Below, one piece after another: positions 1 through 64,000 of a stretch of 64,000 bases of DNA; position 1 is the stretch's first letter, and each line of letters begins with the position of its first letter. The stretch is from an uncultured Pseudomonadota bacterium. GTDB lineage: Bacteria > Myxococcota_A > Polyangia > Fen-1088. The notes beneath the pieces are model-generated. The model was not told the origin of the DNA and ran no database searches. It was given only the letters and a program-made list of their open reading frames with translations. The stretch spans positions 111,418 through 175,417 of the forward strand of contig CAVSOL010000006.1 in assembly GCA_963729535.1 (NCBI GenBank). The letters are read 5' to 3'. Position numbers and translations under genes: made by a program.

Positions 1-401
1 TTCTCGCAGGTCACGGGGACTGACGAGACGGTGAGACAGTCGTTGCCCAGCGTCATGTTCGCGGAACCGGTCGTCGTCGTGTTGTCGGTGTATGTGCCGT
101 CGGCGTTGGCGGTGAAGGTGCCGGTGGTGGTGAGCGTGCCGGTCACGGGGACCTTGGTACAGCCGAGGCTCAGGTACCAGCCGTCGATGTCGCCCGCCAA
201 GGCCAAACAGGAGGACGAGGAGACGGTCCAGGTCCCTACCACCGAGCCTCCGCACGGGGTGACGTCGGGGCAGGACGGGCCGGCCCCACCCGTTCCCCCG
301 CCGCCGCTACCACCCGAGCCAGCGCCGCTGCAGGCGGAGGCAACGGTCACGGCGATGGCGAAAAGCCCTACGCCCCGGAATCCGAAGAGTGCATGTCTCA
401 T
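1..401 (-). CDS. Secreted Gly-rich lipoprotein-like protein, N-terminal part (gene runs off window start)
   Basis: The reverse strand from 401 reads MRHALFGFRGVGLFAIAVTVASAC-SGAGSGGSGGGG... (signal peptide, Gly linker, Cys-containing module). It is not in the ORF track because there is no stop within the window. The overlapping plus ORF 31..453 looks like an antisense artefact. Confidence 0.4.
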   Translation of the reverse strand, partial: MRHALFGFRGVGLFAIAVTVASACSGAGSGGSGGGGTGGAGPSCPDVTPCGGSVVGTWTVSSSSCLALAGDIDGWYLSLGCTKVPVTGTLTTTGTFTANADGTYTDNTTTTGSANMTLGNDCLTVSSVPVTCE

Positions 402-589
402 AGGAGGTCGTCCTTTGGAGGTTGGCCGCTTTTTCATCAAGACTCGCCTCTAGGGGGCGCTGCAGTTAACTGCCTTCACGGCGCGATTTGTTTAACGAGA
501 AAGACAAGAATCCTTACTCGGGCCCGCAGCGGCGGCCGTGATCGGCCAGAGAGCGGTCATCCATCCGGACTTATTGCCGGCCATATGCC

Positions 590-648
590 CCGCTGTGTGT
601 GACGTAACTGACTGTTATAAAACGAGTTAGATAAGATATTATCCGGAC
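590..648 (+). promoter_or_regulatory. AT-rich putative promoter/operator region upstream of the Fic gene
   Basis: About 35% GC in a 70% GC background (gtaactgactgttataaaacgagttagataagatattatcc) immediately 5' of the ATG at 649. Confidence 0.3.
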
Positions 649-1866
649 ATGGAAGCGGTCATGGAGGAGGTCGACAGGGGCGAATCTACCTCAGCGATGG
701 AGCCGCTGTTCATCCCCGACGGCTCACGTCACCGGGCGGCGCTGAACGACCTCGCGTTCGACCTCACCCGGAAGTCGGCCGGGTTCCGCCGCAGCCTTCC
801 CCGTCCCATACAGGCACCGCTCGCCAACCTCGTGCGCGCGATGAACTGCTACTACTCGAACCTCATCGAGGGACACGATACCCACCCGATCGACATCGAG
901 CGGGCGCTTAGGGACGACTACAGCCAGGATCGGAAAAAGCGCGACCTTCAGATCGAAGCCAAGGCGCACATGGCCGTCCAGCAGTGGATCGACGAGGGCG
1001 GCTTATCGGTGAACCAGGCGGTCAGTCCCGAAGGCATCATCGACCTTCATCGGCGGTTCTGCGAGCACCTGCCGGAAGACCTGCTCTGGGTCAACAACCC
1101 GGACACCGGCGAGCGGGCGCGCGTCGTTGCGGGCGAACTGCGCCGGCGAGACGTGAAGGTCGGCCAGCACGTCGCGGTCAGTCCCGGAGCGTTGCCTCGC
1201 TTCCTTGCCCGGTTCGCCGACCTATACGGCGGCCTCGGCAAGGTCGATCGCCTCGTTTCGGCCGCCGCCGCTCACCACCGGCTGCTCTGGATGCACCCGT
1301 TCCTCGACGGCAACGGACGCGTGGCTCGCCTCATGTCGCACGCGATGCTGCTGGGTATCCTCGACACGGGAGCCGTCTGGTCGGTCGCGCGAGGGCTCGC
1401 GCGCAACGTCCAGCAGTACAAGACCCTGCTCGCCAACTGCGATTCGACTCGCCGCAACGATCTCGACGGGCGCGGGACGCTCAGCGAAGAAGCGCTCGCC
1501 GAGTTCACGCGCTTCTTCCTCACTGTCTGCATCGATCAGGTGGACTTCATGGAGAGCCTCGTCCAGCCCGACCGCCTGCGGGCGCGCGTTCTGGTCTGGG
1601 CTGAAGAGGAAGTCCGGATGGGCGAACTGCCCACGCAGTCGGGGCGGGTGCTGGAGGCGATCCTCCACCGCGGCGAGCTGCCGCGTGGCGAGGTGGACGC
1701 GATCGCAGGCACGGGGGAAAGGCAGGGACGCCGGATTCTGGCCGCGCTGGTCGCGAAGGGCGTCCTGGCGTCGGAAGGCGCGCGCGCGCCGCTGCATCTG
1801 GCGTTTCCCGCGAACCTGGCGCAGCGGTGGATGCCCGGGCTGTTCCCCGAGCGGCCGAATACATAA
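649..1866 (+). CDS. Fic family protein (class II, N-terminal autoinhibitory motif), C-terminal winged-helix-like tail
   Basis: Canonical Fic motif HPFLDGNGRVARL and the inhibitory motif SNLIEG ([ST]xxxE[GN]) in the N-terminal region; 405 aa intact ORF. Confidence 0.9.
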   Translation: MEAVMEEVDRGESTSAMEPLFIPDGSRHRAALNDLAFDLTRKSAGFRRSLPRPIQAPLANLVRAMNCYYSNLIEGHDTHPIDIERALRDDYSQDRKKRDLQIEAKAHMAVQQWIDEGGLSVNQAVSPEGIIDLHRRFCEHLPEDLLWVNNPDTGERARVVAGELRRRDVKVGQHVAVSPGALPRFLARFADLYGGLGKVDRLVSAAAAHHRLLWMHPFLDGNGRVARLMSHAMLLGILDTGAVWSVARGLARNVQQYKTLLANCDSTRRNDLDGRGTLSEEALAEFTRFFLTVCIDQVDFMESLVQPDRLRARVLVWAEEEVRMGELPTQSGRVLEAILHRGELPRGEVDAIAGTGERQGRRILAALVAKGVLASEGARAPLHLAFPANLAQRWMPGLFPERPNT

Positions 1867-2122
1867 GCGAAGGCGATACCCTCAGGCACGGCGATCGAGA
1901 AGCGCGCCCGCCGCGGTGAAATGCGAACCGGGTTCCGCACCGAGGCCACGGCGGCACCGTGCACGACCCGACGGCGGCCGCCACACGGAGAAAGCGCTCC
2001 AGCACTGGGGCCCGGTGAGCTGCTTCGCCCAGGACGACCTCTACACTAGTTGAGCCAAGCGTAACAACGTGGACGGGGCTGCTCGAAACCACGACGGCGA
2101 AAGGTCGCCGATCGACGCGCCG

Positions 2123-2713
2123 TTAGTTCTCGGTGGTTGGCACCACCGCGATAGCGTCGATTTCCACTAGCCAGTCGGGGCGGCCTAGGCCGGCCACAAA
2201 CGTCACCGTGACCGCGGGTGGCCGGCCACGGAAAGCTGCTGCACGCGGCTGATACGCTTCGAATCCTTTCTGGATCGATTGGCCCGCGAGAAGTTGGATG
2301 TCCATCTTGACCACGTGTTCGAGGCGCGCGCCTCCGGCGGCCAGTACCGCCTCAAGATTGTCGAGAGCTCGCTCCGTTTGCGCCTTGAGGTCACCTTTTC
2401 CGACGACCTTGCCCGAAGCGTCGACGGCGTTCTGGCCGCCGACGTAGATGGTGCGCGCCGGGCCGGTGGCCATCACCCCCTGCGAGAATGCCGGGTTCTT
2501 AGGCACAGTGTCGGGATTCAATGCCGCCAACCCAGCGGCCTGCGGGGTGTGACTGCTCCGCCCCGTACGTGTCTCTTGCCCATTGGACCGCTGTTCCGTC
2601 TTCGTGTCCGTTCGACGGCTCTTGTCATCGGCGAAGCCTCGGCCAGCGAGCGTAACCGCCGCGAGGAGCATCGTCGCTCCGAGAACCCGAACTCCGATCC
2701 TGTGGTGTCGCAT
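2123..2713 (-). CDS. ridA: RidA/YjgF family protein with N-terminal secretion signal and extension
   Basis: RidA-like core (TIYVGGQ..., VKMDIQLL..., C-terminal VEIDAIAVVPTTEN) preceded by a signal-peptide-like N-terminus. Confidence 0.8.
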   Translation of the reverse strand: MRHHRIGVRVLGATMLLAAVTLAGRGFADDKSRRTDTKTEQRSNGQETRTGRSSHTPQAAGLAALNPDTVPKNPAFSQGVMATGPARTIYVGGQNAVDASGKVVGKGDLKAQTERALDNLEAVLAAGGARLEHVVKMDIQLLAGQSIQKGFEAYQPRAAAFRGRPPAVTVTFVAGLGRPDWLVEIDAIAVVPTTEN

Positions 2714-3115
2714 GGGCGAAACCTAAACATCTCGGGGGGGCCTGCTAGGGCGGAGCAAGGCCAGGACAGCGGAGCGGTAAGGGTAGGTTTCGTTGACGGC
2801 AGCTTTGAATGCTTCTCGCTTGTCGCGGGACCTTTCTGCCCGCGTAGCGGATGCAGCTTGGGCAGCAATTGAGCTGACGCGTCGGGTGGGCGTCGAACGC
2901 TCCGGCGCGGCGTTCGTGCAGATGGACATCTGGATCGAACGATCCGATCTATTCCCCGCGATAGCCCGGGATCGATCCACGACATCGCGTGCAGTCGGCA
3001 CAAAGAAAGTCATACCCCTCCTCAAAGTTCTGAGTCCCCGGTCCGGCGCTTCAACGCGGAAACGGTTCGCGGCCCGGCATCGATATTGAAGGGTATGGTC
3101 GAGGAGGTGTTGGTT

Positions 3116-3739
3116 ATGCGGGAGATGTGCGTGGTTTGTTCGGTTCTGGTGGTTGTGTTCGGGGGATGCGCAGGTGACGGTGAAGAATGGATCGAGCTCG
3201 AGCAAGCTCGGGACCCGATCTCCAGTTGCGTCGGGCAGCGCGCCGCTGTGCCCGCGTCACTTTCCGTCTCCCGCGCCGTCGGCCCGCCGGTCGATCAGCC
3301 CGAAAGCACGCGGGCGGCCGACTACGTCTCGTATCAGTTGTTTGGCCCCGAGATCTTCGTTTATTTCTCGTTCCTGCCCGGTCTTCCGGAGTCACCCACC
3401 ACCGACGACGTGCGCACGTTGTTGAAATATTCGTACATCGACTTCAACCTCAAACAGCCGCCGGACATCGGAGGCAGCCTCACTCTGTCCCGTGACCTGG
3501 TGCTGCTGCACGTAGCGGATTTCGAGCAACTGGAGGTGATAGGCGGCCAACTTAGGTGGCGCTTTCGCGGCGAGACCAGCGGCACCTACGAAAAGGACCT
3601 GACGCTCTACGACCAGGATCCCACCAACGATCCGTCCGATATCGACACCTGCCTCATCACCGACGTTCTCGGCGAATGCACCTGCCACTTCGGCGGTCCC
3701 CCCATGACCTTCAACTTGACGGGCACCATCCCGTTGTAG
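3116..3739 (+). CDS. Hypothetical lipoprotein encoded in a lower-GC (about 58%) patch
   Basis: ATG at 3116 with GGAGG 8 nt upstream; signal MREMCVVCSVLVVVFGGC; diverse amino-acid composition; local GC drop over 3290-3760. Confidence 0.5.
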   Translation: MREMCVVCSVLVVVFGGCAGDGEEWIELEQARDPISSCVGQRAAVPASLSVSRAVGPPVDQPESTRAADYVSYQLFGPEIFVYFSFLPGLPESPTTDDVRTLLKYSYIDFNLKQPPDIGGSLTLSRDLVLLHVADFEQLEVIGGQLRWRFRGETSGTYEKDLTLYDQDPTNDPSDIDTCLITDVLGECTCHFGGPPMTFNLTGTIPL

Positions 3740-3756
3740 TTTTCGTTGGAAGCCGG

Positions 3757-3933
3757 CTACGCTGTCGCGCCTCCGGCACGTTCGAGTTGGCGTTGCTCTG
3801 GATACCGGACTCGAAAACGTTGGCTGGACGGCGAAGGGCCAGTCAGCTCAGGGCGGCGGGCGAGACCCAGGACGACGCCGGCGCGCGCGTGCTCGCCGCC
3901 ATCGCGCGGTTCGTGACGGCGAATTCGTAGCGC
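3757..3933 (+). pseudogene. Tyrosine-integrase fragment (LLWIPDSKTLAGRR box)
   Basis: Translation ...FELALLWIPDSKTLAGRRRASQL... matches the box-I region of the integrase pseudogene at 42255-42480. Confidence 0.4.
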
Positions 3934-3935
3934 TA

Positions 3936-5445
3936 CTACCAGATGCGGAAGTTGCCGCTGACGTGGACCATGCCGAGCATGTAGAGCACCCCGCCCCAGT
4001 AGTCGCGGGATGGGACGGCGGTCGACCAGAGCTTGTCCACGAAGGCTTTGCCCGAGGATGACGGCAAGCCGAAGCCCAGGGTGGAGTTGCACCCCACCGC
4101 TGGGGCGCCGTTGTTGCGGGAGCTGGAGTAGGCGGCGAACTTGGGCGCGTACGTGTCCCTCTGCCAGGGATCTTTGCCGAACAGATACCAGTCCATCATG
4201 AGGTTGGCGACGCATCGGGTCGAATCGGCATTGGCGGCCTGCGGGTTTGTGGCGGTGAAGCTGGCTTGGTAGGGACAGACGCCGTTGCTGTCCACCACCT
4301 TCTGCATGTAGGCGCGCCCCGCGGTCGCAGATTCCTTCCAGAAGGCCGCGTTCTCGGTGTCGAAGCAGGCCCACACCTCGTAGAAGGCCGGCAGGACGTA
4401 CGAAGGATCCACGTTGTTCGAGTTGGAGACGAACTTGATCAGGTGGTATTGCGAGTTGAAGTACTTGGTCCGTACCACGTCGAGAACCCACTTGGCCTCG
4501 GTCGAGTAGGCGATCTTGGCGGGGCCGGTCGAGTCGCCCCAGCGGTGCGAGGCGAAGATGAGGGCGGTCGCGAAGTACTCCTCGCCGTCCGGCGCTCCAC
4601 CGCCGGCGCACCCCGAGCCCGAGGTCGCGCACCGCCATCGAATCTCGCCGGTGGTGCCTTGCGCCATGTGGGTCTTGACCCAGGTCCAAAGGCGGTCGAA
4701 CTCGGTCTGATGGTCGAGCTGAACCGCGACCATCATGCCGTAGGACATGCCTTCGGAGCGCACGTCATTGTTGTAGATGTCCTGGACATACGATTCGTTC
4801 GCGCCGGGCCCGTTGAAGTAGATGGTCCCCGAGCCGCTGGGGTTGAAGAGCGAGGACCAGGCCCTGCTGACCTTCTCGTCGCTCTCCGCCTGGGTGTGAC
4901 CGGAGACGGTGACGAAGAGATTGGCGTAGCTCGCGGGTGGCGTGCACTCTCCGCGGGTGCCGCCGCTGCCGGTGGTGCCGGCGGTGGAGCCGCCCGCCGC
5001 GCCGCCGCGTCCGGACGCGCCGGCAGTGCCCCCCGCGCTGCCGCCTCTGCCGCCGCGGCCTGATGTGCCGGTGACGCCGCTCGCACCGCCGGCGCCGGTG
5101 CCCGCCGTGCCGGTGGTGCCCGCCGTGCCGGTGGTGCCCGCGCCGCTGCTGGTGCCCGCGGCGCCGCCTAGTCCCCGCGCTGCCTGTCGTTCCGGCGGCG
5201 CCGGTGGTGCCCGCATCGCCCGGGCCGATGATGCCGGCGGCGCCCGTGGTTCCGCCTTCGCCCAGAGCGGACGACCCGGCCATCGCGCCTACGCCCGTCG
5301 TGCCTGCGTTCCCGGCTGCCGTGCCTGTGTTCCCGGCACTCCCGCTGTTGCCGGTTTCACCCGGGGTGCAAGCCGCCAGCGCCACCGCGGCGAGATAAGA
5401 AACGAGGACGCGGATCGACGCTCCTGACCGATGGGGGCGGCACAT
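3936..5445 (-). CDS. Glycoside hydrolase family 8 lipoprotein with Gly/Thr/Ala-rich linker (needs one frame correction near 5170)
   Basis: GH8 signatures SEGMSYGMM and APDGEEYFATALIFASHRW. The signal peptide MCRPHRSGASIRVLVSYLAAVALAAC and linker are in the frame of ORF 4765..5598, and the catalytic domain is in the frame of ORF 3936..5216. Confidence 0.65.
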
Positions 5446-5619
5446 CGCTAATTGGAATTCCCGCGCCGCCGCAACCGGATCCCTTGCGATCACCCAGAAC
5501 CCGAGCACGGCCGGATTGATTTCCGACGGAAAGGTGCCACACGCACCCACAGGTTCAGCAGGAGACGATGTTCGTCGCCGGCACGCCCCATCGAGCAATG
5601 TTCTCGGGATCGCTGGTCA

Positions 5620-5902
5620 GAACCATGGCGTCTCGGTGGACAGCCACCGGACCATTCTTGCAGCGGCGAAGACGTTCTTGCGGTGGCCCCGATTCTACTG
5701 CTCGTCGGCACCGAGAACGGAATGTGGGGGCAATCGAACGTCGTCTGTCGCGGTGCTCACCGAGCAACTGGGCCGCGAACAGGTGACGCTGCAATCCGTC
5801 GCCGGCTACGGACACCAGGACATGTTCATCGGGCGCAGCGCGGCGTTGGACGTGTTCCCCTTCATCGGGGACTTTCTACGCGCGCACGGAGCCAAAACCT
5901 AG
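5620..5902 (+). pseudogene. Gene fragments: integrase N-terminal-domain fragment followed by alpha/beta-hydrolase-like C-terminal fragment
   Basis: VSVDSHRTILAAAKTFLRW matches MLSVDSHRTMLAAAKTFFRW of the integrase remnant at 42028..42258 (+); ...GYGHQDMFIGRSAALDVFPFIGDFLRAHGAKT* resembles a hydrolase C-terminus. Confidence 0.35.
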
Positions 5903-6059
5903 CTCAGCGCGGCTCGCAAGTAGTCGACGCGCGCCGTCCCGACATCAGCTCGAAGCCGCGCTCGGCGATGCGCTCGCGCAGGGTCGGCCACGAGCTCTCG
6001 CGCGCGTGCGACCAGGTCGAAGACCGAGGAGCCGCCGAAGAAGCCGCCTGGACCGGAGC

Positions 6060-6230
6060 GGCCCACACCGTACCGACTCCCCTGGGCCGACCTTCTTCGC
6101 CGCGTGTTCCTTCTCGACGCGCTCGAGTGCCCGCGCTGTCACGGCCGCATGCGCATCGTCGCCGCGGTCATGGAGCCTGGTGCCGTCGAGCGCATCCTCC
6201 GGCACCTCAGGGAGCGTGCCGCTCCGCGCC
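6060..6230 (+). mobile_element. IS91-like (rolling-circle type) transposase C-terminal fragment, tentative family assignment
   Basis: PYRLPWADLLRRVFLLDALECPRCHGRMRIVAAVMEPGAVERILRHL. A second copy of the same motif set lies on the minus strand at 41500-42030. Confidence 0.45.
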
Positions 6231-6290
6231 GCCTGAGCGCGAGCATCGCTCGCTCGGCTCTCGCTGGGAGTGCGAGGCGATCGATCGCGT

Positions 6291-6944
6291 CTAGCGCGGT
6301 CGCAGCAGGACCCGAGCGGGGGCGCCGTCGGCGTCGTGGATTCGCAACGGGAGGCAGATGAGATCGTAGAGTCCGGGCGCAATTTCGGAGAGGTTGAGCC
6401 CCTCGATGACGCAGATGTCGGCTTCGAGCAGGGCGCGGTGAATCGCGGGGCCGTCGTCGCCGCCGCCGATGGAGAGGTAGTCGACGCCCACCGTCGCGAC
6501 GCGATGCGCGGCCAGGACCCTCGCCCCGGCGAGAGAGAGGTACGTGTAGTCGGGAACGAAGCGATCGTCGCGCCAGCAGCGCGCGGAGTTGTCGGTGCGG
6601 AACAGCAGCCGCTCGCCTGCGACGGGGGCGGCCTTCTCGATCGCGTCGGCGGTGATCGTGCGGGCGTCGGGCAAGGCGACCACGCGAGCCGGGCCGAGCA
6701 GGCGCCCGAGCGGCAGCTCGTGGATCCCGGGTGCCCCGACGATGAAGTGCACCGGCGCGTCGACGTGCGTCCCGGTGTGAACCCCGAGATCGAGGTGCGT
6801 CACCGTCGCGGGGTGCCCGTGCTCGAGATCCTTCACGCGGGTCACATGCACCGCCGGATCGCCCGGCCAGTGCACCATGCCGTCGCGGATCGGCACCGTC
6901 ACGTCGAGCCAGCCGCCATCGGTCGCGACCCCGGTTGTGCTCAT
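6291..6944 (-). CDS. Cyclase family protein (kynurenine-formamidase-like fold)
   Basis: HxGTHxDAPxH motif (LGVHTGTHVDAPVHF); 217 aa. Confidence 0.85.
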   Translation of the reverse strand: MSTTGVATDGGWLDVTVPIRDGMVHWPGDPAVHVTRVKDLEHGHPATVTHLDLGVHTGTHVDAPVHFIVGAPGIHELPLGRLLGPARVVALPDARTITADAIEKAAPVAGERLLFRTDNSARCWRDDRFVPDYTYLSLAGARVLAAHRVATVGVDYLSIGGGDDGPAIHRALLEADICVIEGLNLSEIAPGLYDLICLPLRIHDADGAPARVLLRPR

Positions 6945-8050
6945 GATGCTTGTCCCCCCGCCTTCGCGCCGTCGAACCGGACGACGTCCTTGATCCCCTC
7001 ACTTCTCGACAGCAGCTCGGGCGCCGCCTCGAGCGGGTACCGTCGGGTGATGAAATGCCGGACGCTTTCGGGAAACCGGACCACGAGCGCTTCGAGAAGG
7101 TGCACGGCGTCGAAGTAGTCCGAGCGCCCCGCGTTGACGGTTCCGAACACGACCTGGTTCTTGAGGACGACGCTGCGCAACAGCCGATCGATGTCGATCG
7201 CCCGCTCGGGCCCGAGCCCGGGGACGCCCTTCAGCACCGCGATGCCGTTCGGGCCGAGGACGCCGAGGCCCGCGATCGTGAGCGGGGAGAAGCCCGCCGC
7301 CTCGACGAGGAGATCAAAAGGTCCGAGCTTCCCGGAGACGTCAGCGAGCGACGTCTCGACCGAGGAAACGTAGCTCGCCCCGAAGCCACGCACGTAGGCG
7401 GCCCGCTCCCCGTCTGACGGCTCGAGCGAGTAGACGGTCGTGTCGTAGCCGTTGCTGACGGCGCACATCGCGGCGAGCAGGCCGACCGCGCCGGCGCCGA
7501 GGACCAGCGCCTTCTCGAACATCGGCTCCCAGGGGAGACGCTCTCTGAAGACGCGGACCTTGACCATGCCCTTGGCGATGACCGTCAGCGGCTCGATGAG
7601 GACGCCGACGTCCGCCAATCCGGGCGGCACGGGAATCAGGTTCTCCTCTCCTTCTACGAAGAGCTCGGCCAGAAACCCGTCGGCGCCCTTGATCCCCCGC
7701 TCGAGAAACTCTTCCGTGGCGCAGAAGTCCTGGCGGCCCGCGCGGCAAGGGCGACAGCCGGGGTCGGTGCAAGGGCGGCGCACCATCGGTACCGCCAGCT
7801 GGCCGCGCTGGAAATGGCTGACCTCACTGCCGAGCTCGACCACCTCGGCGATCGCCTCATGTCCGAGGATGAGGTGATCGGAACCCGCCGGCGGCTCGCC
7901 GTAGGCGAAGGCGGCGACTTCTCGGTCAGTGCCGCAGACGCCGACCTCGCGCGTGCGCAGGAGGACCTGCCTCGGTCCGAGCGTCCGGGGCTCGTCCTCT
8001 TCGATGACCGCCACCTTTCGTCGCTCGGGAAACACTGCCAACGCGTGCAT
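6941..8050 (-). CDS. Zn-dependent alcohol/glucose dehydrogenase (MDR superfamily)
   Basis: GHEAIAEVVELG motif and a Rossmann GxGxxG region; 4-bp overlap with the downstream cyclase gene. Confidence 0.85.
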   Translation of the reverse strand: MHALAVFPERRKVAVIEEDEPRTLGPRQVLLRTREVGVCGTDREVAAFAYGEPPAGSDHLILGHEAIAEVVELGSEVSHFQRGQLAVPMVRRPCTDPGCRPCRAGRQDFCATEEFLERGIKGADGFLAELFVEGEENLIPVPPGLADVGVLIEPLTVIAKGMVKVRVFRERLPWEPMFEKALVLGAGAVGLLAAMCAVSNGYDTTVYSLEPSDGERAAYVRGFGASYVSSVETSLADVSGKLGPFDLLVEAAGFSPLTIAGLGVLGPNGIAVLKGVPGLGPERAIDIDRLLRSVVLKNQVVFGTVNAGRSDYFDAVHLLEALVVRFPESVRHFITRRYPLEAAPELLSRSEGIKDVVRFDGAKAGGQAS

Positions 8051-8146
8051 GCGATCTCAACATGAGGCGCGGGCGGGCAGGGGGCAGGTAAGGCGCTCCC
8101 CCATCTTCGCTCCTCGACGCTCGCCTCGGTCGACCGCGGGCTTTGA

Positions 8147-9568
8147 ATGCGGGCGTTGGTGATTAGCTGTTCACGGGGAGAGAGATCGATGACCGTCGGG
8201 GAGAACGTCTGGCCCAGGGCTACGGAAAATGTCCGGAAGAGGGAACCGCGGCCCTTCAACGTTCGGGGGGCCGTCTGGATCGCCACCTATCTGCTCTTCA
8301 TTCTGGCGCCCCTGTTCGCGCTGCTGCTCGGTGCGCATCCGCCTGCCCGCGCCTTCTCGACCGAGTTTTCGGTCGCCATCGGCTACTCCGGCCTGGCGAT
8401 GATGGCCCTGCAGTTCGGCCTGACCGCGCGCTTTCGGTACGTGACCGAACCGTGGGGCGAGGACGTCATCTATCACTTTCACCGCCAGATCTCGCTGGTC
8501 GCGGTTGCGCTGGTCGTGGCCCACCCGGTCATCTTGTTCATCGCGCGCCCGGAGCTGCTCGTGCTGCTCAACTCGATCACGGCGCCCTGGCGCGCCCGCC
8601 TTGCGGCGCTGTCGACCTATGCGCTGATCGCGCTGGTGGTGATGGCGGTCTGGCGTACCAAGCTGAGGCTCCGTTATGAAACGTGGCACCTCACGCACCT
8701 GGTGCTCGCGGTCGTCGCCGTCGGCGCGGGGATCGCGCACATGGTCGCCTGGAGCTTCTATCTCCGTGACCCCTGGAAGCGCGCGCTCTGGATTGCGCTG
8801 ACGCTTGTCGCGCTCGGTCTCTTGCTGTACGTGCGGATCTTCAAGCCACTGTTTCAGCTCCGCCGGCCGTACCGCATCTCGGAGATGCGCAAGGAGCGCG
8901 GCGACACCTGGACGCTGGTGATGCGGCCGGACGGTCACTCCGGGTTCCGCTTCCGCCCCGGTCAGTTCGGTTGGCTCACGGTGTGGGGGAGCCCGTTCAA
9001 GCTCAGCGCGCACCCGTTCTCGTTCTCGTCGAGCGCGGCGGGGACGGACGGCGGCGTGGCGATGTCGATCCGGAAGCTGGGCGACTTCACCAGCCAGATT
9101 CACGACGTCCCGGTCGGACGGCGGGTCTACATCGACGGTCCCTACGGCGCATTCACCATGGGCAACCCTGCCGATCTGCACGTGCTGGTCGCCGGCGGCG
9201 TCGGAATCACGCCGATGATGAGCATGCTCCTCACGCTCGCCGACGAGGGGGACAAACGTCCGGTGCTCCTGCTCTATGGCAGCAAGACCTGGGACGAGAT
9301 CACCTTCCGAGAAGAGCTCGAGGCCTTGAAGGCGCGGCTCGACCTGACGGTCGTCCACGTGCTGGAGAATCCTCCGGAGGACTGGACGGGCGAGCGCGGC
9401 TTCATCACGGCCGCGGTGTTCAAACGTCACCTGCCGCCCGCCTACGCGAACCACGAATATTTCATCTGTGGCCCGGGCGTGATGATGGACGCGATCGAGA
9501 GCGCCCTCGGCGACGAGCTGAACGTCCCGATGTCGAAGTACCACTCGGAGCGTTACAGCTTCGTCTAG
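8147..9568 (+). CDS. Ferric-reductase-like transmembrane oxidoreductase with FAD- and NAD-binding domains
   Basis: Multi-TM N-terminal half with conserved His residues, HPFSFSS (HPF[ST]) FAD motif and GGVGITP NAD(P) motif. Confidence 0.85.
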   Translation: MRALVISCSRGERSMTVGENVWPRATENVRKREPRPFNVRGAVWIATYLLFILAPLFALLLGAHPPARAFSTEFSVAIGYSGLAMMALQFGLTARFRYVTEPWGEDVIYHFHRQISLVAVALVVAHPVILFIARPELLVLLNSITAPWRARLAALSTYALIALVVMAVWRTKLRLRYETWHLTHLVLAVVAVGAGIAHMVAWSFYLRDPWKRALWIALTLVALGLLLYVRIFKPLFQLRRPYRISEMRKERGDTWTLVMRPDGHSGFRFRPGQFGWLTVWGSPFKLSAHPFSFSSSAAGTDGGVAMSIRKLGDFTSQIHDVPVGRRVYIDGPYGAFTMGNPADLHVLVAGGVGITPMMSMLLTLADEGDKRPVLLLYGSKTWDEITFREELEALKARLDLTVVHVLENPPEDWTGERGFITAAVFKRHLPPAYANHEYFICGPGVMMDAIESALGDELNVPMSKYHSERYSFV

Positions 9569-9589
9569 GAGCCCCTTCAGGGAACCAAG

Positions 9590-9703
9590 ATGCGACGCTT
9601 GCTTGCCGATAGATTGGTCCTCGCTTCGGCGGTGATCGTGGTCCTGATGTCGGCTCTGTTCGTCCTTCTGCGGGTGACCGGCGGTCACGCTGCCGGCGGC
9701 TGA
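9590..9703 (+). CDS. Possible 37-aa single-TM peptide downstream of the ferric reductase gene
   Basis: MRRLLADRLVLASAVIVVLMSALFVLLRVTGGHAAGG*; weak SD; speculative. Confidence 0.25.
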   Translation: MRRLLADRLVLASAVIVVLMSALFVLLRVTGGHAAGG

Positions 9704-9871
9704 GCCAGGAGCGCGGGGAGCCCGGCAGGGGCATCACGTTCACGTTCGACGATCGCGACCCGGGCGTCGTCGCGATCGCTTGTCCGTCTCGGGCAGCGAC
9801 GAGCTGCGCACGGGCTGAGTCCGCACCGGCGCCGTCGTCGACCGTCTGGCGCTCGGTGGTATTGTCCGCGT

Positions 9872-10807
9872 GTGGTGGTTCGGCGCAGCGGCCTGCTGGC
9901 AGTTCTGGCAGTCGCGCTGGCGGCTCGCGCCCACGCGGCAGAGCTCGCGGTGTCGGGCGCGGACGGGTGCTTCGATGTGGAGACGATCGCCGATCAGGTG
10001 GCGGATCTCCTCGGACGCCCGCTGGCGTCCGTGACGGGCGTCGACTTCGAGGTGACGCTCTCGCGCGCGCAGCAGGCGAAGTGGACGCTGCGTCTCGACG
10101 CCCTCGAGGGCACGCGGGCGGATCACGAACGCCGCTCGCGCGAGCTGACAGCCGACAGCTGCGCCGAGCTGGCCGATGCTGTGGCGGTGGCGATCGCCAT
10201 GACGGTCAGCTCGCGGGGCGCGGCTGCGCCGCCGTCGCTGGTCGCGCCGCCGTCCCCGCAAGCAAAGCCTGCCACGGTGGTGACGCGCCCGCCGGCCGCG
10301 ACGCCCGCGACGGTCGCCGGCGGCGTGATGGTGGTCGGCGACAGCGGTGTGCTCCCGAGGCCTGGCGCAGGGCTCGAGCTCAGCGCTTCGCTGCGCTACC
10401 GCTGGTTGCGCCTGACCCTGGCCGGGACGGCGTTCGCCTCGCAGGTGACCCGCGCGACAACCGACGCTGGCGGCGAGTTCCGGCTGCTGTTCGGCAGCGC
10501 CCAGGTCTGCTTGGCCCGGGCGGTTGGGCGCACGGTGCTGCTCGGCTGCGCCGGCTTCGAGCTGGGGCGGTTGTCGGCTGAGGGGATCGGCGTCTTTAAC
10601 CCGCAGCTGGGCAGCGCCCCCTGGCGGGCGGCCCGCGCCGAGCTGGGGCTGTCGATTCCCGTCGCCGCGCGCGTCGCGCTCCTGGTGCGCGGCGGCGTCT
10701 CGCTGCCGCTGTCGCGGTCGCAGTTCGTCATCGACGGGACGATACCGGTCCACCGGCCGGGGAGCGTGGCGATCCGCCTGGCGCTGGGAGCGGAGGTGGA
10801 ATTTTGA
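9872..10807 (+). CDS. Secreted hypothetical protein
   Basis: Signal peptide MVVRRSGLLAVLAVALAARAHA; stop overlaps the putative TTG start of the sigma factor gene. Confidence 0.5.
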   Translation: MVVRRSGLLAVLAVALAARAHAAELAVSGADGCFDVETIADQVADLLGRPLASVTGVDFEVTLSRAQQAKWTLRLDALEGTRADHERRSRELTADSCAELADAVAVAIAMTVSSRGAAAPPSLVAPPSPQAKPATVVTRPPAATPATVAGGVMVVGDSGVLPRPGAGLELSASLRYRWLRLTLAGTAFASQVTRATTDAGGEFRLLFGSAQVCLARAVGRTVLLGCAGFELGRLSAEGIGVFNPQLGSAPWRAARAELGLSIPVAARVALLVRGGVSLPLSRSQFVIDGTIPVHRPGSVAIRLALGAEVEF

Positions 10808-11357
10808 CCCGCTGGCGAACGGATCTTGCGATCGCTGGAGACTCACGGTCGGGTGGCGTGACCTTCGATGACGTATACGGGATCACTTCGATTTCGTCTG
10901 GCGTTGCTTGCGCAGCCTGGGCGTTCCCGACGACGCGCTGGACGACGCGGCGCAGGACGTGTTCGTGATCGTCCACCGCCAGCTTCCCGGTTTCCGGGGT
11001 GAATCGACGCTGCCGACCTGGCTGTTCGGGATCATCCGCAACGTGGCCTCCAACCAGCGGCGCGGCGCGGGACGGAAGCAGACCCCGCTGGTTTCCCTCA
11101 CCGAAGAGGTGGTCCACGCGGGCCCTGGCCCCATCGAGCACGCCCAGGACCGGGAGGCCGCCGCCTTCGTGCAAGGGTTCATGGCGGCGCTGGACGATGA
11201 CAAGCGCGCCCTGTTTCTGCTGGCGGTGCTGGAGGAGATGGCCATCCCGGAGGTCGCCAGCGCGCTGGCGATCCCCCTCAACACTGCCTACACGCGGTTG
11301 CGCCGGTTGCGCATCGAGTTCGAGCAGGCGCTGGCGAAACGGGAGACGGCGGCTTGA
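10804..11357 (+). CDS. ECF (sigma-70 family) sigma factor; N-terminus in a different frame (frame correction needed near 10880)
   Basis: Region 2 (DAAQDVFVIVHRQL) and region 4 (LLAVLEEMAIPEVASALAIPLNTAYTRLRR). The upstream frame reads ...LAIAGDSRSGGVTFDDVYG, typical of an ECF N-terminus. Confidence 0.7.
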
Positions 11358-12169
11358 TGGAGCGGGACGACGCACGTGATCTGATCGCCGCCGCTCGTCG
11401 GGAGCTGTCACCGACCGCCGCTGATCGGGATCGGGTCAGGCGGGCGACGCTCGCGGCGCTGGCGCCGGCCGGCGCTGGCGATGGCGACGGATCGGCGGGC
11501 GGGCCGGGCGAGACGGCTCGCGTGCGCCCGCCCGGCGCGTCGTGGGCGACACGGCTGGTCGCCGTCGGCGTCGTGGCCGCGGCGGCGGCGGGCGTCGGAT
11601 ACCGTGCCGGTCTCCACGCCGGTCGGGAGCAGTCGTCGGCGTCCGAACGCCTCGCGCCGGCGCTGGTCGCCCCGCAGCCCGCACAGGCGCCGGCTGCGGG
11701 CGAATCGGACAGCGTGCGGTCAGCGGGACCACCTGCGCTGGTCGCGCCTCCGGCGGAGGCGCCGACTCCGACGCGGCCACCCGGCGCTCGCCGCCGGGTG
11801 AACGCCGCCACCACCCTCGCGCCCGCGGCGCCCGCTGCCTCGCCCGCCTCGCTCGCCGAAGAGGTACGAGCGCTGCGCGCGGTCGAGCGCGCGCTGCGTG
11901 AAGGCACCCCCGGTTTCGCGCTGTCGCTGCTGCGCGAGCTCGATCGCACGGTGCCGAACGGCCACCTCGTCGAGGAACGGCTGGCGACGCGAACCATCGC
12001 CCGCTGCGCGACCGGCGACGTTCCGATCGGCGTTGACCTCGCCGAGGACTTCGCCGATCGATACCCGGCCAGTGTTTACGGCCGCCGCGTCGCCGACGCG
12101 TGTGCAGGAACGGATTCGTCGCACACCGGAGACTCAGCTAATCGGAGGTCACCTCATGACAAGAATTAG
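11354..12169 (+). CDS. Putative anti-sigma factor (single TM, Ala/Pro-rich periplasmic part)
   Basis: 4-bp overlap with the ECF sigma gene; TM segment WATRLVAVGVVAAAAAGVGY. Confidence 0.55.
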   Translation: MMERDDARDLIAAARRELSPTAADRDRVRRATLAALAPAGAGDGDGSAGGPGETARVRPPGASWATRLVAVGVVAAAAAGVGYRAGLHAGREQSSASERLAPALVAPQPAQAPAAGESDSVRSAGPPALVAPPAEAPTPTRPPGARRRVNAATTLAPAAPAASPASLAEEVRALRAVERALREGTPGFALSLLRELDRTVPNGHLVEERLATRTIARCATGDVPIGVDLAEDFADRYPASVYGRRVADACAGTDSSHTGDSANRRSPHDKN

Positions 12170-12932
12170 ATTCGTCTGGCTGTTGCCACTCGCGCTTGCG
12201 CCGCTCGCCTGTTCCGACGGTAGCCCTGTCGACCTCGGCAACCGGCAAGCGCAGCTCTCCGACTACGCCGACAGCTGGGACGGTTACGCCGAGGCGTTCA
12301 CGTTCCCCGAGGGTTCGTCCGATCGCGTGCGCGTCACGCTGGACGCGAGCGGAAACGGGACGATCGAGATCGGGGAAGCGCCGCTCGACCCGACGCCGAC
12401 AGATCCGAATGTGGGCCTGCCGGGCGTGGCCGGACGTTTCCATGACGGGTTCCGCTACCCGATCCACGCCGCCGTGGTCGAGGCTGGCCGCATTCGCGTC
12501 GAGGTCGATCCCGGCGAGCGGTTCGCGGCCTGGTGCGCGATTCAGACGCCGTACCCCTTCCCAGAGTCCCCCGGCCTCTTCCTCTGCGTCGACATTCCCG
12601 CCGGGAAGGCATACACGCCGCGCGGCTTTACCGCCCCCGGCGAGTGTGCCGTGTGGGATGCGACGCCCGCTCCCGCGGGTGGCAACATCCTCACGAACCC
12701 GACGGCGGTCAGCTGTGCACGATACGAGCCCTGCATCGGCCAAGTCTGCGCCTGCACGGCGTCGGCCTGCGCCTACAACCCGGCGCAACCGCGTCCCGAC
12801 GGCTACCGCGTCCGCGTTGACGGCGCGCTGGACGACAACGGCGCGAGCCTGGTCGGCACGCTGGCGATTCACGCCGACTGGGACAACCCCAACGTCGCCA
12901 CCCGAGTCACGGTTCGGCTGGCGCGGCAGTAA
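12157..12932 (+). CDS. Secreted lipoprotein, third gene of the sigma/anti-sigma operon
   Basis: MTRIRFVWLLPLALAPLACSDG lipoprotein signal; Cys-containing C-terminal half. Confidence 0.55.
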
Positions 12933-12941
12933 CGCAGGGGG

Positions 12942-12956
12942 GCACTGAGTGCCCTT
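12942..12956 (+). terminator. Hairpin GGGCAC-TGA-GTGCCC just after the stop codon, plus a second imperfect inverted repeat
   Basis: Perfect 6-bp stem directly 3' of the TAA at 12930; no U-tract. Confidence 0.3.
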
Positions 12957-13269
12957 GCGGCGCCTCCCGCGGCGAAGAAGCCTAAGCCGCCGCGGCCGCC
13001 TTCAGTTACTTTGGTGGCTGAGAGGTGAGTCATGGGCCTCAGGCGACCGCTGACTCTTGCTCGTACGATTCTGATCGTGATGCGTACGGCACCCTGTTCT
13101 TCGGGTCACTGGCCGTCGGGCCGATCCGCGTGGATTTGCTCAAACGCAACGCGGCTGACGGCGACGTGTCCAACCTGGGTATGGTCGTCGATACGCCCGC
13201 CGGTGGCGTGAGACTGGGGTGGGGGGTCGACGTCCCGGTCCGGAACCGCTGACTGACGTAGGGCGCTGG

Positions 13270-13410
13270 TGGGCCGCGAAGCGCGAGGCGGTGGCGGGGG
13301 GCGCAGCAGAATCGGGCGCTGGCGGTGCTCACCGGAGGGCGGCTGGCGTTGTGATGGGGGGCCTCCTCAATACCTGCGGAGGCGCCTCCAATCGTTCGAC
13401 CCACCGCCGC
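13270..13410 (+). mobile_element. att-like remnant: last about 85 nt of the integrase gene plus the GGCCTCCTCAATACCTGCGGAG...CCAATCGTTC spacer
   Basis: Near-identical to 38650-38775 and 42715-42840; encodes ...AKREAVAG(G)AQQNRALAVLTGGRLAL* with one extra G. Confidence 0.45.
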
Positions 13411-13494
13411 CGTCTGCGTCAGGCTTGGCGGTCGAGCCACATGCTCCGACCGCCGACAGCAACAGAAGAACGACGCTCCTCCGCACGAGGTCGC

Positions 13495-14461
13495 TCAGGG
13501 GCATCCGCCCTGTGGGCACGTGTTGCAGGAGACGGTGATTCCGGTCTGCACGGATCCGAGCACCGAGCAAACTCCGCTGCAAGATTGCAGGCAGCCGCAG
13601 GAGATTGGTGACGTGCCGCAACTGTTGGTCCCGCACGTCACGAGCACCGCGCCACCCGCGCTGATGAAGCAGAGCTGACCGGCCGGGCACGTGAGGGAAG
13701 ACGGGGTGGGGCAGGTGACGGCTGTGCATGCGCCGGTGGCGACCTGCCACCTGGGTTCCACGGTGCTGCCGGCCACGCAGGACGCGACGGTGCGGCCCGC
13801 GCCTGCGCAGTCCTCGTAGTAACAGTTGAGGCCGACCGTGCAATTGCCGCCGGGCTGGGGCGGCACCGCCGGGCACGTGGCCCCCGAGGTGCCGCCTGCG
13901 CCGCCCGAGCCCCCTCGCCCTGCGTTTCCGCCCGAGCCTCCGCAGCTCGTCGGACAGTTGGGGCCGGTCAGGATGTTGCGGCAGTTTCCACAGGCAGGTG
14001 GTCCGCAACAAAACTCATCTTGGCCACAGATTTGCCCGCCACAACTCTCGCCTCCGCCGCCCCCACCCATGCCGCCACGTCCGGCGTTTCCCGCGGAACC
14101 GCCCACGCCGCCTCGGCCGCCACCACCGTTCCCCGCGACGCCTCCGGCTCCCACCGCGCCCGCCGCAACACCGCCACCAGCACCCGCGGTGCTGCCGCCA
14201 TCACCGCCGCGGCCGGCCGTCGCGCCCGCGCCGCCACCATTTCCCGCAACGCCGCCGGCTCCGCCGCTTCCCGTTGCTCCCGCACCACCACCGCCGCGGC
14301 CGCCGGCGCTCGTGCCCGCCTGTCCCCCAACGCCGGTCGTTCCCGCCTTTCCCGCCCGCGCCCGCTCCGGCGTCGCCGTTCGAGGGATTCGATCCACACG
14401 ATGAAACAGCGACCAGCGACAGGATTGCTGTCGAAACGAACAGCGTCTTCGCCATTGTCAT
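13495..14461 (-). CDS. Gly-rich, Cys-rich secreted lipoprotein (frame correction needed in the Gly-rich tract)
   Basis: Lipoprotein signal MTMAKTLFVSTAILSLVAVSSCG is in the frame of ORF 14201..14461; the Gly-rich linker and multi-Cys C-terminal domain are in ORF 13495..14397. Confidence 0.5.
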
Positions 14462-15363
14462 TTTCGTCGTTCCTTACTGGTGAGTTGATGCGGGCTATCG
14501 AGCGCCTGCAGTCGCTGCCCGAGCACGCGGTTCTCGCGTTCGAGCTTTTCGATTCGCTGTTCCTGTTGCGACACGACACGCTCGAGCGCCTGGATCGCGG
14601 CCAGCGCGACGCCATGGGCGTCGATCGAATGATAGCTGCGATCGTCGTCCCCGAGCCCGAAGCTCGCGTGGAAGTCCTGAGCCATCGGACCGAGGTGGCG
14701 GACGGTGGACGGCTCACTCAGATACGTCCAGGTCGAGATCGGCAGCTCGCCGACCTTCCTCAAGATGGCGTCGGTATCGGCGGGCGCGATGTTCTTCTTT
14801 TGGTTGCGATCGCTCTTGCACAGCGGCGCGCATCCCTGCGGACATGTCGGGGCTGCCATCGTCGGCGTGTGGCAAATCGGGGCTACCGAGATCGGTCCCT
14901 GGTCCTGACAGCAGATGTCGCCGACGGGGCAACAGATGTTGCCGCAGCAGATCGAATTCGGCGCGCAGAGCTCCGTCTGCGAATTGCACGGAGACTGCTG
15001 GCACGTGCCGTCGCCACAGTAGGGCGTGCCGCCCTCGCAGCGCCTACCGCAGACGCCACAGTTGAACGGATCGTTCTGCAGATTCACGCAGCCGCCGCCA
15101 CAGCAGCTCCGTCCGGTCGTACACGCGACCGCACAGACGCCGAGTCCGCCAGCGCCGGTTGTTCCGCTTGTTCCGCCCGCGCCCGTCGTACCGGCGGCGC
15201 CCGTTTCGGCGCTGCCCCCGCTTCCGGATCCTGCGATGCCGGTGCCCCCGCCGGCTCCGCCGCCGCAACCGAGAACGACGGCGACCAGGATCACGGCGCT
15301 TGGCGGGATCCGGGACGCGCGTACGGTCGTCGTGACGATCGAACATCTGCCGGGCATGTTCAT
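14458..15363 (-). CDS. Cys-rich lipoprotein with C-terminal peptidase S74 / intramolecular chaperone autoprocessing domain
   Basis: MNMPGRCS...VLGCGGG signal; GAGG SD 6 nt upstream of the ATG at 15363. C-terminus SDRNQKKNIAPADTDAILRKVGELPISTWTY...HLGPMAQDF...FGLGDDDRSYHSIDAHGVALAAIQAL...EQRIEKLE matches the tail-fibre/endosialidase chaperone domain. Confidence 0.7.
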   Translation of the reverse strand: MNMPGRCSIVTTTVRASRIPPSAVILVAVVLGCGGGAGGGTGIAGSGSGGSAETGAAGTTGAGGTSGTTGAGGLGVCAVACTTGRSCCGGGCVNLQNDPFNCGVCGRRCEGGTPYCGDGTCQQSPCNSQTELCAPNSICCGNICCPVGDICCQDQGPISVAPICHTPTMAAPTCPQGCAPLCKSDRNQKKNIAPADTDAILRKVGELPISTWTYLSEPSTVRHLGPMAQDFHASFGLGDDDRSYHSIDAHGVALAAIQALERVVSQQEQRIEKLERENRVLGQRLQALDSPHQLTSKERRK

Positions 15364-15391
15364 GTGAAACCTCGCTCGCCCATTCCGCTCA

Positions 15392-15964
15392 CTACTGCGT
15401 GTCGCATGCGACGTTCGCTGCCGTGCAGAACATCCCGTACGTGTTGCCGGTCGAGCCGCTTTGACACAGCGGAAGTGTGGCGTCGTGGCAATCGGCGCTC
15501 CCGGTGCAAGTCGTGGTGCAGGCCGCGAACACGCTGCCGTGGTTCGTGCAGCTGAAACAGGTCGTTCCCGTCGCGCACGGCTGACCGCACTCGGGGACGA
15601 AAGTCGTGCACTTGCCCTGGACGCAAGTGACACCCGCGGTGGCTTGGAATTGCACACGTGAGCCATCGTCGACGAGCGGCTGCTGCGCTGCGCACCCACA
15701 TGCCGGATAGGTCGGGTCGCACTGCGCCTCGAGCGTCGTGAAGCGCGTCTGCTCGGTTGCCCGCAAACCGAAGATCTGTTCCTGCCCGCAGCAATTCATG
15801 GTGTGCGAAACGGCGACGCAGTCGGCGCTGGTGGCGCACGATCGATCGAGCTCGAGCACCGCCTGACACGCGCCGGAGCCACCGCCGCCATCTGGACCTC
15901 CGAGCGAGCTCGAGCCACACGCCCCCGCAGACAACACCAAAACGGCAGACAGTTGGAATCGCAT
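15392..15964 (-). CDS. Cys-rich secreted lipoprotein
   Basis: MRFQLSAVLVLSAGAC signal; about 30 Cys in 190 aa. Confidence 0.6.
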   Translation of the reverse strand: MRFQLSAVLVLSAGACGSSSLGGPDGGGGSGACQAVLELDRSCATSADCVAVSHTMNCCGQEQIFGLRATEQTRFTTLEAQCDPTYPACGCAAQQPLVDDGSRVQFQATAGVTCVQGKCTTFVPECGQPCATGTTCFSCTNHGSVFAACTTTCTGSADCHDATLPLCQSGSTGNTYGMFCTAANVACDTQ

Positions 15965-16281
15965 CCCTGGCCTTTCGTGGCAGCATCACCCGTGCCAGCG
16001 CCGAGCCCGAGATCCGGGGCCATGGCACGTCCGGTCTCGTGGACCGAGGCGTCAGATACCCCGCATTGCCTCAGATAACTGAGGTCGGCAGGGCGCGCGC
16101 CGTGCAGCCGTGCCTTGCTCTCTTCGTTCACGCCCGCGTCGAACGCGGGCCTCGGAGTTGCAGCAACGGCCGCCGCCGCCTAGTTTCGGCGCTTCCAGCC
16201 GTTCCACGGCGTCAGTATCTGAGGTTAACGAGCAAGACGGATCGCGACCTTCGCGGTCCCTCCACACCCGGCGGGAGGCTC

Positions 16282-17587
16282 ATGCCTAGGTCCACACGAG
16301 TTCGATCGAAGAGGCTGCGCGGCGTCTGGTTGCTGTCGGCCCTGACGGTGGTCGTCGCCGGCTGCGGCAGCGTGAGCTCGACGCCGGACGGATCGACAGG
16401 CGGTTCGTCGGGTGGTGCTCATCTGCGGGTCGCGGCGGCACCACCGGATCGGCGGGCACGACGGGCGCAGCCGGCACCACAGGCGCGGCAGGAACCACAG
16501 GCGCAGCTGGCACGACGGGCGCAGCGGGGACCACGGGTGGAGCTGGCACGACGGGCGCAGCGGGAACGACCGGTGCCGGCGGCAGCGGAGGCACCACCGG
16601 TGCGGGCGGCGCCGCAGGTGCCGGCGGTCGCGGTGGCGCGGGCGGTGCTGCGGGCACAACAGGCGCCGGCGGCGCGGCGGGCGGGCGCGGGGGCACGGCG
16701 GCGCGGGCGTGGCGGGAAGGGGCGGCACCGGCGGCAGCGCGGGCGCGGCCGGCCGCGGCGGTACGAGCGGGGTCACCGGCGCGGGCGGCAACCGCGTCGC
16801 GTGCCAGACCGACGCCGAATGCCAGCTCTTCAAGTGCTGCAACGGCGTCTGCGTGAACACGTCGAATGACATCCTCAATTGCGGCGGTTGCAACAAACCG
16901 TGTGCGGGACCAGATCCGTATTGTGGCAATGGCACCTGCAGCACACCGCCTTGCGGAACAACGAGCTGCATGGGCGCCACCTGCTGCGGCACCCAGTGCT
17001 GCACCGCAGGCCAGCTCTGCTGCTTCATCGAGGTCGGCCCCGGCACCCTGCGCTGCTCCGATCCTGTGCTCGGTACGTGCCCCCAGGGCTGCATCTCCGG
17101 CTGCCCGTGCACCGCGCCCACGACACCGGTTGCAACACCCGCGGGCTCGCGCGCGATCGCGGACCTGCGCCCAGGTGACCTCGTCTACAGTGTCGATCAC
17201 GGCGCGTTCGTCGTCGTTCCGATCAAGCTCGTTCACCGCACGCCGGTCGCCCCGACGCACCGGGTGGTCGAGGTGAAGCTGGCGCACGGCGTGATCCTGA
17301 ACATCACGCCCGATCACCCGACGGCGGACGGCCGCACGTTCGGCGATCTCGCGCCCGGCGACCGCCTCGACGGCGTGCGCGTCGACGCCGTTCGCGTCGT
17401 CCCCTACGGGCAGGCGTTCACGCACGACATACTGCCCGACTCGGATTCGGGCAGCTACGTCGCGGGCGGCGTCCTCATCGGCTCGGCCCTCGCGGCGCCG
17501 GTCGCCGGGCACGTGGTCCGCGCCAGCGCGGGAGGTCGACGAGCCAGCCTGCCACCGCCGCCGCGCTCCAGCGAATTTCAAGAATAG
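16282..17587 (+). CDS. Lipoprotein with (GTTGAA)n linker, Cys-rich module and C-terminal Hint (Hedgehog/intein-type) domain; two frame corrections needed (about 16420 and about 16690)
   Basis: Signal MPRSTRVRSKRLRGVWLLSALTVVVAGC is in frame 1, the GTTGAAGTTG linker in frame 0, and the Cys-rich plus Hint region in frame 2 (...RAIADLRPGDLVYSVDHGAFVVVPIKLVHRT...VILNITPDHPTADGRTF...). Confidence 0.6.
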
Positions 17588-17950
17588 CTACGCACATGCG
17601 CTCCGCGCGGGTGTGGCTAGAGCTCATCTCAAAACCAACCGCACACTCGCTGAGCCCGCGGCTTGCTTTCCCCACGTACGATCTGTGGCAGGCGACGACC
17701 ACCGTGGGTTTTCCGCAGGCGCTTCAGACCTCGACCTCAAAAGAGGCGCGGGGAACTGAGGCCCCGAAGCGTCGTTGTTCTAAGCTCGCTGGGGCGCATC
17801 GGTGCTAGCGCCTGTCGAGGACGGCACCGCGGGCCCCTCTCCCTTACCCGCCCTTACCCGCTCCCCGCTTCGCACCGCTTCGCGGGCGAGGGCAAACAGC
17901 CGCCTTATCTCGCGGCGAAACCTCACCAGCGATCCATGCGATCGAGCGCG

Positions 17951-19126
17951 TCACTGCAGGCGGTAGTCGAAGCCGGCGCGGCTGATGGCGTGGGCGACGA
18001 CGGCGTTGCCACAGTCGAACTGCTCGATGAAGAAGGCGTTTCGGTGGGGCGAATATGTGATGCTGTTGGGGGTGAAGGGCATCGGCTCGCCGATGGGCTG
18101 GAACGACACGCCCTTGTCGGTGGAGATCATGAGCTTCTGGCTTCCGGGCACGACGATGCGGCCGTCGGGCAGCTCGATGGGATGGCCGGTCTTGAGCGTG
18201 CCGGCCTGGATGGTCTGCGTCCAGGTGCGGCCCTGGTCGGTGCTCTTGATCAGGCCGCGGTCGTAGATGAGCGACCAGTAGATCGTCCCGTCCGAGGCCC
18301 ACAGCGGCAGGGCGGCCGCCGATGCGCTGGTCGTGGGCGTCCAGGTCTTGCCGCCGTCGGTGGTACGGAAGACGCCGTCGGTGCCACCCGCGTAGCCGGA
18401 GCAGCCGACCAGGTGAACGTTCCTGTCGATGACCAGGGCGTTCGTGCAGAAGTTCGTGCCGGCGGGCAGGTTGTTGCCGACGTTTGTCCACGTGGCGCCG
18501 CCGTCCTGCGAGCGGTACAGCGTCTGCTTCTGCTCGTGGCCGCCCGCCAGCAGCGTCTGGCGCTGCGGGTCGGCGAGGTCGACGCTGACGGAGTCGATGT
18601 GGCGCGCGTCGCCCAGCGGCGTGAACGTCGCGCCGTTGTCGGTCGTGCGGTAGACGCCGGGGCCGTTGTAGATGCCGGACTCCCAGAACGTGGCGGCGTG
18701 CGCGGGGTCGAAGACGATCGACGAGCCGCGGTTGGTGATCTGCTGCATGCCCGCCGCGGGCCACAGCTGGGTCCAGCTCGCGCCGCCGTTGGTGCTGGAC
18801 CACAGCCCCTGCTTCGCGACGCTGGTGATCAACATGTCGCTGGCGGGGTGCGCCGCCAGGTAAGGCGTGTTGCCGCACTCGGAGGCCATGCCCGCGAGAT
18901 TGGCGGTGACGTTGGTCCACGCCGCCGGCGGCGTCTCGCCCACCGGCGTGACCGTCATGCCGGCGGCGCCCGTCGTGCCCGCGCCGCCCGTCGTGCCCGC
19001 CGCACCCGTCGCGCCCCCGGCGCCCGTCATTCCCGCCGCGCCGGGCGTTCCAGCCTCCGAGCCTGCCGACGAACAGCCCGCCAGCACAGCGAGCGCCACC
19101 AGCGTCCATCGAGGTGCAACGTTCAT
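17951..19126 (-). CDS. BNR/Asp-box repeat lipoprotein (beta-propeller)
   Basis: MNVAPRWTLVALAVLAGCSS signal with a strong GGAGG SD; six SxDxGxTW-like boxes (STNGGASWTQ, TTDNGATFTP, SQDGGATWTN, TTDGGKTWTP, STDQGRTWTQ, STDKGVSFQP). Confidence 0.75.
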   Translation of the reverse strand: MNVAPRWTLVALAVLAGCSSAGSEAGTPGAAGMTGAGGATGAAGTTGGAGTTGAAGMTVTPVGETPPAAWTNVTANLAGMASECGNTPYLAAHPASDMLITSVAKQGLWSSTNGGASWTQLWPAAGMQQITNRGSSIVFDPAHAATFWESGIYNGPGVYRTTDNGATFTPLGDARHIDSVSVDLADPQRQTLLAGGHEQKQTLYRSQDGGATWTNVGNNLPAGTNFCTNALVIDRNVHLVGCSGYAGGTDGVFRTTDGGKTWTPTTSASAAALPLWASDGTIYWSLIYDRGLIKSTDQGRTWTQTIQAGTLKTGHPIELPDGRIVVPGSQKLMISTDKGVSFQPIGEPMPFTPNSITYSPHRNAFFIEQFDCGNAVVAHAISRAGFDYRLQ

Positions 19127-19140
19127 GGGCTGCCTCCTTC

Positions 19141-20782
19141 CTACTCGTCGAGGATCAGATCTACCCCCGTGACCAACACGCGGTACGTTCCGGTCCACGT
19201 GCCGCTCGACTGCAGCTCGAGCAGGTTGTCGCCGTCGCGCAGGTCCGCGAGGTCGACGTCGATCATCTGGTTGAGGAGGCCGGCGCTCGCGCCCGCGCCG
19301 CCGAGCGACGGGTTGAAGTCCGTGAACGCGTTCGCCTCGACGGCGCTGACGGCGCGATCGCGCCAGGCGCCTCCGTTCCAGCGCAGCCGCAGCACCATCA
19401 TCGTGGGCGGCGGAAACATCATGTTCCACTCGAACCACGGGTAGGCCGCCGCCAGGGCCACGCGCGCCCGCCGCGCGCCGCCCTTCGTGACCCCCGAAAA
19501 ATGCAGCGCCGCGGGGGGCGCCGTCTCGGTCGACGTGGGGACGAGGTACCCGACGTTGCGTCCCTCCCCGTCGTAAGTGCACGTCGTCTGCGCGCACGTC
19601 ACCCGGCCCGAGTCCTCGGGGAACGCGGGGATGACGTCGCCCTCCCATCGACACTCCGCGCCGCCCATCGTGCAGCCGGACAGGCCCCTGAACGTCGTCA
19701 AGCGAGTCGGGCGCGCTGTACTCGCGCCCACCGGCGACGACGGGCCCGTCGAACCCGATGTTGTCGAAGCGCACGCTGGCCGCCGACCCGAGCCAGTACT
19801 TCATCGTCGCGTGGTTGCGCAGCGCCAGGCTCACGTAGCCGCGCGAGAACGGCAGCGCGATGTCGCCCGCCCACAACATCTTCAGGTCGGGAAAGCTGGC
19901 GCCGTCGGCCGAGACATCGGACACCCACACCTCGATGTGCGTCTGGGTGACGTAGACCTCGACGTGGTTGAGCGCGCCGGGAGCCGTGGTGGCGTGCGGG
20001 ATCGCGCAGTCGAACGACGGGATGTACGAGGTCTGCACGTAGTCGTTGAACGTGTAGACGATCGTCTCCAGCGTCTGCGGCGTGTTGCACCAGCCCGTGC
20101 CGAACTCGATCTCGACGCCGTTGCGCGGGCCGGAGCCGCGCTCCTGCCAGTCGAAGCTGGGCGCGGGGGATGGGTCCTGGGCGATGATCAGCGCCGGCCA
20201 GCCGCCGAGGCCGTTGTTGGTCAGATCCATGTCGAGCTTGATGGTCCCCGTGCGGCCCGCGAAGTCGAACGGCTGGCGGATGCGATACGTCGCGAGGCCG
20301 TAGTTCTGCTCGGCGGCCGTCGCCAGCGCGTGACGGGTGGGAACCGTCGCGGTGGGATCGCAGACCAGCACGTCCCTGTCCGGCAGTACGCGCACGTTGG
20401 AGAGATCCGCGCGGCAGGCGCCGATCAGGGCCGGGCCAACGCGGATCGCGTCGTCGAAGCTGGCGCTGTTGTAGGGCTGCCCGCGCGCGACGCTCCAGCG
20501 CGCCGGATCGAGCTCGCCCGAGCGGCCGCCGCCCGTGGCAGGGCCGGCCTCGAAGTCCTCGCAGAACGCGGGCGCCGTGAAGCCGCAGGTGCCGGGCGAC
20601 GGGACGTAGGTGGCGTCGGGGCGGGCGAACGGGACGTCGGGCAACATGCCGGCGTCGGGCAGCGCCGGACCACCGTCGGCGGGCCCGCCCCTGCCCGCGG
20701 CGCCGTCGGCGCCGGTCTGCGCGGCGCCACCGCCACACGCCGCGAGGGCCGCGAGCGCGCCCAGCGACGCGAACCGTCTCAC
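19141..20782 (-). CDS. Secreted hypothetical protein (frame correction needed about 19700)
   Basis: GTG start overlapping the CCP stop (GTGA); signal VRRFASLGALAALAACGGG; the C-terminal about 190 aa continue in the frame of ORF 19141..19731. Confidence 0.5.
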
Positions 20783-22185
20783 GGCTCTGCCCGCAGCGCC
20801 GCCGACGGCCCGGGTCCGACGAGCGCTGCCATGAAAGCCACGAGATCGGCGCGCTCGAGCTCCGTCAGCCCCAGCGCCGCGATCTCGCTGGTGCCCGGGT
20901 AGCCGCCGACGCGATCGCCGCCGCGATCGAAGAAGGCCACCACCTGATCGAGCGCGGTCATCTGCGCCGTGTGCATGAAGCTCGGCTGCTGCGACGTGCA
21001 GCGCAGAGTCGGCGTCCGGAACGCCCCTTCGAGCGCGGGGCTCACCGCCGCGGGCAGCGCGCGGCGATCGCCGTCGCTGAACGGGCCCGCCGTGCTCAGC
21101 GGATCCGCGAGGGCGGCGGCGACGCCCTCGGCGGCGCCGCGATCGTTCACGTCGTGGATCGCGACGGCGACCACGGCCGGCGCCAGCCCCACGTTGTGGA
21201 ACTGGCCGTCGGTCAGCAGCGGGCCGCTGTGGCAAGAGACGCAGCGGCCGCGTCCGACGAACAGCGCCGCGCCGCGCTGCTCGGCGCGCGACAGCGCCGT
21301 CGCGTCGCCGTCGAGCCAGCGGTCGAAGCGGCCCGGGCCGCAGCGCAGCTGGCGCAGGTACGCGGCGATGGCCTTCGTCGCGTTGACGGCCACGGTGGTG
21401 ACCAGCGTCTGGTCGTCGGGCGTCATGCCGTCGTAGTCGGCGCCGTCGCCGGGCAGGCCGCGGCACGTGAACTTCGAGCCCATCAGCGTGATCACCTCGA
21501 CGCAGCCCGTGGTCTCGGGCGCGAGCGCGGGGAAGCGCGCGCGTCGTCGAGCGGCGGCAGCGCGCCGAAGATCGCCTCGTATTCGGCGCGGTGCTGGCGG
21601 AAGATCTGCTGCGCGACGAACAGGCGCCCCGAGTTGAACTCGCGGTTGCTCTCCATCACCCCGAGCGCCTGGTTCCACAGGGCGTCGCGCCGCCCGTCCC
21701 AGTTGAACAGCGGCGCGAAGCCGACCTCGAGCAGCGTGGGCGTGCGGCGCAGCGTCCACTGCGCCCCCAGCGAGACCTGGCGTGTGCGGGCTGCGCGTGT
21801 CGACGAAGCCCGACGCGGGCACGTGGCAGCCCGCGCACGAGATCCGCCCCGCGTCGCCGCGCATCCCCAGCGTCGCGGCGGAGCCGTCGTTGTCGCCCTC
21901 GAGCAGCCGTCCCGAGAACGACTCGTCGAAGAACAGCCGCTGCCCGAAGGCGCGCGCGGCCGGATCGTCGGCGACGCGGTTGCTCGGGTCGGCGGGCGGC
22001 GGCCCGTCGTCGTAGCGCAGCGCCGCCAGCGCGGCGCGCGCCTCGCCGGTGATCACGGGGACGGGATCGTCGCCGCCGCCGTCCGCCGGCGCGCCACCCT
22101 CCCCGCAGGCGACGACGCCCGTCAGCGCGGCGAGCGCGAGGCCGACAGCGAGCGCGCGTCCCGGCCGCTGCTCACGAGCCGCCAT
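20779..22185 (-). CDS. Di-haem cytochrome c peroxidase / MauG-family lipoprotein (two compensating frameshifts between about 21535 and about 21800)
   Basis: Two CxxCH motifs (CAGCHVPASGF, CVSCHSGPLL). Between them the protein-like frame is SLGAQWTLRRTPTLLEVGFAPLFNWDGRRDALWNQALGVMESNREF..., which is not the track frame. The start ATG overlaps the stop of the upstream gene. Confidence 0.7.
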   Translation of the reverse strand: MAAREQRPGRALAVGLALAALTGVVACGEGGAPADGGGDDPVPVITGEARAALAALRYDDGPPPADPSNRVADDPAARAFGQRLFFDESFSGRLLEGDNDGSAATLGMRGDAGRISCAGCHVPASGFVDTRSPHTPGLAGGAVDAAPHAHAARGRLRAAVQLGRAARRPVEPGARGDGEQPRVQLGAPVRRAADLPPAPRRIRGDLRRAAAARRRARFPALAPETTGCVEVITLMGSKFTCRGLPGDGADYDGMTPDDQTLVTTVAVNATKAIAAYLRQLRCGPGRFDRWLDGDATALSRAEQRGAALFVGRGRCVSCHSGPLLTDGQFHNVGLAPAVVAVAIHDVNDRGAAEGVAAALADPLSTAGPFSDGDRRALPAAVSPALEGAFRTPTLRCTSQQPSFMHTAQMTALDQVVAFFDRGGDRVGGYPGTSEIAALGLTELERADLVAFMAALVGPGPSAALRAEP

Positions 22186-24528
22186 ACCACTTCGTCCCGC
22201 AGGGCAGCACCGTCTCGTCCCACGCGGGGGCCGCGGTCGACAGGTCGATGCCGAAGTCGTCCATGTGGCGGTCGCTGTGGCAGATGCTGTAGTTGCGCTC
22301 GTACTTGTGGCCCGTGTCGACGGGGGTGACCGTCTCGTCGATGCCGCAGTGGTAGAGGACGGCGCGGTACGCGACGGTGACGTCGCCTGCCGGCATGCGC
22401 CCCGCGGGCAGCACGGCGCAGCCGAAGGCTTGCCGTCCATGAACACGTACACCCGCGAGGTCGACGCGTAGACGTCCAACTGCACGGGCCGGTCGTAGCC
22501 CGCGACGTCGCCCAGCACGGGCACAGGGGTCCACGGTTGCTTCCAGGTGGCCGTGTAGTCGCCCGCGTGGAAGCCGTAGATGTTGGCGCGGTCGCACTGC
22601 TGGCTGACGCCCCAGCCGCGCGTGTCGCAGAACTCGATCTGCGTCTCCTGATAGCCGCCGAACGGCTGCACGACGATCGACTGTCCGCCCATGGGCGGGA
22701 GATCGTCGGCGGTCCCGGCGACCTTGTCCGGCCCGACGAGATCGAACGGGAACGCGCCCAGGCGCGAATGCACGGGCACCTCGTAGACGTTCCCCGACCC
22801 CGGCGTCGGATCCGGCTTCATCGCCACGTTCGTCACCATGATCTGCGGGTAGCGCCGGCCCGTGGAGGGAACGTCCGACATCATGCGCACGTGCAGGAAG
22901 CGGTCGCCGGCGATCTTCGTCGGCACCTTGCGCGGCGTGATGCTGACGTTGCAGCTCGACCCGCCGTCGGCGAAGCCGAGCACGAACTGGCCCAGCAACG
23001 GCCCGAACGTGAAGTTCTCCGTGCAGCCGGTGGTGTCGACGGCCCAGTCCTCGTTGCGGAAGATGAAGCCGTTGTTGTCCTGATACTTCGTGAACGGGCC
23101 CCACGGGGCGCCCTCGTCGAAGGTGGCCAGGAAGTCCATCTGCGGCTTCGGCTCCGGCGTGACGTCGACGTAGGTGCGCGCCACGGGCTTGGGCCGGTTC
23201 GCCGGGTCGTGCTGGCCGTTGATGAACACCTCGCCTGACGACAGGCGCGCCTCGTCGAGCGTGATCGACGGCGCGTTGAACGGCTGCCCGCTCGTGCGGT
23301 CGATGTCGGCGTCGTGGTGCATGGCCGCGATGTAGCCGTTCGGGAACGGGCAGCCCGCGTCGAGCGCCTCGATGACGAAGCGGGTCGGCTGCTTCACGCC
23401 CGGCCAGGTCAGCGACGCCAGCGGCAGGCCGCCCTGGTGCAGCACCTGCTGGAAGCGCGCCTCGCCCGCGGCGAGCACGTCGAAGCCGCCCGAATACGAC
23501 ACCCGGCGCAGCGGGACGCTGCCCGCCTCCTGCGCGGCGAGGATCTTGAACCGCGGGCCCATGTCCGCGATCTCCGTGGCGGGCTGCGCGGCGCGCTTGT
23601 CGTACTCGGGGCCGTCGGTGAAGAAGAAGACGACGTTGTCCCCCTGCCAGTCGACGCCGGGCGCGTAGTGAATGCGGTACACGGTCTTCGTGGCCGACGC
23701 CGTCGTGTCGGGCACCGTGTAGAAGGCGATGCCGTCGTCGCGCCAGCCCTGGGCGAGCAGCGCGGCGCGCATCGCGGGGTCGGAGACGTATTCGGCGGAG
23801 TTCGCCTCGCTGTACAGCGGCACCACCCAGTCGGCGTTCATGAAGCCGCCGCCGCCGTTCGGGTTGGCCACGCGGTACACGGGCACGCGGTCGGCAGCCG
23901 GGGTGAGGAAGACGTAGCCCAGGGTCGACTCGGCCTCGGTGCGCGTGTAGCCGTGGCGGGTGTTGTCGCAGCCGGTGATCGAGCAGTCGTAGAGCGCGCC
24001 CTGGTCGGCCTTGCGGTCGCGGAACACGCGATCGCCGGCGCAGCGGTAGATCCCGTTGCGGACGCCCACCTCGCCGCCGGCGCCGATCAGCCAGTCCGCG
24101 TCCGCCGGTTCGGGATAGATGCGGTAGTCAACCGCGCCCGCGACGGGCTCGAAGTCGATGGTCACCGTGTCGGCGCGCGTCGTCACCTTGACGTTCTGGA
24201 TCACGGGCAGCTCGGGCACGCAGTTGGCGGCGCCGGCCGCGCACGGCTTGCGGCAGGCGCCGCCGCTGCACGTCAGCCCGTCGCCGCACCGCTGTCCGTC
24301 GCAATCGGTGTCCAGGCAGTCGACGAAGCCGTCGCAGTCGTCGTCAGCGCCGCCCGAACATGTGCTCTCGCTGGCCGCGACGGACATGCACCTCGGGCCC
24401 GGCGCGCCGCCGGCGCCGGTGCCGCCGCCGCCGTCCACCTGGCCCACGACGTTGTTCGCGCCACAGCCGGCGAGCAGCAGCGCCGCCAGCGCACCCAGGG
24501 TCCGGAAAACCATGCGCGTCTTCATCAC
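22172..24528 (-). CDS. Large Cys-rich secreted lipoprotein (about 785 aa; frame correction needed about 22430)
   Basis: MMKTRMVFRTLGALAALLLAGCG signal; CxGGxDDDCDGxxDCxDxDC Cys-rich N-terminal module; the C-terminal about 90 aa are in the frame of ORF 22172..23104. Confidence 0.55.
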
Positions 24529-24558
24529 GTCCGCTGTGTGTCGCGAGCCAGGGAAAAG

Positions 24559-25635
24559 TTACGGTCGTCGATCAGCCGCCGCGCCTTTCAGCAGGCGCAC
24601 CACCTCGGCGGCGTGTTTCCCCGCGGGAAAACGCCGCTGGTAAGCCTGCAGATCGGCGCGCGCCCCGTCGTCGCGACCCAGGTGGCCCAAGCTGACGGCG
24701 CGCCCGTACAGCGCCCGCTCGAGATTGCTCGCGTCGCTGGAGCCCCAGCTTTGCTGGACCGGCGTGCCCGAAGGCCCGAGCAGGCGGTTGAAATCGCCCA
24801 GCGCGTCGGCGTAACGCCCCACGCTCGCCCGCAGCTCGGCCCGGGTCAGCAGCTGCTCGGCGCCCAGACGTCCCGTGAAGTTTGCTGCGCGCTCATCGAG
24901 CAACGCGAGCGCGCCCCGGTGATCGTCGAGCTTCAGCATGGCCTCGATGCGGGCGCTGCGCGCCTCCAGCGCCAGCACGCCGCGCGGGTAGGACTTCGCA
25001 TACTGGTCGAGGAGCGCGAGCGCGCCGCGCGGATCGTGCGTCTTGCGCAGGCGCGCGAGCGCGTCCGACAGGAGCTGCGCCTCGTCCACCGGATCGGGGG
25101 CGTCGGCGGGCGGGCGACGCTCGGGCGCGATCGCCCGCCGCGATCGGTGGGTCGCGTCCCCGGCGGGCGCCGTCTCGGGCTCGGGAGCAACGTGCGCCGG
25201 CGGAGCCTCCTCCGCCGGCGCAGCCCCCTCATCAATCGCAAGCACGAGCGGCGCCGTCTCGACGCGCGGTTTGACAGCGGGCGCGGACGCCGACCTTGCG
25301 CGCGCGGCCGCGCGGCGCGGCGCTGACGCCTCGGGCGTGGGCGCGGTCGCGTCGACATAACGTTGCCACAGCAGCATCGCGCCTTTCGCCGTCGCGACCG
25401 ACGTCAGCAGCAGCGCCGTCAGCGTCGCCAGGCGCAGACCCAGCGGCAAGCCGCGCAAGCGCGACGGCCGGCGCGCGCCGCCTGCGACATCGGCGCGGAT
25501 GCGCGCCAGCGTCTCGCGCGGCAGCGCGGGTACGTCGCGCGCGGCGTCCACGAGATCGGCGGCGCGTGCGGGCAGCGCGCTTGCATCCATCGACGTGTCC
25601 CGCCAGCGCACGAGCTCGTCCTCACCGGGTCTCAT
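24559..25635 (-). CDS. Anti-sigma factor-like membrane protein with TPR-like periplasmic domain
   Basis: The ATG overlaps the ECF sigma stop (ATGA); single TM segment LATLTALLLTSVATA. Confidence 0.6.
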   Translation of the reverse strand: MRPGEDELVRWRDTSMDASALPARAADLVDAARDVPALPRETLARIRADVAGGARRPSRLRGLPLGLRLATLTALLLTSVATAKGAMLLWQRYVDATAPTPEASAPRRAAARARSASAPAVKPRVETAPLVLAIDEGAAPAEEAPPAHVAPEPETAPAGDATHRSRRAIAPERRPPADAPDPVDEAQLLSDALARLRKTHDPRGALALLDQYAKSYPRGVLALEARSARIEAMLKLDDHRGALALLDERAANFTGRLGAEQLLTRAELRASVGRYADALGDFNRLLGPSGTPVQQSWGSSDASNLERALYGRAVSLGHLGRDDGARADLQAYQRRFPAGKHAAEVVRLLKGAAADRRP

Positions 25636-26216
25636 CTCAGCTCCTTCTCCAGCTCGCAGCCGACCATGCTCTTGAGGAACGCCGCGCGCGCCCGGTGCAG
25701 CAGCACGCGGGCATTGCCGGGCCGCAGGCCCATGTGGGCCGCGACGTCGTCGACCGACATCTCTTCGAGCTCGAACAGCACCAGCGCGCGGCGGTGGCGC
25801 TCGCTCAGGCGATCGAGGGCACGGTGAAACAGCACGCGCCGCTCGCGTTTCTCCAGTTGCTCGAGCGCGCCGTCGGCGGGCGTCGGATGCGCGTCGCCCG
25901 CCCCCGGCACCAGCCGGAACCACCAGTGCCGCAACTTGCGCCGGCGACGCTCGTTGGCGGCAACCTTGGCCGTTATCCCGAACAGCCAGGTCGAAAGCCG
26001 GCCGTCGCCGCGGAAGTCTGCCAGCCGGCGGTTCACGACCAGGAAGACCTCCTGCGTGATGTCCTCGACGTCGGCGGCCGGACCGCCCAGGCGCGCCGCC
26101 CAGCGCGCGACCGTGGCGGCGTGTTCGCCGTAGACGGCCGCGAACGTCAGCGGGCCCGGCGAGCCCGAAGGCTCACCGGGGCGGGGGCGCGTGCCGCGCA
26201 TCGCCGACGGAGACAT
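25632..26216 (-). CDS. ECF sigma factor
   Basis: Region 2 DVEDITQEVFLVVNRRL and region 4 LFELEEMSVDDVAAHMGLRPGNARVLLHRAR. Confidence 0.85.
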   Translation of the reverse strand: MSPSAMRGTRPRPGEPSGSPGPLTFAAVYGEHAATVARWAARLGGPAADVEDITQEVFLVVNRRLADFRGDGRLSTWLFGITAKVAANERRRRKLRHWWFRLVPGAGDAHPTPADGALEQLEKRERRVLFHRALDRLSERHRRALVLFELEEMSVDDVAAHMGLRPGNARVLLHRARAAFLKSMVGCELEKELR

Positions 26217-26255
26217 CCGATCGTTGATTGTCGCGCAACGCGAAGACGTTTCACA

Positions 26256-27139
26256 TCACCAGACGAAATCCGCCCCCAGCGCGGCCATGGGCGCGACGCG
26301 CGGCAACGCCGAGCTGGTCGCGGCCCCTTGAATTTCCAGGGCTTGGCGGCGCGCCCACACGGCGACGGCGGCGCCGAGCCAGGGGCGCAGCCGGCCCAGG
26401 CGCGCCTCCAGCCGGGCCCGCCCCTCCCCGCCGAGATCGATGCTGCGCGTCGCGCGGTCCACCGTGAAGCCCGTGCCCGCGATCGACACGACGCCGGCAA
26501 GGGCGCCCGCGCCCAGCACCACGGCCCAGCGCCGGCCGCGGGCAACGTCGACGTCGGCGCCGACCTGGACGAACGCGCGCCACCAGGAGGCGCTGCCCGG
26601 CGGCAGATCGAGCTGGTGCCGGCCCACGCCCACGGCCGCGAACCGCGCCCGCCAGCGCGCGTCGCGGGGTCCGAGGCCCAGCTCCAGCCGAGCGCCCGGC
26701 GCCCACCCCCCGACTGAAGGTCACCGAAGACCGCCACGCCCAGCGCCAGCTCGCGCGCGGGAGACGCGGGCGCGGCGCGCGCGGCCACCACCGCGACGTC
26801 CTGCCCGGGCGGCGGCGGCTCGGGCGCCAGCCGATCCAGGCCCAGCGAGATCTCCGGGTGCAGCTGCGCCTCCCACACCGCGAGCGTCACGGCGACGGCC
26901 TTTGCCTGATCGCTGCAAGTACGCGCAGGCGGCAAGGTGCGCGCGCCGATCGGCTGGCCGCTGGTGTCTGCAAGCGACAGCGCCAGCGATCCGTCGGGGG
27001 CGCGCGCGATCGTCGCCACGTCGCGCGCCGCCACCGCGTCACCCAGCAGCGGCCTCAGGTGCCGTTCGACGTCGACCGCGCCCGGACAGTCGCCCGTCGC
27101 CTGGATCTTGATGGCGACGAGCAGCCACGCGACGAGCAC
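26256..27139 (-). CDS. Hypothetical protein upstream of the ECF sigma gene (frameshift at a C6 homopolymer about 26704)
   Basis: N-terminal 150 aa in ORF 26147..27139; the continuation is in ORF 26256..26633. Confidence 0.4.
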
Positions 27140-27329
27140 GATGCGATGATATCAGCGCGCGCGTGCTCACATTCAGCCCGCGAAGGTCTTCTTTATCTCG
27201 GGATTCCATCTTTCTCCGACGAAGACCAGCGCGACTCACCCGCGTTCGGTGGCGCAACGGCGTTGCGCCACAACTGTCATCGCCCGCGCACCATCGTCGG
27301 TGTCGACCCGACGATTTCGCCGGATCGGA

Positions 27330-27883
27330 TGGCACGTGCTGCTGACGACGGCGTGCGTCCGGCCGAAGATCCCGCGGCGGTCATCACGAATGTCTGGACC
27401 CTGACATCTCAGTCGGCCGAGCAGTACGCCGCGCGCAACCACTTCGATCTGAAGCTCGCCAGGACCTACGTCGCGATCGCCGATGCCCGCGTCCGTGGCT
27501 ACGTCACGCTGACGGGTGGCGCGCTGCGCGGCGTGGAGCTGCCGGGAGACGATGCCCTCGGCTTTCCCGGGTATCCCCTGCCGGTCGTCGTCCTCGCGCG
27601 CCTGGCCGTGTCCGCGGACCTTCAGCGGGGAGGCGTCGGCCAGTAACTGATGCTGTTCACGTTCGAGACAGCCATCGAGCAATCGGAACGGATCGGCTGC
27701 ATCGGCGTCGCCGTCGACTCGAAGGCCGACGCTGTCGGCTACTACGAGCGTTTCGGCTTCAAGCGATTCGATCGCACCGGTCCCCGGTCGGACATCGTCC
27801 CGATGTTCCTGGGCCTCAGGAGGGCGATGACCTCTTCTTGCGCCTCTTCGGTAGGCCGGATTTGGTCTGGGGTTTCGGCGTAG
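27330..27883 (+). pseudogene. GNAT-family toxin (TacT/ItaT-like aminoacyl-tRNA acetyltransferase) interrupted by an in-frame TAA at 27644-27646
   Basis: ...YPLPVVVLARLAVSADLQRGGVGQ*LMLFTFETAIEQSERIGCIGVAVDSKADAVGYYERFGFKRFD; both halves are in the same frame; no DUF1778-like antitoxin is recognisable upstream. Confidence 0.6.
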
Positions 27884-27984
27884 GTGCCGGTGAGTCTGGT
27901 CGGGATGCGACGTTCTCGCGCGAGGCATCTGCTCCCTGGGCGGTGCGGGCACGCATCTTGGCTAGGAACATTTCCTTAGTCGGA

Positions 27985-28090
27985 AGGTGATGTGAAGAAG
28001 AACGAGTAGTTACAACCAGCAATCGTTCCCTCGACGAGCGAAACGTCAGCGATTCACAAGACTTGCGTCGGGAACGATTGGGGCGTTTGT
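27985..28090 (+). repeat. MITE-like inverted-repeat element, copy 1 (TIR AATCGTTCCC / GGGAACGATT)
   Basis: GTGAAGAAGAACGAGTAGTT...CAATCGTTCCCTCGA..AGCGAAACGTCAGC...GGGAACGATT; a second copy lies at 38880-38975; low-GC context. Confidence 0.45.
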
Positions 28091-28145
28091 AGTCCGACCT
28101 GGCGGTTGCTTCAAATCGGCGCTCTCAATCTCTCCTTCTCAGCGG

Positions 28146-30098
28146 TCAGGGCACGCGTCGTCGCAAGATCCCGCCGAACCCACCCGCGCCCCAGATGTCG
28201 TTCCGGCCGCTGCCCCAGATCGAGTCGATCCCCGGCGACGGGGTGTCGGTCCAGACGCCGTTCTCGAAGTGGTGAACGTTGCGGCCGCCGACAAAGGCTT
28301 CGCCCGCGCCTGGTGACCAGACGTCGCCTACCGATTCGTGGTCCCAGAAGCGAAGCCGCGTCCAGCTCGTCCCGTCGAAATGGTTGACGGTGTCGCCGGG
28401 GATGTAGAACGGAACGAAGCGTGACCACACGTCATCGGGAGCGTTGACCCAGATGTCGCCTCCGCCGCCCGGGGGAAGCAGCGTCCAGCCGCGGCCGTCC
28501 CACCGCGCCACCGCCGACGCGGCGTACTGTCGCTGGCTGCCACCGACCCAGACGTCATCGACACCGGTTCCGTGGACATGGCTGGGCAAGAAGTCGAACG
28601 GAAAGTCGACCGGCGACCAGGCGATGCCATCCCAGTGGAACACTTGCCCCTCCGCACCCGTCGGCCCCTGCCGCAGCGTCGTCATCCATGCATCGTCGGG
28701 TTTCGCACCCCAGATACTCCTGACCTCGTCGCTGCCGATCGAAAACGTCGTCCACGTCGTCCCGTCGCGGATCGCGAGCAGGCCGGCCGTGCCTCCCACC
28801 CAGACCGTGTATTCGTCAGGCACCCAGACGGTCATGATTGTGGCCGCCGGAGCGCCGGGCGGCAGCGGAACTTCGCGAAGCGCACTGCCGTCCCAGCGCA
28901 GCAGGGCGGTTCCTCCGAACCAGACGTTCTGCGGTCCGGTGCCGCGGATCTCCGCGACGCGCGCGGACGACCCCCGGGTCACGCGGCGCCAGACACCGCC
29001 CGCCAGCTCGTGGATCTCGCCGCCGCTGCCGACCGTCATCGCGACGCCCGGTTGGTCCGCCCACAGGCCCGTGGTGAACATCCCGGTCGCGGCGACGGCG
29101 ATGGTCCAGATCGATCCGTCGAGGTGGTAAACCCTGCCCTCGACGTCCAGGGCCCAGACGTCGTTCGGCGCCGTGCCGCTCAGGGCCGTGATGACAGCCG
29201 GCGCTTGATCGGCCGCCAGCGACGGCTGCCACGCCGAGCCGTCCCAGCGTTCGATCGCTTGCAAGGAGCCTCGGGTTAACGCGCGAAACGCCGAGTCGGG
29301 TCCGCTCGCCCAGATGTCCATGATCAGGCCGCCCGCCCCCGCGTCTTCGGATCTCCAGGCGGCGCCGTTCCATCGCAGCACCGTTTGCCCCGAGGCGATC
29401 CAGACGTCGTCACGCGCCGTGACCGCGACCCGCTCCGAGGAATCCTGCCGAATCAGCAGCGCGCTCGCGGTCTCGTCTAGGCGCCAAGCGCTGCCGTCGA
29501 AGTGCGCCACCGTGAGCGGGCCGACCGCCCAGACGTCGTCGGGCGCGCTGCCGTGAACGTCCTGCAGGATCTCCTGCGTCCGGAACACCTCCGACCAGCG
29601 AGCGCCGTCCCAGTGCAGGACGGCGCCGGCGGGTCCCAGCGTCTCGAGGTTTGCCCCGACCGCCCAGACCGAAGACGGGCCCGTCCCCCAGATGGCCCTC
29701 ACCTCGATGTCGGCGCCGCTCGCGACATGGGCCCAGGTGCCGTCGGCGCCGCGATGCAGGAACATGCCCGGCGTCTCGAGGCTGGCCCACACGTCGCGCG
29801 GCGAGCTCCCCCAGACGGCGATCAACCGGCGCCCCTGCGGCAGCGGGTTCACCCAGCACCAGCCGTCGGGCTCGCACAGCGCCGGCTGCATCACGACCGG
29901 CGGCGTGCCCCCGTCAGGGGCTCTGTCGGTGGCGGTGTCCATGGGCGCCCCGGCGTCCGCGCCCGTCATCGGCCTGTCGGGCTTGCTACCCGCATCGCGG
30001 TGCGGGGGGAGACCGGGATGGTCCACCCCGCAACCTGCGCCTGCGATCAGCAACCCCGCGACCAGCGAAACCCCGACCCCGACACGCAACGCCGCCAT
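28146..30098 (-). CDS. Large lipoprotein with about 13 tandem copies of an uncharacterised beta-propeller-like repeat (DVWAVG...HWDGxxW)
   Basis: ATG at 30098 with AAGGGAGGG SD; signal MAALRVGVGVSLVAGLLIAGAGC; repeat units of about 45 aa throughout. Confidence 0.75.
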   Translation of the reverse strand: MAALRVGVGVSLVAGLLIAGAGCGVDHPGLPPHRDAGSKPDRPMTGADAGAPMDTATDRAPDGGTPPVVMQPALCEPDGWCWVNPLPQGRRLIAVWGSSPRDVWASLETPGMFLHRGADGTWAHVASGADIEVRAIWGTGPSSVWAVGANLETLGPAGAVLHWDGARWSEVFRTQEILQDVHGSAPDDVWAVGPLTVAHFDGSAWRLDETASALLIRQDSSERVAVTARDDVWIASGQTVLRWNGAAWRSEDAGAGGLIMDIWASGPDSAFRALTRGSLQAIERWDGSAWQPSLAADQAPAVITALSGTAPNDVWALDVEGRVYHLDGSIWTIAVAATGMFTTGLWADQPGVAMTVGSGGEIHELAGGVWRRVTRGSSARVAEIRGTGPQNVWFGGTALLRWDGSALREVPLPPGAPAATIMTVWVPDEYTVWVGGTAGLLAIRDGTTWTTFSIGSDEVRSIWGAKPDDAWMTTLRQGPTGAEGQVFHWDGIAWSPVDFPFDFLPSHVHGTGVDDVWVGGSQRQYAASAVARWDGRGWTLLPPGGGGDIWVNAPDDVWSRFVPFYIPGDTVNHFDGTSWTRLRFWDHESVGDVWSPGAGEAFVGGRNVHHFENGVWTDTPSPGIDSIWGSGRNDIWGAGGFGGILRRRVP

Positions 30099-30450
30099 GG
30101 ACCCTCCCTTCGGAACACCAACCCGTCCCGAAGCTAAGGCGCGCAGCAACGCTAAGAAGCAGGGAGACCTCCCGCTTCGTCGCGTGCGCCGCTAGAGCGG
30201 CGACGACGTCGGCGATTCCCAGGCGCTGAACGCGACGTGCTGGATCGTGGCGTCGCTGAACACGCTCACGCTACCGCCGAAGAACGCGCCCCGGTAGGTG
30301 CGAAGCCCGTCCTCGATCACGAGCGGACCGTTGATCGCCACCACCGTGCCTCGGAAGACGGTCGTCGTCCCGCCGCCGCCCAGCGTCGCGCCGCCGGCGC
30401 CGCAACTCGAGGCGTCCATCATCCAGCGCGAGGCGACGCCGAACATCTCC

Positions 30451-31759
30451 ATGTTCGCGATAAGGTCGCTTCGGATGGGGGAGACCTTCGACGCGCCGTC
30501 GCTCGAGCGCGAGGCCGCTGCGGTCCTCGGCCGAGCGCTGGCGCGTTCATCCGCGTTGCACTTGCCGGGGATGCGGGACCAACATCGCGCCGAGGTCGAG
30601 CGGGCGATCGAGCTGGCGCACAACGCGCTCACCGTCGCGGACGCCGACGGTGGCATCCCCGAGACGATCGCGGGGGCGCGGTCCACGTTGGTGAAGGCCT
30701 ACGCCGCACGGGCCCGCGACGCGCGCCACGGAGCGGGCCAGCTGTCACTCGGCGCCCAGCGCGCCCCGACGCGCGACGACTGCCACGACGGCTGGCAGCG
30801 CGTCGAAGACATCGTGCGCGTCGCAGAGGCGGCGGCGGTCGAAGCCGCGCGCCTGGCGCTCCTGCTCGGCCAGTCGCCGGTACAGAGCGCGGCGCAAGTG
30901 GCCGAGGCGGCGGCAAGGGACGCGCGGCGGATCGTCGGCGAGCGAAATCACGCCTACACGTTCCATGTGGATCCGGGGTTCTCGTTCGGCGAGGGGTGGT
31001 ACCTCGCGGCCGCGGCCGTCCTCGCCAGCGTCGCGATCCAGATCGAGCCAGACAAGCCGCACACGTCCCAGGCAGAGCGGTTCCTGCGAGACGCCGGGCT
31101 CGCCGCGCTGTTCCAGCCCTATCGCTCGCGCCCCCGCGCCAACAAGCATCTCCCCGAGATCGTCGCGAGCGCCTTCCGCGCTGATCCGAACGCCGCTCAG
31201 CGCCGGCTTCGTGCCGCGTTCCTCGGCGACGCTCCGATCTCGCGCGCCGTCGCCGACTGGATCGACCAGAGGCTCGCCGGTGCCGCCGCGGGCAAGACCG
31301 TGTTGCTCTGGGTCCGGCACGGCACGCACCACCCGGCACGCAACACCAGGCATCCCGAGCTCGTCGAGCTCGCCCGCCGCGCGCTCGACGCGGGGCTCGT
31401 GCCCGTGCTCGTTGGCGACGCCGTGCGGGGCGGCGAAGCGCCGGCCGGCGCCGTCGACTGCACGCTGTTCTGGAAGGAGCCCCGTGTTTCAGGGCCCCGA
31501 CATGCGCCGAGCGCAGCTGCAGCTGTTCGAGCACATGCAGCGCGCGCACGGCCTGGTCGGTCAGCTCGGCGTCACCACGGCCGGCATGGACGGACCCGCG
31601 CTGATGGGCCTCCCGACGATATATCTGACGGAAGCTCCGAACGTGCGGCTCGGCGCCTGGGTGGGCGCTGTTCCGAACTACCGCGAGATCGTGCGCGGCG
31701 ACGCGCACCTCGAGCAGGTCAGCCGCACGCTGCGACGCTGGGCGGCCGGCAGCGATTAA
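30451..31759 (+). CDS. Hypothetical alpha-helical protein (frame correction needed about 31480)
   Basis: N-terminal 340 aa in ORF 30298..32088; the C-terminal 90 aa (...AVPNYREIVRGDAHLEQVSRTLRRWAAGSD*) are in ORF 30965..31759. Confidence 0.45.
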
Positions 31760-31778
31760 CGCCCGCGCGGTTGGCCGC

Positions 31779-32790
31779 TCATTCGAGATCCCGCCACGAC
31801 GGGGGCAGATTGCGCTCGATCTCGAGGGCGCCGAAGCCCGGCCTGTCTCGCGCACCGACCTGTTGCGCCCAGGCGGCCATCGCGCTCACACCGTCCTCCA
31901 GACGCACGGCGTCCCGAAAGCCGAGCAGCGCATGCGCCTTCGCGTGTGACGCGTGCACGTGCTCGGCCTCGAACCGCGCCGGCAGGTACTCGGGCCGGAA
32001 CGGAACGCCCATCGCGCGGCTGACGATCTCGGCGAGCTCGTTGACGCTGCAGGGACGGTCGGCCCCGATGTTGAACGTTTGGTCGTAGGCCTCGGGCCGT
32101 TCGATCGCTGCCACCATGACGGGCGCCACGTCCGACACGTGGCTGAACCCGCGCGTCTGCGTCCCGTCGCCGAAGATCGTGAGGGGCTCGCCACGCAGGA
32201 TCTGGTTCATGAAGATGCCGACGACGTTGCGGTAGCGGTCGCCGATGTTCTGGCGCTCGCCGTAGACGTTGTGGGGGCGGAAGACGATCGAGCGCAGGCC
32301 GAAGACGTCGCGGCTGATGCGCAGCTCCTGCTCGACCGCCGCACTTGCCGATGCCGTAGGGATCCGCGGGCGCGGGCGGCGTCTCCTCGGTGACCGGAGG
32401 CGCCGCGTGGCCGTACACGGCGATGGAGGACGCGAACACGAAGCAGCGAACCGCGTGGTTGATCGAGGCGTTGATCAGGTTGACGCTGCCGATCAGGTTG
32501 TTCTGGTAATTGAACCGCTTGATGAAGTGGCTCAGGCCTTCGGCGGCATACGCCGCGAGGTGGAACACGTACGCGAAGCGGTGTTCGTCGAACAGACGCC
32601 CGACGAGCTCGACGTCCAGGATCGACCCCGCGACGAACGTGGCTCGCGCGTCGACGTTGCCCCGCAAGCCACCCGACAGATCGTCGAGCGCCACGACCTC
32701 GTGGCGGCGCGCCACGAGCCCATCGACAACGTGCGAGCCGATGAGTCCGGCGGCTCCGGTCACCAAAACCTTGGCGCTCGATCCCGTCAA
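31779..32790 (-). CDS. NAD-dependent epimerase/dehydratase (SDR family; frame correction needed about 32340)
   Basis: VLVTGAAGLIGSHV Rossmann motif and PYGIGK (YxxxK) in ORF 31756..32790; AAVEQELRISRDVFGLRSIVFRPHNVYGERQNIGDRYRNVVGIFMNQILRGEPL... in the other frame. Confidence 0.8.
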
Positions 32791-32859
32791 GCGCGTCAGG
32801 TTACCCCGAACTGAAAATCGCCGTCCGCGGGGCTACCCGCGGCCAGCTTCGCGGAGTCC

Positions 32860-33010
32860 GTGCAGTCATATCTCGTCGAGCTGGCGCGGGGTCGGGATCC
32901 GCAGGCTGCGCTTTTCGGGGAGCACTGGCGTGACTGGCCGCGGAAGTGGGTGCAGCGGATTTGCAAGGCGGCGGGTGTGCCGAACGTCTCGGCACACGGG
33001 ATGCGTGGCC
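32860..33010 (+). pseudogene. Tyrosine-integrase internal fragment
   Basis: SYLVELARGRDPQAALFGEHWRDWPRKWVQRICKAAGVPNVSAHGMRG, near-identical to 38410-38560 and 42500-42650. Confidence 0.4.
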
Positions 33011-33282
33011 GGCGACTTCACCGCCGACGGCCTACCCGACATCGTCGTCGCCAACAAGAAAGGCGCGTTCGTGTTCATCCACGAGACGGGTGCCTCCGCC
33101 GGCCAGTGAGGCACCGCCGCGCTAAACAGGCCTTCGGCGTGTCGCAGTTCTGCGAGCACTTTTGAGAACGACAAACTCTCCGACCTGCGAAGGGGAGTAC
33201 GACGCCCGACGATGGGTTCGTGATCCGCTGAGGTTCGCTCGGTTGCGGGTCTGCGTCTGCCTCCCGTAGACTCCGGCGGCGC

Positions 33283-34830
33283 ATGCAACCGGGGCCGCTG
33301 AAGGAACACGCTCGTGCCTGCGCGTCGTGTGGCGGCTCGACCGACCACGATGCCCAGCGCTGCCGGTACTGCGGGTCGACGCTTCCGCGCTCGACCCATC
33401 ACCACGCCGCGCCGGCGCCGTCCGGCGTGCCCGCGCCCCACGTCAACTGGCGGCGCTGGATGTACTGGTACGTCGCGAGCGCGCTCGCCATTGGGGTGGT
33501 GTCGACGTTGGTCGCGGGGCTCCAGGCCAGGCGCGCCTCGCGACAGCCGTCGGTCGGCGCCGCTGGCCGGGTCGCGTCGGCGCGGCCTTCGTTCAGCGTC
33601 CACAGCCTCATCGCCGTCTTGCCGGACGGGCACGACGTCATCATCGGCCTCAATGACGACGGATATCACCTGGCGCGCTTCGACGCGCGCGCGTCGGTCG
33701 TCCGCTGGAGGATCCCGCTCCTGGCGAAGTACGGCGCCGACCGCGATCTCGTGGCCGTGCGGGGGGCAGAGGACGGCGGCATCGTCTATGTGGCCGACGA
33801 CTCACGGCTCCTGGCTCTTCGCCTCGCCGACGGCGGCCGGCTCTGGGAGGCGCCGCTCATGGCGGGGGTGGCGCCGTCCTGCGATCAGTGCGTGCGCGCG
33901 AGCGGTGATCGGGTGATCGTCCTCGAGCAGGACGGGTCGCTGCGCAGCTTCGAGGCCGGCACCGGCCGGCAGGTCTGGGAGCGCAAGCTGGCGAACCGCC
34001 CGGGAGAAGTGGAGCTCGCGGGCGACAAGATCGTCGTCTCTCGGAAGGGCGACGCCCGACGCGCCGGCGCGCGGTTCGAGCTGCTGGACGCTGGCGACGG
34101 CGAGGTGACGGTCGGCGTGGAGCCACGCTGCCGCAGCCTGAGGACCTTTCCCGACGAAACCGCCAGCGCGTCGTCGAGGCGGGTGTTCAGCCCCGACGGC
34201 GGATCGATGTTCGTCCAGTTCGGGCACTTTCGCATCTGCTTCCAGCGCTGGGATCTGCGCACCGGGAAGCAGGTCTGGGGAGGCAACTTCGCCGACCGGG
34301 AGCTCGGCACGATCGCGCTCCTGGGTGGGGGGGCGCTGCTCATCGCGACCGACAAGGCGGTCCACGCGCTGGACCAGGAGACCGGCGCCCTACGCACCAT
34401 CGTCAAGGACGCCGAGCACAAGCTGCAGCCGGTGGTGGCGCGCGCCGACCTGGTGGTGGTGACGGCAGTCCCGAGCTGGGACTCGTCGAACAAGCGCTTC
34501 TTTCTCTGGGGATACGATCCCAGGACCGGCCAGCGCCTCTGGCAGTACGCGTCGAACCAGAAGCCCGCGAGCTGGAGCGGCTCGAGCCCGTGGTGGGCCG
34601 TGCGCGATAGCGACTCCGGGATCATCGTGCTGCAGCTGCACGACGACAAGCATGTCAGCATCGACACCCTCGCTCACCGAACCGGCGCCAGCGCCGGGCG
34701 CAGCAGCTTCGAGGCGGCGGGGCATCGGCTCGACACCACCTTGATCGACCCGCTGGTCTGGGTCGACCGCGGCTCGACGGTCCAGGCCATCGACGTCCGG
34801 ACCCGCCGGATGACGTATCATGTCCCGTAG
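33283..34830 (+). CDS. Membrane-anchored PQQ-like beta-propeller protein with N-terminal zinc ribbon
   Basis: CASCGG...CRYCG ribbon, TM segment WMYWYVASALAIGVVSTLVAGL, then repeated ...DG..W-type PQQ/BamB-like blades. Confidence 0.75.
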   Translation: MQPGPLKEHARACASCGGSTDHDAQRCRYCGSTLPRSTHHHAAPAPSGVPAPHVNWRRWMYWYVASALAIGVVSTLVAGLQARRASRQPSVGAAGRVASARPSFSVHSLIAVLPDGHDVIIGLNDDGYHLARFDARASVVRWRIPLLAKYGADRDLVAVRGAEDGGIVYVADDSRLLALRLADGGRLWEAPLMAGVAPSCDQCVRASGDRVIVLEQDGSLRSFEAGTGRQVWERKLANRPGEVELAGDKIVVSRKGDARRAGARFELLDAGDGEVTVGVEPRCRSLRTFPDETASASSRRVFSPDGGSMFVQFGHFRICFQRWDLRTGKQVWGGNFADRELGTIALLGGGALLIATDKAVHALDQETGALRTIVKDAEHKLQPVVARADLVVVTAVPSWDSSNKRFFLWGYDPRTGQRLWQYASNQKPASWSGSSPWWAVRDSDSGIIVLQLHDDKHVSIDTLAHRTGASAGRSSFEAAGHRLDTTLIDPLVWVDRGSTVQAIDVRTRRMTYHVP

Positions 34831-34845
34831 CCCCGAAGGAGCACG

Positions 34846-35832
34846 ATGGGAATCCTGAGACGGCAACTCCGGTCGGTGATCGAATGGAAAGGCGTCGACG
34901 GCAAGGCGCTGTTCGCCCAGTGGTCTGACAACGGCGACGAGATCAAGAACGCCTCGAAGCTCATTGTCGGACCGGGGCAGGGGTGCATCTTCGTGTACGA
35001 GGGGCGCGTCGCGGCCGTCCAGCTCGAGCCCGGCATCTACCCGCTGAAGACCGCCAACATCCCGTTCCTCACCACGCTCAAGAAGGTCATGCAGTTCTTC
35101 GTGAGCGAGCACAAGGTCGGCATCTACTACTTCCGGACGGCGAAGCTCCTCGATCTGAAGTGGGGGACACCGTCGCCGATCAAGTACGACGACCCGGTCT
35201 ACAAGTTCCCGGTCACGTTGCGCGCCTTCGGCAACTACGCCATGCGCATCACCGAGCCCGGCGCTTTCTTCCGCGACGTGGTGGCCGGCAAGGATCCGTT
35301 CCTGATCGACGACATCCGCGAGCCCTTGAACGCCCGCCTGATCCAGCCGCTGGTCGACTTCCTGGCAGAGTCCAAGCTCAGCTACTCCCAGATCGACCCG
35401 GCCCGCGAGGAGATCGCCGCGGCGCTGACGCGCAAGCTGGCGCCCGACATCGAACGGCTCGGCTTCGAGCTCGAGGACTTCCGCATCGAGGGGACCAGCT
35501 TCGACGAGGACACCATGCGGCGGATCGACCGCATCGCTGACGTCGGCGCCGACCTCCACGCCGCCAGCGCAGCAGGTCTCACCTACGCGCAGATGCAGCA
35601 GCTCGCGGCGCTGCGCGACGCCGCCAAGAACGAAGGCGCGGCCGGCGCCGGGATGGCGATGGCCATCGGGATGGGTATGGGGAGCGGCCAAGTCGCGGCC
35701 GGCGTGGCGGCGACGCCGGCCGACGACGCGGCGGGCGCGAAGCTGCGCAAGCTGAAGATCCTGCTCGACCAGGGGCTGATCACGCAGGCCGAGCACGACG
35801 CGAAGCGGATCGAATCCTCGCCTCGCTCTGAG
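34846..35832 (+). CDS. SPFH/Band-7 (Band_7_1-type) domain protein with C-terminal SHOCT domain; C-terminus reads through repeat RPT-A
   Basis: GAAGGAG SD; WKGVDGKALFAQW...KLIVGPGQGCIFVYEGR...GIYPLKTANIPFL...YYFRT...WGTPSPI...LRAFGNYAMRITEPGAFF; SHOCT tail KLRKLKILLDQGLITQAEHDAKRIE. Confidence 0.75.
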
Positions 35833-35928
35833 CGGATAAGAAGAACAAGCGCGCTTTCGCCGATAAGCTCCCTTCCGTTAACCGCGCCTGGCCTCGACTT
35901 CTCGGGCCTTCGGCCCCCCCCTTGCCGG
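35833..35928 (+). repeat. RPT-A 95-bp repeat, copy 1 (contains CGGGCC-UUCG-GGCCCG hairpin)
   Basis: GCGGATAAGAAGAACAAGCGCG..TTCGCCGATAAGCTCCCTTCCGTTAACCGCGCCTGGCCTCGACTTCTCGGGCCTTCGGCCCCCCCTTGCCGGGG; other copies at 38978 and 41325. Confidence 0.5.
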
Positions 35929-36183
35929 GGTCGCTTGCTGGGGCGGGCCCTCACTCGGCATGTTGATCTACGGCGCGGGCGGCGATCGGAGGGGCGGGGG
36001 CCAGCGCGACATGCGACCTCTGGTAGTTCGTAAGCAGTCTATACTTAATGGTGGCGGACGCCCAGGCAACTCTCGACCGCGACCAGAACGTCATTGGCCG
36101 GTCTGAGATCGCTTCTGAAAAAGCGTTGGCACTTGATATGGCGATAGCGGGATTAGACCACGCCCCCATGAGCATCGACGGCC

Positions 36184-37941
36184 TCACTGCCGCCAGAACA
36201 GCGCGACGACCTGTTGCGTGTAGTCCGTGTACGAGCGGTAGGCGCCGCGTAGCCACAGCAGCGCGCGCTGGCTGCCGTCGCCGCCCGACGGCAGCAGCGG
36301 GCGGAGGTTGTCGCGGTTCGAGTTCTGAGTGATGGGCGTCCACGACCACGTCGCGCCCTGATCGGCGGTGACGCCGCGGTAGATCTCGTAGTGGCGGCGG
36401 TTGTCGGCGGTGCTGGTCAGCGGCGCGCCGGTCGTCGGGTTGGCGTTGGTCGATATGTAGACGACCGACGGATCGAAGGGGTCGAGCGTGGCGAGGCCGC
36501 TGTAGTCGTCTTCGTTCGCGTAGAGGCGCGATCCGGCGTAGGCGAGCGCAAAGTCACGCCACGCGGTTCCGTCCCAGCGCGCGTAGCGGTACCGGATGTC
36601 GTCGCCGCCCTGCCCGGTCGGAAGCCCCGCCGAGTTCATCTGCACGGAATAGGTGACGACCGGACGCCCCTGCGCGTCGAGTACCGTGTCCGAGCCCCAG
36701 GCCACCCGTTGCGCGTCGGCCTGGTAGATGCGTGTGCCCTGGTTTGGCATCGCCAGCCCCTCCGTCAGCGCGGCGATGCGCGTGCCGTCGCTGCGGTAGA
36801 GCAATCCGGCACGATAGAACACGTGGTAGAGGCTGGTGTCGAAGTCGCGCGGGTGCGCCTCGGTGTAGACGAGGTGGATGGTGTCGGTGCCGTTGCTCGC
36901 GTAGCGCACGTAGGGCCGTTGCAACGTGCCCGTGGAGGGCACGTTGATGACGACGTTGCCGCTTCTCCACGTCTGGCCCGAGTCGTCGGAGTACGCGTAG
37001 GACGGTTTGAAGCTGGCGTCGAGGCCACGGTAGAAGTCGTAGATACGGTTGGATTCGGACGACAGCAGGAACAGGTTGCTGTAGGTGAGCTTGGTCGTGG
37101 CGCTGGGGACGTAGGTCTGCTCCGCGGCCCACGTCAGCCCGTCGGTCGCCTGCGAGATGCGGTAGTAGAACCGGTTCTCGGTGTCATGTTTCCCGTACAC
37201 GCTGAGCAGGCGGCCGTCGGGGCGGACGAGAAACGCAGGTGAGTCGTGATCGTCGAGCTCGAGCTGTGCGTGCAGCTCGATGATGGTGGTGGTTCCCGTG
37301 CCGAGGTCGTGGACGAGCGCGCGCGCGTTGCCGCGGATGTTGGCGTTGCTGACGCCCGACGACAGCGTACCGACAATCATGCGGTTGCCGTAGAACAGCG
37401 CGCGCGGGCCCTGGAACCAGCACCAGCCGCCGTCGTCGGACAGCACCACCGGCGTTCCGGTCGGACCACCGGCCGCCCCGGAGGCACCACCGCGACCGCC
37501 GCCACCTATTCCGCCCGCGCCGGCCGACGCCCCGCCACGGCCAGCGCCTCCCACGCCGCCACCGGCGGCAGCTCCAGCACCGCCGGTCCCCGCGGACCCT
37601 GTCGCGCCCGCGCTGCCTGAAGTGCCCGCGCTGCCGCTGGTTCCCGCCGCGCCCGTGGTTCCCGCGGTGCCGGTCGTCCCCGCCCCGCCAATCGTGCCGG
37701 CCACCCCGGTCGCGCCCGCGCTGCCTGAAGTGCCCGCGCTGCCGGTGGTCCCGGCCGCACCCGTGGTGCCGGCCGCGCCCGACGTTCCCGCCACGCCTGT
37801 CGTTCCCGCGCCGCCCGAGATCCCAGCGCCGCCGCTCGTTCCGGCTGCACCGCTCGGCCCGGATCCCGACGGTGCGCAAGCGAGCAGCATCGCCGCCGAG
37901 ACCAGCGTCAGGACTCTACGCAGACACGACGTCGCCGACAT
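36184..37941 (-). CDS. BNR/sialidase-fold glycoside-hydrolase-like lipoprotein with in-frame (G[AS]AGT[TS])n linker, intact
   Basis: MSATSCLRRVLTLVSAAMLLAC signal; about 100-aa hexapeptide-repeat linker; SDDGGWCWFQ..., Asp-boxes SDDSGQTW and ADQGATWSW. Confidence 0.8.
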   Translation of the reverse strand: MSATSCLRRVLTLVSAAMLLACAPSGSGPSGAAGTSGGAGISGGAGTTGVAGTSGAAGTTGAAGTTGSAGTSGSAGATGVAGTIGGAGTTGTAGTTGAAGTSGSAGTSGSAGATGSAGTGGAGAAAGGGVGGAGRGGASAGAGGIGGGGRGGASGAAGGPTGTPVVLSDDGGWCWFQGPRALFYGNRMIVGTLSSGVSNANIRGNARALVHDLGTGTTTIIELHAQLELDDHDSPAFLVRPDGRLLSVYGKHDTENRFYYRISQATDGLTWAAEQTYVPSATTKLTYSNLFLLSSESNRIYDFYRGLDASFKPSYAYSDDSGQTWRSGNVVINVPSTGTLQRPYVRYASNGTDTIHLVYTEAHPRDFDTSLYHVFYRAGLLYRSDGTRIAALTEGLAMPNQGTRIYQADAQRVAWGSDTVLDAQGRPVVTYSVQMNSAGLPTGQGGDDIRYRYARWDGTAWRDFALAYAGSRLYANEDDYSGLATLDPFDPSVVYISTNANPTTGAPLTSTADNRRHYEIYRGVTADQGATWSWTPITQNSNRDNLRPLLPSGGDGSQRALLWLRGAYRSYTDYTQQVVALFWRQ

Positions 37942-38214
37942 TGTTGCTAGCCTTTACTATTTCCCCCACGCGGTCAAACGCACGTTGGTTCGGGACGTGT
38001 GTCGCGACATAGGCTCGTGCTAGGAGCGCTGCCGGGCGGGTTCCCAGGGAATCCGCGCTGTCGTTTGCCAAGCGAAGGGCAGATTCGAACGGAATCAACG
38101 ACGGCCGCTTGGGCCTGCACTTCGACTTCAGCTCCCGCAATTTCCGCGAGGCGTCGCCTCCTGCGGACACCGGCAGAAGCTTTGCGAGAGAGATCGGCCG
38201 CGAGCTAGAGGTGC

Positions 38215-38736
38215 GTGCGCCTCACACGTCGAGAGCGGCCAGCGCAAATCCGACGTGGCGATACTGCAGATCCTCCACTGCGCGCTGGGCGGCGTGGCCT
38301 GAGCACCACTGACAGGGCGTCCTGGCCGAGCGGAGCGCGGCGCCTCTCTGTTCAGTTCCTTGAGCGCATTTTCATGAAGAGCGCTTTTGCAGGTACTCGG
38401 ACGTTTCTGCAGCCGTATCTCGTCGAGCTGGCGCGGGGTCGGGATCCCAGGCGGCGCTGTTCGGGGAGCACTGGCGTGACTGGCCGAGGAAGTGGGTGCA
38501 GCGGATCTGCAAGGGGGCGGGTGTGCCGGAGGTCGTCGGCGCACGGGATGCGTGGGCAATGCGACGAAGGAGGCATGGCGGTGGATAGCGGGATCACCTC
38601 TCACGCGGTCGCATCGGCGCTCGGCCACGAGTCGTTCAAGACGACGGCCGAGAGTTACGCGAAGCGCGAGGCGGTGGCGGGTGCGCAGCAGAAACGGGCG
38701 CTCGCGGTGCTCACCGGTGGGCGGCTGGCGTCGTGA
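38215..38736 (+). pseudogene. Tyrosine integrase 3' remnant (second copy)
   Basis: ...FLQPYLVELARGRDP...GITSHAVASALGHESFKTTAESYAKREAVAGAQQKRALAVLTGGRLAS* spread over two or more frames. Confidence 0.55.
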
Positions 38737-38878
38737 TGGATGGCCTCCTCAATACCTGCGGAGGCGCCCAATCGTTCTCCAATCGTTCCCAGAACCGTAC
38801 TTTCAATCCGAACTGAAGAAAAACCGAAGTGCTTTCGTGGAGCTGAACGGGATCGAACCGTCGGCCTCCTCAATGCCA
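38737..38878 (-). mobile_element. att-like segment: spacer with tandem CCAATCGTTC(C) motifs plus duplicated 3' 42 nt of tRNA-Ala (38837-38878)
   Basis: Direct repeat of 42803-42944; the tRNA-derived part runs from the anticodon loop to the 3' end. Confidence 0.55.
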
Positions 38879-38879
38879 T

Positions 38880-38975
38880 TTCGGGGTGAAGTGAAGAAGA
38901 ACGAGTAGTTGAGACAACCAATCGTTCCCTCGATAAGCGAAACGTCAGCAGTTTCGAAGCTTTGTAGTGGGAACG
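38880..38975 (+). repeat. MITE-like inverted-repeat element, copy 2
   Basis: Same termini (AATCGTTCCC...GGGAACGATT) and core as 27985-28090. Confidence 0.45.
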
Positions 38976-38977
38976 AT

Positions 38978-39072
38978 TCGAATCACGCTCGCCGATAGGC
39001 TGCCTTCCGTTAACCGCGCCTGGCCTCGACTTCTCGGGCCTTCGGGCCCGGGCCCCCTTGCCGGGTAGCTGG
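38978..39072 (+). repeat. RPT-A repeat, copy 2
   Basis: GCTCGCCGATAGGCTGCCTTCCGTTAACCGCGCCTGGCCTCGACTTCTCGGGCCTTCGGGCCCGGGCCCCCTTGCCGGG. Confidence 0.5.
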
Positions 39073-39197
39073 CACCACCGCGATAGCGTCGATTTCCACC
39101 AGCCAGTCGGGGCGGCCTAGACCGGCCACAAACGTCACCGTGACAGCGGGCGGGCGGCCACGGAAAGCTGCTGCGCGCGGCTGATACGCTTCGAGAG
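39063..39197 (-). pseudogene. Duplicated 3' fragment of ridA (about 93% identical to 2134-2262), same orientation as the intact gene
   Basis: Alignment of GGCACCACCGCGATAGCGTCGATTTCCAC.AGCCAGTCGGGGCGGCCTAG.CCGGCCACAAACGTCACCGTGAC.GCGGG.GG.CGGCCACGGAAAGCTGCTGC.CGCGGCTGATACGCTTCGA between the two loci. Confidence 0.5.
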
Positions 39198-39311
39198 CAC
39201 AGGAAGAACAAGCGAGGTTTGTCTGGTAATAGGGCGCTCCGTCAACTCCTGGGCCCTCCCGTTTCCCCGGGCCCTACGGGGCCTGCCGGAGCCCGGGCGT
39301 CTAGCCGAGCT

Positions 39312-40402
39312 TTACGGTGCGGTGAGAACCGCGATGAACCCGTTGTCGGTCGCGATCCCGGGCCCGTCGGCGCAATTCATGTTGAATTGCGAGTCGGTCT
39401 CGCTGCTGGTCGCCCAGAAGATCCAGTAGGAGCCGTTCGGCGTCGGGACGGCGGACGTCCACGCGGCGTGGGTGATCATCGCCGGCGGCGTCGTGCGGAG
39501 CACGCGGTCGTTGTGGGTGCGCGTGAAGGAGTAGCAGCCGGCGGTCGTGCGGAAGCTGCAGGTGGGCACGGTGTCGGCCGTGACGCCGAAGATGTCCATC
39601 ACCTGCGCGTCGGTGAGCTTCGGCAGCACGAGACCGTTTTGCGCGAAGAACCGGACCCTGCCGGCTTCGCCGTTCCGGATCTGCAAGCTACGCCTGGTGT
39701 AGGCACCGCAGAACGGGCAGACCGAGATGTCGCGTTGCTCGAAGTCGACCCACACGGTGTCGCCCGCCGCCGCGGTGATGAACGGCGCGTAGATGCTATT
39801 GAGGGTTCCGTTCCAGAATCAGCGAGCTGCCGTCGGCGAACGAGAATCTCCGGTCCCGTCGTCTGCATCCGCAGGGTGGCCATCCCCCGACAGAGGGTTG
39901 CCTGGAGGGTGACGAACCCCGGCGTAACGGTCGTCATGCAGCTTGCGGTGCCGGAGGTGCCCGGCGACCCGGCGTCGGGGACGCCGCCGTCGCTGCTGAG
40001 CGGGCCCACGAAAGTCCAGCCGAAAGGAGGGCGTATCGCGTCAGTGTCCCAAGTGCTGCGCGGCCCAACGTTGGAGCAGCTCCCGGCAGCGCCGCCTCCG
40101 CCCTGCCCCGCGGTCCCACCCGCTCCGCCGGTGCCGCCACGACCGCTGGTTCCGCCGCTGCCGCTGGTGCCACCGGGGCCACCGCCGCCGCTCGTACCGC
40201 CGGTGCCGCTCGTGCCACCGGTGTCGCTGCTGCCGCCGGTGCCGCTCGTGCCACCGCTGCCGCTCGTGCCGCTCGTGCCGCCGGTGGCGGTGGCGCTGGC
40301 GCCGCCGCGGCCGCCACCGCCCGGATCACTCGAGCTCGAGCCACCGCACGCGACCCCGGCGCACGCCAGTCCGATCGCGAGCAACCGTAGGCCTTTCATC
40401 AT
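39312..40402 (-). CDS. Gly-rich lipoprotein of unknown function (frame correction needed about 39830)
   Basis: MMKGLRLLAIGLACAGVACGG signal and linker in ORF 39599..40498; C-terminal domain (...VWVDFEQRDISVCPFCGAY...) in ORF 39312..39755. Confidence 0.5.
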
Positions 40403-40503
40403 CGCGACCGAAGTTAGCAAGAACCATGCTGCGCTATCCCCGTGGTTTCGCGGCACTGTGCGACCCGCCCCGACGCGGTCCGCCCTGAACCGCGACATGC
40501 CTG

Positions 40504-41046
40504 TCAGGGCGGAGGTCTAACCGGGCCCACGCAGTCCGCGTAGATGCAGCCGACGTTGAACGCGCCCGCGGCTGTCTGGGTCGGGCCCGAGATCGTGAAC
40601 GTGCCTTCTAGATCGCCCATCTCCGCCTTCGTCAGCACGACCTCGCCCTCGGTCACGTAGCTGCCGCCGAAGGCGATTGTGGGATCGGCGCACGCCACGG
40701 CGAAGGTGCCGGCGCTCGCGGCGCCCACGGGGTATGCGCCGGGTGCGGGGAGCGCCGTCGCGGCCGTGATCAACGAGCAGAACTGAAGTTGCTCGGTCGC
40801 GGCGTCGATGACGAGGGACGCGGCGCTGAAGCGGTAACCGACGGCCTTGAGCCCGTGCGGCATGAAGCTTTCGTAGGCCGTCACCGTGACTCCGCCGGCG
40901 GTCCACACGAACTGCCCCTGGTCCGGGATCATCGGAGGAGTCGTTTTCCCCGGCTGGGCCGGATCAACCGTTCCGTCGTCGCAACCGGCGAGCGCGTAGG
41001 CGGTCGCCAACACCAGCAGTCGAGCCATGCGCGCCGAGGTGGTCAT
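40504..41046 (-). CDS. Small lipoprotein
   Basis: MTTSARMARLLVLATAYALAGCDDG signal; ORF 40504..41346 is over-extended at its 5' end. Confidence 0.5.
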   Translation of the reverse strand: MTTSARMARLLVLATAYALAGCDDGTVDPAQPGKTTPPMIPDQGQFVWTAGGVTVTAYESFMPHGLKAVGYRFSAASLVIDAATEQLQFCSLITAATALPAPGAYPVGAASAGTFAVACADPTIAFGGSYVTEGEVVLTKAEMGDLEGTFTISGPTQTAAGAFNVGCIYADCVGPVRPPP

Positions 41047-41085
41047 GTTTGTCAGCTTGTAAGACGCGCGGCCGGCTGGGATATG

Positions 41086-41340
41086 GCCACCGTGCGTAAG
41101 GCCGCCATTTCCTTGCGCAGTTTGGCGAGATCCAACCGGGAGGGTCGTGCGGCGAACGTCACTGCGGCACGCGCTCCCGTCGTCCAGGCCCCACCCCGCG
41201 ACGTCATCGACCAGATCCAGATCCCGATCCCCTGCAAGGTGTCGTGGGACGACATGACGGGCGACGAGCAAGTGCGCCACTGCGGCCAGTGCCGGCAGAA
41301 CGTTTACAACATCGCGGCGTTCACCCGCGGCGGATAAGAA
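41086..41340 (+). CDS. 84-aa protein ending in a CxxxW...HCxxC zinc-ribbon-like motif, terminated by the TAA contributed by RPT-A (possibly truncated)
   Basis: ...IPIPCKVSWDDMTGDEQVRHCGQCRQNVYNIAAFTRGG*; the stop lies inside GCGGATAA of repeat copy 3. Confidence 0.4.
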
Positions 41341-41432
41341 GAACAAGCGCGGGTTCGGCCGATAGGTCGCCTTCCGTTAACCGCGCCTGGCCTCGACTTC
41401 TCGGGCCTTCGGGCCCGGGCCCCCTTGCCGGG
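41325..41432 (+). repeat. RPT-A repeat, copy 3
   Basis: GCGGATAAGAAGAACAAGCGCGGGTTCGGCCGATAGGTCGCCTTCCGTTAACCGCGCCTGGCCTCGACTTCTCGGGCCTTCGGGCCCGGGCCCCCTTGCCGGG. Confidence 0.5.
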
Positions 41433-41499
41433 CGAGAACAAGGACCCTGGCCTGCGCAATTTGGCCGCCGGCGCAAGACTCACCCCCCGGACGCGCGGT

Positions 41500-42030
41500 C
41501 AACAGGGAGTGCCCTCGCCGGGGTCGGGGTCGCGGAGGTCGAGCGGGCACGGCTCCGACTCCATGCCAGGCGCACCCGGCGGTGCGCGAGGACCGGCGAT
41601 AGCGGGCGCCTCGGTGATTTCGCCGAGGTGCCGGAGAATTCGCCGGATGGCGCCCGGCTCGATCAACGGCGCTGACGATACGCATTCGGCCGTGGCAGCG
41701 CCGGCATTCCAGCGCGTCGACGACAAATACCCTTTTCAGCAGCTCTGCCCAGGGGAGGCGGTACGGTGATGGCTCCCGTACACCAGGCTCCCTGGGTACC
41801 TGGGTTGCGGGCGGCGGGGACGACCTTCGACCTGAACCCGGCCGCCGGCGCGAGGATGCCGTGGAATCGGATGGTGTGCTTGCGCGGTCGCGGCACGAGG
41901 GGCAGAAGTCGCTCGATGAGCTCGAAGGGCGTGAACAGAACGGCCGCCGTGCCGTCGGAGAATGGCCGCTTGAAGCGCAGCATGACACGCCCGTCGGCGA
42001 GTTGGGAAAGCCGGTCGGTGGCCATGGGTG
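41500..42030 (-). mobile_element. IS91-like transposase C-terminal remnants (frameshifted), second locus
   Basis: ...RFHGILAPAAGFRSKVVP..., PYRLPWAELLKRVFVVDALECRRCHGRMRIVSAV, ...IEPGAIRRILRHLG spread over three frames. Confidence 0.45.
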
Positions 42031-42802
42031 GCGCTCGGAAGCATCACGCCCGCGAAGGGGGAGGCGCTCTACGCGTCGCTTCGTTCGCGCAAGACGCAGC
42101 ACGGCGGAATGCTATCGGTCGATTCGCACCGCACGATGTTGGCGGCGGCGAAGACGTTCTTCCGGTGGTGCGTGGTGGAGAAGAAGTGGACTGGCCCGGA
42201 ATCCGCTCGACGTAGTGAAAGGGCATCGGGAAGGTACGGCACGGGAAAGAACAGTTGAGGATCGACGAAGCGCGCAAGTGGATGGTGGAGGCGCATCGGC
42301 AGGCGGACGCCGGACAGGCGGGGGCGGTGGCGGCGATGACGGCGCTGGTGATGGGGATGCGGGCGTCCGAGATGGTGAGCCGAGTGGTTCGCGATCTCGA
42401 CGATGGCGGGGCGTTGCTCTGGATCCCGGACTCGAAAACGTTGGCTGGACGGCGAAAGCTGCAGGTACCGGAGTTCCTGCAGCCGTATCTGCGTCGAGCT
42501 GGCGCGGAGTCGGGATCCTCAGGCGGCGCTGTTCGGGGAGCACTGGCGGGACTGGCCGCGGAAGTGGGTGCAGCGGATCTGCAAGGCGGCGGGGGTGCCG
42601 AAGGTCGACGGCACACGGGATGCGGGGGCTGCACGGGACGCTCGCGGTGGATAGCGGGATCACCTCCCACGCGGTCGCCTCGGCCCTCGGCCACGAGTCG
42701 TTCAAGACGACGGCCGAGAGCTACGCGAAGCGCGAGGCGGTGGCGGGTGCGCAGCAGAAACGGGCGCTGGCGGTGCTCACCGGAGGGCGGCTGGCGTCGT
42801 GA
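41990..42802 (+). pseudogene. Tyrosine recombinase/integrase adjacent to tRNA-Ala, disrupted by two or more frameshifts
   Basis: N-terminal domain (SVDSHRTMLAAAKTFFRWCVVEKKW) in ORF 42028..42258, box I region (MRASEM...LLWIPDSKTLAGRRK) in ORF 42255..42968, ELARSRDPQAALFGEHWRDW in ORF 42403..42654, and box II/catalytic Tyr region (HAVASALGHESFKTTAESYAKRE) in ORF 41861..42802. Confidence 0.65.
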
Positions 42803-42896
42803 GCGGTGGCCTCCTCAATACCTGCGGAGAACGACTCCAATCGTTCCCCAATCGTTCCCAGAACCGTACTTTCAATCCGAACTGAAGAAAAACCGA

Positions 42897-42969
42897 AGTG
42901 CTTTCGTGGAGCTGAACGGGATCGAACCGTCGGCCTCCTCAATGCCATTGAGGCGCTCTCCCAGCTGAG
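42897..42969 (-). tRNA. tRNA-Ala (anticodon GGC)
   Basis: 73-nt cloverleaf GGGGCTG-TA-GCTC-AGCTGGGA-GAGC-G-CCTCA-ATGGCAT-TGAGG-AGGCC-GACGG-TTCGATC-CCGTT-CAGCTCC-A; G3:U70 alanine identity pair present; CCA not encoded. Confidence 0.9.
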
Positions 42970-43016
42970 CTACAGCCCCGTGAGGGACGATTAACTAGCA
43001 GTCACGGGCGCCCGGG

Positions 43017-43946
43017 TCAACGGCGGGGGCGGGTTCGCACGACGATCAGCGCGGTGAACAGGCTCTCGAAGCGGGGGTCGCCGCGCAGCCGGTCCCAGTC
43101 GTTGGACAGGTAGAGGTCGCGGAGCTGGAAGCGGTCGGTGCGGCTGGGGCCCGGGTGCAGGACCAGGATCTCGAGCTCGGCGATGGCGGCGCGCGTCTCG
43201 CCCAGCCCCGCGGCGCAGGCCGCCATCCCCAGCCTGTTGGTGTGGTCGGCGCGGTCGGCGGCCGGGACGCGGGCGCGCGCCAGCCTCGCCGCCTCGGCCT
43301 CGCCGCCGGCCGCCAGCGCGGAGCACAGCGCCAGGTTGATCTCGGCGTCGCCGATCGGGCTCGATGACTCACCACCGTCGGGCGTGTCACTGGCGCGCAG
43401 CGCCTCCTGCAGCCGATCACGCGTCTTCGCGAACAGCGCCGGTGGCACCCGACCCAGGAACGCGCGTGTGGCCAGCAGCTTGGAGCGCAGCAGCCGCGCC
43501 TCTTCCAGGGACTCCGCCCGCCGCGCCGCCGGATCGCGCCCGGTGCGTCCGGCCGCAGCGGAGCGCAGGCGCGACGCCAGCATCTGCGACCGCTGGCGCT
43601 CGCGCTCGGCCTTGGCGCCGGCCAGCTCGAGGGCGCGCGACGGTTGCAGCCGCGCCGCCGCCGTCCACTCGGTCGTCGCTTCGCGGTACAGGGCGGCGGC
43701 GTCGGCCCAGCGCTGCTCGCTATCGGCGACCACCGCCTGACCGTAGGCGCGCCCGGGCACCGCGCGTTCCAGCGGGGCGCCCACCTCGACGGTGACAACG
43801 ACCGAAACCGTACGGCCGGGCTGCAACGGTACCGAATTCCCGGCGACCGGCGCCGCTGCCGGCGTGGGCACCGCCGGAGATCCGGCAATCCACGCTGCTG
43901 CTACGGCGGCTGTGATCCCGACGAACACGACAAGCTCCTCTGTCAC
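43017..43946 (-). CDS. Hypothetical secreted/membrane-anchored helical (TPR-like) protein
   Basis: N-terminal hydrophobic segment MTEELVVFVGITAAVAAAWIAG; Ala/Arg-rich helical repeats. Confidence 0.5.
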   Translation of the reverse strand: MTEELVVFVGITAAVAAAWIAGSPAVPTPAAAPVAGNSVPLQPGRTVSVVVTVEVGAPLERAVPGRAYGQAVVADSEQRWADAAALYREATTEWTAAARLQPSRALELAGAKAERERQRSQMLASRLRSAAAGRTGRDPAARRAESLEEARLLRSKLLATRAFLGRVPPALFAKTRDRLQEALRASDTPDGGESSSPIGDAEINLALCSALAAGGEAEAARLARARVPAADRADHTNRLGMAACAAGLGETRAAIAELEILVLHPGPSRTDRFQLRDLYLSNDWDRLRGDPRFESLFTALIVVRTRPRR

Positions 43947-43967
43947 GGACTATAGTCGACGCCGCTG

Positions 43968-45962
43968 ATGTCGTTTACATGCGCTGCGCGGTGGGCGCTG
44001 GTCGCTTTGGTGGCGTTCGGGGCGGCGTGTAGTTCCGGACCGCGCGCGGACACCACGGCGCCGTCGGGGAGCTTCGCGGTCACCGAGCGCGCCGAGACGG
44101 TACCGACGACAGCGATCGCCGTCCGCCCGCCCTTCGTGTGGGTCGCGGGCGGGGCCGGCCTGCGGCGCTTCGAGCTGGGCGAAACCGAGGCCGAAGAAGT
44201 CGCGCCCGCCTCACACCCGGGCGCGCGCGGCGTCACCGCCATCGCGATCGACGACGAGGGCGGGGCCTGGGTCGCCGCCGCCGGCGAGGTCGGCCGCTGG
44301 GTCGATGCCGGCGACGAATTTCGCTACGAGCGCAAGGGGACGCCGGGGCGGGCGACCGCGCTGGTGCCGCGCCGACCGACCGCGTCCGAAGGCATCTGGG
44401 CCGCCGGGCCAGCCGGGCTGTTTCGCTACGACGGCCGCATCTTCAACAGCGTCGATGCACTGTACGAGGTGGGCGTGACGTCGCTGGCGCTCGACGACGA
44501 CGGCAAGGGGGTGTGGGCGGGGACGCGCGGCCGCGGTCTGTACCGCGCCGACGGCGATCGCGCGGCGCCGATACCAGGCAACGACGGGCTGATCCTGGAT
44601 GACTTCGTCGGCGTGGTGAAGACCGCCGCCGGGACGCGCATCGCGGCCGGCAACGTCGCCGCCGGGGCGCGCCTGTTCGCGCTGACCGCCTCGGGCGCCG
44701 TCGAGGGTTACCGCGCGCCCGCCGGTGTGCGCGCCATCGCGCTGGTCCGGCGGGGCGGTGACGCCGTCCTGATCGCCGCCGGCGCAACCGGCGACGCCCA
44801 GGCCTACACGCTGCGCCCGCTGGCTCCCGCCGAAAACTTCCCCACCGGTAGCCTGCGGTTCTCGTCGCTGATCGCGGAGCGCCCCGCGCGCTGGGCGGGC
44901 ATCCCGACCGGCGACAAGCTGCCGCCCGACGTCAAGGTCGCCGCGGCGGGCGGTGACGAGCTGGTGGTGGGCAGCGCGCACATGGGCGCGGCCCGCATCG
45001 GCGGCGGCGCGGGGCCGCGCTATATCCCCGGCTCGCAGCTGGTCGGCGACGCCAGCCGGCTGTTCCTCGCGTGCGTGTCGCGCGCGCGCTGCTACGCCAT
45101 CACGGGCGGCCCGCGCGCCTGGCTGACCGACGGCGACAAATACGAAGAGACGCGCGTCGGCGAGCCGGCCGAATCCGTGCCGCTGGCGCTGACCTCCGAC
45201 GCGCAGGGAGGCGTCTACGCGATCGCCGCCGAGCCGCCCCCCGGTGGTCTGGCGATCATGAAGTACGCGGCTGCCGGGGCCGGCGGCAAGCCCGACTGGC
45301 TGAACCTGCACAAGGTCGCGCTGGACCTGCCCGCCAAGACGACGGCGCGCGTGACGTTCGCGGCCATCGCGCCCGCCAACACGCTGTGGATCGGCCTGCG
45401 CGCCGCCAGCGCGGACGGCGGCGAGGTCGGCATCGGCGCGATCGAGATCGAGCTCGGCAATGGGCACGCCGTGCAGCACGGGCCAGCCGGCAAGGGCAAG
45501 CGGGCGGCCGAGGCTCTGCCGCTCCCCGCCAGCCTGACCGACATCCTGTTCGACAGCGGCGCGACGTATTACGCGTCGCTGGCCGGGGTCAGCCGCTGGC
45601 AAGAAGGCCAGCTCCGCAGCTGGAGCGAGAACGAAGGCCTGGCCAGCGAGCTCGTGCATGCGATCGCGCGCGGCCCCGACGGCGCGATCTGGGCCGCCAC
45701 GTCGGCGGGTCTGGTGCGCTTCGACGGCAAGGACTGGCGGCCGCTGGGCACGACTGAGCTTCCCGTGCGCGGGCTGGCTATCGATGGAAAATCGCGTGCT
45801 TGGGTTGCGACCAGCAAGGGGCTGCGCATGCTCACCGGCGCCTCCGATCCGCTGACCGCGCCCGTCATCGTGGCGGGCGAAATGCGCGACGTGGTCGCCG
45901 ATCGTTTCGGTCGAGTTTGGGCGATGAGCACGACGTCGATCGCATTCGTCGACGAAAAATAA
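43968..45962 (+). CDS. Lipoprotein with two-component-regulator-propeller (Reg_prop-like) repeats
   Basis: LVAFGAACSS lipobox; repeated G.W.gT..GL.r.DG..W units (GIWAAGPAGLFRYDGRIF, GVWAGTRGRGLYRADG, AIWAATSAGLVRFDGKDWR, RAWVATSKGLRML). Confidence 0.75.
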   Translation: MSFTCAARWALVALVAFGAACSSGPRADTTAPSGSFAVTERAETVPTTAIAVRPPFVWVAGGAGLRRFELGETEAEEVAPASHPGARGVTAIAIDDEGGAWVAAAGEVGRWVDAGDEFRYERKGTPGRATALVPRRPTASEGIWAAGPAGLFRYDGRIFNSVDALYEVGVTSLALDDDGKGVWAGTRGRGLYRADGDRAAPIPGNDGLILDDFVGVVKTAAGTRIAAGNVAAGARLFALTASGAVEGYRAPAGVRAIALVRRGGDAVLIAAGATGDAQAYTLRPLAPAENFPTGSLRFSSLIAERPARWAGIPTGDKLPPDVKVAAAGGDELVVGSAHMGAARIGGGAGPRYIPGSQLVGDASRLFLACVSRARCYAITGGPRAWLTDGDKYEETRVGEPAESVPLALTSDAQGGVYAIAAEPPPGGLAIMKYAAAGAGGKPDWLNLHKVALDLPAKTTARVTFAAIAPANTLWIGLRAASADGGEVGIGAIEIELGNGHAVQHGPAGKGKRAAEALPLPASLTDILFDSGATYYASLAGVSRWQEGQLRSWSENEGLASELVHAIARGPDGAIWAATSAGLVRFDGKDWRPLGTTELPVRGLAIDGKSRAWVATSKGLRMLTGASDPLTAPVIVAGEMRDVVADRFGRVWAMSTTSIAFVDEK

Positions 45963-45978
45963 ACGCAATGATACTGTA

Positions 45979-48480
<2,502 letters not shown>

Positions 48481-48482
48481 CG

Positions 48483-48500
48483 GCGTCCGGCGCCGGACGG
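48483..48500 (+). terminator. GC-rich palindrome GTCCGGCGCCGGAC immediately after the lon stop
   Basis: Perfect 7+7 palindrome; no U-tract (common in high-GC genomes). Confidence 0.3.
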
Positions 48501-48551
48501 ACCAGCCCGTAACTGAACTGCAGGCGGCGGCGCGCCACCGTCGCGTGAGCC

Positions 48552-50249
48552 ATGATCGGGGCCATGACTGCGACGACGACCGCCACGACGACGGCGACGA
48601 CGATCCCCCGGGCCGAGCAGATGTTCCCGCGGCTGACCCCGGCCCAGATTGAACGCGTCGCGAGCGTCGGACACCGGCGCGACGTGCGCGCCGGCGAGAT
48701 GCTGTTCGACGTCGGCGATCAGAACACGCAGTTCTTCGTCGTGGTGTCGGGCGCCGTCGACATCGTGCGGCTGATCGGCGATCGGGAAGAGCCGCTGGTC
48801 GTCCATGGCGAGGGGCAGTTCACCGGCGAGATCAACATGCTGTCGGCGCGGCGAAGCCTCGTGCGCGCGCGCATGGCCGGCGCCGGCGCGGTCATCGCGG
48901 TCGATCGCGACGCTCTGCGCACGCTCGTGCAGCGCGACTCCGAGCTGAGCGAGATCCTGATGCGCGCCTTCATCCTCAGGCGCGTCGCGATAGTCGGGCA
49001 GGAGAGTCAGGAGATGGTGCTGCTCGGCTCGCGCCACTCGGGCAACACGCAGCGTATCCGCGAGTTCCTGAGCCGCAACGGCCAGCCGTTCACCTACCAG
49101 GACGTCGAGACCGACCCGAACGTGCAGATCCTGCTCGATCAATTTCACATCCAGGTGGCCGACGTCCCCGTGGTCCTGTGCCGGGGTGGCCACGTCCTCA
49201 AGAACCCGTCACCGGAGCTGCTGGCGTCGGCGATCGGCCTCAGCGCGGAGCTCGACGCGGAGCACGTACGCGAGCTCGTCATCGTGGGCGCGGGGCCGTC
49301 GGGGCTCGCGGCCGCGGTCTACGGCGCGTCCGAAGGGCTGGACGTGCTGGTGCTCGAGAGCACCGCGCCCGGCGGGCAGGCGGGCACCAGCTCGCGCATC
49401 GAGAACTACCTGGGCTTCCCCACCGGGATCTCGGGCGAGGCGCTGGCCGGGCGCGCGCTGACGCAAGCGGAGAAGTTCGGCGCCGAGGTGGCCATCGGCC
49501 GCACGGTCGTTCGACTCGACTGCGACAGCCGGCCATATCGCCTGCATCTGTCCGACGGCACCGTGGTGCGGACGCGCGCGATCGTCATCGCCGCGGGCGT
49601 GAAGTACAGGAAGCTCGATCTACCGTCGCTGCCGCGCTACGAGGGGGCGGGCGTCTTCTATTGCGCTACCCATCTCGAGAGCCAGCAGTGCGTGGGGCAG
49701 GAGGTCGCGGTCGTGGGCGGCGCCAACTCGGCCGGGCAGGCGGCGGTGTTCCTCGCCGGCGCCGCCACGCGCGTCCACATGCTGGTGCGCGGGCCCGGGC
49801 TGGCGGACAGCATGTCGCGCTACCTGATCCAGCGCATCGAGGCCACCCCGAACATCGTGTTGCGTACGCGCACCCGGGTCGAAGCGCTCGACGGGGAAAA
49901 AGGCCTCGAGCGGATCCGGTGGCTGCACCTCGACACCGGCGAGCAGGAGACGCGCGACATCCGCAACCTTTTCATGATGACGGGCGCGGACCCCCACACC
50001 GCGTGGCTCGAAGGCTGCTTGGTCATGGACGACAAGAAGTTCGTGAAGACCGGCGCGGAGCTGCTCCCCGAGGACCTGGCCAGGGCCCACTGGGCGCTGC
50101 CGCGCCGCCCCTACCTGCTCGAGACCAGCATCCCCGGCGTGTTCTGCATCGGCGACGCGCGCTCAACCAGCGTCAAGCGCGTGGCATCGGCGGTGGGCGA
50201 AGGCGCGATCTGCGTGCAGCTCGTGCACCGCGCGCTGCAAGAGCTGTGA
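48552..50249 (+). CDS. Cyclic-nucleotide-binding domain fused to a thioredoxin-reductase-like FAD/NAD(P) oxidoreductase
   Basis: N-terminal cNMP-binding/Crp-like beta-roll (FFVVVSGAVDI...GEGQFTGEI), then GAGPSGLAAAVY and GGANSAGQAAVFL dinucleotide motifs, then the C-terminal TrxR-like end. Confidence 0.85.
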   Translation: MIGAMTATTTATTTATTIPRAEQMFPRLTPAQIERVASVGHRRDVRAGEMLFDVGDQNTQFFVVVSGAVDIVRLIGDREEPLVVHGEGQFTGEINMLSARRSLVRARMAGAGAVIAVDRDALRTLVQRDSELSEILMRAFILRRVAIVGQESQEMVLLGSRHSGNTQRIREFLSRNGQPFTYQDVETDPNVQILLDQFHIQVADVPVVLCRGGHVLKNPSPELLASAIGLSAELDAEHVRELVIVGAGPSGLAAAVYGASEGLDVLVLESTAPGGQAGTSSRIENYLGFPTGISGEALAGRALTQAEKFGAEVAIGRTVVRLDCDSRPYRLHLSDGTVVRTRAIVIAAGVKYRKLDLPSLPRYEGAGVFYCATHLESQQCVGQEVAVVGGANSAGQAAVFLAGAATRVHMLVRGPGLADSMSRYLIQRIEATPNIVLRTRTRVEALDGEKGLERIRWLHLDTGEQETRDIRNLFMMTGADPHTAWLEGCLVMDDKKFVKTGAELLPEDLARAHWALPRRPYLLETSIPGVFCIGDARSTSVKRVASAVGEGAICVQLVHRALQEL

Positions 50250-50264
50250 TCGCCTGTCGCCCGG

Positions 50265-51087
50265 TCAGCGGACCAGCCGCACCGGAACGATCGTCTCGTC
50301 TTCCGACGCGCTGCTCGCCGATTGCACACCGCGCACCGCGTCCCGATCGTAGAGGTGGGACAGGTTCACGTTGCCCATCGCCGCCAGCATCGTCTGGCGC
50401 AGCGTCGGGTGTTTGCTGTTCCATGTCGGCGAGCATCGCCTTCATCTGCTTGCGCTGCGCGTTCTCCTGCGAGCCGCACAGCAGGCACGGCAGGATGGGA
50501 AACTTTCGCGTCTCCGCGAACGCCGCCAGGTCACTCTCCGCGGCGTAGGCGAGCGGCCGGATGACGATGAAGCGGCCGTCGTCGCTGGTCAGCCGCGGCG
50601 GCATCGACGCCAGCTTGCCGCCGAAGAACAGGTTCAGCAGCAGCGTCTCCAGCGCGTCGTCGCGATGGTGGCCGAGCGCGATCTTGTTGCACCCGAGCTC
50701 AGCCGCCGCGCCATACAACACGCCGCGCCGCAGCCGGGAGCACAGCGAGCAGTAAGTCTTCCCGGCCGGGATCTTGTCGACGACGATCGAGTAGGTGTCC
50801 TCATGTAGGAGCTTGTGCGGAATTCCCTCAGATGCGAGCCACTGCGCCAGCGGCGTCCCGTCGTATCCGGGCTGGCCTTGATCCAGGTGGACCGCGAGCA
50901 ACTCGAATGAAATGGGCGCGCGCGCCTGTAGGTCGCGCAGCAGCACACACATGGCGTAGCTATCTTTGCCCCCAGACATGGCGACAAGGATGCGATCCCC
51001 TTCTTCGATGAGTCGGTAGTCGCCGACAGCGCGGCCAATGTCTCGGAGAAGTCGGCGTTCCAGCTCCATGATGATCCGGGGGAGCAT
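50265..51087 (-). CDS. ttcA: tRNA 2-thiocytidine(32) synthetase TtcA (frame correction needed about 50420 near the 3' end)
   Basis: SGGKDS PP-loop, CxxC pairs (CSLCSRLRRG, CLLCGS); the C-terminal tail in the alternative frame reads HPTLRQTMLAAMGNVNLSHLYDRDAVRG...VRLVR*. Confidence 0.8.
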
Positions 51088-51103
51088 GTTACCCTCGAAT
51101 GGG

Positions 51104-52333
51104 ATGCGCAATAGACGTTCCACCGGCTGGATGTTCGGGCTGGCAGGTTCGGCGCTGGCGCACGTCGGTCTGGTGCTCGGCCTGTTCGTGCTCGGGCGCG
51201 ACGCGTCCGCGGACGTGGACCCCGCCTCCGAGCTGGCGGCGATGACGGCGACACCGATCGATCTCGTTGCCGATGTCGCGCTCACCGACCACGTGTCGCC
51301 GCCGATGGTGCTGGAGCCGGCCGTGGCCGAGCGCCCCTGGGACGCGCCTCCCGGCGACAAGGACAATCCCGTGGCGGTCACCGTGGCGCCCGCGGCCGCC
51401 GACGGGCGGGCGCGCCTCGCACCCGCGCCCGATCAGGGACGCAGCGGCGGCGCGCCCGCGGACCACGCCTTCCGGCGCGATCGCACGGTGTTGCGCTCGC
51501 GGCTCGACGACGGCGCCTCCGAGGTGCAACCGGCGCGCACGCGCACGTCCGGCCGCCAGACGTCGCCGCAGGCGCAGCGGCGCGAGCCGGTGGTCGGCGT
51601 CGGCGATTCCGTGCGCACCGTCGTGCCGAAGCGGCCACCCACGACGGGACGCACCCCGACCGACCTGGCCCTGGGCGGCACGCCCGCGGGCGCGGCGCCG
51701 GAGGTTTCGCCCGCGAGCGAGGCAGCGCCCGACACGGCGCGCACGCAGGGACCGATCGACGCCGACCGCGGCGCGCGCAGCTTCGACACCGAACGACCCG
51801 GCAAGGCCAACGACAACGACACGTTGCGCGCGGCTTCGAACGAGCTGCACCCCGGCTTGACCGATTTCTCGCGGCCGGCGGCGCCGGCGCCTGAACCCGC
51901 CCACGAGGGGCGCGGACCCGCGTCGCAGCCCGGCGCCGTCGCGCGCGCCGCGTCGGGGACAGCCGCCGCCCAGCTCGGCGCCCCCAACCCGAAGATCGTC
52001 GGCCCGGACGTCGCGGAGCGCACGCTGGAGCGGCGCTATCAGCGCTACAAGCTGGAGATCAGACAGCGCGTCAATGGCGTCCTGGAGTTTCCCAGGGCGC
52101 TCGCGCTGCGTCTCGAACAGGGCGAAACCATCGTCTACTTCGTGGTCGGCGTCGAAGGACGGCTGTCCGAGGGCCCGTGGGTAGTGAAGTCGTCGGGATT
52201 CCAGGAGTTCGACAGCGCCGCCATCCGCGCCGTGCGACGCGCGGCTCCTTTTCCGCCGATGCCCGACGGTAGCAACGCCCGGCCGTTGCCAGTATCGATG
52301 CCAGTGACTTTCGATAATCCGGTTGTGCGATGA
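51104..52333 (+). CDS. TonB family protein (TM anchor, Pro/Ala-rich spacer, TonB_C domain)
   Basis: TM segment WMFGLAGSALAHVGLVLGLFVL; C-terminal YPRALALRLEQGETIVYFVVGVEGRLSEGPWVVKSSGFQEFDSAAIRAVRRAAPFPPMP. Confidence 0.65.
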   Translation: MRNRRSTGWMFGLAGSALAHVGLVLGLFVLGRDASADVDPASELAAMTATPIDLVADVALTDHVSPPMVLEPAVAERPWDAPPGDKDNPVAVTVAPAAADGRARLAPAPDQGRSGGAPADHAFRRDRTVLRSRLDDGASEVQPARTRTSGRQTSPQAQRREPVVGVGDSVRTVVPKRPPTTGRTPTDLALGGTPAGAAPEVSPASEAAPDTARTQGPIDADRGARSFDTERPGKANDNDTLRAASNELHPGLTDFSRPAAPAPEPAHEGRGPASQPGAVARAASGTAAAQLGAPNPKIVGPDVAERTLERRYQRYKLEIRQRVNGVLEFPRALALRLEQGETIVYFVVGVEGRLSEGPWVVKSSGFQEFDSAAIRAVRRAAPFPPMPDGSNARPLPVSMPVTFDNPVVR

Positions 52334-52407
52334 ATTCCGCGACGTATTTTCTGAAGAATTCGGAGCTCGGCGGCGCTAACATTTGAAACGCTGGGACGTG
52401 TCGCGAC

Positions 52408-53643
52408 ATGCGTGAATCCAGCACAGGCAACAACGACGACTCGATAGAGTCGAAGGACCCGTCGGCGACGGGTGCCGGCGGGCCCAACCCGCCGCATTCG
52501 CACAGCCACGCCAGCCGGCGCTCACAGCCGCGGCGGCTGTGGTTCTGGCTGGCCGTCACCGCGGTGATTCACGCGGAGGTGCTGCTGCTCGTCGGCCTCG
52601 GCCTGTACATCTTCCTGCCGCGCGACGCTGATCTGGCGCGCGCGATGGCCGGCCGCGGCGCCAACCCCGATTCGATCGAGGTCGGCATGCTGGATCAGGA
52701 GGCCGCGCGCGAGATCATCGCCGATCTGGAGAAGCAGGACGAGCAGCGCAAGGCCGAGGAGGAGCGCAAGGAGGTCGAATCGCTGCACCCGCCCGGGCAG
52801 GTCGTCGATCTGCCGACGCCGCGCGAGGAGAAGCGGCCGGACAAGGCGGAGTTCGTCTCCGAGCACGACAGCACGGTCGAGCGCCAGACCAAGAAGTACG
52901 GGCGATTCGAGGACAAGGCGAAGCTGGGCGACGCGACCGGGTCGGCGTCGGTGACGCGGCCGCCGACACCGTCGGGCGACGGCCGGATGGCGATGCGCAC
53001 GCCGGACCTCGGCAAGTTCCTGCGCGGCGGGGCGCCGGGGCCGTCGGGGCGCACCGGGCGGCCGGGCGCCGCTTACGGCGTTCCCAGCACCGGCGCACCC
53101 GAGCCGAACGGGCTGCCCGAGCTGGGCGCGGACATTCAGCCGAAGCCGGGTGGCGGCGGCACGCGCGGCGGCACCGGCCCGATGCTGATGCCGAGCGACG
53201 AGCAGCTCGCCCGCGCCATCGGCGGCGGCACGCAGGACGCGCTGCGCGACGTCGACGACGGCGCCGAGACCGCGCTCAACTCGAAGCGATGGCGGTTCGC
53301 GTCGTTCTTCAACCGCGTCAAGCGCCAGGTCGCGGAGCACTGGCATCCCGACGAGGTCTACCGCCAGCGCGATCCGACGGGCGCCGTCTACGGTCGCCGC
53401 AACCGGTACACCGAGCTGCGCATCCAGCTCAAGCCCGACGGCCGACTCAGCAAGGTCGCGCTCGCGTCGCCGAGCGGGCTCGAATTCCTCGACGATGAAG
53501 CCATCGAAGCGTTCAAGGAAGCAGAGCCGTTCCCGAATCCGCCGCGCCAGCTGGTCGAAAACGGGTTCATCAACTTCGGCTTCGGCTTCCTGTTCGACCT
53601 CAACGGTCCGCCGCAGATGCGCTGGTTTCGCTACAACTACTAG
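52408..53643 (+). CDS. TonB family protein, second paralog (Glu/Lys/Pro-rich linker, TonB_C domain)
   Basis: TM segment LWFWLAVTAVIHAEVLLLVGLGLYIF; C-terminal ...TELRIQLKPDGRLSKVALASPSGLEFLDDEAIEAFKEAEPFPNPP. Confidence 0.7.
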   Translation: MRESSTGNNDDSIESKDPSATGAGGPNPPHSHSHASRRSQPRRLWFWLAVTAVIHAEVLLLVGLGLYIFLPRDADLARAMAGRGANPDSIEVGMLDQEAAREIIADLEKQDEQRKAEEERKEVESLHPPGQVVDLPTPREEKRPDKAEFVSEHDSTVERQTKKYGRFEDKAKLGDATGSASVTRPPTPSGDGRMAMRTPDLGKFLRGGAPGPSGRTGRPGAAYGVPSTGAPEPNGLPELGADIQPKPGGGGTRGGTGPMLMPSDEQLARAIGGGTQDALRDVDDGAETALNSKRWRFASFFNRVKRQVAEHWHPDEVYRQRDPTGAVYGRRNRYTELRIQLKPDGRLSKVALASPSGLEFLDDEAIEAFKEAEPFPNPPRQLVENGFINFGFGFLFDLNGPPQMRWFRYNY

Positions 53644-53741
53644 CGCTCCTCCCGACCGGTCGATCAGCCGGTGACGCTTCTTGCGCGGTGGCAAGGGGTG
53701 GACAGGTTAAGGGTGGGTACCGGAACGTAGGGGAGGGCACG

Positions 53742-54400
53742 ATGAATTTCGACCGAAGTTCATGGTCGAGGTGGGCGGTGTTGGGGGTCGGTCTGGGCGT
53801 GTTGACGGCGGCGACGCCACTGTGGGCGCAGGCGCCGCAGGAAGAGGAGATCGACGCCACATCGCGGCTGATCGAGGCAACAGATCAGTCGGAGACGCGT
53901 GGGCCGAGCGCGTTGTTTTCGGGGCCGTCGCTGCGCGAGACGGGGCGCATCGGCGCCATGCCGTCGGCGGCGCCCAGCAACCTCATCGAGCCCAATGCGC
54001 AGATGAGCTCGCCGAACGAGAAGTCGATCGCGCCGGCGGCGACCGCGCTGGAGGAAGAGCAGACGCCCCCCAGGCGGCCGACCGGCGTGATCGACAAGCG
54101 CGTGCTGGACCGCGAGATCGCGGAGCGGTTCGTCACAATCGACGACTGTCGTGTCGAGGTCGCGCGCACGCACCAGGTGCTGCCCACCGCGGTCACGGCG
54201 GTCACGTTGCTGCTGCGCTGGACGATCGAGCGCGACGGGACGACCAGCGGTACCGACGTCGTGGCGACCAGCGCGTCGACATGGCGGTGATGGACTGCGC
54301 CAAGCGAGTGATGTCGCGGTGGACGTTCACGCGGCCGCGCGGCGGTACGCGTCTCGGTCGAGCGCCCGTTCACTGTTCAAGCTCGCTGCGCGAACGCTAG
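53742..54400 (+). CDS. Small secreted protein with TonB_C-like C-terminus (frame correction needed about 54280)
   Basis: GGGGAGGG SD; signal MNFDRSSWSRWAVLGVGLGVLTAATPLWAQA; ...VTLLLRWTIERDGTTSGTDVVATSAS / ...AVMDCAKRVMSRWTFTRPRGG split across two frames. Confidence 0.45.
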
Positions 54401-54442
54401 GTCGTTCCCGGCGACCGGCCGACAGGAGTATCCTGGAGGCCG

Positions 54443-55667
54443 GTGCGTCGGGGAGCGCTATGCGTCGCGTTGGCCGTTGCAGGTGGCGGCTGCGGCATGT
54501 TCGGCGGCGGCGGTGGCGCGCCGTCCGCGAGCGGTGTGCGGCTGCCGAGCGCGCCGAAGGAACAGGCCAAGTGCCGCGTCGCCGCGAGCCAGTCGAGCCC
54601 GCTGGTGACCGAGTGGCCCGCGTCCGAGAAGGCGAACCTGGAAGCCCTGCTGGGGGCAGGCGGCGTCGCCGTGGCGTATTCAGGCTGCGCGATGCGCGTG
54701 CTGCCCCAGTGCCGCGTGCGTGGCAGCTACCGGTGGCAGCGGACGACGCCGGCCACCGACGTCATCGACATCAACGACGCGGACGAGCTGTTCACGAAGT
54801 TGCCGCTGGGCGCGGCGTCGCTGGAGGGCGAGCTCAAGCGGTCCGGCAAGCTGTCGGTCACGACGACGGTGGCGGGACAGATGAAGCTGGAGGGGGCGGC
54901 GCTGGCCGAGCTGACGGCGGATCCGAGCTGCGCGGGCGCCACGCACGTGGTCACGGCGCTGTCGGTCGGCGCGTTCGCGCTCAACGCCGGCGGGATCGGC
55001 GTCGGGCAAGGTGAACGCCTCCGTGACGGTGGTCGGCGAGGCGCGCGCCGGGCGCGAGCGCAGCGAAGGGCAGATCCGCTCCGCCGGCAGCGCTGAAAGC
55101 TGCGGCGACAGCACGGCCGAAGCGGCGAACGCGAACTGCCGGTCGCCCATCCAGGTGTTCCTGCAGCAGCTGCCGGGGCGCGGCGTGCAGGAGGGACCGC
55201 CGGGCACGGTCAGGGTCAACTTCGTGTCGGAGAACGACGACGCCCGCTGGGACGTGTACGCGAACGACGAGGTCATCTGCACGACGCCGTGCTCGAAGTG
55301 GGTCGACCCGCTGCGCCCGGTGACGCTGCGCGCGCGTGACAGCAGCATCATGTTCATGTCGCCCGATCGGGTGAACGTGGCGCGCTTCGCCGAGCCGGGC
55401 GCGTCGCTGCGCCTGGAGGCGCACCCGACGGCGCGCGTGCGGTTCATGACCGGCATGGCCGTCGGCGGCACCGGCGCGATGGTGGCGCTGATGGGCGCCA
55501 TGCTCGCGGCGTCGAGCTGCGGTCATGACGAAAACGACGTGTTCATGCGCGGCGATCGCTGCAAGCCGTCGCTGATCGCGATGGGCATCGGCATCCCGAT
55601 TGCGCTGGTGGGGACGTGGCTGGCGCTGACCGCGCGGCCGTACGCCGAGGTCAGCGGGTTGGAGTAG
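54443..55667 (+). CDS. Lipoprotein / membrane protein of unknown function (frame correction needed about 54995)
   Basis: GTG start; MRRGALCVALAVAGGGCG signal; C-terminal TM helices (MAVGGTGAMVALMGAMLAA, IAMGIGIPIALVGTWLALTA) in ORF 55011..55667. Confidence 0.45.
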
Positions 55668-55673
55668 GATGCG

Positions 55674-56894
55674 ATGCGACTGCGCCCCGAGCCGGCGCTG
55701 ACGCTGGCGGCGCTGCGCATCGTCGTCGCGGCGCTGGTGCCGATCGCGCCCGGCTTCCGCGAGGGGGCGCGGGCGGCGGTGCGCGATCCGGCGCTGTGGA
55801 TCGCGCCCGAGGGGCTGGGGTGGTTCGTGCGCCACGTGCCGATCAACGGCACGCTGGCGATCGCGGCGCAGGTGATCGTCGCGTTCGCCGCCGCGTGCGC
55901 GGTCGCCGGCGTGCGCGCGCGGCTGTGCTTCGGTGTGCTGTCGGTGGCCGGCTTCTACCTCTACGCCATCGCGCAGCTGGCCGGGCACGTGTGGCACGAC
56001 ATGCACCTGCTGTGGTTCTGCGCGCTGCTGGCGGCCAGCCCGTGCGCCGACGTGCTGGCGGTGGACGCGCGCCGGCCGCTGGAGGCGGAAGCAAAGGTGT
56101 ACGCGGTGGCGTTGACGGCGGCGCGGCTGCTGCTGGGGGCGATCTACTTCTTCCCCGGGCTGCGCAAGCTGACGACGTCGGGGCTGGCGTGGGCGCTGTC
56201 GGACAACCTGCGCAACCAGCTGTACTGGAAGTGGGCCGAACACGGCGTCGGTGCCGTGGCTGCGCATCGATCAGGCGCCGTGGCTGCTGCGGGCGGGCGG
56301 CCTGGGCGTGCTGGCGTTCGAGCTGTCGTTCGTCGTGCTGGTGTCGTTCCGGCGCACGCGCACCGTCGCGGCGGTGGCGGGCGTGGCGTTCCACCTGCTG
56401 TCGCAGTTCGTGTTCCGCATCCCGTTCGCCAGCCTGTGGCTGTGTTACGTCGCGCTGTTCGATCTGCGGCCGCTGCTCGGCTGGCTGCCGGCGGGGTGGC
56501 GGCGGCGGATCGACACGGGCGCCGCGGCCGTCGCCGGCGCGCGCGTGATGCGCCGCGCGTGGCCCGCCGCGGTGGTCGGCGGGCTGCTGCTGGCGGCGGC
56601 GGTCGTGCAGGGCGCCCGCGGTCAGATGCAGTCGTATCCGTTCGCCTGCTATCCGACGTTCGAGTGGATCGCGCGGCAGCGACATGCCCGATCTCGATGA
56701 TCGAGCGCGTCGACGCGGCGGGCGCGCGCGTCGAGATCGTGCACGCGCGCAGCGCCGGCGGCTACCGCACGCAGCGGCAGTGGGGCGAGATCTGGAGCCT
56801 GGCCGGCGTCACCGCGCCGGTAGACGCCGCGACGGCTGCGCGCCTACTACGCGGCGCTGGGCCGGCCGGCGCCGCGCCGCCGGCGGCGCCGTGA
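55674..56894 (+). CDS. HTTM-like polytopic membrane protein (two frame corrections needed, about 56255 and about 56690)
   Basis: Multiple TM segments with a conserved-looking aromatic/His pattern across ORFs 55674..56894 and 56251..56700. Confidence 0.5.
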   Translation: MRLRPEPALTLAALRIVVAALVPIAPGFREGARAAVRDPALWIAPEGLGWFVRHVPINGTLAIAAQVIVAFAAACAVAGVRARLCFGVLSVAGFYLYAIAQLAGHVWHDMHLLWFCALLAASPCADVLAVDARRPLEAEAKVYAVALTAARLLLGAIYFFPGLRKLTTSGLAWALSDNLRNQLYWKWAEHGVGAVAAHRSGAVAAAGGRPGRAGVRAVVRRAGVVPAHAHRRGGGGRGVPPAVAVRVPHPVRQPVAVLRRAVRSAAAARLAAGGVAAADRHGRRGRRRRARDAPRVARRGGRRAAAGGGGRAGRPRSDAVVSVRLLSDVRVDRAAATCPISMIERVDAAGARVEIVHARSAGGYRTQRQWGEIWSLAGVTAPVDAATAARLLRGAGPAGAAPPAAP

Positions 56895-56973
56895 GCTTCC
56901 GGCGCGTCTACCGCTCGGTCATCCCGGGCGAAGGCGGCCGCATCACGCGCCGGCCGGTCGCAGTTGCTGGCGA

Positions 56974-57646
56974 TCACGCCTTGATCGGGATGCCGCGGTC
57001 GAGCAGCGGCTTGCGGACCTGCGTCTCGAGCGAGCGCGCCGCCAGCTCCAGGTAGGCGTCCGACTGCATCCAGCCGAGCGCGTCGCCCAGGAACTCGTCG
57101 TGCTCCGCGCGGCGGCGCGCTTCGATCGCGCGCCACTGGTGGCGCACGGCGGCGATGCCGCGATCGGCGGCCTTCGCCGACGTGTTGCTTGTCGGCGTCG
57201 GTCAGCTTGTCGAGCGCCCAGTCGAGGAACATGAAGCCGAACACGCCGTGCGCCGCCTCGTCCTTGACGATGCGCCCGAGCACGGCGCGCGGCAGCGGGT
57301 GGCGGGCGGCGTGCCAGGTCGCGCGCAGCAGCGGGATCGACAGCGCCTCGCCGACGCAGAAGAAGCGCGCGATCATGTCCGCCGTGCGCAGCAGCGGCGA
57401 CAGCTGCGGGTCGGCGTCGAGGATCATCTGGTCGGGGTCGTGCTGGATCTCCGTGCCGCCGCCCAGCTCCATCGCCATGCGCGAGGCCAGCTCGACGTGC
57501 ACGAGCTCGTCGAGCGGAAAGCGGGCCGCCATCGCGATCAGATCGAGCGGCGCGCGGCACTCCATCAGCGCGCGCAGCGTGGCGGCGCACGCGATCGCCG
57601 TGCGGTGCTCCTGGAACGCGGCCCCCGTCCAGTGCTTGCGCGCCAG
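56974..57646 (-). CDS. Ferritin-like (di-iron carboxylate) protein (frame correction needed about 57080)
   Basis: Two E...H pairs (DELVHVELASRMAME; RIVKDEAAHGVFGF); real C-terminus ...AVRHQWRAIEARRRAEHDEFLGDALGWMQSDAYLELAARSLETQVRKPLLDRGIPIKA* in a second frame. Confidence 0.55.
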
Positions 57647-57675
57647 CGTCACCGACGCGGGCTGGAGTAGCCTGG

Positions 57676-60687
<3,012 letters not shown>

Positions 60688-61095
60688 CTACTCGCCCTGT
60701 TCGGCCAGGAACGCCTGGTACGCCGCCGCGTCGAGCAGGCCGTCCAGCTCTTTGGTGTTGCTGAGGGCCACCTGGATCATCCAGCCCTCGTCGTAGGGAT
60801 CTTCGTTGACGTATTCGGGCGAGTCCGCGAGCGGCGAGTTGACCTTGACGATCTTGCCGGTGACCGGCGCGAACAGGTCGGACACGGCCTTGACCGATTC
60901 CACCGACCCGAACACATCGGCCACCTTGACCGACTCACCCTCCTTGGGGAGGTCGACCTGCGTGACGTCGCCCAGCTGTTCGACGGCGAAGCGGGTCACG
61001 CCGATGGTCGCGACCTTCTGCCCGTCGCGGTCCTCGACGCGAGCCCATTCGTGATCCTTCGTGTAATAGAGATCGTCCGGGTAGAGCGCGCTCAT
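60688..61095 (-). CDS. gcvH: Glycine cleavage system H protein (lipoyl carrier)
   Basis: Lipoyl-lysine motif region ...VESVKAVSDLFAPV...; 135 aa; 1-bp spacing to gcvP. Confidence 0.95.
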   Translation of the reverse strand: MSALYPDDLYYTKDHEWARVEDRDGQKVATIGVTRFAVEQLGDVTQVDLPKEGESVKVADVFGSVESVKAVSDLFAPVTGKIVKVNSPLADSPEYVNEDPYDEGWMIQVALSNTKELDGLLDAAAYQAFLAEQGE

Positions 61096-62228
61096 GGCTT
61101 TTCCTTTTTGCTTCGCTTGTAGAACGGGCCTGCCACTACTTCTGCATCAACACGTTTGCCGCGACAATCGATCGAAAGCTTGCTGCCGGGGGCGGCGAGC
61201 CGTGGCGGGACATACCCCATCCCGACGTTCTTCTCCAGCGTCGGCGCCGGTCCGCCCGACGTGACCTGGCCGGCGGCGTCGCCGGCGGCGTCGTAGATCT
61301 GGTAACCGTGGCGCGCGACGCCTCGCGCGGTCATCACAAAGCCGGTCAGCTTGCGCGTGATGCCCGCCGCCGCCTGCGCGCGCAGCGCATCGCGGCCGAT
61401 GAAGTCGTCGCCGTCCATCTTCACCACCCAGCCGAGGCCCGCCTCCAGCGGCGTCGTGTCGTCGTCCAGGTCGCTGCCGTAGAGCGGCAGCCGCGCCTCC
61501 AGGCGAAGCGTGTCGCGCGCGCCCAGGCCAACCGGCTTGCCGCCCACGGTGGCCGCGGCCTCGAGCAGCCGGTCCCACAGCGCGGGCGCGTCGGAAGCGT
61601 CGCAGAACAGCTCGAAGCCGTCTTCGCCGGTGTAGCCCGTGCGGGCGATCCACACCCGCAAGCCCGCGACGACGGCGTCGACGGTGAGGCTGAAGCTGGT
61701 CAGGCCGGCGAGCGGCGTGCGCGTCAGCGTCTGCAATGCGCGTTCGGCAGCGGGCCCCTGGAAGGCGATGAGCCCGGTTTCCGCCGACGCGTCGCGGATG
61801 TCGCACGCGCCGCCTGCGTTGTCGACGAACCACGCCAGGTCCTTGTCGGTGGTGGCGCCGTTGACGACGGTGACGTAGTGGTCGGCCGCCAGGCGGTAGA
61901 TGATCAGGTCGTCGACGATGCCGCCCGAAGGCCGGCATGCGACCGTGTACAGCGCGCGTCCGTCCTGCAAGCGCAGCACGTCGTTGGTGACCAGGCGCCG
62001 CAGCGTCTCGCCGGCGCGCGGCCCGGAGAAATGGAATTCCCCCATGTGGCAGACGTCGAAGACGCCGACCGATGTGCGGGTCGCATGATGTTCATCCAGG
62101 ATTCCGCCGGGATACGACACGGGCATCGACCAGCCGCCGAATTCGACCATCCTGGCTCCGAGACGTCGGTGCGCTTCGTGGAGCGGAGTGCGCCTGGCGG
62201 GAGCGCCCGAACTTGCCGGCATCGACAT
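61092..62228 (-). CDS. gcvT: Glycine cleavage system aminomethyltransferase T
   Basis: ...RRTPLHEAHRRLGARMVEFGGWSMPVSY... N-terminus typical of GcvT; 4-bp overlap with gcvH. Confidence 0.95.
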   Translation of the reverse strand: MSMPASSGAPARRTPLHEAHRRLGARMVEFGGWSMPVSYPGGILDEHHATRTSVGVFDVCHMGEFHFSGPRAGETLRRLVTNDVLRLQDGRALYTVACRPSGGIVDDLIIYRLAADHYVTVVNGATTDKDLAWFVDNAGGACDIRDASAETGLIAFQGPAAERALQTLTRTPLAGLTSFSLTVDAVVAGLRVWIARTGYTGEDGFELFCDASDAPALWDRLLEAAATVGGKPVGLGARDTLRLEARLPLYGSDLDDDTTPLEAGLGWVVKMDGDDFIGRDALRAQAAAGITRKLTGFVMTARGVARHGYQIYDAAGDAAGQVTSGGPAPTLEKNVGMGYVPPRLAAPGSKLSIDCRGKRVDAEVVAGPFYKRSKKEKP

Positions 62229-62554
62229 CTGGGCCGCACATCCTGGAAGAAACGCTCAGCTAATTCAAGCGGCCCAGCACTGGCGCATCGGCCGAGCGTA
62301 ACTAAGAAAGTGCTGCCTCGAAACCTCTTGCAAACAAAGGTCGGCGCATAGTGAAGGCTGTGACGACGAGAGCGAGCAATCAGGGATGAGCGGGGAGCCC
62401 GGGCGCGGGAACGGCCGAGGTCGCTCCCGCGCCCGGAGCATTTCGTAGTCATCGAGTCGAGAGGATTTTTTTTCGAGGTTGAGTTCGAGATCGAAGGTCG
62501 GAATTTTTTCGGTAGAATCCACGTTGGCAAGGGTGAGCAACACGGGAGGGCAAG

Positions 62555-62779
62555 ATGACGCTGCGCCACATCAGTCCACGATCGATTGACTGGATGGATG
62601 CGATGGATGAGGGAGCGGGAGGCAGGGGTTGGGAACGCCTGGCACCCGAGGAGCAAGAGAAGCTGCTCCGGGACCGCCACATTACGAGCACGTCGGCGAA
62701 GTCCGCGCGCAGTCGCGTTGGACCCGAGCAGCAGCCGCAGCCGGGTCAGGGTTTCGAGTTCGCGTCGCCTTCGAGATAG
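62555..62779 (+). CDS. Speculative 74-aa ORF with strong SD in the gcvT upstream AT-rich region
   Basis: GGGAGGG 5 nt before the ATG; no recognisable domain; could be non-coding. Confidence 0.2.
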   Translation: MTLRHISPRSIDWMDAMDEGAGGRGWERLAPEEQEKLLRDRHITSTSAKSARSRVGPEQQPQPGQGFEFASPSR

Positions 62780-64000
62780 GCGACCAGGATCTCCGCCGCG
62801 CGATCTTGCGCGCGGCGCGCGTCGGTGGCGCTCGGCACGTCGTTGACGATGATCGAGAACACCAGCGGCGTGTGTCCGGGTGATCCGGCGAAGCCCGACA
62901 GACAGCTGACGTTCGCCAGCGTGCCGGTCTTGGCCCGCACGTAACGTTCGGCCAGCGTACCGCCCATGCGGTGCGCGATGGTTCCGTCGGTGCCGGCGAC
63001 CGCCAGCGACGCGAGGAACTCGGCGGAGATGCGAAAGTCACGGGCTGCCGCGCGCAGCACGGCGACGATCTGCTCCGCCGAGAATCGGTTCGAATCGTAG
63101 AGGCCGGAGCCGTTCTGCATCTGGTAGCTGCCGGTCTTGACGCCGACGCTGGTCAGGTAGCGGTCGACTGCCTTCAGTCCTTTTTCCCAGGTGCCCGGGC
63201 GGCCGCCGATCTCGGCGCCCAGCGTGCGAACATCTGTTCGGCGGCGAAGTTGTTCGACCGCTTGTTGAGGTCCTGCACGGCGACCGCGAGCGGCGCCGAG
63301 TCGTGCGCCGCCAGCACGCGCAGCCCCTGCGTCGGCGCCTTTCCGACGCGCACCTGACCCGACCGAGATTCCGCGCCGGTCGAGCAGCTGCTTCAGTGTC
63401 GTTCCCAGGAACAGCGACGGCTGCGAGACGCGGCGATAGAACGTGCGCGGATCCGAGCCCAGGCGAATACGGCCGGCGACGTTGACGCGCGTGTGCGTCC
63501 CTTCTTCCTTGGTGTCGACGGCGGGCGCCAGCGGACCGCCCGCCGACGTGACGACGCGGCCAGCGATGACGAAATACGGCGACGGCGGATCGACGACCAC
63601 GCGCGCGGACGCGCCGGCGGCGGCGCCGGGGATGATGGTCACCGCGACGACGTTGCCGTTCAGCGACGCGGCCGACGCGGGCGCGCGCGATGCGGTCGAA
63701 TCGTTGCGCTGATCGTACGCGGGCGGGATGACGCCGCCTTCGAACAGGCTTTCGTCGACGACCAGCGCGCCGCGAACCTTGTGCAGCCCCAGCGCGGCCA
63801 GATCGCTGACCATCGCCGACAGGTCTTCCGTCGCGAACGTCGGATCGCCCGCGCCGCGCAGGTAGAGATCGCCGGCGACCTCGCCGCCTGCCGGCAGCGG
63901 CGGCCCGCTGGGCGGCCCGACGATCGCCAGCGTCGTGCGCCAGCGATATTCGGGGCCGAGCAGCGACAGCGAAGCGGCGCCGGTGACGATCTTGACGTTG
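62746..64000 (-). CDS. dacB: D-alanyl-D-alanine carboxypeptidase/endopeptidase (PBP4, peptidase S13-like), partial: runs off window end; internal frame corrections needed about 63200-63400
   Basis: N-terminal part (...VKIVTGAASLSLLGPEYRWRTTLAIVGPP...) at 63800-64000 and C-terminal part (...GSPGHTPLVFSIIVNDVPSATDARRAQDRAAEILVAYLEG) ending at 62746, in different frames. Confidence 0.65.
   Translation of the reverse strand, partial: NVKIVTGAASLSLLGPEYRWRTTLAIVGPPSGPPLPAGGEVAGDLYLRGAGDPTFATEDLSAMVSDLAALGLHKVRGALVVDESLFEGGVIPPAYDQRNDSTASRAPASAASLNGNVVAVTIIPGAAAGASARVVVDPPSPYFVIAGRVVTSAGGPLAPAVDTKEEGTHTRVNVAGRIRLGSDPRTFYRRVSQPSLFLGTTLKQLLDRRGISVGSGARRKGADAGAARAGGARLGAARGRRAGPQQAVEQLRRRTDVRTLGAEIGGRPGTWEKGLKAVDRYLTSVGVKTGSYQMQNGSGLYDSNRFSAEQIVAVLRAAARDFRISAEFLASLAVAGTDGTIAHRMGGTLAERYVRAKTGTLANVSCLSGFAGSPGHTPLVFSIIVNDVPSATDARRAQDRAAEILVAYLEGDANSKP

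Follow-up and report, generated by a model that had tools for sequence, protein, structure and literature searches.

A 131-bp repeat of the ridA 3' end in an uncultured Polyangia bacterium is probably the remnant of a second ridA among decayed tRNA-Ala islands

We found that a short, partial copy of ridA (here ridA'), which forms a 131-bp direct repeat with the 3' end of the intact gene in the 64,000-nucleotide stretch of DNA analysed here (the window), is probably what remains of a second ridA from decayed tandem tRNA-Ala islands, and not an att site. The repeat would then be the leftover of a destroyed gene and not a pair of island ends, which makes the finding an ordinary one.

The 131-bp repeat and the resident ridA

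2123-2713, minus strand: intact ridA of the RidA/YjgF/L-PSP family, 196 codons (ORF and Pfam PF01042)
2132-2262, minus strand: left repeat copy, ridA codons ~152-194 (repeat search, MAFFT, blastn)
39064-39194, minus strand: right repeat copy, ridA', codons 152-194 only, probable remnant of a second ridA allele of the type seen in locus L083

Window positions 2132-2262 and 39064-39194 matched in direct orientation and gap-free at 123 of 131 positions (93.9%; repeat search family D8, MAFFT, and blastn with E 7e-53), which confirmed the ~130-bp direct repeat of the ridA 3' end described in a sequence-only reading of this DNA. That reading had the identity end 3-4 codons before the ridA stop, which is close to the two codons we measured: the homology of ridA' runs in frame up to codon 194, with codon 193 changed. 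It also correctly placed the right copy within a mosaic of repeats, among them a tRNA-Ala 3' fragment (38837-38880) and a MITE-like repeat (38989-39065). No further ridA-like pieces were found in the window by tblastn.

The intact ORF covered model positions 10-121 of 121 of Pfam PF01042 (E 3.4e-18), and its N-terminal extension resembles a signal peptide. ridA is an accessory gene, because its GC3 is 0.72 compared with 0.85-0.95 (~0.9) in core genes, its best match among 185,579 species genomes is 57%, and its neighbours vary between the metagenome loci and contigs used for comparison (L-numbers). The neighbours differ in L083 and L154; a DUF3309 gene downstream of ridA is common to L084 and L085, and beyond ridA itself the short L155 contig resembled neither the window nor the other ridA loci.

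A probable tandem array of decayed tRNA-Ala islands

42906-42979, minus strand: intact tRNA-Ala(GGC), the predicted integration target (ARAGORN; Rfam tRNA 60.9 bits)
38837-38880, minus strand: displaced tRNA-Ala 3' fragment, second att core at the distal end of unit A, 44/44 identical to 42906-42949
42803-42905, plus strand: integrase-proximal att arm (armP) with two direct CCAATCGTTCCC motifs, conserved in 23 loci
38885-38981, plus strand: distal att arm (D10) with an inverted CCAATCGTTCCC pair, left end of unit A (38881-42905)
42031-42802, plus strand: tyrosine integrase pseudogene with at least three frameshifts, lacking ~110 N-terminal codons (frame translations)
41440-42043, minus strand: frameshifted C-terminal piece of an IS91-family (Y2_Tnp) transposase, fused with the truncated integrase
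38388-38836, plus strand: integrase C-terminal fragment and armP of an older unit, 92% identical to 42460-42905
27986-33008, plus strand: island unit with a D10 arm (27986-28080) and an integrase scrap (32852-33008)
13275-13397, plus strand: integrase 3'-end scrap and armP (92% to 42724-42846; tblastn residues 348-364)
5621-5686, plus strand: integrase N-terminal-domain scrap (tblastn 75%, residues 133-156; blastn 83%)
3789-3835, plus strand: 47-nt integrase scrap with a LWIPDSKTLAGRR motif (98% to 42410-42456; tblastn)
6066-6208, plus strand: scrap of an IS91-family transposase, in the opposite orientation to the copy at 41.6 kb (76% to 41768->41625)

The att core corresponds to the 3' 44 nt of tRNA-Ala (42906-42949), and the same 44-nt fragment was also found in relatives (L081, L139/L140, L104 and L123). 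The D10 arm adjoins the tRNA fragment directly, an arrangement repeated in L081 and L123, and the CCAATCGTTCCC motif was confined to the two att arms (8 matches vs 0.25 expected). These features indicate that the 44-nt tRNA-Ala 3' end, accompanied by arm-type motifs, is the true att repeat. The stitched product of the integrase pseudogene matched Pfam Phage_integrase (E 3.2e-10); the pseudogene ends 103 nt from tRNA-Ala and shares 92-96% identity with the intact integrase (365 aa) of L086, a locus that also has a relaxase. Furthermore, tRNA-Ala(GGC) lay immediately downstream, ~100 nt away, in at least 30 of the 68 metagenome loci with this integrase. The IS91 fragment at 41440-42043 matched model positions 117-177 of 183 of Pfam PF04986 (E 1.6e-9).

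Six integrase-derived scraps were recovered in the window by blastn and tblastn, all on the plus strand and all from one tyrosine integrase family. The translation of 38388-38836 ends ...LGHESFKTTAESYAKRE..., and the 47-nt scrap lies 1.1 kb from the ridA start. Among the window ORFs scanned we found no recombinases besides scraps of the tRNA-Ala-type integrase and IS91 fragments. Unit junctions differ at the strain level, being intact in two relatives (95-99% identical) where the window is truncated: L123 has the order integrase C-terminus, armP, tRNA fragment, D10 and window 27986-29003 (95%), and L120 follows window 29352-33008 at 99% and then runs on into an integrase C-terminus followed by armP and 26 nt of tRNA. 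In addition, L081 and L082 share with the window its tRNA and its right-hand core (43-53 kb) but differ in island-side cargo, which comprises PIN toxin-antitoxin genes and AbiE. A search for the left boundary of the array did not find one. An island origin is thus shown for 27986-33008 and 38388-42905, and the scraps suggest one for the rest of 2-39 kb. The fallback offered by the sequence-only reading, a mosaic region formed by repeat-mediated rearrangement, was essentially right, with at least 27986-33008 and 38881-42905 behaving as island units; the region would be a mosaic because tRNA-Ala-targeting islands accreted in tandem.

2091-2784, minus strand: ridA module, the gene with ~70 nt upstream and ~32 nt downstream (blastn vs L083)

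The resident ridA is 95% identical to that of its closest relative, L083, and the module is the sole stretch around ridA that the two have in common (L083 1682-2375 = window 2784->2091, 95.1% by blastn), its flanks being unrelated. In L083 the module is flanked by a piece of armP on one side and a piece of the integrase N-terminus on the other, so ridA is linked to the tRNA-Ala island family elsewhere. The order of ridA and integrase in L083 differs from that in the window, which counts against reconstructing the ancestral island layout.

XY repeats delimit ridA'

35832-35929, plus strand: XY copy 1, complete (alignment, nhmmer)
38989-39065, plus strand: XY copy 2, MITE-like, lacking approximately the first 28 model positions (repeat family D6, alignment, nhmmer)
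39195-39290, plus strand: XY copy 4, diverged (alignment; nhmmer 39200-39278, E 6.7e-4)
41330-41432, plus strand: XY copy 3, complete (repeat search, blastn, alignment, nhmmer)

XY is a previously undescribed family of dispersed ~100-nt repeats with defined ends in unrelated contexts; besides the four window copies, we found it in L088, L117 (two copies), L128, L143, L099 and L138. Copy 1 directly follows the SHOCT domain of an SPFH gene, whose ORF continues through it. Copy 2 covers nhmmer model positions 29-88 (E 2.9e-13) and is 97% identical to copy 3 over 75 nt. The right terminus of copy 2 adjoins ridA' codon 194 and the left terminus of copy 4, as read from the junction sequence, adjoins codon 152, so that ridA', at 39066-39194, fills the gap between copy 2 (ending at 39065) and copy 4 (starting at 39195) to the base. 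Since the ends of ridA' coincide with XY termini, its boundaries would be set by XY, and no recombinase crossover is needed.

This exact flanking by two directly oriented XY copies, together with the clustering of all four window copies on one strand within 5.6 kb, would also fit an XY pair that acted as a composite mobile unit, captured a piece of ridA and moved into unit A from elsewhere. We consider this unlikely: XY has no linked transposase, alignment of its copies revealed neither terminal inverted repeats nor target-site duplications, the outer end of copy 2 is missing, copy 4 has diverged strongly from copy 2, and no second XY-ridA'-XY unit was found in 1.8 Mb of related loci.

ridA' belongs to a different allele

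The two copies of the repeat lie in the same genome and the same orientation at 94% identity, with mobile-element debris beside both (integrase and IS91 scraps at 3.8-6.2 kb; XY and IS91 at 39-42 kb). A local segmental duplication might therefore have copied the 3' end of the resident ridA to 39 kb, for instance by XY- or IS91-associated transduction or by ectopic recombination, with drift afterwards. We regard this as improbable, because ridA' is nearer to the L083 allele (129/131 identical, 98.5%; two differences) than to the resident ridA (123/131; eight differences), and six of these eight differences also occur in L083, including the T193A codon. Moreover, a dead duplicate should vary at all codon positions, whereas all six differences between ridA' and the resident gene in codons 152-192 fall at third positions and are synonymous (chance (1/3)^6 = 0.0014), and blastn revealed no flanking homology between the copies beyond the 131 bp. 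The synonymous pattern suggests that the parent gene of ridA' diverged under purifying selection. These comparisons indicate that ridA' derives from an L083-type allele distinct from the resident ridA.

An assembly artefact would account for a foreign allele if the XY-ridA'-XY segment were a chimeric join, for example of ridA reads from a co-occurring strain collapsed at short repeats. The host is an uncultured Polyangia bacterium, apparently known from metagenomes only, the allele matches another metagenomic strain, and the identity of XY copies 2 and 3 is long enough to mislead short-read assemblers. Such an artefact is nevertheless very unlikely: it needs two independent mis-joins 131 nt apart where ridA and XY have no common sequence, the flanks of L083 ridA are free of XY, and elsewhere the window agrees at 95-99% with the independent contigs L120 and L123. 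Past 33008, where the window leaves L120, its sequence is unique and not the continuation of another repeat copy.

The sequence-only reading had proposed that an integrative element targeting the ridA 3' end spans ~2.3-39 kb, with the 131-bp copies as attL and attR. The repeat does fit the classical signature of a gene 3'-end direct repeat with one intact copy and one fragment, at least the segment 27986-33008, which lies between the copies, has the character of accessory DNA, and the remainder of the interval is dotted with integrase scraps. However, this proposal is unsupported and hardly credible: ridA is read from the minus strand, which places the fragment upstream of the intact gene, the wrong topology for 3'-end integration; the interval holds the ridA promoter and the 5' 450 bp (two-thirds) of the gene, and if the copies recombined, ridA would be destroyed and a 3' stub left instead of a restored attB; both ends of ridA' are XY termini and its allele is foreign; no ridA-specific recombinase was found among the scanned window ORFs, all integrase scraps belonging to the tRNA-Ala-targeting family; and the interval itself holds several nested tRNA-Ala island units.

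Proposed origin of ridA'

We propose that integrative (mobilizable) islands have piled up in tandem to the left of tRNA-Ala(GGC), forming a "graveyard". A single tyrosine integrase family, recombining at the 44-nt tRNA-Ala 3' end, would have inserted all units in one orientation, newcomers entering beside the intact tRNA and displacing older units leftwards; the units would then have decayed through frameshifts, IS91 insertion and deletions. The second ridA, of the L083-type allele, may have come as mobile-island cargo, probably with unit A, and because all units have the same orientation, two ridA-carrying units would give direct copies of the gene. Selection would have retained one functional ridA (2123-2713). 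The redundant gene in the youngest unit (38881-42905) may have been interrupted by XY at codon 151/152 and after codon 194, its outer parts then being lost, most simply through recombination or deletion involving XY copies, which would leave the surviving ridA' bounded to the base by XY termini. It is from this exact coincidence of boundaries that we infer XY-mediated recombination as the truncation mechanism. Two results count against the proposed origin: a full-length ridA at the position of unit A was found in none of the relatives, and the gene is absent from all 7 loci with a D10 arm and from all 68 integrase loci.

Comparison with known systems

Genomic islands hold decayed xenologs, redundant cargo copies that deletions and insertion sequences or MITEs have worn down. 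The second ridA resembles these: the gene is intact once, and its other copy is short, in frame, marked by synonymous differences and bordered by small repeats. Unlike the usual cases, ridA' has an identifiable parent allele (L083 type) and is delimited on both sides by one repeat family, XY.

Several elements target gene 3' ends, including SGI1 and MGIs at trmE or yicC and IMEs at rpsI, rpmE and rpmG (PMC5704250, Table 1). The ridA repeat is like theirs in that the 3' end of a gene occurs twice, once in an intact and once in a partial copy. In those systems, however, the element follows the intact gene on its downstream side and has the fragment at its far end, whereas at ridA the fragment is upstream and the 5' part of the gene falls within the interval; the ridA repeat also lacks a cognate integrase, and its ends are set by XY.

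Accretion is an established model for decayed elements in tandem, with ICE/IME/CIME arrays described for ICESt1-related elements at fda and for IME/ICE at tRNA-Lys in streptococci (PMC5704250). Compared with the streptococcal arrays, the one described here lies in an uncultured Polyangia (myxobacterial) lineage. Compared with a textbook CIME, its decay is far more advanced: the sole surviving internal att core is at 38837-38880, other borders have been deleted, and even the tRNA-adjacent integrase is a truncated, frameshifted pseudogene. The likeness to such arrays lies in one integrase family with one target (a tRNA 3' end), repeated att cores, units in the same orientation, an intact target gene beside the most recent, integrase-bearing unit with older units lacking integrase, a relaxase in an intact member (L086), and cargo that varies between relatives.

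The repeat of the ridA 3' end

A self-repeat search, MAFFT alignment and blastn (E 7e-53) confirmed that, as the sequence-only reading had noticed, the window contains a direct repeat of about 130 bp of the ridA 3' end: positions 2132-2262 and 39064-39194 are identical at 123 of 131 sites in an ungapped alignment. A 196-codon ORF (2123-2713, minus strand) carries the left copy at its 3' end and has a full-length match to the RidA/L-PSP profile (PF01042, E 3.4e-18, model positions 10-121 of 121). The 131-bp right copy, hereafter ridA', spans just the last ~43 codons of the gene, and tblastn found no further ridA-like piece in the window.

It has been described previously that integration at the 3' end of a gene leaves, on the gene's own strand, the order intact gene, element and displaced 3' fragment, with the element downstream of the gene (PMC5704250). 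Because ridA lies on the minus strand and is read from 2713 to 2123, with its 3' end toward low coordinates, the fragment at 39 kb is upstream of the intact gene. The order on the ridA strand is the fragment (39194 to 39064), 37 kb and the intact gene, and the interval 2263-39063 includes the 5' 450 bp of ridA together with its upstream region. Recombination between the two copies would produce a promoterless 3' stub, not an intact target. Topology alone thus contradicts a model in which the two copies are att sites.

The tRNA-Ala integration system

The recombinase remains in the window are scraps of a single integrase family, detected by blastn and tblastn, and IS91 fragments; a Pfam search of ~45 ORFs found no other recombinases. 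The integration target of this family is a tRNA-Ala gene, and the following features define the system:

42906-42979, minus strand: tRNA-Ala(GGC), the integration target
42031-42802, plus strand: tyrosine-integrase pseudogene, ending 103 nt from tRNA-Ala
42837 and 42848 (extent 42837-42859); 38768 and 38779 (extent 38768-38790): direct pairs of the motif CCAATCGTTCCC in the integrase-proximal att arm, armP
38918 and 38969 (extent 38918-38980); 28019 and 28070 (extent 28019-28081): inverted pairs of CCAATCGTTCCC in the distal att arm, D10

The pseudogene carries at least three frameshifts and is ~110 codons short at its N-terminus, the site of a fusion to an IS91-family transposase fragment; its stitched product nevertheless matches Pfam Phage_integrase (E 3.2e-10). 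In a metagenome scan with the stitched integrase as query, at least 30 of 68 loci had tRNA-Ala ~100 nt downstream of the integrase. One related contig, L086, encodes an intact integrase of 365 aa (95% identical) with a relaxase (Relaxase/DUF3363) in front of it, which indicates that intact members of the family are integrative mobilizable elements; the integrase copies in the window are all pseudogenes, and a relaxase was found in this relative only. At the fusion point (42026-42031), a C-terminal fragment of a Y2_Tnp (IS91-family) transposase on the minus strand meets the N-terminally truncated integrase on the plus strand, and a second IS91 scrap (6066-6208) is inverted relative to this fragment.

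The 3' 44 nt of tRNA-Ala (42906-42949) recur without a mismatch at 38837-38880 (44/44), and the identical fragment is also present in L081, L104, L139/L140 and L123. The 12-nt motif CCAATCGTTCCC occurs eight times in the window, compared with 0.25 expected, and only within the att arms, of which the window has two of each type; on this distribution we consider it a candidate arm-type integrase site. The tRNA cores and the arms together delimit an island unit, unit A, at 38881-42905; it contains ridA', at a distance of 85 nt from the D10 arm.

Six integrase scraps, all on the plus strand, are scattered across the window (3789-3835, 5621-5686, 13275-13397, 32852-33008, 38388-38736 and 42031-42802). 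Junctions lost in the window are kept in two near-identical contigs from other samples: L123 consists, in order, of the integrase C-terminus, armP, the 44-nt tRNA fragment, the D10 arm and window 27986-29003 (95%), and L120 of window 29352-33008 (99%), followed by the integrase C-terminus, armP and 26 nt of the tRNA. These junctions identify 27986-33008 as another island unit. Taken together, the adjacent recombinase, the tRNA 3' repeat at the far end, the recurrent target and the same orientation of the units are those of a tRNA-targeting tyrosine-integrase island.

To the right of the tRNA, the core (Lon and its neighbours, 43-53 kb) is common to L081 and L082 at 75-84% nucleotide identity. 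The island-side cargo of both differs from that of the window: in L081 it is a PIN toxin-antitoxin pair on a 1.75-kb islet, with the 44-nt tRNA fragment and a D10 arm at its borders, and in L082 it is AbiEii/AbiEi. To the left of the tRNA, tblastn searches in both directions (window proteins as queries against all loci, and locus ORFs as queries against the window) revealed neither synteny nor a left core boundary; tblastx was too noisy at 70% GC. A BNR_4 collagen-repeat gene on the island side (36184-37953, minus strand) has its nearest homologs in L082 (557-2332) and L135 (12733-13064) at 69-74% identity. In these relatives the homologs are inverted and lie past Lon, in the core and not on the island side; the window gene either was translocated or is a paralog.

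Several further features were observed in the window. Periodic repeats of 9/18 nt (4950-5290, 16430-16750, 18940-19060, 37570-37870 and 40110-40320) encode Gly/Thr/Ala/Pro-rich collagen-like linkers of several secreted proteins and account for many weak cross-matches in self-comparisons of the window. ARAGORN called a 91-nt tRNA-Pro(CGG) at 44658-44748 (plus strand) within a high-GC3 ORF (43956-45962), which is probably a false positive. A 50-nt stretch at 9750-9799 is 98% identical to L083 825-874 in otherwise unrelated contexts; within it, CGATCGCGAC...GTCGCGATCG pair as a perfect 10-bp stem, and the stretch may represent a further small hairpin element with a mobile or regulatory role.

Repeat XY at the edges of the fragment

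Both edges of ridA' are formed by XY, a new small repeat family of ~100 nt with the consensus GGATAAGAAGAACAAGCGC...CCTTCCGTTAACCGCGCCTGGCC...GGGCCTTCGGGCCCCTTGCCGGG. The window holds four copies, on one strand and all within 5.6 kb:

35832-35929, plus strand: XY copy 1, complete
38989-39065, plus strand: XY copy 2, without about the first 28 positions
39195-39290, plus strand: XY copy 4, diverged
41330-41432, plus strand: XY copy 3, adjoining the Y2_Tnp fragment
Outside the window: L088 1264-1352; L117 2009-2097 and 1153-1239 (minus strand); L128 438-525; L143 2287-2333

The family is also present in L099 and L138, with 11 matches in the window and related Polyangia loci. Complete copies have identical sharp ends, and the flanks of all copies are unrelated. 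XY is therefore MITE-like in being short, non-coding, sharply defined and dispersed in unrelated contexts, a term that is descriptive only, since a 9-copy alignment displayed no terminal inverted repeats or target-site duplications. XY matched no Rfam family (a scan of 35.7-43.1 kb gave only the tRNA), and RNAalifold returned weak hairpins with little covariation. The repeat carries GC-rich hairpins and was detected only in Polyangia-type loci. An SPFH/Band_7 and SHOCT gene (34831-36033) continues in frame through copy 1, with ~70 extra codons past the SHOCT domain, and the insertion of XY may have displaced its original stop codon.

Another candidate identity for XY was an IS91-family oriIS end, suggested by the Y2_Tnp fragment, which has copy 3 immediately downstream, and by GTTC/CTTG in the flanks. 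This candidate was rejected, as only copy 3 adjoins such a fragment: no IS91 was found near the other copies (window 35832, L088, L117 and L128) or, by similarity, in any XY-bearing locus, and the IS91 fragment of the window was unmatched in all related loci.

Copy 2 ends on its right at 39065 and copy 4 begins on its left at 39195, and the ridA' segment at 39066-39194 fills the gap exactly. The point at which identity stops, a few codons before the ridA stop, is thus an XY junction and can be explained with no recombinase crossover. In a ridA-targeting element the repeat ends should be independent of other elements; here both ends of the right copy coincide with XY termini (39065/39066 and 39194/39195).

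Origin of the fragment and of ridA

The nearest RidA in a 5.8-billion-protein collection (P0121, 96%) is encoded on L083, a 3.6-kb metagenome contig. ridA' is identical to L083 at 129 of 131 sites, compared with 123 of 131 for the resident ridA, and L083 shares six of the eight differences between ridA' and the resident gene, the T193A codon included; the two changes private to ridA' are both synonymous. Over codons 152-192, all six differences between ridA' and the resident ridA are synonymous third-position changes (dN = 0), an outcome with a chance of (1/3)^6 = 0.0014 if changes fell randomly over codon positions. ridA' therefore had a functional parent gene, which had diverged under purifying selection, and together with the allele match to L083 this indicates that ridA' derives from a second, independently acquired ridA, not from a drifted local duplicate.

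Several observations characterize ridA as an accessory gene. It has a GC3 of 0.72, below the 0.85-0.95 of core genes and of its neighbours. The best RidA match in a search of 185,579 species genomes is a Chloroflexia MAG (57%), matches occur only in other phyla, and no sister genome carries a ridA of the window type. Look-ups for identical proteins gave no record for RidA, for Fic or for the product of ORF 39312-39755 of the window. Likeness to L083, L084, L085, L154 and L155 is limited to ridA and a few tens of bases. The neighbour genes differ in L083 and L154, a DUF3309 gene downstream is common to L084 and L085, and L155 is too short to display the context.

In L083, a 694-bp ridA module (window 2784 to 2091) lies between an armP piece (42875 to 42836) and an integrase N-terminal piece (42278 to 42188), which physically links ridA to the tRNA-Ala island family in another organism. 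In the window, two integrase scraps, one of them 47 nt long and 98% identical, lie next to the intact ridA, as does an IS91 scrap. We also considered ridA as a regular distal-end cargo of this family and rejected it: ridA was found in 0/68 loci with the window-type integrase and 0/7 loci with a D10 arm. L083, with short integrase and armP scraps either side of the module, is the only locus that ties the two together, and an integrase next to a recurrent ridA target, as expected of a ridA-targeting element, was not seen.

The N-terminus of the resident RidA (2536-2713) has a ~60-residue extension resembling a signal peptide and polar linker, which is conserved in the closest homologs (173-199 aa, 72-96% identity). 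To our knowledge, a signal peptide is unexpected for the RidA family.

Discussion

The second copy of the ridA 3' end is a gene remnant within a decayed tRNA-Ala-targeting island. We infer that the tRNA-Ala hotspot received two ridA-bearing islands on separate occasions, that their shared orientation accounts for the direct repeat, and that one ridA remained functional. In the youngest unit, XY would have struck the redundant L083-type ridA twice, at codon 151/152 and past codon 194. The outer parts of this gene would then have been lost, for which recombination between XY copies, or a deletion between them, is the simplest route. One such deletion scar would be the place where XY copy 2, truncated on its left, joins the D10 arm. 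In this history the structures, the allele relationship and the att system are observed, and the sequence of events and the part played by XY are reconstructed.

The exact fit of ridA' between two XY copies could also mean that a composite XY unit moved the fragment, which we regard as unlikely. Quite improbable, too, is the broader proposal that XY is an active, undescribed non-autonomous element of uncultured Polyangia whose pairs relocate host gene segments, in which case XY-ridA'-XY would be one example of a segment cut out and relocated by such a pair, or alternatively that the 694-bp ridA module is a mobile cassette. In L083 (1640-2451) two-thirds of the island integrase, at its C-terminal end, are replaced by the module, which has the arm-site region on one side and the integrase N-terminal part on the other, a position hinting that the module may be a self-contained cassette that inserts into island integrase genes. 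Local duplication of the resident ridA 3' end followed by drift has an equally small chance of being correct; it is contradicted by the allele tree and by the purely synonymous differences. An assembly chimera is very unlikely, as it requires two mis-joins, separated by 131 nt, where no sequence is held in common, and the rest of the window is corroborated by L120 and L123. Least credible, to the point of being nearly negligible, is the sequence-only reading of a ~37-kb element targeting the ridA 3' end with the copies as att, which fails on topology (the fragment is upstream and the interval contains the 5' part of ridA), recombinase (the integrase family adjoins tRNA-Ala in at least 30 loci), boundaries (both ends of the right copy are XY termini) and allele (ridA' differs from the resident gene).

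The chief value of the analysis is therefore a correction: a direct repeat of a gene 3' end can mimic an att pair and yet be a gene remnant, as strand topology, boundary analysis and allele comparison together demonstrate here. It also brings to light an att system of integrase and tRNA-Ala(GGC) that has candidate arm-type sites, the repeat family XY, and a ridA that moves as island cargo and is atypical, with a putative signal peptide. These results leave current understanding unchanged and document a well-known phenomenon, in which tRNA-targeting islands accrete in tandem and decay, for the poorly studied uncultured Polyangia. In the published model of tandem accretion, an element integrates and decays to a CIME, and a new element then integrates at the regenerated target (PMC5704250); the array in the window matches this model.

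Follow-up and report, generated by a model that had tools for sequence, protein, structure and literature searches.

How does a tRNA gene in a soil myxobacterial (Polyangia) genome come to have an exact copy of its 3' half about 4 kb away, with broken integrase genes trailing behind it? The original prediction for the 64 000-nt stretch of DNA analyzed here (hereafter the window) was serial site-specific integration into the 3' half of tRNA-Ala. This reading held up: the duplicated stretch ends in the anticodon loop, intact homologues occupy syntenic sites, one relative (L005) lacks the integrase, and both a contrast in identity between element and flanks and a codon bias are present. We directly observed the sequence anatomy, homology, synteny, identity contrast and codon-position bias; together they make it very likely that the locus is a tDNA integration hotspot at which related elements of the ICE/IME type accreted in tandem and decayed. 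This is a known kind of event, of which the locus is a clear yet ordinary example.

ARAGORN and Rfam (tRNA model, 60.9 bits) agreed on a single, intact tRNA-Ala(GGC) in the window (42906/7–42979, minus strand), and alignment with relatives supports 42906–42979; the gene and its strand were predicted correctly, with coordinates (42897–42969) about 10 nt off. A G3:U70 pair can be read from its sequence. A 44-nt core (42906–42949, minus), which begins at tRNA position 32 and reaches the 3' end, recurs exactly (44/44 identity) and in direct orientation 4069 nt away (38837–38880, minus). The duplicated segment starting at the anticodon loop had been anticipated, but at 42 nt. The tRNA-derived 42-mer has two exact occurrences in the window, where 0.00 would be expected, and no third tRNA-derived core survives there. 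The core belongs to a longer direct repeat (38388–38880 and 42460–42949; 92% identity over 498 columns) that comprises an integrase 3' end, a spacer and the tRNA piece, its final 113 nt being 99% identical. Neither outcome named beforehand as contrary to the prediction (failure of these repeats to align, or a related genome with the same gene order and no tRNA-Ala or integrase homology) was found. Aligned with relatives, the repeat stops exactly at position 32, within the anticodon loop; anticodon-centred attP sites would give this end point, which supports serial integration. The spacer between integrase stop codon and tRNA 3' end is indeed repeated and measures 100–103 nt in both copies; the previously proposed length of about 140 bp counts the tRNA piece.

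We refer to the element adjoining the tRNA as B and to the older one behind it as A. The core next to the tRNA is then attL of B, and the displaced fragment is an internal att core in which attR of B is joined to attL of A in an attP-like layout. The 5' part of the tRNA gene (42950–42979) is chromosomal, and its 3' part is the copy brought in by B.

The integrase of B (Int-B, 42028–42802, plus) is a pseudogene covering aa 110–365 of a 365-aa tyrosine integrase. In tblastn with the intact homologue P0002 its homology is split over three reading frames, and nucleotide alignment to the intact gene of L001 places four 1-bp insertions at 42190, 42224, 42491 and 42606. The N-terminal 109 codons are missing, replaced by an IS91-type transposase fragment. 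After frameshift correction, Int-B matches PF00589 (40.4 bits, cutoff 27.1, E = 3.3e-10) and displays the motifs GMRASE, DSKT, HGMRG, LGHES and ESYAK. Motif assignment in P0002 gives R220, K245, H304, R307, H330 and Y340 as candidate catalytic residues, spaced in parallel with R212/K235/H308/R311/H333/Y342 of lambda Int; a sequence search for a solved structure of the integrase returned no match. Int-B encodes the R...K...HxxR...H...Y motifs across its frames, and Int-A (38388–38736, plus; tblastn and nucleotide alignment), comprising aa 258–365 and showing 10 indel columns against the intact gene, retains only HxxR, H and Y. Both the frameshifted integrase and the second 3' remnant had been recognized, at 41990–42802 and 38215–38736, but 41990–42027 belongs to a minus-strand fragment of an IS91 Y2 transposase and 38215–38387 is an unrelated ORF extension that is not integrase-derived. 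All integrase copies are dead, as proposed: Int-B is frameshifted and truncated, and the others (A and C–F) are fragments of 16–108 codons, leaving no uninterrupted full-length ORF.

On either side of the cores lie motif-bearing arms. The integrase-proximal arm (spacer) of B (42803–42905, plus) contains two direct copies of CAATCGTTCC (42838–42847 and 42849–42858) and, at 42808–42818, GGCCTCCTCAA, a second copy of a core segment; that of A (38737–38836, plus) holds CAATCGTTCT, CAATCGTTCC and GGCCTCCTCAA. The outer (distal) arm of B (38881–38978, plus) presents CAATCGTTCC at 38919–38928, then GCGAAACGTCAGC, then inverted GGGAACGATT at 38969–38978. This layout is conserved in the metagenome junctions L021 and L022 and in a second window copy (27986–28080, plus; motif pair at 28020–28029, plus, and 28071–28080, minus), an orphan outer arm that an older element left behind and whose adjoining tRNA-derived core is missing. 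CAATCGTTCC occurs six times in the window (0.09 expected), is confined to att arms, and is present in the int–tRNA spacer of every fetched spacer-containing locus of the family that we examined, including the tRNA-Ala(CGC) subfamily; its copies are predicted arm-type integrase-binding sites. Two independent metagenome contigs, L021 and L022, show the same junction of integrase, spacer, tRNA 3' half and outer arm, with another truncated integrase ahead of it in L022. Repeats of such size can confuse assemblers, and mis-joining in a metagenome-assembled or draft genome might mimic such a tandem. We regard such an artefact as extremely improbable: the copies are just 88–92% identical and differ by indels, which argues against collapse or mis-joining, long housekeeping genes in the window are intact (e.g. 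Lon at 833 aa, besides ORFs of 1003 and 1249 aa), and the same junction type appears in independent assemblies.

Related Polyangia carry intact counterparts of the integrase. Two 365-aa homologues (P0001 and P0002) share 95–96% amino acid identity with the window integrase, and PF00589 was found in all but one (P0086) of the 120 homologues listed. Intact integrases lie at the syntenic tRNA-Ala in L001, L002 and the contig encoding P0004, which have right-flank genes in common with the window (a hypothetical protein, a Reg_prop protein and Lon); an integrase is likewise present at this tRNA-Ala in L010, whose identity is 91%. In the more distant L005, the tRNA and the right-hand synteny (window 43–61 kb) are present with no integrase, and similarity to the window breaks off at the tRNA 3' end. 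We found no close relative that covers both flanks of the locus. Relative to L001, the integrase DNA is 94.5% identical; the value is 82.6% for Lon and only 67–70% for the two flanking genes. Mismatches at first, second and third codon positions number 5/4/30 between B and L001 (p = 3e-8), 7/6/16 between A and B (p = 0.013) and 4/1/11 between B and a third copy, C (p = 0.004); A, B and C, in which aa 259–308 are present three times, differ mutually by 8–11%. The contrast between element and flank identity, together with the third-position bias, indicates separate integrations of related elements and not local duplication. Slippage or unequal crossing-over could have duplicated a unit of ~4 kb that included both the integrase 3' end and the tRNA 3' half, with subsequent drift, and two co-oriented copies 4069 nt apart are what this would leave; however, only about 490 nt of the unit are common to both copies, and the common block ends exactly in the anticodon loop. 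Drift in a dead duplicate would also spread evenly over codon positions, whereas here identity is complete in the 44-nt core, 99% over the last 113 nt and 91.5% in the coding part, whose differences are biased to third positions. With the outer arm beside the inner core being a conserved feature of the elements, we judge local duplication very improbable.

Serial integration also accounts for at least part of the debris farther from the tRNA, where integrase/att remains had been proposed at 32860–33010, 13270–13410, 5620–5700 and 3757–3933. These are real integrase fragments, but none retains a tRNA-derived core. Fragment C (32852–33009, plus; tblastn and nucleotide alignment) covers aa 259–308 (92% amino acid identity, no indels) and is joined on both sides to unrelated truncated genes. 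Fragment D (13275–13397, plus; tblastn) consists of aa 341–365, the stop codon and 46 nt of proximal arm including GGCCTCCTCAA. Fragment E (5624–5686, plus; tblastn) covers aa 134–156 (78% amino acid identity; 83% nucleotide identity over 5645–5686), and fragment F (3789–3837, plus; tblastn and nucleotide alignment) covers aa 237–252 (94% amino acid and 98% nucleotide identity). All six integrase fragments are co-oriented (plus strand), and the integrase sequence left in them shrinks with increasing distance from the tRNA (775, 349, 158, 77, 63 and 48 nt). Since aa 259–308 occur three times with 8–11% divergence biased to third positions, at least three distinct gene copies are represented, and the number of elements at the site is at least three and up to six. 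Contrary to the prediction of a simple array, fragments C–F do not all lie beside an outer arm, and fragment D lies 14.6 kb away from the orphan arm at 28 kb. Three fragment boundaries fall within 14 nt of gene coordinates, a clustering that simple independent decay would not predict, and this 14-nt region contains GTTC.

IS91 elements target GTTC/CTTG and are able to carry adjacent DNA (PMC13181058). IS91-type rolling-circle (one-ended) transposition, or another non-site-specific rearrangement, might have made or moved pieces C–F, and perhaps A, from a single integrase, as the GTTC at the clustered boundaries and the placement of two transposase fragments would allow. The first fragment (41665–42031, minus; frameshifted, aa 350–483 of a 527-aa homologue by tblastn with the L014 transposase) directly abuts the truncated 5' end of Int-B, and the second (6077–6199) lies 380 nt from fragment E. 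Both resemble the IS91 family in their Pfam Y2_Tnp domain, of which the related element L014 holds an intact 527-aa copy; unlike family members, whose Y2/HUH transposase has a Zn-ribbon N-terminus, they are C-terminal pieces only (equivalent to aa ~350–483 and ~453–493), and no oriIS or terIS ends were recognized for either. Against an origin from one integrase stand the three divergent, third-position-biased copies of aa 259–308, the single orientation of every fragment, breakpoint flanks that share neither a common sequence nor an IS end, and the exact end of copy A at the anticodon-loop crossover, followed by a conserved outer arm. We give this origin a slim chance; the att duplication was not caused by the IS91-type element, which is here a passenger and a disruptor.

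Tandem accretion, our preferred reading, would have proceeded from an attP consisting of a tRNA-Ala copy from anticodon loop to 3' end, flanked by arms in which CAATCGTTCC stands as two direct copies next to the integrase and as an inverted pair at the distal end. Crossover in the anticodon loop would rebuild the tRNA from the element's copy and displace the old 3' half to the element's far end. Successive integrations of related elements would have left B, A and C, then D, E and F, B probably arriving last; deletions, frameshifts and an IS91-type insertion would then have eliminated the transfer genes and inactivated all the integrases. The B–A tandem or the whole array could instead have accreted in another host, been excised and transferred, and integrated here as one composite before decaying. 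Transfer of CIME–ICE composites is documented (PMC5704250), and the junction at 38388–38978 is laid out like those of L021 and L022, which suggests that composites or attP-like junctions circulate. Nothing separates such an arrival from stepwise integration in place, yet the gradient of decay away from the tRNA is more in keeping with stepwise arrival and A, B and C differ mutually by 8–11%, so that we consider a composite arrival unlikely, if less so than the other alternatives.

What the elements once carried is suggested by their relatives, in which the tRNA-proximal module comprises a small ORF, an RlxS-like (DUF3363) relaxase, a second small ORF and the 365-aa integrase. In L014, the 10 kb upstream of the integrase also contain TraF and a Toprim gene. 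Conjugation machinery (T4SS, coupling protein) would distinguish an ICE from an IME; the 10 kb fetched upstream of each intact integrase showed no T4SS genes. The linkage of the integrase to an RlxS-matching relaxase and a TraF-type peptidase (L014) recalls ICEMlSymR7A of Mesorhizobium (IntS, RdfS, TraF, RlxS), as do the tyrosine integrase and integration at the 3' part of a tRNA gene. Unlike in that element, the target is tRNA-Ala and not tRNA-Phe, no such transfer gene survives in the window, and the relaxase matches the RlxS model (E = 3e-81) with a score of 274 bits, where the curated cutoff is 850, so that it is only distantly related and no RlxS equivalog. The RlxS-like relaxase expected of an ICE/IME is present in relatives and absent from the window, where tblastn with the called genes of L002, L014, L019, L021 and L022 matched only integrase and flank and found no remnant of a relaxase, TraF or other transfer gene; because of this, the decayed copies can be taken as former full ICE/IMEs only by way of their relatives. 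In L002, L014 and L019, the 8–10 kb upstream of the integrase contained no second att (L001 offers only 5.3 kb), and none of the related loci yielded an intact element complete with its two ends.

In Islander, an intact tDNA and a displaced, direct-orientation 3' fragment mark the ends of an island, and anticodon-centred attP sites form a recognized class (PMC4383910). Element B has this form: the intact tDNA (42906–42979) and its cognate same-orientation fragment (38837–38880) bound an island that contains an integrase, albeit a pseudogene, 103 nt from the tRNA 3' end. The locus resembles Islander tandem arrays in its tyrosine integrase next to the tDNA, its anticodon-loop crossover and more than one island per tDNA (PMC4383910). 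It differs in that all integrases are pseudogenes or fragments and only B retains both tDNA-derived ends: A has no surviving distal tDNA fragment and C–F have none at all. Up to six integrase remnants behind one tRNA would fail the Islander filters, under which only four arrays of three or more were reported among 3919 islands (PMC4383910). Another parallel is ICESt1-type accretion in Streptococcus, in which, as outlined in a review (PMC5704250) of the work of Pavlovic 2004 and Bellanger 2011, a related element integrates at one att site and mostly decayed tandem composites result. The present tandem composite of mostly decayed elements is similar, but its phylum is Myxococcota (Polyangia), its target is tRNA-Ala and not fda or tRNA-Lys, its integrase and relaxase families are different, and cis-mobilization of the remnant is predicted from sequence.

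The proposal that much of 3.7–43 kb is island debris is plausible and partly supported. In its favour are the one orientation of the six integrase fragments, the orphan outer arm at ~28 kb, a RidA-like fragment duplicated at 2.1 and 39 kb, and a roughly estimated coding density that is lower left of the tRNA. The islands had also been called probably fixed, which is right for the older debris but may not be for the 4.07-kb segment 38881–42905, whose two att sites look intact. Like a CIME, this segment combines identical cores and motif-bearing arms with a dead integrase and no transfer gene. It could be excised by an integrase from elsewhere; remnant B would now be cis-mobilizable, leaving only with a helper integrase. 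Its coding density is ~24% (rough estimate), and its residual cargo consists, by ORF list, of a frameshifted Gly-rich lipoprotein gene (39312 to about 40400, minus) and a small lipoprotein ORF (40504–41046, minus), neither with a Pfam match. A short GC-hairpin repeat (41322–41432, plus; other copies at 35824–35933 and 38991–39065) truncates an upstream ORF fragment (about 41100–41340). The RidA-like copy in this segment (39064–39194, minus) matches the last ~43 codons of the gene at 94% identity; the gene itself is intact at 2123–2713.

The tRNA-Ala(GGC) gene occupies 42906–42979 on the minus strand (ARAGORN; Rfam 60.9 bits), and a G3:U70 pair can be read from its sequence. Self-comparison of the window yielded one strong direct repeat, 42460–42949 against 38388–38880 (92% over 498 columns), whose final 113 nt are 99% identical and which ends at 42949, i.e. 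at tRNA position 32 in the anticodon loop. Its left copy closes with a displaced tRNA segment (38837–38880), an exact 44-nt duplicate of the stretch from the anticodon loop to the 3' end (hereafter the core); a 42-mer of the core occurs twice in the window (0.00 expected). Beyond these two, no tRNA-derived core was found in the window at up to three mismatches or by short-word BLAST. A core-like 12-nt match at 19271–19282 lies inside a coding region and was treated as chance, and a terminator/promoter scan over 38.7–43.1 kb gave no hit. The original prediction had described the tRNA and its repeat correctly, apart from slight corrections to the coordinates.

Next to the tRNA lies the integrase pseudogene Int-B (42028–42802), located by tblastn with the homologue P0002 as aa 110–365 over three frames. 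Its frameshift-corrected translation matched PF00589 (Pfam, 40.4 bits against a cutoff of 27.1), and a database search recovered intact 365-aa homologues, P0001 and P0002, at 95–96% identity. Searching with the intact integrase gave no sequence match among solved structures. Compared with the intact gene of L001, a related Polyangia contig, Int-B is 94.5% identical and carries exactly four 1-bp insertions (42190, 42224, 42491, and 42606). Because the long housekeeping ORFs of the window are intact, the integrase frameshifts represent true decay rather than sequencing noise. An IS91-family Y2 transposase fragment (41665–42031, minus) stands in place of the missing N-terminus. The second remnant, Int-A (38388–38736), covers aa 258–365 with 10 indel columns. 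Four smaller pieces lie on the plus strand: fragment C (32852–33009, aa 259–308), D (13275–13397, aa 341–365 plus 46 nt of spacer), E (5624–5686, aa 134–156), and F (3789–3837, aa 237–252). As aa 259–308 occurs three times, at least three separate integrase genes are represented, and the non-collinear order of the fragments would allow possibly up to six. A second IS91-family transposase fragment (6066–6208, plus; aa ~453–493 of the protein from a related locus, L014) lies 380 nt to the right of fragment E and shares 76% nucleotide identity, inverted, with 41625–41768.

Intact relatives of the element place the integrase at the same kind of site. P0002 is encoded in L001, a contig of a Polyangia MAG (GCA_009772905.1), and in three metagenome contigs. 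L001 and the related locus L002 both have tRNA-Ala(GGC) downstream of the integrase, and beyond the tRNA of L001 come a hypothetical protein, a Reg_prop protein, and Lon, the gene order found to the right of the window tRNA; the contig encoding a third homologue (P0004) has the same layout as L001. The metagenome contig L010 (a relative at 91% nucleotide identity) also carries an integrase at this tRNA, within which the contig ends. The intact integrase is invariably preceded by two small ORFs with a ~590-aa DUF3363 relaxase between them; this relaxase gave a match to RlxS in NCBIfam (E = 3e-81, under the equivalog cutoff), and L014 also contains a TraF-type peptidase gene. The cargo of the relatives (L001–L003, L014, and L019) includes defence-type genes (Mrr/Mrr_cat, Schlafen/AlbA_2, HsdM, and AbiJ/Abi_C) and, in L014, an intact IS91-type transposase. 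Integrases 73–75% identical (L014 and L019) occupy tRNA-Ala(CGC), not GGC. Gene content and tRNA sites together point to an ICE/IME-type Polyangia lineage targeting tRNA-Ala genes. The search for an intact element complete at both ends was unsuccessful: no second att site lies within 8–10 kb upstream of the integrase in five loci (L002, L014, L015, L019, and L020), and L001 offered only 5.3 kb of upstream sequence for this search.

Several comparisons distinguish serial integration from local duplication of a single element. The integrase is 94.5% identical to its L001 counterpart, whereas the two adjacent chromosomal genes reach 67–70% and Lon reaches 82.6%; since the integrase exceeds its flanks, the integrase module moved between lineages later than the lineages split. 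Mismatches between Int-B and L001 fall 5/4/30 on first, second, and third codon positions (p = 3e-8), those between Int-A and Int-B 7/6/16 (p = 0.013), and those between fragment C and Int-B 4/1/11 (p = 0.004). To judge from this pattern, the copies diverged mostly as working genes under selection, which is expected of distinct elements and unlike a dead local duplicate. A distant relative, L005, has the same tRNA and right-hand synteny to 43–61 kb of the window; no integrase was found within the 9 kb covered, and similarity to the window ends at the tRNA 3' end. The downstream spacer is common to all integrase-bearing loci. Identity contrast, codon bias, L005, and the conserved arms thus support the original prediction of serial integration at this tRNA with subsequent decay of the modules. 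The acceptor stem differs in a compensatory manner, with C5:G68 in the window and L010, and A5:T68 in L001 (tRNA at 6499–6572) and L005. The 3' partner of this pair belongs to the half supplied by the element, so that the att copy of each element agrees with the tRNA of its host.

The att arms contain a candidate integrase-binding motif, CAATCGTTCC, found in the integrase–tRNA spacer (proximal arm). It occurs six times in the window (0.09 expected), always in att arms (42838, 42849, 38780, 38919, 28020, and 28071 on the minus strand), and was present in the spacer of every family locus that had been fetched up to the motif comparison and included a spacer, the CGC subfamily among them. The outer arm beside the inner core (38881–38978) bears two copies of the motif in opposite orientation, one on each side of GCGAAACGTCAGC, and is conserved in a second window copy (27986–28080) and in two independent metagenome contigs, L021 and L022. 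Both contigs show the order integrase, spacer, tRNA 3' half, and outer arm, exactly as in 38388–38978. In L022, the integrase ahead of this junction is truncated and fused to a relaxase fragment, indicating that decayed tandems of the family recur elsewhere. A segment of the tRNA anticodon stem and variable region within the core, GGCCTCCTCAA, reappears ~5 nt past the stop codon of the integrase (window 42808–42818, 38742–38752, and 13360–13370; L001 6402–6412; L021 526–536; L022 3986–3996); among the GGC-type elements examined, L010 is the exception. The proximal arm may thereby hold a second core-type site.

We propose that elements of this family integrate by crossover in the tRNA-Ala anticodon loop, rebuilding the tRNA gene from the element's own copy and displacing the former 3' half. 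On this model, several related elements arrived one after another; the transfer genes were then lost, and every integrase was inactivated, through deletions, frameshifts, and an IS91-type insertion. The lengths of the integrase pieces, moving away from the tRNA (775, 349, 158, 77, 63, and 48 nt), fit a newest element adjoining the tRNA, and do not prove it. No remnants of the relaxase, TraF, primase, or cargo genes of intact or related elements were found in the window. The positions of fragments C–F and the orphan outer arm do not make a clean array.

Element B, the segment between the two att sites (38881–42905), spans only 4.07 kb, whereas intact relatives lack a second att site within 8–10 kb of the integrase. 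By a rough measure, called ORFs cover ~24% of it, and it contains a lipoprotein gene broken by frameshifts, a small lipoprotein ORF, a fragment of a RidA-like gene, and a short repeat. The att site at either end looks intact. By its sequence, B would qualify as a cis-mobilizable element in the sense of a published review (PMC5704250). Compared between B and A, the presumably older neighbouring element to the left, the att sites, with their identical cores and arms bearing the motif, show 99% identity, in contrast to 91.5% for the integrase gene. It is conceivable, although we consider it improbable, that B is a working cis-mobilizable element rather than a fixed scar: with att sites preserved far better than the integrase gene, it could still be excised and carried by related ICE/IMEs invading Polyangia genomes. 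The family would then be an ICE/IME lineage of Polyangia, undescribed and widespread, that is specific for tRNA-Ala and assembles and rearranges composite islands.

The original prediction had also suggested that much of 3.7–43 kb is island DNA, an extent that our data make plausible and stop short of proving. In its favour, all six integrase fragments share one orientation, an orphan outer arm lies at 27986–28080, and coding density, roughly measured, is lower on the left side of the tRNA (66%) than on the right (83%). The last ~43 codons of an intact RidA-like ORF (2123–2713, minus), which has a hydrophobic stretch at its N-terminus, are duplicated inside element B (39064–39194, minus; 94% identity), connecting the leftmost part of the window with DNA of the island type. 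Synteny could not place the left boundary, as the searches yielded no closely related genome that covers both flanks: a scan of genome contigs returned only two real relatives (47–49% aa identity), the left-flank genes of L005 are absent from the window, and a metagenome scan gave one close relative, L010.

Three fragment boundaries cluster within 14 nt in gene coordinates (F end 42456, A start 42460, and C start 42469; window positions 3835/3836, 38388, and 32852, respectively). The site (42456–42482) comprises an inverted repeat, CTGCAGG-N10-CCTGCAG, plus a GTTC. A common inserted sequence was rejected, as the breakpoint flanks share no sequence. Speculatively, breakpoints clustered at a palindrome within the integrase gene may mark recurrent, site-directed inactivation. 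Fragments F and A would form a continuous aa 237–365 were 3836–38387 an insertion.

The tDNA island signature of the locus, with its att site centred on the anticodon, is the standard one known from Islander (PMC4383910), and the accretion and decay proposed here resemble those of ICESt1/CIME-type elements; the relaxase and TraF genes of the intact relatives resemble those of ICEMlSym-type elements. As far as our literature searches show, the family has not been described. The locus leaves knowledge of genomic-island formation unchanged. Its chief value is for Polyangia genome annotation and the att architecture of the family: a large, patchy, pseudogene-rich stretch is explained as a record of repeated mobile-element invasion, with precise att boundaries, a candidate integrase-binding motif, and a tie to an intact element family encoding an RlxS-like relaxase, often plus defence genes.

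Other features accompany the locus. A 75–110-nt repeat (35824–35933, 38991–39065, and 41322–41432; 91–97% identical) has GC-rich hairpins (GGGCCTTCGGGCCC and CCGGG...CCCGG), and two copies begin with GGATAAGAAGAACAAGCGCG and truncate ORF 3' ends (an SPFH gene at 34846–36033 and a fragment at ~41100–41340). It had no Rfam match, is absent from related loci, and may be an IS end or a MITE; as an IS91 end, it found no match in loci with an intact IS91-type gene and showed no terminal CTTG/GTTC target. To the right of the tRNA, ARAGORN called a 91-nt tRNA-Pro(CGG) at 44658–44748 (plus) inside a 664-aa Reg_prop ORF, probably a false positive given the lack of Rfam support at the gathering threshold. 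Lon and the ATP_bind_3 gene are separated by a gene (48552–50249, plus) encoding a cNMP-binding pyridine nucleotide-disulphide oxidoreductase of 565 aa; Lon and ATP_bind_3 are adjacent in L001, L005, and another related locus, L006, marking the oxidoreductase gene as a window-specific insertion. To the left of the tRNA, many predicted secreted proteins or lipoproteins begin with tracts rich in Gly, Thr, Ser, and Ala, whose coding DNA consists of periodic repeats of 9 or 18 nt (families D1–D8; 3936–5216, 13495–14397, 14458–15699, 16412–17587, 18939–19082, 36184–37941, and 39312–40400). One of these proteins has a weak Pfam Collagen match, and their C-terminal domains vary (GH8, BNR_4, Hint, and Peptidase_S74).
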